This document shows positions 1-64,000 of a stretch of DNA of 64,000 nucleotides, in pieces. This DNA comes from Sphyrna mokarran (taxonomy: Eukaryota). Below the pieces are notes generated by a model. That model was not told where the DNA came from and made no database searches. It saw only the letters and a program-made list of their open reading frames with translations. How positions within the stretch are numbered: the first letter of the stretch is position 1; each line of letters begins with the position of its first letter. Position numbers and translations under genes: made by a program. Location of the stretch: contig JAGIQG010000004.1 of NCBI GenBank assembly GCA_024679065.1, forward strand, positions 54,994,001 to 55,058,000, written 5' to 3'.

Positions 1-450
1 TTATGTTCAGATCTCGTCACCTCATAAAAGAAGGACGTGGAAGCATTGGAAAGAGTGCAGAGGAGATTTACCAGAATACTGACTGGTTTGGAGTTTAGGT
101 CTTGTGAGGAAAGGCTGAGGGAGCTAGGGCTTTTCTTTTTGAAACGGAGGAGAATGAGAAGCGACTTAATAGAGGTTGATAAGACGATGAGAGGGATTGA
201 TAGAGTGGATGTGCAGAGACGATTTGCTGGGTGGGTGTAACTATTACCAGGAGGCATAACTATGAGGTTCATGATGGGAGGTTTTGGAAGGATATCCAAG
301 GTAGATTCTTTGCTCAGATAGTGGTTGGGTGTGGAATAGACTTCCTGCTGTGATAGTGGAGTCAGACACTTTAGGAACTTTCAAGCAATTATTGGATAGG
401 CACACAGAGCACACCACAATGATAGGGAGGGGATATCTTGATCTTGGGAT
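1..450 (+). mobile_element. CR1 LINE 3' end
   Basis: ORF 37..240 [14 protein letters not shown]...RLRELGLF is the CR1 ORF2 C-terminus; similar to 47780-48230. Confidence 0.85.
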
Positions 451-460
451 TGGACATAGC

Positions 461-3400
461 TCCCCCATGAAGTCATCTATGCCATTTCCATAAACGACAG
501 ATAATAGAGGACCCAACACGGATCCCTGTGGTATGCAAATCGACTATGGCTTCCAATCACTAAAGCAGCCTTCTGTCATCTCTCTCATACAATATACTCA
601 ATTCTGAATCCACTTTACCAAATTGTCCGGTATCTCATGCACATTTACCTTCTTTAAGAGTCTCTTACGTGGAACATTGTCAAAGGCTTTGCTTCATCCT
701 TTTTAACTACGTCAACAGCACTGGTATAAACACCTGGTAACCACCTCAAAACATTTCTTCACATTTGTTAAGCATGAACCCCCTGACGAAGCAACAAAGA
801 TTATTCAAACAGACATAGATACTCGCTTTCAGAATTTTCTCCAAATGTTTCCCCTGCTAATGGCGTAAAACTCACTGACAGATAGTTATTTGCATTATTT
901 TAAGAACCCTTCTTAAATATTGGAACCACATTTGCTGTTCTCCAGTCATCTGACAACTCCCCCGTGGCTAGAAAGGAATTGAAAATTTGGGTCAGAACTC
1001 CTGCAATCTCCTTCCTTGTCTCCCAAAGCAGTCTAGGGCTCAATCCATCCGGGCCTGGAGATTTATTCTCTTTTAAGACTGCCAACACTTCCAATACCTT
1101 GTCCTTCCCTATGTCAATTTGCTCAAGAACCTCACAGCCTCTTTCCCTGAATCCTACACTATTGTCCTCATTGTCTTGGGTGATGACGAATTCATTCAAC
1201 CTCTACAAATGTCCTCTGGTATCACTTATGATTGCCCTCTTGGGCCCCACTCTTTCCCTGGTTGACATCTTCCCATTGATATTGTTGTGAATATCTTGAG
1301 ATTTTCTTTTCTTTTACCAGACTGAAATTTCCCATACCTCCTCGGTTCTTTGCTAATTGCTTCTATAAACTCTAACCTGCACTTCCTGAGCCTTACTAAT
1401 GTCTCCATTGATTTGCTCCCGTTCTACTTTTTAAAAAGGCTTTCCTTTCCTTCTCATTTTTTTTGTGAATATCTCTGGTCATCCATGGTTCTGTTGGCTT
1501 TTTATGCCTTCCTATCTCCCTACGGAGAACATGCAGGCACTGCACCCTCTCCATTTCATTTTTGAATGTTTCCACCCCGCCCCACTGCTTTTTGGAAGAT
1601 TTTGTCATTAGTTGTCTACCTTTCCCAGTTCACCTTGGCTAGGTCTTGAACTATTTTACTAAAATCCGCTCATCCCAATCTAAAGCCTTTTTTGCAGCCT
1701 GTTTATTTCCTTCTACATGACAAGTTTGAATTGTACTATGTTGTGATCTCTATCACGAAAGTGCCCCCTTACCAGTTCCTCAACGTCTTGTTTGGCTTAA
1801 TTCCACATAATTGGCTCTAGCATAGATCCTTCCCTTGTTGGACCCTCTACATATTGAAGTGCAAAGTTCTCCTGCACATATTTCAAGTATTCTATTCTAT
1901 CCAAGGCCTTAACTCTATGTATATTCCATTTAATGTTGGAAAAGTTAAAATCTTCTAATATAATAATCATATTGATATTGTTTTTCACATATCCGCAACT
2001 TGAGCACACATTTTTCCCCAATATCCCTCTCATATCTGTGGGCCTATAATAACGACCTAACAATATGGCTGTCCATATTCTATTCTTAAGTTCTGCCCAC
2101 AAATTTTCATCAGATCACCTTTCCAAAATTGGTTTTTTAGTTAATCATGCGATGCTTCCTCCTCTTTTATCTTCTCCCCTGTCTGATCTGAAGATTCTAT
2201 ATCCCAGATGTTGAATTGCCAATCATGCCCTTCCTTCAATCGTGTCCCTGCGATGACCGCTGTGTTACATTATGTATGTGCCAATCAACTCAACCGAATC
2301 AACCGATTCAAGGACAGGTACTTGCCTGTTATCATCAGACTTTTGAATGGGGCCCCTCTCATACTGTGTTGATCAGTAGTTACTTCCTAGTCATGACTAT
2401 AACATTACGTCTCCTTTCCTTCTTTCTTCCTCTACGTACGATATGCTTTAGTTGTATAGCATGCAACAAATAATACTTGTCATTGTATAATAACACATAT
2501 GACAATAATAAACTTAATCAAAATTATCAACTTCAATTCATCCGTTTTACATTCAATTCACATGGCGTTAAAGTAGAGACCATCCAACCTGGCCTTACTC
2601 ACTTGAAAATTAATATAGTTGTAACCCCTCTGACTTGCTTGTTTTACTTGCTTGTATGATTTGGTGCCCTTATTCTGTGCTCTCCACCGCGCCTCCCGCG
2701 CAACCTTACCCCCGCCACATTAATTTTAATTCAGCCCAACAACACTAGCAAGAATGTTACTTCCAGTCTGATTCAGACATAGAATGCCTGTTTGTACAGG
2801 TCCTACCTTCCCCATAAATTGTCCCAGTGATCCAGGAGGCTAAAACCTTCCTTCTGCACCAACTCTTAAGCCACGTATTAACCTGCACCATCCGACTATT
2901 TCTCTGTTCGCTACCTCATGGCATTCGGATTTCAACCCGAGAGGTCTTGCTTTTTAATCTAATGCCTATATCCCTGAATACCTGATGCAAGACCTCACCT
3001 CTCTTTCTATCATTGATACCAATATGTACCATGACTTCGGCCTAATCACTCTCGCACTTCAATATACACTGCAACCGTTCAGGAACATCACGGACCCTAG
3101 CACTACGGAGGCTATCGAGCATCCTGGACTCATGTTGATGGATACGTAAGTGCCTGTCTCTCACCCGTTTATAAAACCTCCTATTAGCACTGCGCTACTA
3201 CAGTCCCTTTCCCCTCCTGCACAGATAGACTGTTTGGGGTCTCAGAAGCTTGGCTCTGCTAACACCACCCGCAGGAACCAGCGCCCTCTTCAGGCTCAAA
3301 AATAGAACACCGATTTGGAAGCGAGACACCCGGGGACTCCTGAACTACCTGCCTACAACTCTTGGACTGCCTGATGATCACCCATTCCTTTCCTTCCTCA

Positions 3401-3650
3401 AATTCCTTCAGCTGCAGTGCAACCACCTTCCAAAATGCGCTATCCACAATGTTCTAAGAATCGCGGGTGCTCCACGATGTCTCCAGCTTCGGTTCCAACT
3501 CCGAAACCCGAGATTCAAGGATGTGCAGCTGCACCCTTTTTAGCACACTTGCTGGCCCCCGGCACTGAAAATGCGCCCGGCCTCCCACATAGAGCAAGAA
3601 AAGCAAACGGCAACTCCGAGCTCTATCACATTGCAGAGATTGTTTTGGAC
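461..3650 (-). mobile_element. Degraded CR1 LINE retaining ORF1 (Zn-finger/zipper plus esterase), endonuclease and N-terminal RT regions
   Basis: Minus-strand peptides CFSCSMWE...VQLHILESRVSELE, ARVRDV...MVHIGIND, LYFNA, WAELKN, KSPGPDG...DWRTANVVPIFKKG and LGPLL. Many stops and frameshifts. Confidence 0.85.
2275..2520 (+). mobile_element. Rex1/Babar-type LINE 3' fragment inserted in the CR1
   Basis: NRFK..YxxVxIRLLN-like terminus plus a 3' tail matching 48440-48670; the CR1 endonuclease frame resumes on both sides. Confidence 0.65.
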
Positions 3651-3789
3651 AGGTGCCCTTACATTGGAAGAAATGAAATGCAACCCCTTTATTCAAAGAG
3701 AGCTGGAAAGAGAAAACGTCGAATAAGAAGCAAGTTAACCTGATCTCAGGAATAGGGTAAACCTAAAATCCATTGGAAAGAACATGCTA

Positions 3790-4660
3790 ACAGGGCAAGT
3801 AGAAACTTAGGCACAGCTTATTCAGATTGATGAAAGGAGCCTGGTGTTTGACGAGTTTTTCAGACAGTTGTAGGTTGTAACGAGTAAGACGGATAATTAA
3901 TGGCTTTGGTACAGTTGAACACTCAAAAACAAAATAGCCCTTATGCACAAGATGATAAGCGAATAAACTGTACTACCTTGGAAGGGTGTACTGAATGAAA
4001 TTGGCTGAAAGATGTATCAACAGAGAGGAAAAAGAGCTTAGAAATATACTGGCAGGTTTGGCAGGTTATAACTAAAACAACACCGTGAGAGTCAGTGCTT
4101 GCACTTGACAATTTGCAATATATGTCATCAACAGAGCTGACTGGGTTCAATGCAGTGATCCTTTTTTAGGCGGCACAATGTTACATGAGAAGGGCGCAAA
4201 AAACATTGCAAAGGAATATAAGCTGAAGTGAGTGCTGAAGAAAATTGCGGGTGAGAAGCAATGTTTGGAAATGTGAAGTTATCCATGCTGCAGGGAACAA
4301 AAAACGAAAAGCATTATATATTTTAAACCTGAGAGAATCAGAAACGCTCTAATTTCAAAGGACTTGGGCGTCATTTTGCCCCAGTGACCGAATGCTAACG
4401 TTCACTACGGGAAAGCAAGAACTATGTCGATCGTTATTGCGATTGGATTGTTGTATACGTGTAAAACTCCTTTTTTTTCCTACTAGTCCACAATGTCTTG
4501 TTCAGACAACATCTACCGTCCCTGGAGTACTGTGTGCAATTTTGTTTTTCACATCTCCATGAATGTATCATTAACTTAAGACGGTCTGCAATATATGTGT
4601 ACTGAATTTGTTCACGTGACGACGGCATTGTTCTATGTGAGAAACAGCAGTAATCTTGAC
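3790..4660 (+). mobile_element. Old degraded CR1 RT fragment (paralog at about 28000-28900)
   Basis: Residual motifs (AAATGTGAAGTTATCCA, GGAGTACTGTGTGCAATTTTG); aligns to the second duplication unit. Confidence 0.6.
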
Positions 4661-5655
4661 TAGATATTGAACTATTTTACTAAAATCCAGTCATGCCAAT
4701 CTAAAACCTTTTTTTGCAGGTTGTTTATTTCCTTCTACATAACAAGTTTGAGTTGTACCATGTTGTGACCTCTATCACTAAAGTGCTCCCCCACCAGTTC
4801 CTCAACATCTTGTTCTGCTTAATTCCACATAATTGGGTCTAGTGTAGAATCTTGCCTTGTTGGACACTCTATATATTGAATTGCAAAGTTCTCCTGCACG
4901 TATTTCAAGTAATTTATTCTATCCAAGCCCTTAACTCTATGTATATTTCATTTAATGTTGGGAAAGTTAAAATCACCTAGATAATAACCATATTGATATT
5001 GTTTTTCACATATCCGCAGCTTGAGCACATATTTTCTCGTCAATACCCCTCTCATATCTGCGGGTCTATAACAACGACCTAACAATGTGGCTGTCCCTGT
5101 TCTATTCTTAAGCTCTGCCCATAAATTTCCATCAGATCCCCTTTCCAAAATTGGTTTCTTAGTTAATCATGCAATGCCTCCTCCTCTTTTATCTTCTCCC
5201 CTGTTCGATCTGAAGACCCTATATCCCAGATGTTGAGTTGCCAATCGTGCCCTTCCTTCATTCATGTCCCTTCGATGACCACTGTATTACATTATGTATG
5301 TGCCAATCAACTCAACCGAATCAACCGATTCAAGACCAGCTACTTTGCTGTTACCATCAGACTTTTGAATGGGACCCATCTCATACTGAGTTACTCAGAA
5401 TTTACATCCTACCCATGACTGTAATACTACATTTTATACCCTTTCCTTTCCTTCTTTACGTACGATATGCTTTACTTGTATAGCATGCAGCAAATAATGC
5501 TTTTCATTGTACAATAACACATATGGCAATAGTAAACTTAATCAAAGGGGTTGCAGCTGTATTAATTTTCAAGTAAGTAAGGCCAGGTTGGATGGTCTCT
5601 ACTTTAACGCCAGGAGAATTGCAGTTAAAACGGATGAATTGAACTTGATAACTTT
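4660..5655. repeat. Local ~1-kb duplicate of 1640-2628 with the last ~109 bp inverted
   Basis: Direct similarity from TGAACTATTTTACTAAAATCC through the CR1/Rex1 junction; 5547-5655 is the reverse complement of 2520-2628. Confidence 0.85.
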
Positions 5656-7271
5656 AAAATAACCAGGGGTCTATGAAGCCACCCTCTGGCAAATGCTGTC
5701 AAAATGCTGTCAAAGTCAGTCACTCTGGAATTCGGCGCTTTTGTCAAGTTTGGACAGAGTCTGCAATGACAATGAGAGCCGGCTGCTCCGGCAAGGAAGC
5801 CAAATTGGGCACCAGAACATTGCTGAACAACTGTCGCTTATCCGCACTATTGATGACAGATTGCGTTACAATTTCGATGATTTAGTGTAGAATGATAGGG
5901 TTCAATTGGGCGGCTAGTTTTACTCCCGCGAAATAAGTTGACTGTTGTAGAAAAAATGACGACTGGAAAGAATGACGTATATGTTTAATGATTTATAGCC
6001 CAAGGCCGCACAGGCAAATTCCAAGGACTGTAAACAAAAGTCCGCAAATAAATAGTGCTGCTATTTTGTTGTAAGTTGACATCTTTGAAATATGGAAAGC
6101 GTTCGTCCAAAATTGCTCTCTTTCTTACTTTAGCCTTGCATGGAGCAATTTAAACAGACGGATAAATGCATCCGTTTGAAAAGGCGACAAATTGAAAGAA
6201 ATGCCCAAATTTCATTAACTAAATTATCTTTTAGTTTAGGATTTATTGCCACAGATCACACTTAAGAATGAGCTTGATTTGAAACTTGGTACTGGTCTGT
6301 TTCTAATCATTTTATGTGGCAGCAATGAACTGAACATCAGATCAAAGGTAAACCTAGCCATTTAGGAAATGAGAGTTACGATTTAACTGCTCACGACAGA
6401 GAAAATAAATAATTATCCGGATACTATTCCAAATAGCAGCGAAAGCAATCGAAGTAGCTCTGGTCCAAAGCCCTGTTCATAAAATCAAAGCTATGTGTGT
6501 TCTCACCGGCATGGTTGAAAACAAACGTAGTAACGTTACATCAACTTAAACAGAGTTGAGAAAAAATGAGCAGCACGAGAGCAGTGCGTTTAGAAAGTTG
6601 CTGTCTTCTTCCTACCGCCTACACTACTCTTAATTCTACTAACCTGTTATCATCTGAAAAAAATTACACGTAGGCAAATAAATCAACCTATAGCAGAAGA
6701 AAATTAATGAATTTACTTCCTTATTCTGACCCCAGCTATGTTGACCGGCTCAATCGAAAAGCCTACTGACACCAATACCCGTTTAGATGAGCACATAGAA
6801 TTCCAAGGCCAGTTGTGCAAATATAGAGTTACATAAACCAAACACCTTCTGGAAAGCAAAAGCAAGAACAGGAGGGTCAAAGTCACAATCAACTTTCTGA
6901 GTTCTTCGTAGTTACTCGCAATATATTTAAATATGTTTTTTATCTCTGCCAAGGTAAAAAAAAATCGATATAAAACTTTACAGTCAAGAAGATCAATAGC
7001 AAGTATCCAACGGAAAATACAGGTGAATATTACAAATTGCCAAACAGCAATTATAATTGCAGTTAATAAAACTAGACTATAATCTTGTGAAGCATATTAA
7101 TTAACAGTGAATGAAATATTTTCTGGTTCGTGGGAAGATACATACAAAGGAACATAGGAGACAGAAATAGGCCATTCAATTCTTCGAACCTGCTGCACCA
7201 TTTTATGAGATTATGGCTGATCGTCCGTATCAAGGTAATTTTTTTTTCGCACGATTCCCATATTCCTTAAG

Positions 7272-7410
7272 ACAGAAAGGCAAAATACAGCGGACGCTGG
7301 AATCAGAAACAAAAGCAGAAAATGCGGGGGTACCTCAGAAGGTCTGACAACATCTTTGGAGAGAGAATGGAGCTAAGATTTTGAGTCTGGATAACCTTTC
7401 GTCAGGGCTC
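7272..7410 (-). mobile_element. Penelope-derived short element inserted in a CR1 3' fragment (about 7135-7570)
   Basis: Minus strand reads CTGACGAAAGGTTATCCAGACTCAAAAATCTTAGCTCC (decayed hammerhead core). Flanked by TATT(C/T)CTTAA repeats; absent from the paralogous site at about 32480. Confidence 0.55.
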
Positions 7411-9389
7411 AAATATTTCTTAATATATTCACTGTTTAGAAATATTTTGGTCTCTGTTTTGAGCACCTCAGTGACATTAGAGTTCTCCGAGGTAGAGCAT
7501 TCTAAAGATTTGTCACGCTCTGACTGAAAAAAATTACTCCTCATCTTAGACCTAAAATGTCTATCCTTATTATGAAGCAGCATATTTTGCTTCAATGGGC
7601 GGGCATTCACCCTCACGGATGCCACCCATGCTCACAAGCGAAAATCATCATTAATATTAGTAATTAAGTAAAAAACAGACTTGCAATTGGGTAGGATCTG
7701 TATTTTACATTTACGTATTTCATGTTGCATGCAATATCTTTGAAATTAGACCAAAATAATAAACCAAAGATTCCAGCAATTTATACACATTTTCATACAG
7801 AAGTGTAATGAGCAATTGATGAGTAGTGAACTTCCGTTGCCAATTTTGCATATCAACTGGACATCCCCGACACATTAATGTGAGTTGCGTGTGACGCAGA
7901 ATATCTGGAAAAATTACACTAATATTGTCTAAACGGAACCAAAGTTTTGTCATCTTGCACATCTCAAACAGATGCCGGAATGTGATGACCAGGGAATTTT
8001 AACAGTAACTTAATTGCTGTATGAATGTAAGATTACCTGTGACACTAAGAAATAAACAACAAGATGTCTTAATATACAAGTGCTACTTAATTTAGATATA
8101 GTTTGATTCCTTCAGAGAAACTTCACAACTTCTTATCTTGGTTTGTATACTGCCCTGCTTTAATTGGTAAATGATTCATTATTGTTTAAAACTGGATGGA
8201 TTAGTACATGGAAATAATTAAAAATGGTATAGTTGATCTTTGCTATGCCTTCCTCAATTCTATTCCACAATTGAGCATCTAAATTAAAATTCTACCCACT
8301 TCATAACAGTTCATGCCCCATTTGTGTCATTTGCTTTGTGTCACCCACAATATCGTACCTCAGTGGAAATCACCAGTTTGAACCACCTGTTGCCAATCTT
8401 ATTGCGATCCTAAAGTTGACTGATTGTTGAAAATTGAAGCAAGTGTTTCAGTATTTGGTGCAAACTGTGTTTTGTAAAAATACTGGCACAGTCAACTGAT
8501 CCAATATGGCATTTACCACTTAAACGTTGAAAGTGGTAAATTTGATGGTGAGGAACGTTTCAGGACTTGACGTTATGTTTCATGCAATGAATGAATGTTC
8601 TACAGTTTTTCAAATTGCTAATATATCTGCAAATTAAATAAAAAGAAAACAGGAGTTAGCGATTAATCTCTATCAAAATGGAAGATTACAAAATAATACC
8701 ATGGTAGAAATGAATGTGTAAAGATAAAGATGGGCGGTCTAGCAATGTATTACTCAAAGCCAACTAGCATAATATTCTACTGCTTTTATTAGACAGATGT
8801 TTCTGATATTTTGATTTGAATGTTGCAAAACCAAGAAGAGAGCTTGCGCAGTAAGATGTTACATTCATCCCTTTCATCCCATTGTGGCTACACGGCAATG
8901 TTTCATAATTTGATTAAATCAGTAGCGTCGCGAAGATATATGTGTTTATAATCCCTTCACGCTGGAGTTCTGGTCAGGAAGCCTCGGTTTTCTTCGTGCC
9001 ATTGTTAATATTAAGTCATCCGGTAAAACTCGCTGCCAAACAGCCGTGTACCATAAACCGTTTACTGGTTATGAAGAAATACGCTGTAAATCCAATGATA
9101 TCAGTCACAAAAAACAATAAGTCAATTGGTAGTTTTCTGTCTGGTGCGAGAATTGATTGTCGCAAGAGAAGCGTACTCGCGGTCTTGCCATCGAAGTTGT
9201 GCCACTAACAGAACACTAACCTGTTGTTTCCTGATCGAAGAATTGCAAAAACTGTGGTTGTGTAATGTTTATGCGACTACCTCCAATCCAACGAATTTTG
9301 CTGGAAATCTGAAGTAGAGAATTTGAAATCAGATTTTAAAATATAACTAGCAACATGATTTGGAAAAGTTCGTTTCAAGCAAACTATTG

Positions 9390-9780
9390 TTTTGTGATGT
9401 TTGGATGCGGGATGTCTCTGGCTGAGCCTTTGCTAATTACCCTTGAACTGGGTGGCGTGCTAGGTCGTTTTTGCGGGCTGTTTAGAGTCAACCCCATATT
9501 GTTGTAGACTCGGATCACACTTGCGCGAAACCGGGTAAAGATGGCAGATTTACTTCTCTAAATGCCATCAGTGAACCAGAAGACATTTACAACAGCCAAC
9601 AATGAATGGTTTCACAGCTGGCATTCGAATTTTAATTCCAAGTTTCCTTTAATCATTTAATTCAAACTGACTTCATCGGTTGTGCTCCAATTCGAACCCT
9701 GGTCCTCGGCACATTATCCTGGGTCCCTGGAATAGTAGTGGCAATATCACAGCCCCAGTGTGCTATTGTTGCCTCCCCTA
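9390..9780 (-). mobile_element. tRNA-derived SINE (Deu-domain type)
   Basis: B-box GGGTTCGAATTGG on the minus strand; body shared with 58420-58630 and 44450-44570. Confidence 0.6.
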
Positions 9781-10559
9781 TAGACGAAGCGGTTTGCTAA
9801 TCATCTTTCCGTTAGAGAAACATACATAACCTCTGGACTAGATATGACCCCATTCCTAACCTATTATGATGGACTCTGATCTGTCCTCTGAAAAGCGAAA
9901 GTAACGCAATGAGATGTAACAAAACTTCAAGCACAACAGCATGTACATCAAAATAAACCAATGAGCCAAAATAAACCAATGCACTAGCAAAACGAAGATA
10001 GAAACCTACTCACTAAATGCCAGTGAACCTCCTGTTCAAAAATGAAGCAGTTTTATTTTAAACAAATATGCACACTTTCCACCCGTTGCCCTTCTGCTCT
10101 TGAAAGTTATTCAGATGAGTGTTCTTTGGCGCCATTAGGCCCTGTACTCCATTCAAGCTGAACGAACTAACCGCTCTACATCCCTGTGTCCCAATAGAGA
10201 ACTGAGAAGTCTCTTAAGAATCAGAGGCGACTTTTGGCTTTATATTGTATATAGAATACACGGCAAGGATGGCATAATTCGCCTTTATAAGGAACCAGTT
10301 AGGCGTCAGCAGGTGTTACGTTCTAATGCATACCACGTTTTACAAAGGATGCTCAAGGCGCAGAGAGGTTGCAAAACGGATCTAAAGGAATAGTAGAATA
10401 CGACGATATGGGGACGTCAGTTGTAAAGAAAGATGACAAAAGCTGGAATCATTCTCCTTAACGTTTAGAGGGTTAACAGGAGATTTGCTAACTGTCTTCC
10501 CTATGATAAACAGTTTTAATAGATTAACTGAAGTGACGCTATTGCAGAAAAGTCGGTAA

Positions 10560-12560
10560 CCAGAACAGAAGAACTAAGAGCAGGATTACGCCATCTGGTC
10601 GTTTGAGTCTGCACCGCCATTCAATAAGGTCATGGCTGATCTTTTTGTGAACTCAGTTCCACTTACCCGCTCGTTCACCATAACCCTTAATTCCTTTACT
10701 GTTCAAAAATTTATCTATCCTTGCCTTAAAAACATTTAATGAGGTAGCCTCAACTGTTTCACTGGGCAGGGAATTTCAAAGATCACAACCTTTGTATGAA
10801 GAGGTTCTTCCTCAACAGTCTTAAATCTACTTCCCCTTATTTTGAGGCTATGCCCCCTAATTCTACTTTCACACGCCAGTGAAAACAATTTCCCTGCTTC
10901 TATCTTATCAATTCCCTTCACAAACTTATATGTTTCTATAAGATCTCCCTTCATTCTTCTCAATTGCAATCAGTAAAGCCCAATTTACTCAGTCTCCCCT
11001 CATAAGCCAACCCTTTCAACTCCAAAATCAACCAGTGAACCTCCGCAGCTTCTCCAGTACCAGTATATCCTTTCTCAAGTAAGGAGACCAAAACTGTACA
11101 CAGTACTCCAGATGTGGTCTCACCAGCACCATATACAGTTTACAGCATAAGTTCGCTGTTTTTAACTCCATCCCTCGAACAATGAAGGACAAAATTCAAT
11201 TTGCCTTCTTAATTACCTGCAGCACCTGCAAACCAACTCCTTGAGATTCCTGCACAAGGACACCCAGGTCCCTCTGCACAGCAGCATGTTGCAATTTTTA
11301 CCATTTAAATAATAGTTATTCTTACCAAAATGGATGACCTCACATTTACCAACATTGTACTCCATCTGTCAATTCCTTGTCCACTCACTTAGATTATTAG
11401 ATTGTCTATATCAATCTACAGTCTCTCAGCGTCCTCTGCACACTTTGTTTTTTCACCCAACTTAGTGTCCTCTGCCAATTTTTGATCCCCAAGCCCAAAT
11501 CATCTATATAAATCGTAAACAATTGTGGTCCCAACATTGATCCCTAAGCACATCACTAGTCATCAACCAGAAAAACACCCATTTATCCCCAACCTTTGCT
11601 TTCTGTTAGTTAACCATTTTTCTATCCATGCTAATACATTACCTGCAACCTTGTACATCTTTATCTTATGTAACAGTGTTTGGTGTGGCACCTTGTCAGA
11701 TGCCTTCTTGAAATCAAGATGCACCACATCCACAGGTTTCCCATTGTCCACTGCACATATAATGTTCTCAACCAATTCCACCAAATTAATCATTCATTAC
11801 CTGCCCTTTATGAATCCATGCTACATCTTACTAATGGGACAATTTATATTCGGATGTCTTGCTATTTCTTCTCTGATGATAGATTCAAGTATTTTCCCCA
11901 CTACAGAACTTAAGCTAACTGGCCTATTGTTACTTGCCTTTTGTCTACCTCCTTTTTTAAACAGTGGTGTCACATTTGCAGTTTTCCAACCTGCAAGAAC
12001 CATCCCAGAGTCCAGCGAATTTTGCCACTAGAAATAGCATTTGCTATTTCTCCTGTCAATTCTATTAGTACTCTGGGATGCATTCTATCAGGACCAAGAT
12101 ATTTGTCTACTTTTGGCCTCATTTAACTTGCTCAGCAGTACCTCTTTCATGATAATGATAGTTTCTCGGTTCTCGCCTGCCTAGCTTTCCTGCCTTCAAT
12201 TTTTGGCAAGTTATTTGCATTTTCCACCGTGAAGACTGACACAAACTACATGTTCAATGCCTCAGCCATTTCTCATTTCCAGTTATTACATCCCACTTCT
12301 CGTCCTCTACAGGACCAATGTTTACTTTAGCCATGCTTTTTCGTTTTATATATTTCGTTTTATATATAAATTTTTGCTATCTGTTTTTATATTCCGAGCA
12401 ACTTTACTCTCATAATTCATTTTATCTTTCTTTATAGCTTTTTTCGTGGCTTTCTGCTGACCTTTAAAGATTTTCCAATCCTCGAAGTTCCCATTAATCT
12501 TCACCACTTTGTGTGAATTTTCTTTCAATATGACACCCTCCTTTATTCCCTTAGATATCC
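10560..12560 (-). mobile_element. 5'-truncated CR1 LINE
   Basis: ORFs 10736..10969, 11563..11793 (VDVVHLDFKKASDKVPH), 11821..12003 and 12346..12645. Confidence 0.9.
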
Positions 12561-13379
12561 ATCGAGACGTGGATATTGGAAGACAGGGTTTAAAGGAACA
12601 GCACAAGATCAAAGATATCTGACGTTTCGAGTGAAAATATCCCACACATTAACCCTGTCCCCCGATTAACAAAGGTTAGTACAGCTCAAATGTTGCGAGA
12701 AGCACGACTCATAATATCATGCCAGCTTTTTGATTCAGATCGATTAAATCGACACAAAGCAGGAACCTACCACAGGCTGAATATCTGGTCCTTCCTTTGT
12801 TAAAGTATCATTTCTCTTTGCAATCATCTGAATGAGTGTTATTTTCCTCTGCTTCTCCTCGCAGCTCCAGCTATCACTAAACATTTTCGTGAACATTCTT
12901 GGCTGCTGGACTGAAGCACGTGGATTTGGGCCAAAATTTCAACTCTGGCTGAATGAAGCTAAAATTTTCCACAGCAATTCTGGTCTTGAGAAAGACATAT
13001 GAGCAGGATGATTAATTCGAATTGCTATTCCTGAGATTTTTGCGACAATTCTGGATGCGGGGAAGCTGTAGGAGATCTGGATGGCACTTAGCTCAGTGCG
13101 CCCAAAGCGATTTATTCGCTCACTTACACTGCCTACCCTCTTGCACGGAGAAAAATCCTTAGATGAGATGCTGCAGAATTGCCCACTCCTGCGGCCTGAA
13201 TGGATAATTGGAGAAATATGAAAATGATCAATGGTAGGTATTGACGAAGAAGATTATTAAAACATAGTTATGCAGGGGCAAGTGAAAAAGCATTGCTTTT
13301 CGCACGGAAACTTTGAAAGTTTAGGAGGAGGCCTCCAATTTCCTGGGCTCTTACCATTACCGACCACAATACACAACTT

Positions 13380-13412
13380 TGGCCATGTGATATCTCGTGT
13401 CTCGGTCACACA
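13380..13412 (+). promoter_or_regulatory. Candidate proximal promoter E-box module, gene 1
   Basis: CATGTGAT...GGTCAC located 128 nt before the ATG, positionally conserved in gene 2. Confidence 0.4.
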
Positions 13413-13511
13413 TTCTGTTTCTTTTTCATGAAATCGATTTCTTTGTCAAATCATTCAAGGCATCGTTGCTATTTGCTGCGAGTGGCAAACTTTTATTCTT
13501 CAATTTACAGC

Positions 13512-13566
13512 ATGTCGCTGAGACCTGCAGTTCAGAGTATGGTTCTTCTGTGGATGGTCTGGACAG
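13512..13566 (+). CDS. Gene 1 exon 1, signal peptide (MSLRPAVQSMVLLWMVWT-G)
   Basis: ATG at 13512, hydrophobic 18 codons, donor G|GTAC in phase 1. Same length (55 nt) and donor as the paralog exon 36031-36085. Confidence 0.85.
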
Positions 13567-16500
13567 GTACTGTTGCTTGTTATATGTTGCCTTTCAGAAT
13601 ACCTTAATTTCTATTTTAGAATATTCGCAAAGTTTCGCCGTGACAAATTAGATGCGTTACAGCTCCAATTCGATCGTTGGTGCTTCTTAACTGTTCTTGT
13701 ATTTTACTTACTTTTTGTTTTCTTTGACGCATGTAGCTTATCGCCGTTCTTTTTTATAGGTGCGAAAATAACATGGAGCAAAGTAGATCAATTCCCTAAA
13801 TATTTGACGGTTGCCAGGGGTGAAAATGTTTCCATGTTCTGCACATTTCCCATGCTTGAGAGCGATCCTGAAGTTTCTTGGTGGAAACGGGGCGAGGAAT
13901 CTATTCTGGAATCAGACAACAGAAAGAAAATTTATCTAAAGAAAGGCAGTAGTTCATTTCAAGTTCTGAATGCGAGTGTTGCAGACTCCGGAATGTATCA
14001 CTGTTCAGTAAAACATCAACATAACAAGATTGGGGATGGAAGTGGTTCCCAGCTCACTGTGTATGGTAAGTATCATTGTACCGGAGAAAGGTCGCTTTTC
14101 AGCTGTATGCGTGATTTATGTAAGTTGAACTTCTATCATTGGATGAAAATCTGGATTCGTTTTTCGTTGCTGGAATCTTTTTTCTATTGACCTCCAGGTT
14201 CGATTGCCTGTCTCCTGATTCGCACCACTGTCCAAGATAAATTTCACCTACTCCCTGACTATCCTCGTGACATTCCAAAGTGTTTTTCATCCAATCAGTT
14301 CTGTTGGTTCACTTGTAATTGTTACTGTCGTGGTTCCCCAGGACGACAATATACTTTTAGCTTATTAAATGAGAGTCTGAGTCTTGGTTTTCCAGGTAGT
14401 AAGACTTTATTCTCCAGCACACAAGAACAAAGCCGGGATGTCCGGAACACTCCAGTGAAATGCTCACTTACAGCTTGTCTTATACAATTTGCAGATACAT
14501 GCCTTGAGATTCTTATCTCATTCTCAAAGTTAGCTTATCTTTAACCCCCATTAGTGCTGGTTCTGCTAATAATTTATCTTGTCGTGGATTGGTCACTAAT
14601 CGATGCATTTACGACTCTGTAAAACCAGTTTGTTTATACAAGAGTTCTGACCGTTGCCCTCACCCCATTAATGTTGTTTATACACAATGGTGGCTTAGCT
14701 AGACTTTAAACTAAGTGACAAAGAGAATATATGTACCCCATCCCTGTTTTCTAGGCCACAGTGTGACCATTGTTTCTCAAGGTTTAACTGCCTACAGCTG
14801 CTTACACTCAATGTTTAATAAATGCTTACCATCCTGATTCTATCACACTAGCCACCATACATTCAATTACATTAAATAACATACTGGGCTCATTATATTT
14901 CAACATCTTGCCCATCGCATGTTGGTGAGACTATATTTCGCATTCTACTGCTACTACTACAAATATTCTCTTACATTCATGATACTGTTGCTACTACAAA
15001 TATTCTCTTACATTACTGAAAATGATACTGAAATAAAAAGATCGCATCAACTCTGAGATTGAGATTAATCAATTCGATGAGTTGTTCGATTTTCTTGTCC
15101 GAAATATTAGTACCTAAGTGAAAAAATGGAACAATTTTAACACGGCCCATGTCAAATCTTTTGTAAACTATTAATTCATGTCATAGGTCCCACAATTTAC
15201 CTCTGTTAAAAGCTCAACAATTTTAATACCTTCTCATTGCTTTCAAGATTTCATGCACCAGCTAACTTCTGAACTCACTGCTTTATATTGCTTTATAATT
15301 TATTATTTCTAAAATGAATACAAACGCGATGTTTAAGAAATCACAGAGCGAATAATTATTTCCACTGTAAGAATGTAACATAATTGATGCGGCATACAAA
15401 TGCCAATGTGTTCCTTTACATTAAAAATTACCTTTTATTTCCTTGTTAAAGTTCCCCCAACCCCCTTGAAGCTCTTTCAGGTTGAACGGATTTCAGCGAC
15501 CTCTCTGAGGTTCGAGTGTAAAACGGCTGCCTTTTACCCAGAGGATTTAAAAATCTCCTGGCGCAGAGATGGTGTGGAAATTCTCGCCGGAATAGAAACT
15601 GTGAGAAACAAGACAGTGGATGGTCTTTTTGAGGTCACCAGTTCTTTGGAAGAAGCACAACCTGTCCCGAGCCGAATAGTTTATACATGTCTGGCATCTC
15701 ATATCTCCCTTAAGGTGCCCGCCAGTGTCAACTATATCGCCATTCAAGGTAAGATTGGGCACTTGCAGCAGCGAGCGAGGCTTCCGAACTATAGTCATTT
15801 ATTAAACATTTAGCAGGGCAGCTGTTCAAACACAAAGTTTCAGAGTGAGTGTGGACATTCTTTAACCTCAATGCCACATCATTGGAAATGAATTAAAATA
15901 TCTAAGGTGGTTTGTAACTGCAGGAGAGGGAATATTTCCCTGAAAACATCTGAAACGGGAGGGCGATATGCGAACTGCTCAAAACTGAATGCTCTTTTGT
16001 TATCAAATTCTTGCCAAATGAAATGAACCTACACATGAAATGATCAGTTTTAGCAGTATTACTTTAACTGGACATTTCCTGTGTGGAACTTTAGCCAACG
16101 ATATCGTTCAAGGATATTCCCTCCATTACCCAGAAGCTCTTGATCATTATAAAAGTATTTCTCCTTGATCCAAACACTAAACTTCGCCAGGTGGGGGGGG
16201 GGAGGGGGTGTTCCGCCTTGATTTACATCATACATTGAATTCCTCTTTTCCTTATTTTTTCTCTCAAAATGCGAAGGCATAAAAAATGCTTCCAAAACTC
16301 CTCTGGTTGCAACTTCCCTTTACTCCAATAAACAATACTCTATGACAGTTATTAGCACTGTGGGTGTAAACTGTAAAAATGAGGAAACTACAATGCACCT
16401 ACAGAGCGTTTGGCGCTTGATCCGTGTTCTGGTGAGAGTGCATCTGCCATGAGGGAAACGAGCCGAGCTACCAAACTGAATATCAGAATCCGAAAGCATA

Positions 16501-17157
16501 ACTTGCGTCCTGGTGAAGTTAGCCGTGCGGGAAGATCATAACCTGATATTCAGCGAGTTAAATTTTGATCGCTGAGGGCGGTGTTGTGTGAGTGAGTTGT
16601 ATTGTCCCACGTTATTAGTATAGGGTCCAGAGGAACATTTCTGTTTTTTCCTACAGAGCCAAAAATATTTTTAAGCCTTTTGATTGGGATTTCTTTACTT
16701 GCTTTGTCGATACATCTAGTAGAAAGAACAAGCACACATATTATATCCTAAAATGGACATCAGTGTCCTATTTGAAAAGATGCCAATTGCCGGCAAAATG
16801 GCGCCGGCATCAAGCAACAGGCTGTCTTGGAAGATGGAGTGCATTATGTTAAAATGTTCACGTGGCGTTCAATATGCGGAGCGTCTTTTGAGGGTATTTT
16901 CTGTTCGGTTGACTTTGGAAATTTAATATCGGTCACAAAGTTTAGAGTAGCAATTGTATGGATCTCTTTCATGTCTAGAAGCCAGTACTATTTGGTTTCA
17001 TTCAATAATTCATATGTACGGAAAATTTATGTGTATATTTTAATCCTGCACTGTAGATAGTTTCTGGAACGTGATGATTTCACGGCTTGTTCTGAGTTTT
17101 TTGATAATTCTTGGATTGCTCGGTATAATTGTGGACCATGGGGCATATTTCAATTGA
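13512..17157 (+). CDS. Receptor gene 1: non-rearranging VJ-C1-TM immunoglobulin superfamily receptor, 252 aa; join(13512..13566,13760..14065,15452..15748,17057..17157)
   Basis: Four exons with GT/AG boundaries and all phase-1 junctions splice to an uninterrupted 759-nt ORF (leader, V, C1, TM). Every boundary is mirrored in the paralog at 36031-41203. Confidence 0.9.
13760..14065 (+). CDS. Gene 1 exon 2, Ig V-type domain with germline-joined J-like segment
   Basis: Acceptor TTTTTATAG|, donor G|GTAAGT. Protein KVDQFP...MFCTFP...VSWWKR...ADSGMYHC...GSGSQLTVY has the B-strand Cys, C-strand Trp, DxGxYxC and a GxG G-strand. Confidence 0.93.
15452..15748 (+). CDS. Gene 1 exon 3, Ig C1-set domain
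   Basis: Acceptor TTGTTAAAG|, donor G|GTAAGA. Motifs FECKTAAFYPEDLKISW, DGLFEVTSSL and YTCLASHISL are C1-set signatures (C-x4-FYP-x5-W, YxCxxxHxSL). Confidence 0.93.
17057..17157 (+). CDS. Gene 1 exon 4, transmembrane segment and short tail (DSFWNVMISRLVLSFLIILGLLGIIVDHGAYFN*)
   Basis: Acceptor CACTGTAG|, in frame with C1, hydrophobic stretch preceded by Arg, TGA at 17155-17157 followed by AG|GTAAG. Same arrangement in the paralog. Confidence 0.88.
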
Positions 17158-18273
17158 AGGTAAGGGGACACCGTTTTAATTCAGCAAACTACGTTCAAGG
17201 TGTATATACATAGTTAACACTGGTGGGCTGGAAATGAGAGATGTTCTTTTGCTCATCGTTTCTCCGGTAATTTAAGACTCACGGGCAGTGATATTAAATT
17301 CTCCTATTAAGTAACTCATAAGATAGAAGGCCATCACTTTTACCATGACAATGCTCATATTTAGTGCTATTAAAAAGTCAGAGATGAAATGTTAAATCAG
17401 TTTCCCTTCCAAGCCGAGCTGCCTGATCTGCCGAGTTTTTGCCACGTTTTCTGCTTTTATTTAATGTTATATTAGTTTTCCCATTAAATTCAGTTTCGCG
17501 CATGATATGCCAAGTGATAAACACTGAACATCAGTTTTGAGCGTTAGTTTAGTTTTTTCTCCTTTCGTGAAAAAAATTTTGATTTCAACTTCTCACTTGG
17601 GATACTTGAACACAAACATCCAGCTAGCATTGCAGCGCAGGACTGCTGGAGGTTTGGTCTTTTTTCAACGTCTAAAAACGAGCCCGTCTGCTCTTTATTG
17701 TGACCGTAAAAGCCTAATTGGTCATTTCGTAACTGAGCACCGTGGAGTTCGCTTGTGATCTGATCAGAAATTCGTTTTCAATCTACTTCGCTAAAATCGA
17801 TTCATTTTTCATTTATTTCAAAAATCTATGTGATTAAAAACGTCCCTTGTTTTTTTAAGTGCACGTTGCATATCTCGCTGCTGTGAAAGACTGCATATCA
17901 ATATTGATCCGTTCTTCTGTTTTGCAAGATTTTTATGTATGTTTAGAAAAATCATCATGCAAACGACACTTTCTAGGCACTGTTTCCCATTTTGCGTTAA
18001 ACTCTGCTAGAATTATGAGGTTAGGAATCTGGCAGAAGTACTCAATTTCGGAAATATGCTTCTCATGATGAAATTTTCAATACGTTTACATGTATCCTTT
18101 TATCTATTTTGCTTCCCTTCTCAAGGCGCTATGTCTAGTTGCCATGCCCACAATCTTCTCCCGCCACCAGTTCGTTTGGTATTACTGTTAAGGCGTGAGC
18201 ATCACGTTGTTGAACTCAGAGTCGTCATTTTTAGATTAGCAGTTTAAATCGTGGCCCTGGGATAAGTATCTGG

Positions 18274-18515
18274 TAAGAAGTCTCACAACACCAAGCTAAA
18301 GAACAATGGGTTTATTTGGTAGAAAACGCCACTAGCTTTTGGGGTGCTGCTCCGTCGTCAGGTGACTCACCTACTCACTCATCCACTCACCTGAGAAAGG
18401 CGCAGGGCTCCAAAAGCTAGTGGCGTTTCCTACCAAATAAATCTTAGGATTTTAACCTGGTGTTGTGAGACTTCTTACTATGTTTACCCGACCCCAAATC
18501 CGGCATCTCCACATC
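18274..18515. mobile_element. Penelope-derived inverted-repeat element with 12-bp target-site duplication
   Basis: Arms about 18274-18365 and 18385-18478 are reverse complements; ATAAGTATCTGG at 18262-18273 and 18516-18527; decayed CTGANGA...GAAA hammerhead cores in both arms. Confidence 0.75.
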
Positions 18516-18974
18516 ATAAGTATCTGGAGCAGAGTGTAATGCTAATTTTCCCTAGCTATCCCTGAATACACAAACAGCTTCATCTTTTCAACTGTTGCAG
18601 AACTGTGCATATTGTACACGACATAGGGGAAATCTAACCTACCATCTTCTGATGAGTATGTTTGGCTGCGTATTCATTCAGTGCTAAATGGAATTTTTTT
18701 TAACATGTGCAAGAAATCACGGGATACCAAGAGACTGCTTGAAATTTTCGATCCAAATATGTAACAAGAGCTTTTTGTTTTCAATTTGAATGTCGTTCTA
18801 AATTGAATGAGTGGAAATCCGTCAATTCCGGATAGATAATGATGAGTTAACGTTTGCCTTTTATATAAAAAGAATGTAATATATGATTACTCACACGTAC
18901 AATAATCAAAGTTTTTACCAAATGAAACTGAAAACGTGAATAAAACTTTAGCAAGCTGATATTTTGTAATCCCA

Positions 18975-20570
18975 TTTTTCAGCTTTTAGTCCATAGATAT
19001 GTATGTTGTAGCATTTCAAATGATTGTCTAAATGATGTTTAAATGTCGTTCAGACAGTGAATTCCAGATGCCCATTATCCTCTGGGTGAAATTACTTCCT
19101 CTCACATCTCCTGTAAACCTCCCTCCTACCTCTTAACTTCAGTCTGTGTCCTCTCATTATTGACCCCACTCCTAAGAAGAAATGTTCCTTCCGAGCCACC
19201 ATACTTAAGCCCCTCATAATTTAATTCATCTCAATCAGGTCCCCCACCCCCATCGTCTTCGGTGATCCACGGAAACCAAACCCAGCCTATTCAGTTTCTC
19301 TTGTTAGCTGAAATGCACCAGCCCCAGCTGAATCTTATCTGCACTTTCATGATTGCAAGCAATTCTTCTCGATCGTGTAGCGACCAAAATTGCATACACT
19401 ATTCCAGCTCTTGCCTAACTAGCGTTCATACAGCTCCATCATAAATAGCCTGCTCTAATATTAAATGCCTCAGCTGATAAAGACAAATATCCCATATGTT
19501 TTCTTAAGGCTTATCTACCTCTCCTGCTGTTATCAGAGATCTATGAAGCTGTGCACCTGATCAATGGTTGTAAATTCCTTTGCATTTTAGTATTTCAAGA
19601 CATATTACCTCACACTTTTTGAGGTTGAATTTCATTTGCCACTGTTCCGCCCATCGAACCAAACCAATATCGTCCTGTTCTGAGGATTTGCTTCTCACAG
19701 TTTACCACACCACCAATTTTTGTGTCCTCTGTGAACCTACTTATCATACCACCTATATCCACGTCCAGAATATTATTGTATACTACGAACAAAAAAAAAG
19801 GCCCAGTATCAATCCTGTGGAAGGCGACTAGACATCCGCTTCCTGTCGCAAAAACAATGTAGGAACATCATGCTCTTCCTTCTGACGTTAAACCAATTTA
19901 GCATCCAGTTAAATTGTCCTGGATCCCATGGCAATCCCATCTTTATCGGCGTCCCATATGGGACCTTGTCAAAAGCTTTATTGACGTCTATGTAGAATAC
20001 ATCAACTGCACTCCCCTCACCGACACACTGAATCACCTCTTCGAAGAAGTCGGTAACATTTGTAAGGAATGATTTCTCTTTGACAACAATGTGCTGATTA
20101 TCCTTGATTAATTCTTGTGTCCCCAAGTGCAGATTAATTACGTCCAACAGAACGTTTTCCGATTATTTCCTATCACAAATGTTACTCTCATTGCCTTGTA
20201 ATTTCCTGTTTTTTCCCTACTTTCCTTTTTGAATAACGGTATCACATCAGCTATCATCCAATCCTCAGCTATTGGACTTTAACCTGGTGTTGTGAGATTT
20301 CTTAGCGTGCTTACGCCAGTCCAACGCCGTCATCTCCATATCATGGCTCTGCTATGGCCGGAGAAGATTTGAAAATTATCGTCAGAACTGCTGCAATCTA
20401 TCCCCTTTCCTACCACAGCAGCGCATCTCATCTGGGCCTTGTCATTTATCAACGTAAGGCCCGTTGAAACGTCCTCTTTTTTAATGTTTGTCAACATAAG
20501 GCCCCTTAAAACCTTCTGGCTCTTAACGTTTATTAACGTAAGGCCCGTTAAAAGCTCTTCTCTCTTAATG
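18975..20570 (-). mobile_element. Degraded CR1 LINE in the last intron of gene 1
   Basis: ORFs 19610..19792 and 19809..20147 (AVDVFYIDVNKAFDKVP); absent at the paralogous site at about 42245. Confidence 0.8.
20445..20570. repeat. 3 x 42-bp tandem repeat
   Basis: Units TTT(A/G)T(C/T)AAC(G/A)TAAGGCCC..TT.AAA...TTAA(T/C)G at 20445, 20487 and 20529. Confidence 0.8.
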
Positions 20571-20903
20571 CTATGTTCTAACATTGAAAATGGTGGCATA
20601 TTTATTTAAATTAAATTTGCCTAAGTCTCGGTCGTGTTTATTGTAAGGATATTTTAATAATTACAGCCGAATAGCATTGAAGGGATGTAATTGGAGACAG
20701 TTTCACTAAGTTAGTAATAGTTTGATGTGATACAGATGAGCGTGCTTCAATGAGTCTAGAAATATAGATGCAGTGCTGAATTTACTTGCGGATTTGGAAA
20801 ATCAATGCAATTAAGTGGGAACTGTTTGTGAATATAAAATTGAAACTATAATTAAAAGACAGTGCATCGTTTAGAAAACAAATTTCAATTTCCTTTTTGA
20901 TAG

Positions 20904-21300
20904 GTTAAGATGGATTGACAATCTCCGCCTCTGTTTATATCTGCACCTTAGACATTGTTAAAGAACAGATAAAGGCGGAAGAAGAAACACTCGAAGCAAG
21001 GAATAAGGCAAAGAAGCCACAATCGAGACGGACCAGCGACACATCCAGCATTCGCTCACAGCCATTTTCAGTTGTATTTAGATACATTTTTTTCCTATAG
21101 CATTAGAATATAAAAATATAGTTGTTAGTTGACGCCCGTGCATAAAATGAGTTGCTGCATTCCTTGTAAGCGCAGTAACATAAATGGACAGTTGGCCGTG
21201 GGATTAATCCTCATGTTGAAATTTTAGGAGAGCTGGCACGTATCTTGATGTATGAGTCTCGTCAATTGAAAGTATTTTAAAATTAAATATAACTCTTGAT
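20904..21300 (+). other. Gene 1 probable untranslated terminal (3' UTR) exon
   Basis: Pyrimidine tract TTTCCTTTTTGATAG| at 20903, homology to 42572-43030, ATTAAA at 21282-21287 aligned with AATAAA in the paralog. An unused donor follows the stop codon. Confidence 0.6.
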
Positions 21301-21319
21301 TTTATAAGTATCTGGTCAG

Positions 21320-22980
21320 TAATTTCTCATTTTCTGTCTGTTTCCCTTTTAAGTAATGGAGTTACATTTGCTACCTTTAAATCTAATGCGACCTTTCCCA
21401 AAATTAGAGAGATTTGGAAAATTAAATCTAATGCATCAAGTTTCTTGTGACATTAAACACCAGAATGAACTCCATTAGGGTCTCTACTCATGTCAACCCG
21501 CAGCTCCAACGTGTTTGCACGGTATGAATTATCTGGTGGCTGTAAATATTTTCAATCCCTCCCTTTCTTCCATTTCCTAATTTAAAACTGATGCTGGTAT
21601 GTTACTTCCATTCTCCATCATGAGGATTATTCAATTCATCTTCCATCTATTTATTTCCATTATCAATTCCAGAGCTCACTTTCTATGATAACACTTCACT
21701 TTATTAACACTTCACTTTTTTCAATATTTACTAAAGCTCATTCTATTTGTGTGTATGTATTGGCTAATTTGCGTGAGGTTCCCGCTTCTTAATTTTTTAG
21801 TCATCCCTTACTGTTTCTGATGTTTCTACGAATTTTCTAATCTGCCACCTGTCTTTGCACAATTATATGCTTTCACTTAAGGTTTGACACTATCTTCAAA
21901 CTTTCTACTTAATCATGGATGATGTCCCTTGGATTTTTCACACTCATGGAAATATACCTGTTCTGTGTATTCTGAAATATTCCTAAAACAATTGCCACTG
22001 CATCTCTGATGACCTATTATTTGACCTATTTTGCCAATGTGTTTTAGCCAACTCAGCTCCCATGCCCTCACAGCTATCCTTAGGTTAAAACATTCTTTTT
22101 CCTTCAAATTGAATGCAAAGTTCGCTCATTGAATCCATGCAGTGCAGAAGGAGGCCATTCTTCCCACTAATTCTGCACTGACATTCTGACAGGGTACCTT
22201 GGCCAGGCCCTCACCCCGCCCTGTCCCCATAATGGCACATGATTTACCATGGCTAATCCATCGAACCTACATATCTTGGGACGCTCAGAGGCAATTTAGC
22301 ATGGCCAATGCACCTAAGCTGCAAAACTTTGGACTATGCGATGAAACCAGAATACTCTCAGGAAATCCCACTGACACAAAGAGAATGTGCAAACGTCACA
22401 CAGGCAGTCACGCAAGACCGGTATTGAATCCGGATCCTTGACGCTGTGAAGCAGCAGTGCTAACCACTGGGCCACCATGCTGCTCATATCATATCTTTGT
22501 TGCTGCTACATCAGGGTGTCTTCACAATGAGAACATCAATTGCTCCAATCTCGTTGCACAATACCAGGCCTAGCATAGCCTTGTCTCTGGTTGGCTGCAG
22601 AACATATTATTCTATGCAACATTCCAAAAGTCATTCAACGAACAGCTCAACCAGGCTACTTTTGTCCTTCTGACTTTTCTCATCCAAATGTAAACTAAAA
22701 TCTTGCACGATTACTATTGTACTTCTATGAGGAGCTCCAATTATTTTTCCCTTCATGCTCCACCCTATTATGTGATTACTGTTCGAGGGCCTGTACACAA
22801 CTCCCACAAGTGACTTCTCACATTTACTATTTTTCAACGCTACCCAAATCGTTTCAACGTCCCGGTTTTCTGAATTTAGGTCATCCGTTCTATTGTGTTC
22901 ATACAATCTTTAACTAATAGAACCACTCCTTTACATTTTCCAGGCTTCCTATCGTCTCTAAATATCTTTTGCCTTTCATT
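21320..22980 (-). mobile_element. Degraded CR1 LINE (endonuclease and linker) interrupted by a SINE
   Basis: ORF 22631..22906 ETIWVALKNSK..SLVGVVYRP. Confidence 0.7.
22130..22485 (-). mobile_element. tRNA-derived V-SINE/HE1-like SINE
   Basis: Minus strand GCATGGTGGCCCAGTGGTTAGCACTGCTGCTTCACAGC (A box), GGATTCAATACC (B box), TTTGCACATTCTC core and CR1-type tail. Confidence 0.8.
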
Positions 22981-22999
22981 AGTAAGTTCTCAAAACATG

Positions 23000-23330
23000 T
23001 CCCGCTGTGGTCATGCCCCTGTAGATTCTCCAAATTCGATGGCAAGAATGGTAATCCAACAACAGCATCATCTCCCAATCTGCGTGTTGAACATCGAGGC
23101 ATTAATCACTCCAAACCCGTACCGCCCGACTGGACATAACCGTTCTTCTGGGAAATCTATCTCTGCAAGAATCTCCCAAGATAGACTCCCAGGAGGAGAG
23201 CAGACGTATTTTTGGATGCTCCGAAAGATTCGCAGATTAGTCAAATGTGCCGACTGACTCATGCGTGAAACAGGCTTAAGAGTAACGTTAAATAAGAAGA
23301 CTCTTTGGGAATGAACCAAGAATATCGGGC
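23000..23330 (+). mobile_element. Highly degraded RTE-type LINE 3' fragment
   Basis: Residual peptide NIEALIT...GH...PGGEQ resembles RTE ORF termini; weak match. Confidence 0.4.
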
Positions 23331-24116
23331 GCTTTCATCGCTATGTGCACAGCTACATTTGAGGCTGCGCAGAAAGCGCAGTAACCTTCAGGCAAATTAT
23401 CTAATCAATCCCTCAGGATCACTCTCTTCACATGTGTCAGAATGTGCAGATCACACATTGGTCCCTATATGGGAATCTTCAACAATAGGCATAGCCTAAA
23501 GTCAAGGATATGTCATTAAGACGTTAGGACGGCGGCGTGAGCTCGTTGGGCCGAAGGGCCTGTTTCCCGTGCTGTGTTGCTCTTTGTTCTTGTTCTTTGG
23601 GCTTATCAACCATCTCGGAACCTATCGACCTGCAGTAGGAACAAGTCACCCTTGATCCCCAAGGACTATCGAACGGAAATAGAAAAAGAATTTTGCGGGA
23701 GCAGCTGACCTTCAATGTGACCTGCATTTCCGTCATTCGCCGGAACCGGACCAAGCCTCCAGGTGTTGTACATGATATCTATGTGTAGAATCTCTACTTT
23801 GCAAAAGGAGGTTGTTCGGCCCACTGAGTCTGCACCGTCTCTCAGAAACAACATCATACTCAGGCCTCCCCGCTGCCTATCCCCGTAAATTCAGCGAATC
23901 TGATCTTGGATACGAAGAGCAAAATCATTTTAACCACTTTGAATTTCGGTAATCTAATTTAAATCTGCCACATTGTAACTGCGTGTCAATAAACAATTCA
24001 TTCAGACATGATTTTTGAAGCATGTGTGTGTCGTCTGGATTGAAAATAACTGGTCTGATTGCCTCGTATTCTCTTTCGTACAGTTTGAATGTGTAGTTGT
24101 TTTTAAGAACCAAACC

Positions 24117-24251
24117 ATAATAGAACATAGAACATAGAACACTACAGCACAGAACAGGCCCTTCGGCCTTCGATGTTGTGCCGACCAATATAAAAAGCAA
24201 TGCCCCTCCAAACTAAACCATTCCCTTCTCTTCCATATACTTATCAACTAA
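24117..24251 (-). mobile_element. Extremely truncated CR1 3' end (same subfamily as 24458-25912)
   Basis: (ATAGAAC)n tail plus about 110 bp nearly identical to 24460-24582. Confidence 0.85.
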
Positions 24252-24457
24252 AAATAAATATCATAATAAACCTGAAGGAACAACTTTTCTGTCGGTGTTT
24301 ACAGATAATAAGGTTTTCCAACAAAGATCAAATTTGCAACACTAATTGTTCTGCCGTGGCACCGTTTTTAAAAAGTGAACGAGTTGTTCAGTGATTACTT
24401 GCATTTAATTATGTTTTATATTAGATTTACTATTCTAATAACAGGCAGAATAATGTT

Positions 24458-25912
24458 ATAGAACATAGAACAATACAGCACAGAACAGGCCCTTCGGCCT
24501 TCGATGTTGTGCCGACCAAAATAAAAAGCAATGCCCCTCCTAACTAAACCATTCCCTTCTCATCCATATACTTATCAACTAACCTCTTAAACGCCACCAA
24601 ACTTGGCGCATCTACAACAGCTGCCGGCAGGGCATTCCACTCCCTAATCACTCTTTGAGTAAAGAACCTACCTCTGATATCCGTCCTATAACTCATACCC
24701 CGTAATTTAAAGCTGTGTCCCCTCGTGCTAGCTTTCTCCATCCTAGGAAAAAGGCTATCACTGTCCACGCTATCTAAACCTCTAATCATCTTATATGTTT
24801 CGATTAGGTCCCCTCTTAGCCGCCTCCTTTCTAACTAAAACAACCTCAAATCCCTCAGCCTCTCTTCATAAGACCTACCCTCCATACCAGGCAACATCCT
24901 GGTAAACTTCCTCTGTACCCTCTCCAATGCCTCCACATCTTTCTTATAATGTGGGGACCAGAACTGCACACAATACTCCAAGTGCGGCCGCACTAGAGTT
25001 TTGTACAGTTGCAACATGATGCGGCGGCTCCTAAATTCAATCCCCCTACCAATAAAAGCTAAGACTCCATAAGCCTTCTTAACAACTTTATCCACTTGAC
25101 TGCCTACTTTCAGGGATCTATTGACACATACACCAAGATCCTTCTGTTCCTCAACACTATTAAGAGCCCTACCATTAGCCCTATACTCTACACATTTATT
25201 GTTCCTGCCAAAGTGCATTACCTCACACTTTTCCACATTAAACTCCATTTGCCACCTCTCGTCCCAGCTCTGCAACTTGTCCAAGTCACTCTGTAAACTA
25301 AAACACCCCTCTTCACTATCTACCACACCACCAACTTTAGTATCATCTGCAAATTTACTGATCCATCCCTCAATACCCTCATCCAGATCATTTATAAAAA
25401 TTACAAACAGCAGGGGCCCCAAAACAGACCCATGAGGCACACCACTCGTCACCGAACTCCACGATGAATATCTCCCATCAACCACCACCCTCTGTCTTCT
25501 ATCTGCCAGCCAATTTCTAATCCAATTAGCTAAATCACCCTCTATTCCACACATCTGCATTTTCTGTAGAAGTCTTCCATGGGCCACCTGATCAAAAGCC
25601 TTACTAAAGTCCATATATACTACATCAACCGCCTTACCCCCATCCACCTCTCTGGTCACTTTCTCAAAAAACTCACTGAGGTTAGTAAGGCATGACCTAC
25701 CCTTCACGAAACCATGCTGACTATCCCCAATCAATTCATTTCTCTCTAAATAACTATAAATCCTATCCCTGATAATTCTCTCCAATACCTTGCCCACCAC
25801 AGAAGTAAGACTCACTGGCCTATAATTCCCAGGAAGGTCTCTCTTCCCCTTCTTAAACAATGGGACCACATTCGCCATCCTCCAGTCCTCCGGAACCACA
25901 CCCGTAACCAAC
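24458..25912 (-). mobile_element. Young 5'-truncated CR1 LINE, RT domain almost intact
   Basis: 358-aa ORF with NYRPVSLTS, QHGF, DFSKAFD, GSVLGP and FADD; a single TAG at 24835-24837, after which the frame continues to 24544; (ATAGAAC)n tail. Confidence 0.95.
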
Positions 25913-26062
25913 GGGTTATTCCGCCTGAAGTGCCTATGCGTGTTTAATCGATTTTCAATTTTATTTCAATAACCCGTCAAGTTAGTTGTCCTCAGATGCA
26001 TGTCCCACTGCCTTTAGAAATTCTCTCTGAAATCTAATTCCAATACGCTTTCAGGTAACGCA

Positions 26063-26120
26063 TTCCAAAACTCCTCTTAATTCCAAAACTCCTCTTAATT
26101 TCAAAACTCCTCTTAATTTC
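26063..26120. repeat. 3 x 18-bp tandem repeat
   Basis: TT(C/T)CAAAACTCCTCTTAA repeated three times. Confidence 0.85.
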
Positions 26121-27999
26121 CTTTCAGATCACATTTCCAACTACTTTGGCATATTTCTGTGACTTCTGGTTACTGATCCAATCGTTTTAAACTGCAGTTG
26201 TTTAATTCGGGTCTAGATTGTTTTGATCTCGTAGCGGATTACAACATATTTCAGGCAGTCCATATGTTCGAATTCTCACGTATGCTATTGAAATGTAGTG
26301 GTGCAGAGAAGATTTTGACCGTTTGGTTTATGCAGCTCTCAAATTTATTTCTAACAGCGGGACAAGTGCGCGACGCTCCTCTGCAAGTAACAAGTTGTGG
26401 TCTATTACTTCACTTCTCCATAGCAACAGTACAATTTTAAATATAGCTCATTGCAACATCGAGCGGTACTGCCATATATATATCAAAAGTCACATCACAA
26501 TCAACCACCTGTCTTTTGTTTCTTAGCATCCAGACATAAAGTCTTCTATCCTGAAGACGGAATATCGGAGCCTTTCTTACATTTTACGAAATTTTGCAAA
26601 ATATAAAATAAATCGCAGACGTAGTTTTGCTATTTCTCGGCGACAAAGATGTTACACAACTTCCACGCTGTTTCGTCATAGATTACAACTCTCTTCCGTT
26701 TATCATATCGGACCCAGAAATGTTTTTGTTGACCAGTAAAGCAGAATTAGCACACAACTGAATTTCCTGCAATTGTAAGTTATTTGACTGGAATGCATCT
26801 GCTTAAGGTTGCTGTTTTTACAGCATCATACACTATATTTTACTGTAGCAGATGAGATGCTCACGGGCCTGGGTTGCAATGTATTGAAAGGCTAGATCTT
26901 GCCGCCGAGAATCCACACGTGAAGGTGTTCAGGTAGCAGGAAAGATTGCAACACTTTCAACTGTTATTGCAGCTGCTGCCCTCAAGAGGCAGACATTGAA
27001 TGAAGTCCACTGACTGATTGGACGTTGATTGAATGAATGCCTTTTACTGATTAGAGTCACTGAATGGTGCAAGAGGTCTTGGCGGCCACATACAGGCGGT
27101 GTGTGGCACGCTCTAAACAACGTATTTCATTGATGGCCCTGAGTACAATTAGCATCTCCGTCTGGTGCCCTAATCGCTAACCCTCTTGAGAATAACATTC
27201 CTTGATTTACGGAGAATTGTAGCCTGTGAAATCAGCATCTTCCCAGTAAATTCATGAAAGATACGGACCCAAAAACATTGTGAGAAATTGTGCTCGTCAG
27301 AAACACTGTAACTGGAGTCGTCTAAATCTAATTGGTCTAGCTCAAGTTGAGGTAGAGTGAATAAACTAATGATGACATCAATGTATAGCCTCTACAGATC
27401 AATTTTGGGCATGTGATTTTCCCATTCCCTTAGGACATAAATACATACAAAATAAGAGCAAGAATAAGCAAATCGGCCCCTCGAGCCATTCAGTACAGTC
27501 ATGGCTGATCTTATCTCGGCCTCATTTCCAGCTTCCCGAATTAAAAGCCCATTTTTCTCCACCTTAAATCTTTTTAGTTTTGCGTCATCCATTGCAATCT
27601 GCACGACAGTTTGAGTGATGTAATCCCTTCTCGTTCTTGTTTTAATACTGCCACAACTTAATCTAGAACTACGGCCTTACCTTCCAGAATGCGCAATATT
27701 ATCGCACTATCCCTTGCACTACCTTTACAATCCACCTCAGCCAAAACCTTCCTCTTGAAATTATTTTGGTAGAAAGTATAACCTCACACCACCACACCAT
27801 GTTCAGCCTCTCTTCTACCAACTCCCTCCCCCACCAGCCTCTCCCACACCCACCCCTAGCACCGTCACATTCAGCATCATTTCTGTTGCTGGCACTGTTA
27901 CTCGGTTGCAAGAATCGTAAACTTAGGGAATGCTAATGATTATGGTGCATTTGGATTGAAAAAAAAACAATTTATGAAGCTTTATTTGTTAAACTATTA

Positions 28000-28900
28000 A
28001 AACTGGAGATCGTGGCATGGTCATTTTATGGAAGTATCGCTTTAAGATTTATCAGTGGACAGTAAAATAAAGATGTTATGTATATATTGGTTACTTTGGG
28101 TTGGTAAGCTCTAAGGAACACTGCACAGCAAGGACCAGCACACGATCTGAACCATTTATAAAGCATGTTAGCGACACATAGGATGGGACTGAATGCAAAA
28201 GATCCAAGTTTACAAGTGACCGAGTTACATGACAAAGCAGATTGTGAAGAGGATGCTAAAGTGCTGTAAAGGAATATAAACTGAAATGCGGGGTAAATAA
28301 GAATGGCAAATGGAATATAAGATGAGGGAAAGCAAAGTTATCCACTTTGGAATTAAAAATATGAAAAGCAGAAAATGTTATTAACAGCGAGACAATGATA
28401 AATATATATATTCAAAGAGACTTGGGTATCCTTCAACATGAATCACAGGAAGTTAAGATACAAGTCCATAATTATAGGAAACAATGCTAGCCCTTTTGGA
28501 AATGGACTGAAGAACAACAATAACAGGCTTCCTACTATTATAAGTGCCAATTTGACACAAAACTGCCATCCCTGAAGGACTGTGTGCAATTTTGGTCTTC
28601 CCATCGACGCTTAGCTTAGATGGGCTGGAATCGAGTTCATGAACTGTGATAAGGGTGTTGTTCTATGAGAAACAAAATAATAGACTAGGTCTACATTTTA
28701 CCTAAATGAGAAGAGTAACTGGCTTGCGTATTGAAATTTATTATTAAGGAGATGCACAGGATGGACAAATTTCGAACTGCTTGAAAGATGTTTCCCGTTG
28801 CTGCAGAAGACAAATCTAAGAGTTACAGACTCAGGATAAGCGGCCAGCCATTTGGGAATAAGTAGACAAGAAGTGTCGTTGCTCGAAGGTTCATTTGTGC
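28000..28900 (+). mobile_element. Old degraded CR1 RT/3' fragment
   Basis: GAATGGCAAATGGAATATAA and GGACTGTGTGCAATTTTGGTC; paralog of 3900-4660. Confidence 0.6.
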
Positions 28901-30179
28901 CTCAAGAATAGGGAATCATTTCCTGTACAAGCGCAGTATTAGTCTAAATGTGTGTTGTTATGCTAAATGAACAAGTTTGCTTGCCACAGGCTAAAGATAC
29001 CATGCAGCTCTTAAAAAGCAAGTTCTTGAATTCAATTTTATATATCAACTATTGACGTTGGGCAACACGCTTTTGGCGAGTCGGTGAATGATGAATGTTT
29101 AGAATCAGGCTATTTCAGTAAACGAATTTCCCAACTCCTTTGATCTCAGAAGCTGTGAATAATTGATTGTTTTTTTTTTGTTAAATACAAGAAATATTTT
29201 CTAAACAACGTACTTAAGAAGAAATCTCTTACCCAATCATCTGTCAGAATAATGTGCCTGGAATTAAGGGATTTTATTCTCTTAGGGCATTGCGAATCTT
29301 TGGAATATTCTACCCCCGAGAGCAGTGAAGGCTAATTCATTCAATTACTGAATTGGACAAATTTTGAACTATCGAGGATACAATGGTCGAGGAGCAATGT
29401 CAAGAAAGTGAAGTTGAGGTCAAAGTCCATAGTCTTATTGCATGAAGCAGCAACAGAATTGAACATATCTACAATGTAAAACCTGATGTATTGGTATGTT
29501 CCGTGCTCTAACAATGTGATCAAGCTGCAGAACAAACCCTGATTGTATGAAGAGTGAAATAAGGCATCCTTATTGGGATTAACTCAGTGGAACATTGCGC
29601 CGTACAATATTGGACTAAGGTGCCGGAAAAATCCATGCTGCTCTTCTAGCCTGCTCCACCATTCAATAAAATTAAACTGGTCTAGGGGGGGAGGGGGGGG
29701 GCACGTTGGTGGGAGGGGGGTCTCAACTGCACGTATCTATCCCAAATAAATCTTGACTTGGTCTTGAATAATTTCAGTAATACAGCCTCTATTACTCTTT
29801 GGAAAGACAATTCCACGAACTAATGCCACTCTAGCAGATTTTTTTTTAAAACCCTCATGCTCTTAAATTGAACACATTTCTCGTGTGCACCACCACTGAC
29901 AATAGCCTCTTGGTGTCTAACAAGTCAAACATCCCGAGGGTCTTATGAATTTCTATAAGGCAAGTTTTCTTCTTCTGATCGCCAATGGATATAAGCCGAA
30001 TTTGTTTAACCTATATTCATAGGATAAGGTCTTCATCACAGGAGTAAATCGAGTGAATGCTCCCGCTACTGCGCCTGAAGCAATTAAATAGGCTTTTTAA
30101 AACTAAGATCAAAACTATACTCCGTATTTCCGATGTGGTCTCACTAATGTTTCGGATGATGAATGGGTGCTCGTCAAAC

Positions 30180-31130
30180 TTACTAGTTTGATATGAATGA
30201 AGTTCTGATTTTTGAACGTGGTTACATCTGAAGTCATGCAGGAATATAGTGTCTGCTCCATTTCACATTTGGCATGTGCTTCTTAGATGGCAGACAGGCT
30301 ATCTTGCAGCCAGTTGTGAGAAACGCACCGCAGATTTCATAACTTCTGACTGTTTTTTTGAGTTTCAGCATTTATTTGGTTGTCGTTAGGTCTCAATGTT
30401 GAGCCCCACGATTTGAGATTCGGCGACGGTAATGCCACTAAGTGCCAAGAGTACATCGTTAAGCTGACTTTCGTTGGACTTGGTCCTTGCTTGACACTCT
30501 TGTGGTTCGATGTGACATATCACTCATCAGCCGAAGAATGTATGCTGTCAAGGTCATTTTGCAAATGGATACGGACTTCATTATTTGAGGAGATGTAAAT
30601 GGACGTAAATACTTTGCAATCATCAGCGAATATCCCATAGCTACAAATGGATACATCCACATTACATGCGCTGCAGAGGTTCAAGAAGACAGCTCACGCG
30701 CAGGCGCACTTAGGAGTTGTCACCAGACAGCGACGTCCACATCCCTTGAAAGAATGAAATAAATGACGAAAGCAGGAAAATTAACGGAGATAGTTTTGCC
30801 TTGAACTCTGCTCCGCGGAGCTCATGCAGCGAGGCTGGGCCTGATGATTGAGCAGCAACCATTCTCGTCTTTCTTCCATCCAGTTGTGACCGACTATTGG
30901 CTTCAATATTACCTTGATGTCACACTCGTCAAGTGCTGTCAAAAGTGCTGTCAAAGTCAGTAATTCTCAAGTCTCCTCTAGAATTTAGATTTTTAGTCCA
31001 AGTTTGGACAAAGACCGTAATGAGGGCTAGAGCCGAGTGTTCCTGACCCCAAACTGATCATCATTGAGCAGAGTATTGCTGAGTAACTGTGGCTTGATTG
31101 CACTGCCGATGACAGATTCCAATAAACTGT
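30180..31130 (-). mobile_element. Degraded CR1/L2-clade LINE (second family)
   Basis: Minus strand GGGATATTCGCTGATGATTGCA (FADD); same family as 56530-58390; remnant also at 5670-5900. Confidence 0.55.
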
Positions 31131-33044
31131 TATTTATTAATTATTACAATGATGTAGCGCAATTGACTGGATCGCAATGCACCTGCTGAATTCTTATCGG
31201 GAGAAGCCGACGGGAAATTCTGCTATGAATGCTTAACGATTCACAGCCCAATGTTGCACTTGACAATTTCAAGGCCCCTAGACGAGAGTCTGCAAATAAA
31301 TAATTGGTTTGTTCTAAGATAGCACCTTTGTAACTTGGAATGCCTTAATCCAAAATTCCTATCTTTCTTATTTTAGCACTTGCACGAAGCAATTCAAGCA
31401 GACAAACGCATCCGATTAAATAGGAAAGACGCACATTGCAGGCAATGCCAAAATTGTTCGCACAGTTATGAGTAGTGAGGATTTCCACGAAGCGTGATTA
31501 AGAATGGGGTTGATTAAACTGCCCTATTTCTAATACTTCTTACGTGGTGGTAATGAACTGAGCATCAAATAAGTTATAATTCTGGCCACATAGAAAGTGA
31601 GAGCTATGGTTGAACAACCATTTCAGAAACACTGAATAATTCCCTAGATGCTAATCAATGATCAGAGAAGACAATTGAAGTAACTCCTGTTATAAATCCC
31701 CGATTTTAATATTAAAACTTCATTGGTTCTTGCCTTAATTGCTGCATCACTGAACTCAGTTCAAACACAATTGAACAAAATGGGTAACACAGTAACAGCG
31801 AATTCTCAAATTTTCTGTGAGGCCAAACATGTCTCATTCACACCGCCGATATTACTTTTAATTTTGCTGCCATTTGTTGTCTGGAAAGATGATTAGGAGT
31901 TTTAAAAAATTCAACACATGATAGAAGCAAATTACGGAATTTACATTAATTTTATGATCCTTTAATAGGTAGTACACTTCAGTTACAGCCATGTTGACCC
32001 CCGCAGTCGAAAGCCTACCGTCACAAAATCAGCATTTTGAGCCGATAAACGCCCAAGACCAGATGTGCAGCTTTATGATAACCTTTGGAAAAGCAGGGTG
32101 AGCACAGAAAATGTCAATATCAGAATCAAATATTAGACAACGACAAGCAACACATTTAAATATGCTACTACCTTTGAAGGATTGAAATTATTTCGACATA
32201 AAACTTTACTGTCTGGCAGACCGTCATCAAGTACCTACAGGAAAATGTATTTTGCCAGCAACAATTATAATTGCAGTAAATGTTGCCATTCTGTAATCAT
32301 TTAATATGACACGACATCTGAATTAATTCCTTCTGGTCCGTAGGGACTTGGAAAGATAGGGATGTAGGAAATAGGAGCATGAATAAGCCAATGGTCCTTC
32401 AATGTTTCTCCTGCATACAATTACATCTTTGTTCATCGGCTACTTCAACGTCTTTTTCCAGCAATAACTCCACATTCCTAGATAGCTTTAACAATTTGAA
32501 ATCCATCGATGCCTGCTTTGAACATTCTCAATGACTGCACATCAATAGCTCTCTCGGCGAAAAAAATCTTAAGATATACAATCCTCTGCATGAAGAAATT
32601 TTTGCTCATCTCATTCTACAATTACTCCGTATTCTGAATCTGTTTTATTTTATTGTTAATATTGTTAGTGATAATGCTTAAATAAAAAAAATGTGCATTT
32701 GCGTGAAAGCCACGTTTTATTTCATAGTACATACAATATATTTGAGAATGACGGGAGCAGCCTGAGAATCTGGAGCAATTAAACAAATATTGTATGCACT
32801 TTATTATTGTCACCTTACATATTTGTTTCCATGCAATTTTATTCTTTCAGTTAAGCTTCATCCTCCCTCAAGTTGTTTAGGTACTACTTTGGTTAACCCG
32901 TTAAAATTTCTAATTATTGACGAAATCTGATGGATTGGTAAAGGGAAAGAATTGTACAGTTGATCTTTACTATTCTCTCTCATCACTCTTTACTCCATGG
33001 CTGAGCGTCCACGTTAAGCTCATTTCCACCTCATGGCAGTTCAT

Positions 33045-33612
33045 ATAGAGTACTGGTGAGGCCGTAGTTGGAGTACTGTGTGCAGTTTTGGTCGCCACAT
33101 TCGGGGAAGGATATATTGGCCTTGGAGGGGTGCAGAGAAGGTTCACTAGGCTGATACCGGAGATGAGGGCATTGGATTATGAGGAGAGACTAAATAGGCT
33201 ATGTTTGTACTCGGTGGAGTTTAGAAGGCTGAGAGGGGATCTTATAGAGACGTATAAGATAATGAAGGGAGTGGGATAGGGTAGAGGTTGAGAGACTCTT
33301 TCCGCTTAGCAAAGATAGCAGGACTAGAGGGCACACCCTCAAGATTAGGAGGGAGGGCGGTCCAGATCAGAGTTGAAGAGAAATTTCTTCACGCAAAGGA
33401 TGGTGAATCTTTGGAATTCTCTGCCTGATGAAATGGTGAACATATTTAAGTCAAGTGTGGGTAGGTTTTTGATTGAATTAAAGGTTACAGGGAGGAAGCA
33501 GGAAAAGTGGTACTGAACCACTGCAGATCAGCCATGATCTTATTGAATGGCGGGGCAGGCTCGAGGGGCTGGGTGGCCCACTTCTGCTCCTATTTCTTAT
33601 GTTCTTATGTTC
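33045..33612 (+). mobile_element. CR1 3' fragment specific to duplication unit 2
   Basis: ORF 33088..33279 VQRRFTRLIP; TTCTTATG tail; empty site at about 8314-8322 in unit 1. Confidence 0.85.
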
Positions 33613-34123
33613 TTGTATCACTTGCTTTGTGGCACCTCGATATCGGACCTTCATTCAGGTGCCTCAAACTATTTCATATCAAATTTGTGCAATCTTAAAA
33701 GGGAATAACTGTTGAAAAATGAAGGAAGAATTTTAATATTTAGCTCAACTTGTGGAAAACTGTACAAATTCTGACACAATCAACTAATTAAAATGCCATA
33801 TGCCACTTACATATTGAACTGGATTCAATGATGAGAAATATATCAGATCTTCACTGTATCTTTGGTGCAAGGGATGAATTCTAAATGGCTTTACAATTTG
33901 CAAGTACATCTGCAAAGTGAACAAAAACAACTGGACATTAGAAAATAAGCTCTTGGTAAAATTGCAAATTACAACGAAATGTTTCAACAATGCAACATTA
34001 TAGGCAATATGCGGGCTAGAAATTCATTACTGAAAACCAAATAACATAATATTTGACTGCTTTTGTTAGGGGGGGATTTCTGTTACTTTGATTTGAATGT
34101 AGCAATATCAGGAAGAGAACTTG

Positions 34124-34810
34124 ATTTTTGATCTGATTTGAATTATTATTGTCACGTGTATTACGTGACAATAATAACCTCCACTCTATCCCATACTTAA
34201 TAAGTATAAAGTATTACTACTTGCCGTTATATGGAGAAAACGTATCGTACATATCGATGGAAAGTGCAGAATGTAGTGTTGCAGTCAGAGGTAGGGTGTA
34301 AAGAAAGATCAACTCAGTGCGAGGCAAGTCCATTCAAAAGTCTGATGACAACAGGGAAGAAGCTGCTTTTAAAACGGTTGATACCCGATTTCAAACCTTT
34401 GTATCTGTTCCTTTTGGAAGATGGTGGAAGACAGTCTGTCCAGCGTGCGTGGGATCGGTGATTATGCAGGTTGTTTTTCCGAGGCAGCGGGAAACATTGA
34501 CAGAAGAAAGTCAAAGGACAAGAATCCTGTAGAGAGTAACTCGCCTATTGACAATCCAAAGAGTGCTTATCATCATAAGGTACAAGTCAGAAGTGTGATG
34601 CGATAATCACTATTTGCCTAATGCGTGCATCATGTCAATGGATAAGAAACTGATTTGAGTGATGGATCGGGCTTCGTTCACGATTCTTTGTAGTTTGTTG
34701 TAGTCTTGGACAGGGCAGGAACCATATTAAGCTTTGATACAACCGAAAAGAATGCTACCTATGGTGCATCTGTAGAAGTTGGTGAGAACTGTAGCGAATA
34801 TGCCAACTTG
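34124..34810 (-). mobile_element. Rex1/Babar-type LINE 3' fragment specific to unit 2
   Basis: ORF 34314..34514 INRFKSSFFPVVIRLLN; flanked by AACTTG on both sides; empty site at about 8845. Confidence 0.75.
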
Positions 34811-35902
34811 TACAATAAACCGTTACATTCATCTCATTGAGCTTGTTTCATTGATAGTGTAATGTTTTCCAGTGTGATTAATATGAATGCGCTGGGGAAA
34901 TTAAATATTAAATCATGTTTACGGTCCTTTCTGCTTAACTCTTGTCAGGAAGATTCGGCTGCTTTAAAACAAGTGTTAATATTAAGTAATTTGGTAACAT
35001 TCACTACCAAAATATGCCATGTACCATAAACCATGGCCTAGCCATGGATAAATGTGCCGAAAGTCAAGTGATACTAGTCACAAAAATAGTGACACCCTAC
35101 TTTGGTACGAGTTGGAAGCATTTTCGTAAGAGAAAACGTACTTATGGTCTCGCCTCTCCGATTGTGCAATAGATAAGGCGCAAACCTACTGTCTTCTGAA
35201 CAAAGAATAGCTCTAAATGTAGGTGGCTATCGTTTTTTACCGCCAGACTCACAGTAATTTCATTGCATTGTTAATATAAGCCCAGTTGTGAAGCAAATAA
35301 ATATTTTTAAAAACTCCATCCAACGTATGCTACACGGCATCGCAGGAGGTAAATCTAATAAACTGAAATCAATTTAAAACTTAAAACACCATTATCAAGA
35401 AACACCATTTACTAACAAATTATTTTGTGGATGTGATAAATGTGAAAACTGGTGTAAACCCATCTATAAAGCTTTGGCTTGCAGTAAAAATTCACTATTA
35501 TTGTCTTCGACGCACTGGAATGAGGAATGAGGAGATGATCAGGATTATTAATCAGAATAGTTATTCCAGCGATGTCTCAACACGTTGTTTGAAGTCTCGA
35601 TCATACCCGACCCTAAGTACTCAGGACTAAAAGTTTGCACATTTTGTGTTCCGGCAGAAAGTAGAATGTCTTTGATGAAGTGCTGCAGGACCGCTTGCGG
35701 CCTGCATCGTTATTTTCAGGATTGAATGAAGCGTCGATATACTTGACGATATACTTGATAATGAAAATTATTGTAACGAAGTTTCCAGAAAGTGGCTGAA
35801 AGACATTACTCCTCAAGACACATCTTTTCAGCTGGTATCAAGGTCAGCTTCTACTTCGCAGACAGACGCAGAGAAATGTAAACGCACCCGATACGCTGTT
35901 TT

Positions 35903-35936
35903 AGTCATGTGATCGCTCATGTCGTGGTCACGTGTT
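35903..35936 (+). promoter_or_regulatory. Candidate proximal promoter E-box module, gene 2
   Basis: GTCATGTGAT (M-box-like) 125 nt before the ATG, plus GGTCACGTG (E-box). Confidence 0.45.
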
Positions 35937-36030
35937 TCATATATTTAACCATAAAATCTATTTGTTACGCAAGCTAATGTGGCTATCTTTCTCATTGGCG
36001 CAAATAGACAAGTAACGAATTATTTGCAAC

Positions 36031-36085
36031 ATGTCGATACAAGTTACAGTTCACTACATGGCTCTTCTGGGCGTGTTTTGGCCAG
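36031..36085 (+). CDS. Gene 2 exon 1, signal peptide (MSIQVTVHYMALLGVFWP-A)
   Basis: ATG at 36031, donor G|GTAC, paralogous to 13512-13566. Confidence 0.85.
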
Positions 36086-39000
36086 GTACATTTAGTTATC
36101 AGATGTTGCCGGTTTCACAATAGCAAATCCTAATTTAAAAGATTCTAAATCTGTTACCCACTGTAAAGCTGGATACTGTGCTTCTCTAATTCGATTCCTT
36201 GTTTTCATAATTTACTTCTCTCGGTTATTTTTCTTTATCTGTTACATCACCGCCTTTGTTTCTTTCCCGACAGCCGCCGAAGTAACTTGGGCCAAAGTGG
36301 TTCAGATCCCCAAATACTTCAACGTGAGCAGAGGCGCGAACGCTTCCATACTCTGCACATTTCCCTTATTTCCAGATATGCCCGATGTTCGTTGGTGGAG
36401 ACGTGGAGAGCAATCCTTTCTCGAACCAGACAGCAGAAAGCGATTTGATGCGGACAAGGGAAGTAGTTCGCTTGAATTCCTGAATGTGACTTTTGCAGAT
36501 TCCGGAATTTATTATTGTAAAGTGGAGTATCTAGAAAAAGTTAATGAAACTGGAACTGGCACCCAGCTTACTGTATACGGTAGGTCTGATTGTCTCAGCG
36601 CCATATGTGCGATTTGATTCTTTTTATCACTAGAGGAAAAAGCGATTGCGAATTTCTTTTACAGAACACTGGATTGTTCTCCATTGACCTCGATGCACAG
36701 TGGATATATTAGTTCAAATAAAAGCAAATGATTGCGCAATCTGGAATCTGAAGCAAAAACAGAAAATGCTGGAGAATCTCAGCAGGTCTGTGTAGAGAAC
36801 AGAACTCAAGTTTTAAATCTGGATTTAAGTCATCAAGTCTGGAAACGTTAGCTCTGTTCTCTCTCTCCACAGATAAAGACAGAGCTGTTGAGATTTTCCA
36901 ATAACTTCTGTTTTCGTTATTGTAAATTCGAAAGTATGCAATGGAAAAATGCGAAATAAAAAGACACGTTTTGGAAAAGGTCAGCATGCCAAGGAGCCTA
37001 TGTGGGAAGTTAAAAACGCTTTCATTGTCGATTATGAAAATCGATCTGAAACGTTAACTCGGTTTCTCTACACGGATGTTCCCTCACCTGCAGAACATTC
37101 TCCTTATTTTCAATTTGTATTTGAGATTTCATGCCTGTGCTGTATTTTGTGTTGATAGTTGAATGGGATTTCAGTTTCCTTCATGTCACAGGGACATGGC
37201 CACAATTCAATAATTGAATCAACTTTAACACCTCACAGGTCAAACCTTTTTCAAATTTTGATTATCAGTTTATTAATCTGAACAAGGGAGGAATGTTCGC
37301 TGCGTGCTTAGTGACACCCACAATTGGAACTGCGAGGAGCAACAAATCAAAACGAACCCAAAATGGAAGTGATTGCAAAGAGAAAGAAGTTTTCGGTGAA
37401 AGTTAGTCCATTCAAGTACTCGTTCATTTTGTTGTAGATTGCCGTTTCCAAATCGTCTCTGTGCCGAGTTCGTTGAGCTAAATCAGGAGGCGAAAATCAA
37501 TTGGGATTCTTATTCCTCACTCCTCCCGCTTTAATTTGAACAATTTGGTAATATTTACAAGGGACTAGACTGTAGCTAAATTCACCCAAAGGTTAGAAGT
37601 GTTGTGTTATTTTGCCAGTCACCTTAAATCGGTCTTCTGGTTATCGACTCTTGTGTCACTGAGAACACTTTCACCTTATTGACTTTATGAAAACTGATCA
37701 GAACTTTCAAAGTTGCTATCCAGCCTCCTTTAAACATTATCACGTTTAAATAGAACAACCGTAACTTATTCAGTCTCTGCATATAATCCAAGTTCTTTCA
37801 CCCTGGTAAAGATCCAACATTCTCAGTGCCTTCATAATAAACTCGGGTGAAAACTCCCCAAACACAGCGACGAATTTTCCTCAAACCACACCTTTTTTTC
37901 TGCTAATTGCTCGAAATTGCCGATGTTACACTTTCCATGTGCCCGAAATTTGTGACGGATAGGGTTTTTGCTATGTTTCAGTGTCAACCGTATGTCCGCA
38001 GTTTATATTTGGTACATGGATCCATTTATATGTTTCACATTCCAAAGTTTTCAAAAACCAGATTCTACAACCCAGTAAAAGGAAGGATTTTGCCTTCAAT
38101 GCTGGATTCCACTCTGGATTCTAGACTGTGCAGGACAGTAAAGGTGCCCGGTGCTTTTGTTTGAACCTCTTGGGTACGCCACCTGAATTTCCGATGATAT
38201 TGCCATAACAGATAAAGCGGAGGCTGGGTATCACCGAACATTCATAAAACACCTGGCATCCTTTTCGCAATTCATGATTCCCATGTACACATCCCATGCC
38301 TAGACGAAAGTTGAGTAGGAGATCGAGAGAACACTGGCTTCTTTCTCCCAAGCAGGTTAAAACAAGGTCATGTGAAAAGAACTGAGGAATTATGAGTCTT
38401 TGTTGGAATAACAGCCAATGTAATATTTAATATGGCTGTAAATTATTAATTTTCTACTACTACAATGTCGCAAAAGTAGACTCATGAGTAAAATATATAA
38501 AATAGATTGATTATAATAAATAAATCTATGTAAACCTAACAAAAAACTTTACAAGGTGATTGTGGATAGAGTGGGCAGACTGATAGAGGGTTTCGCACCA
38601 GAAAATGATAAATTTGGACTGCTCGAAGGAAAATCTTCTCCAGACAAAATGCGTTCAGCTGGTCGAATGACACTACCATAAACGCCTGGAATTAACGGTT
38701 CAAAAAGCAAAATACTGCGGTTGCTGGAAATCTGAAATGAAAACTTAGTGTTTACTCAGCATTTTTTGTTTTCATCCCTGGAATTAACCCTTAGGTTATT
38801 TTCCCTATTAAGTTTCAGTCATCCGTATGGGTATGATGATCTGTATAGATATATATAAAATTCTCAAAATTACATCTTTCCTGTTTTACAAAATACTCTA
38901 ACCTTCATTCCTGCCTTGAGAATTATCCTTTACTGAATAATGCAAGATTTGAAACTTGCAGCATAGATAATGAAATGTTATATAATCAACAGTACCTTGT

Positions 39001-41203
39001 TTAGATATCGGAGATATTTTGATTTCACACATATTTTGAATTGACGCATTTACTGAAAAATCAAACTAACTAAATAGTCGAAGCGGGCCGTTTTTCAAAT
39101 CATCACACTTTATTACGGCAATGATTCCTGAAGGGGAAAAAAAAACGTTAGTAGAATCCAATGTTCGTGCAGACTGGTGCTCCCTTTCTGATATATTCAG
39201 GCCGAAATCTCACGCGAGGTCACTGCTGCCACACATAATTCCGCGCCAGCATCTGCTGCTTTATTTCCGAGCTGTGACACTTTCTTCGCCGTTGTTATTA
39301 ATTCTGGGAAATTGATCATCTTTTTGTATCGCTTGCTAAACATCCGGCATTTTTGCAGAGCATCAGATAACATTCTCCCCAATAAATACAAGTCACAAGT
39401 TTCAAAAGTACGATAACTATTATCACAGTGGGAGTGTAAGAGCGTATGGAGGTTAAGCCACCGAGAATATTCTCCTTTTAATTCAGTTCTTTTTCACCCT
39501 GTTAAAAGTTCCTCCAACACCACTGAAAATCGTTCCGATTGAAGATAATTCAGCGACTTCTCTAAGATTTGAGTGCAAAACGGTTGCATTTTACCCGGAG
39601 GATTTAAAAATATCCTGGCGCAGAGATGGCGTGGAAATTCTGGCCGGAATTGAAACTGTGAGAAAGGAAACGGTGGATGGTCTTTTTGAGGTCTCCAGTT
39701 CTTTGGTAGAAGCACAGCTTCCCCAGAACGGAGTCGTTTATACATGTCTGGCATCTCACATCTCCCTTAAGGTGCCCGCCAGCGTCAGCTACACCGTCAT
39801 GCAAGGTAAGGTTGGAAACATTTACTGCAGCAATTGGGGGGAAATGCTCCAAACTGTATCTATTTATTAGATATGAAGGGACAATTATTTAAACTTAAAT
39901 ACACGAGGTGAATGAGAACTTAATCGCGATGTCACATCAATGAAAATGAGTTAAAATAATCACGATGGTCGTTGAAGAAGGGAGAATATATTCCTGAAAA
40001 GATGTGAAACGGGAAGTTGATGTGCGAAGTGTTCGAAAGTGAAAGCTTATTTCTCACTAAATTCTTGCCAAATGAACTGAACTTACAAATGAAATGGATC
40101 GGATTTAGTATAGTCATTTTTAATTGGAACATTTCCTGTGTGGAACTTTAGCCAACATCGTTTGAGGACATTTCCTCCACCATCCAGATACTTTTTCCAT
40201 TACTAACCTAGTTCTCTTTTATCCAAACATTAAACTTCGGAAACACCTTCTTTCACCTGGTTTTACTTCATTCACTGAATTCCCTCGTTCTTTAAATTTT
40301 TGGAAATACTGAAGCACGAAGAATTGTTTCTAATGCTCCACTAGTGGCAATTTCAGTTTTGGACCCTTTATTCCAATAAACAATTGTTCATTACACTATG
40401 GGTGAAAACTTTGTAAATTAGAGCATAAAAATGCAAGTATAGAGCATTTGGTATAAGATGCCTGTACTGGTGACAGCGTGTGTGCCATGCCAGAAGCCGA
40501 CCCAACCTACCAAGGCGAATATCAGAAAACCTAAACTATGTGTCGTCCTAATTAAGTTAGCCGATCACAGACTGATCACCAGCGAGCGACATTTTCATCG
40601 CTGAGGATGGTGTTGGGTGCTCAACTTGTAGTGTTATTATTATTAGTATTATTATTACAGAGGTTATTATTACAGAGGTGCATTTCTGTGATTTTTCTAT
40701 CGAGCCAAATATATGTTGGACTTTGTTTTTGCATTGTTTATTGGCATTGCTCATAAACTACCAGAGAGAACAGAGTAAACACATTCTGACTGAAAATGGA
40801 CATCACTGTTCTATGAGATTTGAAGAAAAACCAAAAGCCAAAAGAATGGCGCTGCGACCGAGCAACAGGCTCTCTCGCAAGGTGGAATGTACTATGTTCA
40901 CACGTTGACTTGGTTTTCAGTTTGGGAATTGTAATTTGAGGTTATTATCGTACGTTATTTCACGCTGGAATTTAATATTCCAAGTTCAGAATAGCAATTT
41001 TATGGATCCCTTTCATTTATAGAAGCCAGTGTTATTTGCTTCCATTCGGCAATGCTGATATAAACAAGTATATGTATATATTTTAATATTACATTGCAGA
41101 TTACAGTGTCCACAATGTGATGATTTCACGGCATGTTCTCGGTTTTTTGACAATTCTTGGACTGCTGGGCGTAATTGTGAACCATGTAACATGTTTCAGT
41201 TGA
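36031..41203 (+). CDS. Receptor gene 2: non-rearranging VJ-C1-TM immunoglobulin superfamily receptor, 253 aa; join(36031..36085,36274..36579,39509..39805,41100..41203)
   Basis: Four phase-1 GT/AG exons splice to an uninterrupted 762-nt ORF. Exon lengths 55/306/297 are identical to gene 1. Confidence 0.9.
36274..36579 (+). CDS. Gene 2 exon 2, Ig V-type domain with germline-joined J-like segment
   Basis: Acceptor TTTCCCGACAG|, donor G|GTAGGT. Protein KVVQIP...ILCTFP...VRWWRR...ADSGIYYC...GTGTQLTVY. Confidence 0.93.
36715..37155. mobile_element. Two adjacent Penelope-derived palindromic elements in gene 2 intron 2
   Basis: AAACAGAAAATGCTGGAGAATCTCAGCAG ... CTGTTGAGATTTTCCAATAACTTCTGTTT inverted arms; GAAACGTTA cores at about 36842 and 37048. 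Confidence 0.6.
38697..38776. mobile_element. Short Penelope-derived insertion with 12-bp TSD
   Basis: CCTGGAATTAAC at 38685-38696 and 38777-38788; body AAAGCAAAATACTGCGG..GCTGGAAATCTGAAAT related to 7280 and 36720. Confidence 0.65.
39509..39805 (+). CDS. Gene 2 exon 3, Ig C1-set domain
   Basis: Acceptor CTGTTAAAAG|, donor G|GTAAGG. Protein VPPTPLKIVPIEDNSATSLRFECKTVAFYPEDLKISW...YTCLASHISLKVP. Confidence 0.93.
41100..41203 (+). CDS. Gene 2 exon 4, transmembrane segment and short tail (DYSVHNVMISRHVLGFLTILGLLGVIVNHVTCFS*)
   Basis: Acceptor CATTGCAG|, in frame, conserved NVMISR..L.FL.ILGLLG.IV, TGA at 41201-41203 followed by AG|GTAAG. Confidence 0.88.
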
Positions 41204-42153
41204 AGGTAAGAGAACGTCAACTTAATTCCGTAAAACACTCTGGAAGTATATACAGAGATAACATTGGTGGGTTGGAAATGGGCAAGTCAAGTAATAAATT
41301 CCGAACGTCAATGTTGAGTTTTGGCTTAGTTTTAGCTGCTTTTATTTAAAATGGGTTTGATTTCAACCTCTCACGTGAGAAAAATGAGCACAAAATATTT
41401 CAGAGCAACATTTCTGGAATTTTGGTCTCCTTTCAATCGTTTAAATAGCGCACCCTCTGCTCTATCGGGTTGCCGCAATGACTTCATGAGACATTTTCCT
41501 AACTGGGTAGCGTAGTGCTCGCTGATCTCTTGATCAGTATTTAGTGTTTATATTGGCCTAAGTAACAATTTGGAGAAGAATGTAATGTTGGTTTCCATCC
41601 AGCTCTCTCTGAAAACACAGGCAGGGTCATCTTTTCCAGAGGACATCCAAATAAACATCTTCTGATGTGTTTGTCTCCATACTATGCCTAAGCTTTGCAT
41701 ACGTCTTTATTAAGCATCAAAGGATAATTATTTACGTATGCAAGTTATGGCTGGAAACCAAACTCTTTTGGCTAACATTAAGGCGTCGCATCAAGCCCAT
41801 GATTGGGTGCAATGTCTTATCTTGTCAGTTTGGACTTTCGTTGTTTCTCTTATGGGAACAATGAATTGGAAACAATTGAAATTTGAATTTAGTTTTTGGA
41901 GCAAGAAAAGAAAGAATTCTGGTTTTCGGGGTCCATTCTGCGCATTGGATTTCTAACTTTATGTAGTAAACAATTAAAAAGTAACTCGCTGCATACCAAG
42001 TGAGTGCGGGCAGTTTGAATATGTCATTTCAGATATGTAACCGAGAGCTGTATTTGTGTTTAAATGTTATTCTATATCCAGTGAGTGAAAATCTGTCTTG
42101 GGTAATGAGGAGTTCACATTTATCTTTTATATAAAAGAGATGTAACATATAAT

Positions 42154-42174
42154 CACACACACACACACACACAC
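42154..42174. repeat. (CA)n microsatellite
   Basis: About 10 CA units; the paralog at about 18890 has only CTCACACGTACA. Confidence 0.9.
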
Positions 42175-42571
42175 AAGAATCAAACAGTATCGCCAAATGA
42201 AATTGAAAGCATAAACGCAAGTTGGGGAAGCTGATGGTTTTCTAATATTGGAAATAGTGACTTTTTTCTGAATTTAGCTTGCCTAGGTTCTGATTGTATT
42301 TATGGTATAGATATTTTAGTAATTATCATCGAATTACAATGAAAGGATATCTTTGGAGGCAGTTCCTTTAAGTTTGATATTGCTCCAGTTGAATGCGCAT
42401 CTGTGAGTCTAAAAATATAAATGTCGTACTGAATATACTCGCGGATCTTTGATTGCTGAGGCTGACAGGATTAAATGGGAACTGTGTGTCGATATAAAAT
42501 TGAAAAGAGTAACTAAAATAAAGTGCATTGTTTCGAAAACACTTTTCAATTATGTTTTTAATAATAATCAG

Positions 42572-43030
42572 GTAAAGAGCGGCTGATAATTTCCGCCTCT
42601 GTTCATAATTGCACAAGAGCAGTATCTTGTCCTTTGGGCATGAACAACACGTTTTCACATACAAGTAGGAGAAGAAATACTCCAGAAAAGAAACGATGAA
42701 GAAGCCACAATCAAGACGGATGAACGGTGAGTGCAGCGTTCGCTTACTGTCATTTTAACCTGCATTTCGCTGCACTACCTTTCTGTAAGACTAGAATATG
42801 AAAATACAATTGTAATTGGCCCTGTGCATAGAATCAGTTTAGTGCACTCCATTAATGCGGCAATAGCGATGGCCTTGTTTGAAGGTTCATGTTGTATTTT
42901 TCGGTTGGATTGGAGGTGGGGGATGGCGGGGTGGTGGGGAGTGAGGGGAAGGGTGGCGCTGGCACATTTCTTGATGTATGGATCTTGTTAATGGAAATTA
43001 TTGTTTTTAATAAATTTAATTAATACAAAT
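42572..43030 (+). other. Gene 2 probable untranslated terminal (3' UTR) exon
   Basis: AG at 42570-42571 aligned with the gene 1 acceptor (weaker pyrimidine tract here), homology to 20904-21300, AATAAA at 43009-43014. Confidence 0.55.
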
Positions 43031-43329
43031 ACGCATCAGAATACTTCCAGCAAGTAAAACTTGCATGTTTTTTTTTCGAAGCCATTGGAAATGTCTGCGA
43101 GAAACCATTCTGTTCATGTAATTTAAATCTGAGATATATTCCGGGACGATCAACAACAGTCCACGCTGGTTATATTTCTGTCTCTATCAACAGTCAGTAG
43201 GTGAAAACTATAGCGGCTCAAGAAGGCAGCACAGCACCATCTTCTCAGGGGTCATTAGGGATGGGCAATAAATGCTGGCCTAGACAGCGATGTCAAGCCC
43301 ATGAAGGAATTTTAAAAAAGGAAGGATTG

Positions 43330-43580
43330 CTTTCAAAAAAGAAAGCCACTTTCGCCCCAGATGACCATAGATTGCTTTCCTTTTTGAGGCGAGAAGTGGG
43401 GGAGGAGTGAAGGGAGGGGGGAGCTAACTGGTTGTGGTTTGACCTGGGGACCGTCGCGTTTCATGCGAAGGCCAATACTCAGGAGCCGGACTTTCATAAA
43501 AACCACAGCAGGTATGAGAACTGAACCTGTGCGTTTGATGTCAGAAGCTAGCCATTCTGCGACCTGAGCTAACCATTTCC
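43330..43580 (-). mobile_element. tRNA-derived SINE (LF-SINE-like)
   Basis: Minus-strand head TGGTTAGCTCAGG...CAGGTTCAGTTCTC. Confidence 0.5.
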
Positions 43581-44759
43581 AACTAGTAGCCTTGTTCTCC
43601 TGGGCGTTCAACTGATTGCAAAATATCTCGCTCTTATTGCAACTACGAACAAGACGATCTTCCGGTCAGCTGGTCCCAATCAGGCAGATCTTAAAGTAAA
43701 TAACCAATCGAAACATATTTCAACATAAATTTCTGTTGTTAGGACCTTCTGCCTTAATTTAGTATTAGATTACCAAGTTATGAACTTCACTTCAAATTTG
43801 GGCACTTTTAATGTGGAATGCGATCGGACGAACTGTGTACGTGATCACGGCACCTCATCAATGCAAATCCATCAATTTACTTTATCATTGTAAGCGCATA
43901 GCCGGGCAACTTTCACATAAAACAATCTATTCAGTTAGGCACATTTGTGCATTCAAATATCAAATTTTAAGTTGAGAATTTTCCATTTAATTATGAATAA
44001 ATATGAAGTATTTCCACTAATTGTAAAAGCACATAATCGTTGACACTTGAATCAATCAGTGAGAGATCGGTATTAATGTCCATAGCATCCAAGAGGAAAT
44101 TATCTCGCCGGATCGCTAACAGATGTCACTTAGTCAAACGCATTGTTTCCCGTATTGAAACTGCAAACTGGCTTAGTTTTGACATAAACTTGTACCCAAA
44201 AATAACTGTAATTCGCATCAGGAAACGCAACGGAAGTATTCAAGTGTCCTATTTCCTCAAAGTGGTTTACTCTCATGTGGAAGATTTCACGATTTCTGCA
44301 GCCCTGTCACACCGACTAACAAAGTATAACATGCATACGTTTGCATGTGTGTTTTGTGTGTTTGTGCACATGTCGAAGTGATATCCAATAGGATGTACTT
44401 CATCCTTACATGAAACATGCAGGTGGAAGTCACCGGCGAATGAACAGCTAATAAATCCTCCGGTCGATCAACGCATTTAGGAAAGCAAGTCCGCCATCCT
44501 TTTACAGTCCGTTCTACGTTGCAAGCCCAGAACAATGTGGGTGACTCGTAGCTGCCCTCTGAAATGTTTTGCAAGCTGCAAATAGTTGCAGAAAAGGTGA
44601 GAATTAAAAATAGGTATACATTGCCCACTGGAAACTGCCAAGTCCTCCTCATTAACATCTATACATAGACACCAAAGGCAAAGGTAGAATAGGCTGATGC
44701 GTTCAAACACGTCTCCTGTTCCACCAGAAGCCCAAATATCCTAAACCATCGCTAAACAA

Positions 44760-47700
44760 ACATCAAACATGCCTATCACTCTATCACTCGCCCTTACTTT
44801 GGCAAATCAGACCACAAGGCTGTGCTCCAGCTCGCGGCTTACAAGCAAAAGCTCAAGAGGGAGAATCCATCAAAGGAAATCTTGCAATGTTGGTCTGAGG
44901 AATCGGATGATCGTCTGCAGGATTGCTTGGACTCAGTGGACTGGTCACTATTTAGAAAGTCTGCCACCAGCCTGAACGAGTACGCCACTGAAGTAACTGA
45001 CTTCATTAGGAAGTGTGTAGAAAACTGGGTGCCAAAGAGGCAAAGCCGTACGTTCCCTAAAAGGAAACCATGGGTGATCAGGGATATCCAGGTCTGAGAT
45101 ATTCAAGTCAGATGACACTGACCTACACAAGATGCATGTATATTCTACATTGTATTCTAAAAGATGCATGTGTCTTTTTACGCACTCTTTGCGAACAGAA
45201 CTCCCACTTACCTGACGACAAAGCAACCCCCCGAAAACTGATAACCTTTGCTACCAAATAAACCCATTGGAGTTTAACTTAGTGTTGTGAGACTTCCTAC
45301 TATCTATACAAGAAAGCCAGATACCATCAAAGACACCAAAAACAGTACTGAACCAAACTAGAGTCCCAGGCTAGCCACGTCGATCCCTGCGGTCTATGGC
45401 AAAGACTGCATGACATCATGGGCTACAAGATGAAGGCATGTAAAATTGGCGGCTCAACGCACTCCTCCCTGATGAGCTCAATTCATCCTATGTCAGTTTT
45501 GAGCAAGAGCTCACTACAGCATTCCCTCCCCTCATCCAGGGAAGCCTTGGATGAGCCTGTATCTGTGGGCACCGTTGCAGATGTCAGAGCAGCTTTCTCG
45601 AAGGTAAACCCATGGAAAACGACTGGCCTCGATGGGGTGTCCGGACTAGCATTCAAATCCTGTGCGTATTTGCAGACATCTTCAACCCAGTACCTAAGAA
45701 AAACCAAGAAACATGTATTAATGACTATGGGTGGCTCTGGAATCGATCGTTATGAAGTGCTTCCAAAGGTTAGTCATGACACGAATCAATTCCAGACTCC
45801 AGGAATACCTGGGCCCACTATTACCTACTACTGCAACAGATCCACAGCAGACATCATTTTCCTGGTCCTGCACTCAGCCTTGGAACCCCAGCTAGCTAAC
45901 AAGAACACCTATGTCAGCCTCCTATTTACTGACTACAGTTCAGCTTTCTACACCATCATTCCTACAAAACGCAGCTCCAATTCCTTAGCCTGGGTCACAA
46001 CACCTCCCTCTGGATCCTGGACTCACTAACTTACAGACCACAATCAGTAAGAATAGGCAACCACACCTCCTTCACGATCATCCTCCGTACTGGTGTCCCA
46101 CAAGGCTGTGTTCTCAGTCCCCTACTGTACCTGTTATACGTCTATGTGTGACCAAATTCCCCTCCAATTCGATTTTCAAGTTTCCTGACGACACCACTGT
46201 AGTGGGTTAGATCTCAAACAATATCGAGATAGAGTACAGGAATAAGGTAGAGAATCTGCTGACCTGGTGTAGCAACAATAATATCTCCTTCAATGTCAAC
46301 AAAACAAAAGAGATTGTCATCGACTTCTGGAAGTGTTAAGGAGAACATGCTCATGTCTACATCAATGAAGATGAAGTAGAAAAGATCGAGAGCTTCAAGT
46401 TTTTAGGTGTCCAGATCAACAACATCTGTCCTGGTCACCCCCTCCCTGCTCCGCCCATGTCAATATTATAGTTAAGCTCACCAACACCTTTATTTTTTCA
46501 AAAGACTAAGGAAATTTAGCATGTCAGCTATGACTCTCACCACCTTTTACAGATGCACCATAGAAAACATTCTTTCTGATTGCATCACAGCTTGATATGA
46601 CTCCTGTGTTGCCTAAGACCGCAAGGAACTACAAAAGTCGTAAATGTAGCACAATCTACCACACAACCCAAGTTTGGCATGTTTTTGAGGATGAATTAGT
46701 GCGTGGTACAGGCTGATAGGATGGAGGAAGTAGATGTTCTGAGGGAAGATGTATTAGTAATCTTGAACAACCTGAGGATGGATAAGTCCCCTGGGACTAT
46801 AAGTCCCCTAGGAATATATCCTAGGATACTTTGGGAGGCAAGGGATGAGATTGCACAGCCTTTAGCTTTGATCTTTGGGTCCTCACTGTCCATGGGAATT
46901 GTGCCAGAGGACTGGAGAGTGGTGAATGTTTTACTTCTCTTCAAGAAAGGAAATACGAATGATAATTATAGGCCAGTTAGTCTTATTTCAGTGGTCAGTA
47001 AGTTAATGGAAAGGATCCTGAGAGATAGGATTTATGACCATTTGGAAAGATGCAGTTTAATCTGGGATAGTCAGTTTCATGAGGGACAAGTCTTGCCTCA
47101 CAAATTTGATTGAATTCTTTGAGGAGGTAACTAATTGTGTGGATGAAGGTAAAGCAGTTGATGTCATTTGTAGGGATTTTATTAAGGTGTTTGATAAAGT
47201 TCCCCATGGTAAGCTCATGAAGAAGATAAGGGTGTGTGGGATAGAAGGAAATTTGGCCGATTGGATAAGTAACTGGCTATCTCATAGAAGACAAAGGGTG
47301 GTGGTGGAAGGAAAATTTTCAGACTGCACACCAGTTACCAGCAGTGTACAGGGGTCAGTGCTTGGTCCTCTGCAATCTGTGATTTTTATCAATGACTTGG
47401 AAGAGGGGGCTGAAGCGTAGGTCAGTAAATTTGCTGATGACACCAAGATTGGTGGAGTAGTGGATAAGGTGGAGGGCTCTTGCAGGCTGCAAAGACACAT
47501 TGATAGGATGCAGAGTTGGGTCGAAAAGTGGTAGATGGAGTTTAACCCAAATAAGTGTGAGGTGATTCATTTTGTTAGGACAAACTTGAATGCAGATTAT
47601 AGGGTCAACGGCAAGTTCTAAGGAATGTGGAGGAATAGACAGGTCTCTGACGGTTGCCACTCAAGTGGATAGAGCTGTGAAGAAAACTTAGCGTTTATTA

Positions 47701-48672
47701 ACAGAGTGTTTGAGTTTAAGAGCCGTGGGGTTATGCTGCAATTATACCAGACATTGGTGAGACCACATTGGGAATATTATGTTCAGTTCTGGTCACTCAC
47801 TGTAAGAAGGATGTGGAGGCATTGGAGAGAGTGCAGAGGAGATTTACCAGGATGCTGCCTGGTTTGGAGAGTAGTTCTTTTGAGGAAAGGTTGACGGAGC
47901 TGGGGCTCTTTAGAGTGGAGGAGGACGAGAAGTGACTTAACAGCGATTTATAAGATGATAAGGGGGATTGATAGAGTGGACGTGCAGAGATGTGCAGAGG
48001 TGGATGCAACTGTTACTCGGGGGCATGACTATAAGGTTCATGGTGGGAGATATAGGAGGGATGTCCCAGGTAAAGTCTTCTCTCAGAGAGTGTTTGCGGT
48101 GTGGAATGAATTGTCTGCTGTGATAGTGGAGTTGGATACTTTAGGAACTTTCAAGTGGTTATTGGATAGGCACATGGAGCACACCAGAATGATAGCGAAT
48201 GGGATAGCTTGATCTTGGCATTGGACATAGATGGCACAACATTAACGGTCGAAGGGCCTGTGCTGTGTTGTAATGTTCTATGTTCTAGATTCAAACCAGG
48301 CTTTCATCCATTGACTCTGTCTACACTTCCCTCTGCCTCGGCAAAGCTGCCAGCATAATTAAGGACCCCACACACTCCCGACATTCTCTCTTCTACCTTC
48401 TTCTATAGGGAAAAAAATACAAACGTCTGAGGTTATCTACCAACCGACTCAAGAACTCTTCTTCCTTGCTCCTGTCAGACTTTTGAATGGACTTACTTTG
48501 CATTAAGTTGATCTTTCTCCACATCCTAGCTATGACTGTAAACTACATTCTACATTTTCTCCTCTCCTTCTTCATGAACGGTATACTTCGTCTGAACAGC
48601 GCAATAAACGATACTTTTCACTGTATGTTAATACATGTGACAATAATAAACCCAATCAAGTCAAATCAAATC
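44760..48672 (+). mobile_element. Rex1/Babar-type LINE, split by a nested CR1
   Basis: AYKQKLKR..WSEE..LQDCLDSVDW; [29 protein letters not shown]; [10 protein letters not shown]; 3' part resumes at about 48290 and ends in an (AATCA)n tail. Confidence 0.85.
46690..48290 (+). mobile_element. CR1 LINE nested in the Rex1 element
   Basis: ORFs 46703..47113, 47079..47420, 47706..47894 and 47955..48212; TGTTCTA tail. Confidence 0.9.
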
Positions 48673-49968
48673 AATGCTTCGTTTCTTTCACGAAAACTGA
48701 CCAATACAACAACCGAAATACCATAACAAATCGCACTAAAGAACAATAAGATCTAAACATCATAACTAAAATTAACATCAGGAAAATTACATCAGGCCAT
48801 TCAATAATTCGCCTTCTCAACATGGGGATTTCTATAGCAGAAGGTTCGATTACTTTGGCGGCGCTGGCATGTAACCTAATCATGAAAATATATGGGAGCA
48901 CGTGTTCATACGTTTACATCTTTAAGTGTGTGCCGAGGTTATACAGCTGCATAGCTGTTATTCTGAACTGAGACATAAATGTGAAGTCATTGTCGAAAAA
49001 ATAAAGTCAACAATTTAATATTGAGAGGGAAAGACTGCAATAATAATTTCGCAGCCCAATAATGGGATACAAGGCATGTCATTGACTCGTTGAGCTAAAT
49101 CTAGAAGGATAAATGTGTCAGATCTTGGCTCCATCTTTGGTCTTGGGAATCACTTTTCTAATTTGGTGATAAATCTGCAAAACTAAATAAATTCAGAAGT
49201 AGCTTCGAAAAATCACAAATCATAACAAATATATTTCGACTAGCGTATTCTTTCACTTTTATGGTTAGGTTAATGCTTCCGATATTTTAATCTGAATGTT
49301 GTAATATTAGCAAAGTAACTCACGATAAAATATTATATTTATCTCATTCATCTTGTTGCAGAGATAGAGCAACAATTTCCAAATGTGATTAAAATATGGC
49401 GAGGACATCTGTGCTTACGGTGCTTTTTATTTGAATTTCTGGTCAGGAAGCCTCGGCTGCTTTCGTGCAAGTTTTACTCTTATATTATCCAACATAATTC
49501 ACTGCCAAAAATAAAATAAACTGTGCAGTGGTTATGAATAACTGTTGCCGGAAGTCAAGTGAAAGCACTCGCAACAGAATTTCGTGAATTGGCTGTTGAA
49601 TGTTCTGGTTCCAGGAGACAATTTTGCAAGAGAAAACGTATTCACCATACATAATGAGAAGTATGGTTGGCAGAAATGAAACCGCTTTTCTGAACGAAGA
49701 ATTGCAACATTTGATATTGTCCAATTTTTAAGTTATTGGGCGTAAACCAACAAGTGTGAGGCGAAATCTCGATATACAATTTGAAATCTGTTTGAAAAAT
49801 ACAAAAGCCATTAAACAAAATAATTATTTGCCTTAAAAATGTTTCACAGTGACTCATTTTATGGATGTGACTAAAGATTAAAATAAGAGTTGTCAGAAAA
49901 GCTGAGCAAGACACTTTTGGGCTACTGGAGGGTCACATTGTTATCTTAGCCGAATAGTTTCCTTCCAT

Positions 49969-51750
49969 ATGCAGGTGCAGTACGTAATACAAAAGGCAAA
50001 TGCGATGTTGGCATTTATTGGGAATGTAAACCAGTTGAGGGAAATATCCATATCGAGGGAGGAAGTGTTAGAGCTTCTAGGTAGCATTAAAACTGATAAA
50101 TCTCCGGGGCCTGATGGCATTTATCCCAGGCTGCTTAGGGAGGTGCGAGGTGAAATTGCTGGGCCTCTGACGCAAATCTTCGTCTCTTCCTTGGACACAG
50201 GTGAGGTCCCAGAGGACTGGAGAATAGCTAACGTACCGTTGTTTAAAAAGGGTAGTAGGGATAACCCTGGAAATTATAGGCCAGTGAGTTTGACGTCAGT
50301 GGTAGGGAAGCTGTTGGAGGGGATTCTTAGAGATAGGAGATATAGGCACTTAGAGCGTTGTGATCTGATTAGGGATACGCAGCATGGATTTGTTAAGGGG
50401 AGGTCGTGCCTTACAAATCTGGTAGAATTTTTTGAGGAGGTGACGAAAATGGTGGACGAAGGGCAAGCCGTTGATATTGTCTATATGGATTTTAGTAAGG
50501 CATTTGACAAAGTCCCTCATGGGAGGTTAGTTGAGATGGTCAAGGCTAATGGGATACAAGGACAGGTAGCTAGGTGGATAAGTAACTGGCTTGGTAATAG
50601 GAGACAGAGAGAAATAATGGAGGGTGTTTTTCTAGCTGGAGGTCGGTCACTACTGGTGTGCCGCAGGGCTCGGTACTGGGACCTCTTCTATTTGTAATAT
50701 ATATAAATGACTTGGAAGAGGGAGCAAGTGAAGTGATCAGCAAGTTTGCAGGTGATACAAAGATGGCTGGACTTGCAGATAGTGAGGAACATTGTCAGGC
50801 GATGCAGCAGGAGATAGATAGGCTGGTAGCTTGGGCAGACAGGTGGCAGATGGAATTCAATCCTGATAAATGTGAGGTGATGCATTTCAGGAGAAAGAAT
50901 GTAGGGAGGACGTATATGATAAAGGTATTAAGAGTATAGAAACGCAGAGGGACCTGGGGGTACAGGTGAGCAAGTCTCTGAAGGTGGCAGAGCAAGTGGA
51001 GAAGGTTATGAAGAAAGCATATAGTATGCTAGCCTTTATAGGAAGGGGTATAGAGTACAAGAGCTGGCCTTTAATGTTGCAGTTGTATAAAACGTTGGTA
51101 AGACATCATTTGGAATACTGCGTCCAGTCCTGGTTGCCCTACTACCGGAAGGACATGGAGACTCTGGAGAGAGTGCAGAGGAGGTTTACCAGGATGCTGC
51201 CTGGAATGGAAGGTCTGAGTTACAAGGAGAGGTTAGGCAAATTGGGACTGTTTTCCTTAGAAAGATGTATACTTAGAGGAGATCTAATAGAGGAGTACAA
51301 GATTATGAAGGGGATAGATAAACAAGGTTAAGCTCTTTCCTAGGATGGACTCGAATAGCACAAGGGGTCACGGGCTTAGGGTGAGGGGGGGGTAAGGTAT
51401 AATTTGGATGCTAGAGGGAGTTTTTTCACACAGAGGGTGGTGGGGGTATGGAATGTGCTGCCAAGTAAAGTGGTGGAGGCAGGTACTCTGGAGTTATTTA
51501 AGAAATACTTAGATGGGCACATGAACAGAATGGGAATGGAGGAGTATAGAAAACTGATTTAAAATAGGGATCATAGGCCTTGGGAGTCCCTGGGAAGTGT
51601 GTCAATAGATGATGATATTGAGGTACTTGTTTTTATCCTACAGGTGCTTTGGTCCACCTTGTTGTCTAACAAGGGGCATTCACGCGATGGGTCGAGAGAG
51701 GACTGCTCTTGGTTTTTCTTTTGCTGCACTATTCTAACTGCTACGAATTT
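49969..51750 (+). mobile_element. 5'-truncated CR1 LINE, RT with few disruptions
   Basis: ORFs 49969..50697, 50658..50939 and 50966..51331. Confidence 0.92.
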
Positions 51751-51979
51751 AAATCATTAAAAAAGGGTGAGGCAAATACCTTTAACAGGGATGGTGATTA
51801 GAATTTAACATCTAGACGTTCTCTGCCAGAAAAGATTGTTGAATCGCAGGGCGCTTTATATGGCATGATATGTAGAGTCGCACGATTTTCTTCTGTAGTG
51901 CAATATTTTGGATGTCTACAATGTTTGTTAATTCCACATTTTTAGTATTCTGTAATTCATTATTAAAGAAGGGAAGTAG

Positions 51980-53665
51980 AGGGGGAAGCAAGTACATACA
52001 AGCCCGTGAATAGAAACACAGCGGTGGGGAAATTTTTGGAAAAAATTGTAAGGGGCAGAATTAATTTGCACTTCCTGAGACAAGCATTAATCAAGAGTAG
52101 TCAGCGTAGCTTTGTCAGATGACAATCTTGTCTAACAAATTTGATTGAATTTTTCAAGGAGGTGATTATATGTGCAGATTAATGCAGTGCAGTTTGTGTA
52201 CTCTGTATGGGCTTCCATAAGAATTCTGACAAGGTCAAATGGGAAGCTGATCAAGAAGATTAGAATCCGTAGGATCCGCAACAATTTTGGCTAATTGAAT
52301 GTAAAATTGACTTAGTGGCAGGAGACAGAGTGTTATGGTCGAAATTTGTTTTATGACTGGGCACCAGTGCCTAATAGTGTGCCCAAGGATCTGTGCTGGG
52401 TCACCTGCTGTTTGCGTTGTATATTAATGATCCAAACATAAGTGTGGAAATTGCATTCAGGAAGTTTGCAAATGGCACGAAAAGTTGTGGTGCCGTGGAT
52501 AAGAGGAAAGCTCTGATACAGAGCTTGCAGAGTGATACAGTTGGTATGATCATATGACCCCTTAATTGAGGGGCCAAGAACCAGTTATATATTTTGAAGA
52601 TAAGAAATCTCCTATTTTAGAGATTTAAAGGTGCTTTGAGGAAAACCTTTCTCACACAGAATGTGGTGTGAATCATAAACTCACTGCCTGAAAGGATGGT
52701 AAAGGTGGGAACTGCTACAGCATTGAAGAAACCTTTAGCTGAGCACATCAAACACCACATACATCCAATATTCACGTCTGGATGAATAATGTGCACAGCA
52801 AACAGCAAGGACCGAACAACAATCCTTGGACCAAGTGCTGAAAAACAGGATTAGAATATAGGAATGTGAGGATGTCAGATCAGAAATCCCCAAGGGATGG
52901 TATGAAATCAGGCTGGACCCCAACATTTTTTTTATTTTTGGCATAAATGTGAGGAAAGGATACTTCATCTTAGGAGTAATTCTATTAACAAATCCAGATC
53001 TTTTGTTGATCAAAACACCTTTATTCATATCACAGTTTAAGCAAAAGTCTTACAAAATGACAGATATGAACTCCTAACTGTTGAACATTCTTTGAACGTG
53101 TAAAAAAAAAGTACTAATTTCTTATTCATCACCAATCAGTTCTAATTGAACAATATTGCTTTATAGATTTGAACTTCTCTTTAAATATGGTTAGCATAAG
53201 CTACTTGGCTTGGATAACAGACTCGAAGGTTTCATGGAAATCTTTCAGAGATAGAGAGAGATAGACAGGCAGAGCTGTTTATAGGCTGCTATCTTTAAAC
53301 AACCTTCTCCAGCAGCTGCTGCTTTTTAAATAAAATCTTTTTTTCTGCTGCAAGCCCAATTCCTCCCATTTCTCACATCACATGATTCTATCCCTTTATA
53401 CCTAACTTACTTTATTACTATAATTAAAACACACCCTATCAAGCCTTCTGCTAAATAAACATTTACATGATTAAAATGAGTAATTATCCTGCCTTTAAGC
53501 ATCGGCTACATTCCATGTAGGGATATTTTGTAGGAATTCTTAAAGAACCCGCTGTCCCCAAACATAAAAATGTTAATAGTCCATTATCATCACGGTGCTT
53601 GATGGCTGGCACAGATACAATTGCTTGAAGGGCCTCTTTCTGTGCTTAAAACTCCATGATTCAGA
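51980..53665 (+). mobile_element. Degraded CR1 LINE with its 3' UTR interrupted at 52865-53592
   Basis: TCTTGTCTAACAAATTTGATTGAATTTTT and CAAGGATCTGTGCTGGG; the tail resumes at 53593 (GGTGCTTGATGG...GAAGGGCCTCTTTCTGTGC). Confidence 0.7.
52865..53592 (-). mobile_element. Possible solo LTR
   Basis: About 730-bp insertion splitting a CR1 3' UTR, TG...CA ends, minus-strand AATAAA at about 53020; no clear TSD. Confidence 0.4.
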
Positions 53666-54059
53666 TACTCATCAAACTGGAACAGGTAGGCCAAAGGAAA
53701 TGCACACATTCACATTGCCTTATACTATCATTAAATTCCGTAATAAAGGCTTAGTCACTGAAACTTACACATTGCCATTAACTAGTAACAAAATGTCATA
53801 ATGATGTAACTCAAGTGTTCTGCTTCCAAAATAATTCAATTTTAATGACATGACAGACATGCTAAAATACACAAATAGCTCTAATACTGATCCTTTTAAG
53901 GCTTGTTAATCTTCCAATTGCCTGTCAAACTAAAGGGCGTACATTTGCTATTCATTACTTCCAAACTTTAAAGACTTCCATCTGGGTTATTGTGTTTTTT
54001 TCACAACAATATGCATTAACTTTTCAAGGGAATTTCTCGGAACATGAGTGCTGTTTCCA

Positions 54060-55720
54060 AGGATCTATTAGTTCTCTCTACCAATATAATTCTTTTGAAG
54101 GATGTTGTGAGAGGCTTGGGAGGCCCCAAGCAGAGATATTTAAATCATTGACAGGTACAGGCGATGTGCCTTAATCATAGAAACATAGACATCTTATAGC
54201 CCAGAAGGAGGCCATTCAGCCCATAGAGTCTGTACCGACCACAATCCACCCAGGCCCTACTCCCGTAACTTTCATTTACTAATCACCCTGACACTAGGGT
54301 CAATTTAGCATATCCATTCAACCCAACTCACCCATCTTTGGACAGTAGGAGGAAACCAGGAGAAAACCCATGCAGGCACAGGGAGAAAGTGAAAACTTCT
54401 CACAGACAGTAGCCCAGGACAGGAATTGAACTTGTGTCCCTTGCGTTATGTGGCAGCAGTGCTAACCAATGCACAACCGTGCCGCCCTCAAGATTGAAGA
54501 GTGGCAAATGTTGTGCCTTTGTTTAAGAAGGGTCACACAGAAAAGCCTGGGAACTACAGACAGTGAACTTACTTCTGTAGTGAGTAAGTTGTTAGCAGGT
54601 GTTCTGAAATATAGGATCTATAGGCATTTAGAGAGGCAAAGATTGATTAGAGACAGTCAGCATGGCTTTGCGAGTGGAAAATCATGTCTCACGTATTTCA
54701 TTTTTTTTTGAAGAAATAACCAAGAACATTGATGAGGGCAGCACAGTTCACATTTCCAACATGAACTTCAGGAAGCCTTTGACAAAGTAACACGTGGTAG
54801 GTTGTTGCATGAGGTTAAATCTCACGAGATCCAGATTGAGATAATCAATTGGAAATAAAATTAGCTTGATGACAGAAGACAGAAAGTGGTTATAGAGGGT
54901 TTTGTTTTCCAACTTGGAGGCCTATGATCAGCAGTGTGCTTCGGGGATCTGTGCTGGATTCACTATTATTTATCATTTTTATTAATGATTTGGATGAGAA
55001 TTTATGGGGCCTGGTTAGTAAGTTTGCAGCTGACACCAAGATTAGTGGCATAGTGGACAGTGAAGAAGGTGAGCAGGGTGGTGAAGAAGGCATTCAGCTT
55101 GTTTGTTTCATTGGTCAGAACATTGAATACAGGAGTTAGGACGTTTTGTTGAAGTTGCAATAAGACATTGACAAAGTCACACTCGGAATACTCTGCACGG
55201 TCTGGTCACACTATTATAGAAAGGATATTATTAAACTAGAAAAAATGCAGAAAAGATTTGCTAGGATGCTACTGGGACTTAATGGTTTGAATTTTAAGGA
55301 GAGGCTGGATAGACTGGGACTTCTTTCTCTGGAATATAGGAGGCTTAGAAGTGATATTAAAAAGGCCTATGAAATAATGATGAGCATACATAAGATAGAT
55401 AGTCAATCTATTTTCTCAAATGTAGGTAGTCTAAATCTAGAGTGCATAGGTTTAAGATGAGAGGGGAAGGTACAAAAGGGTCCAAAGGGGCACTTTTTCA
55501 CACAAAGGGTGATGAGTGTCAGGAAAGAGCTGTCAGGTTCAGTAGAGGCGGGTAGAATTTTGACTTTTGGAAAACTTTTAGGCAATTTCATATCTAAGAT
55601 AGATATAGAGAGGCATGGGCCAGATGCAGGCAATCGTGAGTAGCTTGTTGTAAAAACTGGATGGTGTGAACAAACTAGGCTGAAGTGCCTCTTTCTGTGC
55701 AGTAAAACGTTTTGACTCTA
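54060..55720 (+). mobile_element. Degraded CR1 LINE
   Basis: ORFs 54469..54711, 54924..55139 and 55245..55460. Confidence 0.8.
54175..54490 (-). mobile_element. V-SINE/HE1-like SINE nested in the CR1
   Basis: Minus-strand head GGGCGGCACGGTTGTGCATTGGTTAGCACTGCTGCC and B box AGTTCAATTCC. Confidence 0.75.
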
Positions 55721-56034
55721 GGATGGTATGACATGATCTCAAAGTAAGGGTATCCCATTTGTAACAGAAATGAGGAGGAAATACTTCTCTCAGAGGGTAG
55801 TGAATCTGTGGAATTGTTTACCACAGAGGGCTTAAGAGTTCGGACTATTTAGTATGTTCTAAACTGAGATAGACAGATTTTTAATCACGAAGAAATTCTA
55901 AGATTACAGGGATAAAACAGGAAGCTGGATTTACAGATTATTATTTCAGATCAGTCATGAACTCATTGAAGAGTGGGGCACACTGGATTGGGGGGGAGGG
56001 TAAATGGGCTTCTTCTACGTCTTATGGCCTTTTC

Positions 56035-56530
56035 ATTTGATTTAACTTATATTGTCATGAGCATTAGGATGCATTGAAAAGTTTCTTGAGCTATACGGTC
56101 AAAAATACGTCAGCTATAGACTACATGGGGAAGACGGAATGAGAAGAGTGCACAATATAGTGGTGCAGTTACAGATAGGGTGAAGTGAAAGATCAACTCA
56201 AGATCAGTTTAACGGCAGGGAAGAAATTATTCTTCATTTGATTGTTAGATCATCTCAGGCTTTTGTATTTATCTCCCGGCTGAAGATGGTGAAAGAAGGT
56301 ATGACCATGGAGCCTGGGGTCTTGAAAAAAAGGTGGCTGCTTTTCCTGGGCAATGCGAAGTGTAGACAGTGTCAGTAGGTGTTGTTTTGTGTGATGGACT
56401 GGGCTCCAATCACAACCCTTTGCAATTTCATGCGGCCTTGATCAGAGCAGGAGCCAGATCAAACTATGATACATTGGAAAGGATGATTTCTATGATGCAT
56501 CTATAGAAATTAGTGAGAGTCATACGGACA
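56035..56530 (-). mobile_element. Rex1/Babar-type LINE 3' fragment
   Basis: Similar to 34124-34810. Confidence 0.6.
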
Positions 56531-58390
56531 AAGTCCCAAGTTTTTGACTCAGCAATAGTGAGGAAACAGTGACATATTTCCAAGTCAAAATGGTACAAAA
56601 CTGAGGGGGAACCTGTAGGTTATTACAGTGTTATCAAGTATCTGCAGCCTTGTTCTTCTTCATTGCAGAGGTCACAGGGTTGGAAGGTTGTGTTGAAGGA
56701 ACATTGGTAAGTTGTTGCAGTGTGTTTTATACATGGATGCCTCTGTACATATGTGTTAGAGGGAGTGAATGTTGAAGGTAGCGAATGGACCTCCAGTCAA
56801 ATAGGCTGCTTTACCTTGGATGATATTGGGCTCCCGAAATGTTGTTGCAGTTCCATTTGTGCATGCAAGTGGAAAGCACTCAATCACACTTGTAGATGAT
56901 GGATAGCTCATGGGGTCATGGATAGGTCATGAACTGAGTTATTCATCACCCAGTTCCCAGCCTCTTACTTGCTCTGATAATCACAGTATTTATTTGACTG
57001 GTGCAATTCTGTGTCCAGTCAATGGTAACACCCAGGATGCTGATACTGGGGAATGCAATGAGGACAATTTAATTGGAGATTGTTGGATTCTCTCTTATTG
57101 GATTTGGTCATTGCTAGCATGTATGGCTTGAATATAACTTGCTACTTATCATTCAAGTCTGCAAGTTTCTCGGGACTTACTGCATTAGAACATGGACTGA
57201 ATCAGTATCTAAGATTTCACAAATGGTGCTGAAAATTGTGTAATCATGAGCGAAATTTGCACTTCCAACAATATGATGTAAGGAAGGTCATTGATGAAGC
57301 AGCTGAAGATAGTTAGGCCAAGGACACTACCCTTAGGAGTTGGTGTAGCGACTTTGGGACTGAGGTAATTGGCCTCCAAAAACCACAGCAATCTTTCTTT
57401 GTACAGATAATTACTCTAACCAGTGGAGAACATTTCCCTTGATTCCTATTCACCCCAATTTTGTTCATGTTCCTTGGTGCCAAGTTTGATCAAATGTTGC
57501 TTTGATGCCAAGTGCAATTATACTCATCTCACCTCTGGAATTCAGCTCTTTTGTCCACGTATGGAACAAGATTCTAATGAATTCAGGAACTGAATGACCC
57601 TAGAGAAACCCAAAGTTTCAATGAGCAGGCTATTTCTGAGTAAGTGCCACTTAACAACATGGTTGACATCATTCTGCTCATAACTGATAGTAGAATGATG
57701 GGGCAGAAATTGGCCGAGTTGGATTTGCCCTGCTTTTTGTGTTCAGGACATATCTGGTAACTTTGCACTTTATTTGTTAGTTGCCAGTGTTGTAGCCATA
57801 CCAGAACAACTTGGCTAGGGGCAAATTAAATTCTGAAGTACGACATCAGACCTATTGTCAGAATACTGTAAAGGCCTTTGCTGTATCCATTGGAATGAAT
57901 TAAATTGGCTGAAGATTGGAACCTCTGACACTGGTGACTTCAGGACGAGGCTAAGATAGATTCAATACTTCTGGCTGAAGTTGATTGCAAATGTTGCTAC
58001 CCTGCCTTTTGCGCTGATCTGCTGGACCCTTCCGTCATTAAAGATTTCTTATCTGACTTCTCCAAGTAGTAGTTTATTAGTCCATTATCTTTCCTGGCTG
58101 GATGTAGAACTGCAGAATTCAGATCTGATCCATTGATTGTGGGATTGTTTAGCTCTGTCTATTGCGTGTAATTTGGCATGCAAGTAGCCTTAATTGTAGC
58201 TTCCCCAGGTTGGCACCTGAATTTAGGTATCCCTGGTATTGCTCCTGGCATGTCCTCCTGTATTCTACATAAAACCAGGTTTGATCCCCTGACTTTGTGG
58301 TAACGATAGAATGGGGGGCCCGCTGGACCATGAGGTTACAAATTGTGTTTGTATACAATTCTGTTATTACTAATAACTCACAGTGCTATA
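56530..58390 (-). mobile_element. Degraded CR1/L2-clade LINE (second family)
   Basis: GSVLGLTIFSCFINDLP (57209..57391) and KKQGKSNSANFCPIILLS (57583..57768). Confidence 0.75.
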
Positions 58391-58899
58391 AGTTGGTAAA
58401 CCTGTTCGATTTTCTTTTAATGTATATACATTTGTGGGACATGTATATCCCTGGATAGCTATCACTTATTGCCCATCTCTAGTCACCCTTGAACCTAATG
58501 GCTTGCTAAGCCATTTCAGAGGACAGTTAAGAGTCAACAACATTGATGTTGGTCTGGAGTCACATGTAGGCCAAACCAGATAAATACTGCAGATTTCCAT
58601 CCCTCAAGGATATTAATGAACCACACGAAATATATTACATAGAGTAAGAATGAGTGTGAGAAATGCAACCAAGTTAAAGAAGTGTGATGAACCAGAACTT
58701 CTGGTCTTGCCTTGCAAGGCCATTGGGATTGGTGGGGAGGTGAGGTTGGTCAGTGATCAGTAAGGACTTTCCCAATTACTCGAGATGGGCACTCAGAGAA
58801 ATGAGGCAGAGATGGACATCACCCAAGAAGAACGTTATAGAGAAGGTACCTGAGGGGTAGGGTATCTTGTACATCAAAAAGCAAGTTAAATTTTTGTTT

Positions 58900-60230
58900 A
58901 GAAAACATAAGAACATAAGAATATAAGAAATAGGAGCAGGAGTAGGCCCTTCAAGCCTGCCCCACCATTGAATAAAATCATGCCTGATCCGAAGTGGATC
59001 ACTTCCACTTTCCCACTTTCTCCCCATAACCCTTAATTCCCTTGTCTGTCAGAAATCTATCTATCCGTGATTTAAATATATTCAACGAGGTAGCTTCCAC
59101 TACTTCAATGGATAGAGAATTCCAGAGATTCACTGCCCTTTGAGTGAAGAAGTTCCTCCTCAACTCTATTCTAAATTTCTCCCCCCCCCCCCACCACCCC
59201 ACTTATTTTGAGGCTGTGCCCTCTAGTTCTGTTTTCCTTTCTAAGCGGGAAGAATCTTCCTACCTCAACTCTATCTAGCCCTTTCATTATCTTATATGTC
59301 TCAATAAGATACCCCTCAGCCTTCTAAACTCTAACAAGTACAGGCCCAGTCTATTCAATCTCTCCTCATAAGCTAATGCCTTCATCTCTGGTATCAGCCT
59401 GGTGAACTTTCTCTGTACTGCCTCCAAGACCAATATATCCTTTCAAAAATAAGAGGACCAAAACTGCACACAGTGCTCCAGTTGCAGCCTCACCAGTGCT
59501 CTGTACAGTTGCAGCAAGACCTCCCTGCTTTTATATTCTTTCCCTCTCGCAATAAAGGCCAACATTCCATTCGCCATCTTTATCACCTGCTGCACCTGCA
59601 GACTGAGCTTTTGCGATTCGTGCACATGGACCCCCAAGTCCCTCTGCACTGTAGCATGCTGCAGATTTTCACCTTTTAAATAATAATCCCTCCTACTATT
59701 ATTTCTGCCAAAGTGGATAATCTCACATTTGCTAACATTGTACTCCATCTGCCAGGTCCTCACTCACTCAGTCAGCCTATCCAGACCTCTCTGCAGACTT
59801 TTCGTTCCCTCTACACAATTTACTTTTTCACTCATGTGTCATCAGCAAATTTTGTTACTCTACCCTCAGCTGCCTCCTCCAGATCGTCTATATAAATGGT
59901 AAACCGTTGAAGTCCCAGCACCGATCCCTGTGGCACACCACTAGTCTCCAACTGCCAACCAGAAAAGCACCCATTGATTCTAACTCTCTGCTTCCTGTTA
60001 GATAACCAATCCTCAATCCACACTAACACTTTACACCCAATTCCGTGTACCCTAACCTCCTGCAGCAACCTTTTGTGAGGCACCTTATTGAACACCTTTT
60101 GGAAATCTAAAAACATCACATCCACCGGTTCCCCTCTATCTACTGCAATTCATAGAAATCCAATAAATTTGTTAAACATGACTTCCTTTTCACGAATCCG
60201 TGCTGTGCCTGCTTGATCAAATCGTTCTCT
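58900..60230 (-). mobile_element. 5'-truncated CR1 LINE
   Basis: ORFs 59832..60125 (GVPQGSVLG..KFADDT), 59443..59763 and 58999..59202; (AACATAAG)n tail. Confidence 0.9.
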
Positions 60231-61414
60231 TCTTGGTGACACCTAGAAGAAAACAATTCCAGGGTTCTGGAAACTCAATATCACATATGACTCTCAGCTG
60301 AAACTGCTTCGACCATGGTAAAATAGAATACATGTCTGCAGACGACAGAACACCCTCAAACCACATGTGCCAGTGTCCAGTTGTTCTGAGGTCAGTGCTA
60401 TAGAATGATAGCAAAGAACTAACAGAACATTGTTACCCATCTAACACACTGATCACAGTGTGACACTGTCCACCAGTTCCAAGCAACTGAAAATTTCCCT
60501 ATTATTTCAAAGAAACGTTTAGAAATTCTAAGGCTAAATGGTTAACATTTGTGAACACTCTCCAACCAATATCTGAGCGATTTACTTCAAATGCTGGGGG
60601 ACAATGAATAGTCAGAGACATAGACTGGATCATTTCTAAACATCCTTATTGACAGCATTCCAGGAAATGAACCCTGCTGATGAAATCCCATTGCTTCCTA
60701 ATTAATTGAATTAGAAATGACTACTTGGCACACCATAACACTCAGGCTATGGTCAAAGTGCAGGCAAGTGGGATTAGGTGTGCAGTTCAGGACATTTCAA
60801 GCATCAGTGCAGACCTGATGGGCCAAAGGGCTGCTTCTGCACTGTAGTAATTTGTGACTTTGTGAAAACAGCAAGGTGAAAAACAACATTCTACACATTT
60901 GTCTTAGATGACGCACTTCCAATCAGATGACACTGTTCCTCTGGTCCCAGTTTGTCTCACTCACTGACTTTATATTGACTCTTGTTTCCAAAATAATGCT
61001 GCACTATTTACATTCGAAAACAACTGATCCTAATTCCTCAGGGAATCCAGGTTTCTGGAGCTTTGCCACCATGCCACCTGGAATTGTTAAGCTGGATATA
61101 AAGCTGTTTACTATGCTTGTGAATGCTGATGGCCTGTAGGAGTCAGTCTGAGGGTCTGAAGCTTTAAAGAATAATTATTAATTAAGGAAGGTTGTGTTTT
61201 ACTTCTTTGAGCTCAATTTTTTTCTGACCTTTGTGATTGGTGGTTGACTTCTGCTCTTTTTCCACTTTCTAATTATTGTAGGAACTGTTTCAATTATCTC
61301 TCAATCCAGCTGAATCAAGGGCCATGTTTTGATTTTGCTGTACGTTTCTGAACAAGCAATTATTATGCCTGGCAGTACAATGACTCATTCTTTGGGCTGG
61401 TTATCTGAACTGAA

Positions 61415-62495
61415 CCATACATACATAGAAACATATATAGGAAATTAGAAGCAGAAGTAGGCTATTTGCCCTTTGAGTCTGTTCCATCATTCAATATGAT
61501 CATGGTTGATCATATTCAATATCCTGATCCTACCCCCCGTGCCCCCCCATCACCACCATCCACCCCAGTCTCTTCATCCCTTTGGCCTCTAGAGCTATAT
61601 CTATTTCCTTCTTGAAATCACACAATGTTTTGGCCTCAACTACTTTTTGTGGTAGTGGAGTTTGCACATCCTCCCCATGATTGCGTGGGTTTTATCCGGG
61701 TCCTCTCATTTCCTCCCACATTCCAAAAATGTGCTCTTAGGCTGATTGGTGTAACAAATTGTCCCTAAATTAGTCTTCCCTCAATCTTCCATAATAGGTG
61801 TAGACAAAGGTCATGGGTAGAGGAGGGCACTCAATGTTAAAATGATTGTGCAGGCTCGTTGGACCGAAGGGCCTGTTTCCAATGCTGTGTTGTTCTTTGT
61901 CCTTTGTTCTTTGAATTTAATACATTCACTACTCTTAGGGTGAAGAAATTTCTCCTCACTTCAGTCTTAAAAGTTTACCCCTTATCCTTAGACTATGACC
62001 CTAGTTCTGAATTCCCCCACCACTGTAAACATTCTTTTTAAATCTATTCTGTCTAATCCTGTTAGAATTTTTAAAGATTCTATGCCATTGTCTCTCATCC
62101 TTCTAAACCTCAAAGAATATTATTTTAACTCTCTTTGTATGACAGTCCTACCATCCCTGGTAATCTTATACTGCACTCCCTCTATAGCAGGGACATTATT
62201 CCTCAGATTAGGACAGTAAAACTGCATACAATAGTCCAGGTATGGCCTCTCTGTTGCCATATATAATTGCAATAAAGCATCCCATTCCTATACTCATTCT
62301 CTCGCTATGAAGACCAATATACCATTTACCTTTTTTACTGCCTGTTGTACAAGCACACTTACTTTCAGCAATGTACGAGAACACCAAGGTCTTGCTGAGT
62401 ATCTGCCTCTCTCAATTTGCATCCACTTAAATAATAATCTGCCTTCCTATTTTTGCCATTGAAGTGGATAACCTCACATTTATCCAAATTATACA
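61415..62495 (-). mobile_element. CR1 3' fragment containing a headless V-SINE (+ strand, about 61655-61910)
   Basis: GGATAACCTCACATTTATCC (KCEVIH on the minus strand); SINE core GTGGAGTTTGCACATCCTCCCC. Confidence 0.7.
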
Positions 62496-64000
62496 GATTC
62501 AGATATTTTTCTTTGTCCCTATTCCATTGGTCCAAAAGTTACAATAGACAAAGTCCATCGTTACAGAGATGCTTGCAATACTCTGTCCCCAAGTCTACAC
62601 AATTCCTTCTATGTTTTCCCTCCATAATTGGCAGGGCGAGAGTCATGAGAAGCAGCAAGAGAGTCATATTGTCTCTTAATTGTAACTCACGCAACCATTA
62701 TATGATAGACCAAAAGCTATATTGCCCACGCGCAATATCCTACATACCGGTTCAGCTTGCTTGGAGATCAGTTATCTCATGGATCTGTGAATTGAGCACA
62801 TCACATATTTTTCCAATTGGTGCCAGCATAATCTTTCAACTGAGTCCAATGTTTCCAGGCACAAGTATCGTCACTGATTATGATCTCATGGGGGCCATTC
62901 CATCTGGGGGAAAACCCAGGTTTTCAAGGGAATGTCTTCTCCATAACTTTGCTGCCCCCAGGGGATAACTCAAGGGTCTGTTCTTACTCATTTTGCTCAT
63001 CCTTTGCTATTTAGTTTTTCTTACTGTTTTTCGCATATCCTTCAGTTCTAAAACATTTTATCTAATCCTATCCCATAATGGGCCTATATCTGTCCCACCA
63101 GTAATAATGGACTTGGATAGTTGAATAGCCCTTCCAGTCATTAGCTTATATAGTGTCAGACTGGAGGTTTTGATTCATATTGGCTCTGAATTTCATTAAT
63201 ATGGTGGGCAACACCTCGGTCCATCTCTTTCTTGAATCCTGCATGGTCTTTGCTAGGGAAGTCCTAACTGTTCTATTCATACACTCCACCATTCCCGAAC
63301 TCTGAGGGTGGTAGGGAATGTGAAATTTTTGTTTTATCTCCATCAGTTGCTACGTGGTTTTTTTCTACCTTCCCCGTGAAGTGCGTGCCTTGATCGGATC
63401 TATTCGTGATGCTACCCCACATCTTGAGATAACTTTCTCAGCTGATATTCTCATCACCGTAGTGGCTGAACAGTTTTTAGTTGGGAATGCCTCTACCCAT
63501 CTGGTGAATTGGTCAAATTACACCGAACAGTAGGTTCTCCTATGTGACTGAGGAAGAGATCCTGTAAAGTCAATTTGTAAATGTTCCCAGGGACACTTAG
63601 GGTGAGGCTGGTGCCCGATCCTGATTTTTACAAGCTTTCCTAGGTTATATTGGGCACAGGTTACACATCAATGACAATATTGTGCAATGTCCCATCCCAT
63701 TGCTTTCCACCACCACTCCTTTCCTATCCTGGTTGTCATGGCATCTCTTCCCACATGTGACAGTCCATGATGTAACTGCATCAGAGTATGCTGGATACAT
63801 ACTGGTGCTAGAACTTTATCATTTAATCTCCATACATCCTTTTCATCAGGTGTAGCTCTTTGAGCTTTCCAGCTCGCACGCTGTTCTCCAAGTGTATCAG
63901 CATGTGGCTGTGAGGTGTCTGTTGGGGATTCAACTGTAACTGAGACAGTCGATATGACTTGCACTTCTCCTGTTTCTAAGTTTGATTGTGCCGCTTTGTC
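62496..64000 (-). mobile_element. Endogenous retrovirus-like pol remnant (RNase H end, integrase) with possible env start; continues beyond the window
   Basis: DKAA (RNase H end), HHGLSH...C..C zinc finger, PWEHLQIDFT, WVEAFPT, YHPQSSGMVE and PRWNGPH; stops and frameshifts present. Confidence 0.85.

What the first reader, a model, noticed from the sequence alone, without database searches (positions are those of the whole stretch)
13512..43030. Tandem pair of intact, non-rearranging antigen-receptor-like genes (leader-VJ-C1-TM with Arg)
Seen: two complete spliced ORFs of 252 and 253 aa with identical exon lengths (55/306/297 nt) and all phase-1 junctions. The J-like G strand (GSGSQLTV, GTGTQLTV) is encoded contiguously in the V exon, with no intron or RSS, and is followed by one C1 domain and a TM with a minimal tail. 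Established: C1-set domains are restricted to jawed-vertebrate immune families (Ig, TCR, MHC, beta2m, tapasin, SIRP, B7-H6), and VJ-C1-TM-short tail is the layout of a TCR chain and of the hypothesised pre-RAG receptor. Inference: this is a shark multigene family of germline-encoded activating receptors that automated annotation would probably label 'SIRP-like'. It may be uncharacterised or may correspond to PRARP-type or NKp30-related non-rearranging VJ genes; I cannot tell which from the sequence alone.
Basis: partly seen in the sequence, partly recalled or inferred. Interest (0 to 1): 0.9.

Follow-up and report, generated by a model that had tools for sequence, protein, structure and literature searches.

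The report
Two shark activating V-C1 receptor genes
Two neighbouring, intact shark genes encode small surface receptors built like a single T-cell-receptor chain but fixed in the germline; they belong to a large cartilaginous-fish receptor family that databases name inconsistently and that I could not find described in print.

Summary
Two tandem four-exon genes have coding exons of 55/306/297/101 nt and 55/306/297/104 nt, 6 of 6 introns GT-AG, all phase 1, giving 252 and 253 codons.

Exon 2 is a compact V/I-type Ig domain whose J-like G strand lies inside the exon. No RSS-like motif occurs in the 64 kb. Exon 3 is a C1-set domain. Exon 4 is a transmembrane helix with an Arg near its outer end and a 7-8 residue tail.

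The genes belong to a family found in 15 shark, ray and chimaera species. NCBI calls its members SIRP-alpha-like, B7H6-like, tapasin-related-like or Ig-lambda-like. Some members have the Arg helix and a short tail; others have an uncharged helix and ITIM/ITSM tails. That is a paired activating/inhibitory receptor family, and the window holds two activating members.

The two V exons are old lineages shared with Scyliorhinus canicula. The C1-TM module looks younger or homogenised within the species.

Untested: expression, because no RNA run was listed. Relation to PRARP was not testable. SIRP, NKp30, UrIg and rearranging-receptor membership each fail at least one defining feature.

First-stage notes, unchecked, list similar genes elsewhere in this genome.

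Verdict: real, intact genes; a new member of a known kind.

The parts
13512..13566 (+). Gene 1, exon 1: start codon and split leader (55 nt, ends in phase 1)
   Evidence: Sequence read. Donor GTACTG. Hydrophobic leader peptide.
13760..14065 (+). Gene 1, exon 2: compact V/I-type Ig domain with the J-like G strand (GSGSQLTV) in the same exon
   Evidence: Pfam ig 43.7, I-set 42.5 and V-set 41.9 bits, all above cut-off. Family V HMM 130 bits. Boundaries.
15452..15748 (+). Gene 1, exon 3: C1-set Ig domain (FYPEDLKISW and YTCLASH motifs)
   Evidence: Pfam C1-set 30.6 bits against cut-off 21. PDB matches are UrIg2, an Ig C domain, HLA-DO beta and B7H6. Family C HMM 132.8 bits.
17057..17157 (+). Gene 1, exon 4: short stalk, TM helix with Arg near the outer end (ISRLVLSFLIILGLLGIIVDH), 7-residue tail. 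Stop TGA at 17155-17157, followed by AG and a GT donor.
   Evidence: Phase-1 acceptor scan. Alignment with gene 2. tblastn of family tails.
36031..36085 (+). Gene 2, exon 1: start codon and split leader (55 nt)
36274..36579 (+). Gene 2, exon 2: compact V/I-type domain with J-like strand GTGTQLTV. 73% identical to the V domain of S. canicula XP_038662025 (P0014).
   Evidence: Pfam V-set 48.4 bits. BLASTP 74/101 identical. V tree 100/99 with P0014.
39509..39805 (+). Gene 2, exon 3: C1-set domain, 79% identical to that of gene 1
   Evidence: Pfam C1-set 31.7 bits. Alignment. 75/98 identical to P0014.
41100..41203 (+). Gene 2, exon 4: stalk, TM helix with Arg (ISRHVLGFLTILGLLGVIVNH), 8-residue tail, stop TGA, then AG and a GT donor
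42568..42624 (+). Gene 2: homologue of the last coding exon of orthologous gene models in other sharks. Here it lies downstream of the stop, so it is presumably an untranslated last exon. The matching stretch of gene 1 (about 20.9 kb) carries a stop in that frame.
   Evidence: tblastn of the tails of P0164, P0161 and P0166 (E 0.001 to 0.06). Alignment A4. Splicing not verified.
15441..17236 (+). Gene 1 3' module (C1 exon, intron 3, TM exon) that aligns with gene 2 at 39497-41280. Similarity begins 11 nt before the C1 exon.
   Evidence: blastn blocks 15441-16186 / 39497-40239 (77.6%) and 16628-17236 / 40673-41280 (72.5%). Intron 3 identity 314/423, against about 50-59% for intron 1, intron 2 and the 5' flank.

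Best explanation
The window holds two intact, tandem genes for activating members of a paired (activating/inhibitory) receptor family of cartilaginous fish.

Each protein is a type I membrane protein. It has a split leader, then a compact V/I-type Ig domain whose G strand keeps the Gly-x-Gly J-like bulge and is encoded in the germline without rearrangement. One C1-set Ig domain follows, then a stalk of about 9 residues without cysteine, a transmembrane helix with an Arg in its outer third, and a tail of 7-8 residues with no signalling motif.

Inferred mechanism. The V-type domain binds a still unknown ligand through its BC and FG loops. The Arg recruits a dimeric ITAM adaptor of the zeta/FcR-gamma type through the Arg-Asp-Asp contact used by TCR-alpha/delta, CD89, NKp30 and NKp46. 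Ligand binding then activates the cell. Family members with nearly the same ectodomain but an uncharged helix and ITIM/ITSM tails give the opposing inhibitory signal.

Shown: gene structure, domain types, family membership, the two tail types, purifying selection, and the older age of the V exons. Inferred: expression, adaptor pairing, ligand-binding loops, and function.
For: Gene structure: 6 of 6 introns GT-AG, phase 1, with identical exon lengths in both copies.

Domains: V-set/I-set/ig and C1-set all above Pfam cut-offs. The C1 exon matches UrIg2, an Ig C domain, MHC II beta and B7H6 C domains in the PDB.

Germline-joined: 0 RSS-like motifs in 64 kb, against 0.82 in shuffles.

Family:
- 28 of 28 hits of P0014 are chondrichthyan, as are 31 of 33 hits of the family profile.
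- RefSeq models in other species place the V|C1 and C1|TM junctions at the same residues.
- Of 39 family proteins, 8 have the Arg...[DE][HY] helix with short tails, 12 have an uncharged helix with ITIM/ITSM tails, 11 have a helix but no motif, and 8 have no helix in the model.
- P0161 (Arg helix) and P0163 (uncharged helix) of S. canicula have almost the same V domain.

Selection: dN/dS is 0.36 for V and 0.26 for C1. pN is about equal to pS only in the BC loop (0.44 against 0.47) and the FG loop (0.55 against 0.53; 1 of 11 residues identical).

Adaptor rule: an Arg in the top half of the helix goes with zeta-zeta or FcR-gamma (passages of PMC13107469).
Against: - No transcript evidence. No RNA run was listed, so read laying could not be used.
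- No adaptor was identified in this genome.
- Gene 2 has Asn where gene 1 and 8 relatives have Asp/Glu at the inner end of the helix.
- Both window genes stop inside the TM exon, whereas orthologous models in S. canicula, Heterodontus and Heptranchias read on into a further coding exon. This could be an early step of decay.
- The N-terminal domain matches I-set domains of DCC, NCAM2 and titin better (56 to 74 bits) than Ig/TCR V domains (24-26 bits) in the PDB. 'VJ' is therefore a loose label.
Confidence: 0.7

Rival explanations
1. The family is the cartilaginous-fish branch of PRARP, the non-rearranging V-C1-TM-ITIM genes described in chicken and other bony vertebrates. The window genes are then its activating variants. 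This would make them known in kind and in name.
For: The architecture recalled from the abstract of Fu et al. 2019 (not held) is a J-containing V domain, C1, TM and an ITIM tail. That matches the inhibitory members seen here. PMC10751288 (passage) lists PRARP with NKp30 among the VJ genes.
Against: - No PRARP sequence could be obtained, so nothing was compared.
- The word-limited profile search found no bony-vertebrate V-C1 protein above 80 bits; the best was a Bos mutus SIRP-beta-1-like model.
- From my recollection of that abstract, PRARP was reported in bony vertebrates only.
Confidence: 0.25
2. They are true SIRP orthologues (SIRP-beta-like), as several RefSeq names imply.
For: - RefSeq names 'tyrosine-protein phosphatase non-receptor type substrate 1-like' and 'signal-regulatory protein beta-1-like'.
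- The family profile matches SIRP-alpha 2wng_A at 102 bits over V+C1, and SIRP-gamma at 90 bits.
- The paired activating/inhibitory logic is the same.
- ITIM tails of the LTYAAL type resemble SIRP-alpha tails; the SIRP side of this comparison is recalled.
Against: - There is one C1 exon, not two.
- The helix has an Arg near its top, not the mid-helix Lys that goes with DAP12 (abstract listing of PMC12975943).
- V identity to a Bos SIRP-beta-1-like V is 28% with 19% gaps.
- A lambda-containing chain (135 bits) and UrIg2 (122 bits) score higher than SIRP-alpha.
- PMC13262535 (passage) dates the SIRP family to Tetrapoda.
Confidence: 0.1
3. They are members of the shark NCR3 (NKp30) family.
For: - A non-rearranging J-containing V/I-type domain plus a TM Arg, as in NKp30 (for the Arg and the zeta/gamma pairing).
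- Sharks have several divergent NCR3 family genes (title and citation of Kinlein et al. 2021 seen; the paper is not held).
Against: - NKp30 has no C domain (recalled). PMC12227049 section 7 calls NCR3 a 'VJ domain gene' and contrasts it with the VJ-C1 genes.
- No NKp30 chain is among the best 60 PDB matches of the V exon or of the family profile.
- A first-stage note places an NKp30-like gene next to AIF1 on another piece of this genome (unchecked).
Confidence: 0.06
4. The genes are unexpressed or decaying copies (young pseudogenes) of an otherwise functional family.
For: - Both carry a stop inside the TM exon where orthologues read on.
- The downstream exon of gene 1 has a stop in the old frame.
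- No RNA run was listed.
Against: - All four exons are open in both genes and all splice sites are intact.
- dN/dS is 0.26-0.36 since the copies diverged.
- The stop removes only a motif-free tail and lies 2 nt before the last donor, which by the usual 50-55 nt rule (recalled, not tested) would not trigger nonsense-mediated decay.
Confidence: 0.08

Closest known systems
SIRP family (SIRP-alpha/beta/gamma)
   Same: - Germline V domain with a J-like G strand followed by a C1-set domain.
- Paired inhibitory (ITIM) and activating (charged TM, short tail) members.
- The family profile matches SIRP-alpha 2wng_A over V+C1 at 102 bits.
- RefSeq names many family members after it.
   Different: - One C1 domain, not two.
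- A compact V domain lacking about 15-20 residues of the C'-C'' region in the BLASTP alignment.
- Arg at the top of the helix rather than a mid-helix Lys.
- 28% V identity.
- SIRP is dated to tetrapods in PMC13262535.
[quoted passage not shown] 2019, recalled, not held)
   Same: Non-rearranging V with a J-like strand, one C1, TM, and an ITIM tail in the inhibitory members. This is the same layout as the inhibitory members of the shark family.
   Different: - No sequence comparison was possible.
- PRARP was reported in bony vertebrates (recalled).
- The window genes are the activating type, with a TM Arg and no ITIM.
UrIg / UrIg2 of elasmobranchs (PMC12227049; PDB 9dmx)
   Same: - Non-rearranging single-exon VJ domain, split leader and C1-type domains, in sharks.
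- UrIg2 is the best PDB match of the C1 exon (E 7.6e-14 summed over three domains).
- C domains are homogenised within a species, as reported there for UrIg2 C2-C9.
   Different: - UrIg has three C domains and is secreted. UrIg2 has 9-11 C domains and forms disulfide-linked dimers.
- Here there is one C1, no stalk cysteine, a TM Arg, many paralogues, and paired tails.
- The best single-domain score is only 25.8 bits.
NKp30 (NCR3)
   Same: Germline J-containing V/I-type domain, an Arg in the upper part of the helix, a short tail, and signalling through zeta/FcR-gamma.
   Different: NKp30 has no C1 domain (recalled). It is not among the best PDB matches.
TCR chains (alpha/delta especially)
   Same: The order leader, V(J), C1, short connecting piece, TM with a basic residue, minimal tail. 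The Arg in the upper helix is the residue type TCR-alpha uses for zeta-zeta.
   Different: - No V/J split and no RSS.
- No connecting-peptide cysteine and no second basic residue (Lys) in the helix.
- No TCR chain is among the best 60 PDB matches of the family profile.
Teleost NITR and other paired innate IgSF receptor families (recalled)
   Same: Multigene, fast-diversifying, germline V domains with J-like strands, in activating and inhibitory forms.
   Different: The second NITR domain is I/C2-type, not C1-set, and NITRs are known from ray-finned fish only (PMC6795676 passage, notes their absence from coelacanth).

Membership tests
Chondrichthyan V-C1 paired-receptor family (unnamed; RefSeq 'PTPNS1-like', 'NCR3LG1-like', 'tapasin-related-like') | V and C1 domains group with family members from other species | tested here: met
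   Gene 2 V is 73% and C1 77% identical to S. canicula P0014. The V tree gives 100/99 for gene 2 + P0014 and 94/86 for gene 1 + P0161/P0163. In the C1 tree the window pair is sister to the S. canicula trio.
Chondrichthyan V-C1 paired-receptor family (unnamed) | Activating-type TM (Arg, then 15-18 residues, then [DE][HY]) with a short tail | tested here: met
   Gene 1 matches fully. Gene 2 has Arg but Asn-His at the inner end. 8 of 39 relatives carry the motif.
SIRP | Ectodomain of V plus two C1-set domains | tested here: not met
   Exactly one C1 exon per gene. There is no further Ig exon between C1 and TM.
SIRP | Activating members pair with DAP12 through a mid-helix Lys | tested here: not met
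   The helix has an Arg in its outer third and no Lys. The Arg/Lys pairing rule comes from PMC13107469 passages.
SIRP | Sequence groups inside SIRP | tested here: inconclusive
   SIRP-alpha scores 102 bits, below a lambda-containing chain (135) and UrIg2 (122). V identity is 28%. No tree with SIRPs was possible.
NKp30 / NCR3 | Single V/I-type domain without a C domain | tested here: not met
   A C1-set exon is present.
NKp30 / NCR3 | Linkage to the MHC class III region | not testable with these tools
   Only 64 kb are visible, and they hold no other gene. First-stage notes put the MHC genes and an NKp30-like gene on other pieces (unchecked).
PRARP | V with J-like strand, one C1, TM | tested here: met
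   This is an architecture match only.
PRARP | Cytoplasmic ITIM | tested here: not met
   The tails are 7-8 residues without a tyrosine motif. 12 of 39 relatives do have ITIM/ITSM tails.
PRARP | Sequence orthology to chicken, reptile, amphibian or fish PRARP | not testable with these tools
   The Fu et al. 2019 paper is not in the searched library: two searches for PRARP returned only a paper that cites it. I did not look it up by identifier. No protein carrying that name was returned by any search.
UrIg / UrIg2 | VJ followed by three or more C1-type domains; disulfide-linked homodimer | tested here: not met
   One C1 exon and no cysteine in the stalk. UrIg features are from PMC12227049.
Rearranging antigen receptors (Ig/TCR) | Separate V and J segments flanked by RSS | tested here: not met
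   The J-like strand is contiguous in the V exon. There are 0 RSS-like heptamer-spacer-nonamer motifs in 64 kb.
Germline-joined shark Ig light chains | V-J-C without a membrane anchor; V close to IgL V | tested here: not met
   A TM exon is present. The V exon matches antibody/TCR V domains at only 24-26 bits.
C1-set Ig domain (Pfam PF07654) | Score above the gathering cut-off, plus the FYP...W and YxCxxxH motifs | tested here: met
   30.6 and 31.7 bits against a cut-off of 21. C2-set_3 is below its cut-off. The motifs are seen.

The most novel reading that the evidence does not exclude
The family is a surviving non-rearranging sister of the antigen-receptor chain genes. It would be a germline V(J)-C1-TM receptor whose upper-helix Arg already couples to a zeta/FcR-gamma dimer. 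On this reading the TCR-type signalling module, and the paired activating/inhibitory logic, existed before the RAG transposon split a V exon. A multigene family, rather than the single-copy UrIg genes, would then be the pool from which the invaded gene came.
Probability: 0.1. Interest if true: 0.9.

Novelty: new member of a known kind. Interest (0 to 1): 0.55.

Why it matters
Non-rearranging genes with a J-containing V domain and a C1 domain are sought as relics of the receptor that the RAG transposon invaded. The recent literature I could read (PMC12227049, PMC10751288) names UrIg, UrIg2, NKp30 and PRARP, and says the UrIg genes are kept in elasmobranchs alone.

A large family with the minimal V-C1-TM layout is present from chimaeras to sharks and rays. 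It has both Arg-helix and ITIM forms. It is hidden under five or more unrelated automatic names.

The family adds a candidate set for that debate. It also gives cartilaginous fish a paired innate receptor system comparable to SIRP, KIR/LILR or NITR. If it proves to be PRARP or SIRP under another name, the value is a better annotation and an older date for that family.

Tried and rejected

The V-versus-I question rests on sequence only.

ESM Atlas. P0014 gave only generic V+C1 clusters: kappa-like, tapasin-related, SIRBL. The Atlas could not read the window's V exon.

Distant relatives.
- The word-indexed searches reached no bony-vertebrate V-C1 protein. They returned only a Bos mutus SIRP-beta-1-like model with three V domains and a frog VH-like protein.
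- The C1 exon alone found one partial Chiloscyllium model.
- The HMMER representative search lists only its best 150 hits. These are mostly giant multi-Ig proteins, so weaker single-domain relatives were not visible.

TM exon against the PDB: only a chance aquaporin match.

Phylogeny with named comparators (TCR, IgL, NKp30, PRARP, SIRP, tapasin, B7H6) could not be built. No tool returned those sequences as stored proteins, and I did not type any from memory.

Concerted evolution of C1 is only partly supported. The AU test rejects gene 1 C1 with P0161/P0163 (p 0.015) but not gene 2 C1 with P0014 (p 0.175). The groups were named after seeing the tree.

Papers not held: Fu 2019 (PRARP; two searches found only a paper that cites it, and I did not look it up by identifier), Kinlein 2021, Flajnik 2012, Flajnik 2023 UrIg, Ohta 2019. 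Any of them may describe this family. Supplements were not opened, and the supplementary tables of PMC12227049 and PMC10751288 might list such genes.

My statement that the family is not in print rests on nine successful searches.

The joined (spliced) protein of the window genes was never searched, aligned or folded. All searches used single exons or public proteins of other species.

Full report
OBSERVATION. Reading the sequence and tabulating it gives two genes on the + strand.

- Gene 1 exons: 13512-13566, 13760-14065, 15452-15748, 17057-17157.
- Gene 2 exons: 36031-36085, 36274-36579, 39509-39805, 41100-41203.
- Exon lengths are 55/306/297/101 and 55/306/297/104 nt, that is 252 and 253 codons plus a stop.
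- All 6 of 6 coding introns begin GT and end AG, and every junction is phase 1.
- The last coding exons were found by scanning all acceptors in phase 1 for a hydrophobic open frame.
- The window has no N.
- HMMs built from 38 V and 39 C1 domains of relatives find exactly two V and two C1 exons in the six-frame translation of the 64 kb. There are therefore two genes of this kind and no hidden third copy.
- The rest of the window holds reverse-transcriptase fragments of retroelements.

DOMAINS.

- The 306-nt exons score above Pfam's cut-offs for V-set, I-set and ig at similar levels: gene 1 gives 41.9, 42.5 and 43.7 bits, and gene 2 gives V-set 48.4.
- Only 54 residues separate the two cysteines.
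- In BLASTP against a SIRP V domain, about 20 residues of the C'-C'' region are missing.
- In the PDB the exon matches I-set domains of DCC, NCAM2 and titin (56-74 bits) better than antibody, VNAR or TCR V domains (24-26 bits).
- The G strand keeps the Gly-x-Gly bulge of J segments (GSGSQLTV, GTGTQLTV).
- I therefore call it a compact V/I-type domain with a J-like strand. This agrees with a separate first-stage note on the same exon.
- The 297-nt exons pass the C1-set cut-off (30.6 and 31.7 bits against 21), while C2-set_3 stays below its own. They carry the FYP...W and YxCxxxH motifs.
- The best PDB matches of the C1 exon are UrIg2 (E 7.6e-14 summed over three domains; best single domain 25.8 bits), an Ig C domain, HLA-DO beta and the C domain of B7H6.
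- The last exon encodes a stalk of about 9 residues without cysteine, a helix with one Arg in its outer third, and 7-8 further residues.

NOT REARRANGING. The J-like strand is contiguous with the V exon. A scan of both strands of the whole window for a heptamer (at least 6 of 7, CAC fixed), a spacer of 12 or 23 +/-1, and a nonamer (at least 7 of 9) found 0 sites, against a mean of 0.82 in 50 shuffles.

THE FAMILY.

- An HMMER search of 1.84 billion representatives with the two V exons gave 1495 proteins at E up to 0.001. The best 150 are mostly giant multi-Ig proteins, but small single-match proteins stand out among them.
- I fetched 19 of these. All 10 whose clusters I looked up are from cartilaginous fish.
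- Word-indexed searches with P0014 (S. canicula XP_038662025, 259 aa) and with a 24-sequence family profile gave 28 of 28 and 31 of 33 chondrichthyan hits. The other two of the 33 are a Bos mutus SIRP-beta-1-like model (80 bits) and a frog VH-like protein (41 bits).
- Fifteen species are represented: sharks of five orders, rays, and the chimaera Callorhinchus milii.
- The names given by the sources are inconsistent: 'tyrosine-protein phosphatase non-receptor type substrate 1-like', 'signal-regulatory protein beta-1-like', 'natural cytotoxicity triggering receptor 3 ligand 1-like', 'tapasin-related protein-like', 'immunoglobulin lambda-1 light chain-like', 'HLA class II DO beta chain-like', 'M1-specific T cell receptor beta chain-like', and 'uncharacterized'.
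- Gene 2 is 73% (V) and 77% (C1) identical to P0014.
- The public models join V to C1 and C1 to TM at the same residues as my exon boundaries. This is independent, though still predicted, support for the splicing.

PAIRED RECEPTORS AND LIKELY MECHANISM. I classified 39 family proteins.

- 8 have a helix of the form Arg, 15-18 residues, Asp/Glu-His/Tyr, with short tails.
- 12 have an uncharged helix and tails with ITIM and/or ITSM-like motifs (for example LTYAAL, TAYATL).
- 11 have a helix but no motif; several of these are truncated models.
- 8 have no helix in the model.

In S. canicula, P0161 (Arg helix) and P0163 (uncharged helix) have almost the same V domain. This is the pattern of paired activating and inhibitory receptors, and both window genes are of the activating type. 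Gene 1 has the full motif; gene 2 has Arg but Asn-His at the inner end.

A 2026 review (PMC13107469, passages) states the pairing rule. CD89 binds FcR-gamma through an Arg near the top of its helix. NKp30 and NKp46, with an Arg in the top half, are assumed to assemble with zeta-zeta or zeta-gamma as TCR-alpha/delta does. Receptors for DAP12-type adaptors use a central Lys. By that rule I infer pairing with a zeta/FcR-gamma-type adaptor. This was not tested.

EVOLUTION INSIDE THE LOCUS.

- The two V exons are 51% identical in protein with dS 0.92. The two C1 exons are 79% identical with dS 0.44. dN/dS is 0.36 and 0.26, so both are under purifying selection.
- Within V, pN approaches pS only in what I take to be the BC loop (0.44 against 0.47) and the FG loop (0.55 against 0.53; 1 of 11 residues identical). 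The J-like strand is conserved (7 of 9 identical; pN 0.10). Loop labels are by eye.
- DNA similarity between the genes starts 11 nt before the C1 exon and runs through intron 3 (314 of 423 aligned bases identical) and the TM exon. Intron 1, intron 2 and the 5' flank are at 50-59%.
- In trees of 39 V rows and 41 C1 rows, each window V groups with a different S. canicula V (100/99 and 94/86). The two window C1 domains group together (95/93), next to the three S. canicula C1 domains (99/95). P0034 and P0188 were left out of the V tree for lack of a full V.
- AU tests used 17 rows (15 of the 39 family proteins plus the two window genes). They reject a clade of the two window V domains (p 0.004). 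They reject gene 1 C1 with P0161/P0163 (p 0.015). They do not reject gene 2 C1 with P0014 (p 0.175). The groups were chosen after seeing the tree.
- My reading: two old V lineages sit on a C1-TM module that is younger or has been homogenised within the species. PMC12227049 reports the same kind of homogenisation for UrIg2 C domains.

THE TAIL.

- In both genes the stop TGA is followed by AG and a GT donor that is conserved between the copies.
- Models in S. canicula, Heterodontus and Heptranchias read through this point into a further exon.
- A homologue of that exon lies at 42568-42624 in gene 2 (tblastn E 0.001). It is degenerate in gene 1.
- Read by eye from the alignment, the next frame of both window TM exons gives Gln-Leu-Lys up to the donor, as in the S. 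canicula proteins. This suggests a one-base difference that shortened the tail.
- This agrees with another first-stage note. Whether the downstream exon is spliced on as 3' UTR is unverified.

COMPARISON WITH KNOWN FAMILIES. The family profile against the PDB ranks a lambda-containing chain (2rcj_C, 135 bits), UrIg2 (122), two antibody-type chains (CT3 and a light chain, 103 and 102.5) and SIRP-alpha (2wng_A, 102) near the top. SIRP-gamma scores 90. No TCR or NKp30 chain is among the best 60. The domains are thus about equally distant from several V-C1 families.

- SIRP membership fails on the number of C1 domains and on the helix residue.
- NKp30 fails on the presence of C1.
- UrIg fails on the number of C domains and the lack of a stalk cysteine.
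- Rearranging receptors fail on RSS.
- PRARP shares the layout but could not be compared.

LITERATURE.

- PMC12227049: I read the introduction, the UrIg2 results section and the first part of the discussion.
- PMC10751288: passages only.
- These two name UrIg, UrIg2, NKp30 and PRARP as the non-rearranging VJ genes, and do not mention this family.
- PMC13262535 (passages) dates SIRP to tetrapods.
- PMC8455134 (passages) dates C1-set enrichment to the jawed-vertebrate ancestor.
- Nine searches found no description of a chondrichthyan V-C1 paired-receptor family.
- Five key papers were not held, and supplements were closed.

LIMITS.

- No RNA run was listed.
- The joined spliced protein of the window genes was deliberately never searched. 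Exons were searched one by one, and full-length comparisons used public proteins of other species.
- First-stage notes list many other V-C1-TM-ITIM genes on other pieces of this genome, receptor genes 15-17 kb upstream of this window, and MHC genes on other pieces. I could not check these.

VERDICT. The genes are real, intact, germline-joined V(J)-C1-TM genes of the activating type. They belong to a widespread, automatically annotated but apparently undescribed cartilaginous-fish paired-receptor family. In kind they resemble SIRP and PRARP, so I rate them a new member of a known kind, of moderate to good interest.

Noticed in passing
window 15441-17236 versus 39497-41280; also 20576-21276 versus 42240-43002: Similarity between the two genes starts sharply 11 nt before the C1 exon. 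The 3' half is 72-78% identical and C1 dS is 0.44. The 5' half is near random outside the V exon, and V dS is 0.92. This suggests gene conversion or a partial duplication of the C1-TM-3' module.
   Followed up: partly
window 17155-17161 and 41201-41207: In both genes the stop TGA lies 2 nt before a conserved GT donor. Read by eye, the next frame gives Gln-Leu-Lys up to the donor, as in S. canicula proteins that continue into another exon. A one-base difference seems to have shortened the tail in this species.
   Followed up: partly
window 14055-14061: The codons for Leu-Thr-Val of gene 1's J-like strand spell CACTGTG, the complement of the RSS heptamer. There is no nonamer nearby, and gene 2 does not share it. 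It is probably a by-product of the coding sequence.
   Followed up: yes
protein P0010 (Chelonia mydas XP_037733860, 733 aa); also P0043, P0056, P0118 (turtles): Turtle proteins made of six or so tandem V domains, each ending in a J-like GxGT strand. In P0010 a TM helix follows, with an Arg at the top and Ala-Glu at the bottom, resembling the shark activating helix. RefSeq names them NCAM2, pIgR-like, titin-like or FCRL5.
   Followed up: no
protein P0162 (Chiloscyllium plagiosum, 436 aa): This family member has two nearly identical C1 domains in tandem (V-C1-C1) before an ITIM tail. It is either a recent exon duplication or an assembly or model artefact.
   Followed up: no
protein P0172 (Heterodontus francisci): Its V domain sits on a long branch outside the subfamily, but its C1 domain lies inside the Heterodontus C1 cluster. 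This is another sign that C1 exons are exchanged or homogenised within a species.
   Followed up: no
window 24835-25911 (-), 49969-50697 (+), 46703-47420 (+), 50966-51331 (+), 19809-20147 (-): Reverse-transcriptase open frames and fragments of retroelements lie between and after the two genes. Pfam RVT_1 scores 123.9 and 53.9 bits for the two that were tested.
   Followed up: partly
protein P0011 (ENA contig, 135 aa): A predicted protein from an unnamed ENA contig closely resembles gene 1's V exon, by eye. It reads on into the intron as the window's own open frame does. It is therefore probably genomic DNA of a closely related species, not a transcript.
   Followed up: no

Follow-up and report, generated by a model that had tools for sequence, protein, structure and literature searches.

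Two old V types and probable exon-level conversion in a paired-receptor-like gene family of Sphyrna mokarran

The two receptor genes in the window analysed here (64,000 nucleotides of Sphyrna mokarran contig JAGIQG010000004.1, positions 54,994,001 to 55,058,000, forward strand) carry two V types of old origin, A and B. Each gene is likely the activating partner of its own inhibitory genes, and the exons have probably been reshuffled by conversion at two levels. Membership in separate, old receptor types is the reason why their loops differ. The family to which they belong consists of VJ-C1 receptors subject to exon-level conversion, and the paired-receptor mechanism itself is already known from the CEACAMs.

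Results

Two intact VJ-C1 genes in the window

Both intact genes, hereafter gene 1 (A1) and gene 2 (B7), lie on the + strand and comprise leader, V, C1 and transmembrane (TM) exons with phase-1 AG/GT borders (Table 1). The interval singled out by the first-pass annotation starts at the first base of the gene 1 V exon (13760) and ends at the last base of the gene 2 V exon (36579). In both genes the J-like end is located inside the V exon, as opposed to the split V and J of rearranging Ig and TCR genes, and no exact recombination-signal nonamer was found near the V exon of gene 1 or gene 2. Self-BLAST aligned the leader-V blocks of the two genes at 66% and returned no block for the V-C1 intron, while the C1-to-TM region aligned continuously.

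Table 1 Coordinates of the features of gene 1 and gene 2, numbered from the first letter of the window
Feature	Position	Strand	Evidence or remark
Gene 1 (type A, Arg-TM) leader exon	13512..13566	+	tblastn with shark homologues; phase-1 GT donor
Gene 1 V exon, J-like GxG end within the same exon	13760..14065	+	Pfam V-set; AG/GT boundaries; motif positions; AlphaFold model, pLDDT 91.7
Gene 1 V blocks	BC 13852-13866; D strand 13927-13941; FG 14011-14037	+	motif positions
Gene 1 C1-set exon	15452..15748	+	Pfam C1-set; boundaries
Gene 1 C1-to-TM block	15441..17236	+	continuous alignment to gene 2 39497-41280, 71%, 1856 columns (self-BLAST)
Gene 1 TM exon: arginine, stop a few residues past the membrane segment	17057..17159	+	
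Gene 2 (type B, Arg-TM) leader exon	36031..36085	+	tblastn with shark homologues; boundaries
Gene 2 V exon	36274..36579	+	Pfam V-set; AG/GT boundaries; motif positions
Gene 2 V blocks	BC 36366-36380; D strand 36441-36455; FG 36525-36551	+	motif positions
Gene 2 C1-set exon	39509..39805	+	Pfam C1-set; boundaries
Gene 2 TM exon: arginine and early stop	41100..41205	+	

Three segments of the V domain had been described as CDR-equivalent loops. In the AlphaFold model of the gene 1 V domain, this description fits the BC and FG blocks, most of the latter forming a beta hairpin whose turn has two residues, but the KIYLK block lies on beta strand D (residues 55-60) and the C'' strand is absent, so that BC and FG alone are CDR-like. 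The link from C to D, which stands in place of CDR2, is conserved in the two genes (pN 0.13).

A germline family with two V types and two signalling classes

The germline multigene receptor family that the first-pass annotation had proposed exists: V exon matches number 39 genome-wide, and this contig holds 38 of them, which cluster chiefly at 54.19-55.03 and 62.4-63.3 Mb. Homologues in sharks, rays and chimaera carry automatic names, such as SIRP-like, NCR3LG1-like or tapasin-related, and a literature search found no description of this shark family, which may nonetheless have been described before.

Gene 1 and gene 2 belong to a close subfamily of 11 genes, four of type A (including gene 1) and seven of type B (including gene 2), all with a single C1 exon; the bamboo shark model P0164 has two. 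Four of the 11 (A1, A3, B3 and B7) encode a TM arginine; they lie on the + strand and stop just past the membrane, leaving the proteins almost tailless. The remaining seven, all with a neutral TM, occupy 54.19-54.52 Mb on the - strand. Six of these seven are followed by an ITIM-type exon with two tyrosine motifs, tail exons being assigned by position only; no such exon was found for the neutral-TM gene A4. The subfamily is thus divided into charged short-tail and neutral, mostly ITIM-associated classes, as in paired immune receptors. V domains are nearly identical across these classes (A1-A2 and B3-B5, 96/101 each; B7-B6, 90/101; a catshark pair, 98/101). Signalling class cuts across V type, and gene 1 is therefore not the natural comparison for gene 2.

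Gene 1 and gene 2 differ in V more than in C1

The V-versus-C1 contrast noted in the first-pass annotation was recovered. Over whole codons and without gaps, the two genes share 52/101 residues in V and 77/98 in C1 (Fisher p = 1e-4), in agreement with the annotated 52/102 and 78/99 if the split codon is included. Within the three blocks they have no residue in common (BC 0/5, D strand 0/5, FG 0/9; 0/19 in total), and the sequon counts were reproduced as well, with two in the V domain of gene 1 and four in that of gene 2, among them NET at residue 90. When mismatches were shuffled, their clustering proved modest (run of nine, P = 0.052; three longest runs jointly, P = 0.0066; number of runs, P = 0.63).

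By contrast, the charge reversal claimed for the blocks does not extend to the types. A three-block sum of -4 occurs in gene 2 only, the other six B-type genes having 0 or -1 and the four A-type genes +1 or +2, so that the reversal is mostly private to gene 2; in the BC block, gene 1 (-2) is even more acidic than gene 2 (-1). The FG sequon was considered as a mark of gene 2's type and rejected, being present in just 3/7 B genes; a sequon occurs in the same FG hairpin in 20/24 more distant V exons.

Between gene 1 and gene 2, dN/dS is 0.41 across V as a whole, 0.27 for its framework, 0.28 for C1 and about 1.2 over the 19 block codons, which were hand-picked for being different. Synonymous divergence also separates the exons, with a dS of 0.83 in V and 0.41 in C1, and four-fold differences at 17/27 V and 10/39 C1 sites (p = 0.005).

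V exons are exchanged between signalling classes

In the quartet formed by B7 and B3 (Arg-TM) with B6 and B5 (neutral TM), every informative V site (17/17) unites B7 with B6, and B3 with B5. The introns of the same genes, by contrast, group by signalling class at 162/170 sites and cross it at 8/170 (V versus intron, p = 2e-18). With B1 replacing B6, 14/16 V sites cross class (p = 9e-14); the B2/B4 quartet is weak, with three sites crossing and four following class (p = 0.013). Conversion of the ligand-binding exon between classes is thus found in B quartets and is weaker for type A, where the six informative V sites of the quartet all continue to follow signalling class. Recent cross-class conversion is therefore unsupported in type A, and conversion there is older or incomplete. 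BLAST blocks between gene 1 and A2 are restricted to V (91%) and to C1 plus about 280 bases (82%); four-fold differences in V amount to 4/39, and the adjacent introns are 49-62% alike, alignments near 50% identity being partly forced. The alignment of gene 1 with A3 spans most of the gene.

Partner genes also share the three blocks, at 19/19 residues in A1-A2, B3-B5 and catshark P0001-P0183 and at 15/19 in B7-B6, gene 2 differing from its nearest partner at the remaining 4/19. Type-diagnostic sites are concentrated in FG (7/9, against 20/92 elsewhere; p = 0.001). KIYLK, among 27 sequences, is found only in type A of this genome.

C1 exons are homogenised within species

V types A and B both occur in catshark. 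Comparison of P0001 (A) with P0161 (B), the single catshark B-type gene found, gave 51/101 identical residues in V and 89/97 in C1, the catshark and horn shark sequences being predicted proteins rather than DNA. The V tree joins the B types of both species (support 100), and in the C1 tree catshark A groups with catshark B (99); with 27 sequences, the reciprocal topologies were rejected (AU p = 1e-4 and 0.035). For the 11 genes, nucleotide trees built from V and from C1 likewise reject each other (AU p < 1e-4). V therefore groups by type, and C1 by species across types. Because the V tree joins B types across species, the A/B split is older than the split from catshark, with later exchange of C1 within species. 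The low C1 divergence is mainly due to this homogenisation; dS on the A/B stem is 0.39 for V against 0.17 for C1. Higher identity in C than in V exons of paralogues is thus no evidence of selection when exon histories differ.

Codon models and the role of selection

The first-pass annotation had read the loop differences as diversifying selection on a ligand-binding face. We fitted codon models with our own GY94/F3x4 implementation rather than PAML, with free branch lengths for the 11 genes and scaled ones for 33 V exons, drawn from the 38 by leaving out two with stops, one unrecovered, one without the first cysteine and one protein-identical duplicate. Site models detected no positive selection in the V exons of the 11 genes (M1a/M2a p = 1.0, M7/M8 p = 0.90, M8a/M8 p = 0.80) or in C1 of the 11 genes, and no site class above 1 in the 33 V exons (p = 1.0, 0.76 and 0.92, respectively), leaving the proposed selection unsupported. 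In simulations without recombination, omega 3 at 15% of sites was found in 12/15 runs and omega 2 at 19% in 8/15. The outcome is largely the one that the annotation itself had named as contrary, loop dN/dS not elevated or conversion homogenising C1: the one-ratio omega is equal in the two domains (V 0.48, C1 0.47), and the dS of V is twice that of C1. What stands of the earlier reading is that BC, D and FG are the most variable segments of the family, but this variability comes without a site class above 1.

Episodic selection may have acted along the old branch that separates A from B. In its most explicit form, a single ancient burst of positive selection would have established a new FG hairpin on the stem of type B, with a change of ligand, and been followed by purifying selection; such a burst could be added to the two-level conversion that we favour, and we regard it as conceivable, with the balance tilting against it. 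FG is a type signature across species, omega on the A/B stem is 2.39 at the 19 block sites and 0.49 in the framework, and the branch-site test estimated omega 4.1 at 13% of sites, with 4/7 flagged sites in or next to FG. Neither test is significant, however (p = 0.41 for the stem comparison, whose 19 sites were picked for differing, and p = 0.20 for the branch-site test, whose power was 2/12). Moreover, only type A of this genome shows the D-strand change, so the changes in the three blocks did not all fall on the same branch.

A simple birth-and-death process with weakened constraint on exposed loops, in which the likeness of partners would stem from recent tail swaps instead of repeated conversion and would be without adaptive meaning, is unlikely. 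Pseudogene copies do exist in the family, omega within type B is about 0.6 alike in loops, framework and C1, and the V-C1 intron common to B-type Arg and neutral genes at 66-72% is what an old tail swap would leave. One swap, however, can yield neither 94% V exons whose two flanking introns group by class nor the grouping of C1 by species, and the blocks are strongly purified within type A (omega 0.04, p = 9e-5 against 1). Sustained diversifying selection on CDR-like loops, giving a germline repertoire, is more improbable still: entropy over 35 V exons is higher in BC, DE and FG than elsewhere (2.32 vs 1.72 bits, p = 0.01), the loops of the window pair have pN 0.64 for pS 0.61, and species comparisons within one type show faster change in the blocks than in the framework (8/19 vs 62/82), but the site models, run at the power given above, found nothing of the kind, block omega is below 1 within B (0.66) as within A, and family-wide V is not more variable than C1 (1.84 vs 1.73 bits, p = 0.31).

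Discussion

In the account that we favour, of two old V types reshuffled by two-level conversion, the inhibitory partners would be the genes that sit in inverted orientation 0.5-0.85 Mb away, and conversion would proceed through this inverted arrangement. It would keep the V domain of each activating gene matched to the ligand face of its inhibitory partner, and at the second level it would homogenise C1 across types; V matched within type and C1 homogenised across types would together yield the V-versus-C1 contrast. Partners would then share ligands, A and B would probably bind different ones, and the FG hairpin would be a type signature held by purifying selection. By analogy with CEACAM1/CEACAM3, the likely driver would be a pathogen exploiting the inhibitory receptor. 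Through the TM arginine, the activating receptors would pair with an adaptor, FcR-gamma or CD3-zeta, and two adaptor TM exons (PF11628) are present in the genome. Arginine-adaptor pairing is established for NKp30-type receptors.

A wider reading, which we put forward tentatively and hold to be possible rather than probable, is that of a large shark paired system made of unrearranged, antigen-receptor-like VJ-C1 chains with a VNAR-like V, in which every old V type, common to several species, would specify one ligand by way of its FG hairpin. Conversion at two tiers (V within type across classes, C1 across types) would have held activating decoys in step with the inhibitory receptors since early jawed vertebrates.

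SIRP receptors have a V-C1-C1 ectodomain and a TM lysine in activating members. The shark genes resemble SIRP-alpha/beta in a V with a J-like end followed by C1 and in comprising inhibitory and activating members; they differ in having one C1 rather than two (11/11 genes) and a TM arginine rather than lysine. Sequence matching gave no preference for SIRP (phmmer E 2e-9 for SIRP-alpha, 3e-10 for antibody light chains), and B7-H6 (NCR3LG1), whose V + C1 architecture fits, matched no better than light chains (E 9e-9). NKp30 (NCR3) has a single VJ domain without C1 and a TM arginine; the arginine is common to the shark genes, but their C1 exon makes the architecture different.

The closest parallel in gene organisation is with paired CEACAMs (human CEACAM1/CEACAM3, Xenopus ceacam301/303), for which the cited sections describe opposite orientation, conversion limited to the ligand-binding exon and unlike introns (PMC5112662, PMC2832619). 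The shark genes share with them inverted inhibitory and activating genes, ligand-exon conversion and unlike introns, and differ in their VJ + C1 ectodomain, in C1 homogenised across V types and in a predicted activation via the TM arginine instead of a cytoplasmic ITAM. These sections report positive selection among ceacam orthologues, and none was detected among the shark paralogues. The logic of paired receptors in mammal and frog immune cells, with on and off receptors, exon conversion and inverted clusters, thus likely runs in sharks too, the exon-conversion pattern being the same as described for Xenopus ceacams (PMC5112662, in the part cited), and the shark version uses genes with the layout of antigen receptors that do not rearrange. 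Three partner pairs, A1-A2, B3-B5 and B7-B6, would provide defined reagents in the search for shark self ligands and pathogen mimics.

Among non-rearranging antigen-receptor-like genes, UrIg/UrIg2, NKp30 and PRARP likewise have a single-exon VJ domain, and the shark genes, with single-exon VJ plus C1, fit the VJ-C1 description of the PRARP type in the cited sections (PMC10751288, PMC12227049). UrIg2 is the best immune-receptor match among PDB sequences (E 3e-14). C-domain conversion is described for it in those sections (PMC12227049, PMC10751288), and it has many C domains where the shark genes have one C1; no large paired family is described there for UrIg, NKp30 or PRARP.

Finally, the V domain of the shark genes resembles VNARs in that both lack CDR2 and two strands, judging from the model and the cited portion of PMC9514858. 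VNARs occupy Foldseek ranks 1-9 at 20-27% identity, and NCAM I-set domains tie on Z (15.2 vs 14.6). Besides this low identity, the shark genes differ from VNARs in being free of rearrangement and in an HV2-like link that is conserved between the two genes. A profile search of the PDB returned generic Ig matches only, and a search of representative proteins was dominated by titin-like proteins.

Common 3′ end of the activating-type genes

All four Arg-type genes (A1, A3, B3 and B7), which carry a transmembrane arginine, have their stop codon 2 bases upstream of the donor of the transmembrane exon (window positions 17140-17159 in gene 1 and 41185-41205 in gene 2). Relative to the catshark predicted proteins P0161 and P0001, the end of this exon is apparently shifted by 1 base. 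In gene 2, a match to the next exon lies at 42568-42609; given the apparent shift, the following exon would stay untranslated in Arg-type genes. Together, the common stop position and the apparent 1-base shift point to a single origin of the activating 3′ half.

The intron of gene 1 between the C1 and transmembrane exons contains a second hydrophobic frame, preceded by an acceptor (16657-16750). No counterpart of this transmembrane candidate was seen in the paralogues, and the frame is likely due to chance.

Duplications within the family and beyond

In each of the neutral-TM genes B1, B4 and B5, the ITIM-type exon is present twice, with a spacing of about 10-18 kb (loci L103-L105 and L107-L109), the far copy having lost its first tyrosine in B4 and B5. 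B5 (L066) also displays a short duplicate of the C1 exon start; the intact C1 exon follows about 390 bases downstream of it.

Additional look-alike pairs were observed on the family's contig (G000:C993, 54.69-54.80 and 63.13-63.25 Mb): L012/L013, L018/L020, L022/L023, and L027 with L024/L025. V exons are identical at 284/288 bases in L012/L013, 274/282 in L020/L018 and 286/288 in L022/L023, within blocks of 85%, 87% and 88% identity, respectively. L012 has an arginine near the transmembrane start, and L013 a tail with a tyrosine motif.

On another contig, G000:C1548, about 25 tandem, near-identical C1-like copies weakly match the C1 query at 81.08-81.86 Mb; this is another multicopy Ig-type locus.

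Repeats in the window

Much of the intergenic DNA consists of degenerate LINE copies.

Repeats and retroelement remnants
Feature	Position	Strand	Basis
~1 kb duplicated stretch, copies 88% alike, 3 kb apart	1634-2633 and 4655-5655		
Reverse transcriptase fragment (PF00078), degenerate LINE copy	24838-25965	-	Pfam match
Reverse transcriptase fragment (PF00078), degenerate LINE copy	49906-50694	+	Pfam match
Integrase zinc-binding domain (PF17921), LTR retroelement, at window edge	63671-64000	-	Pfam match
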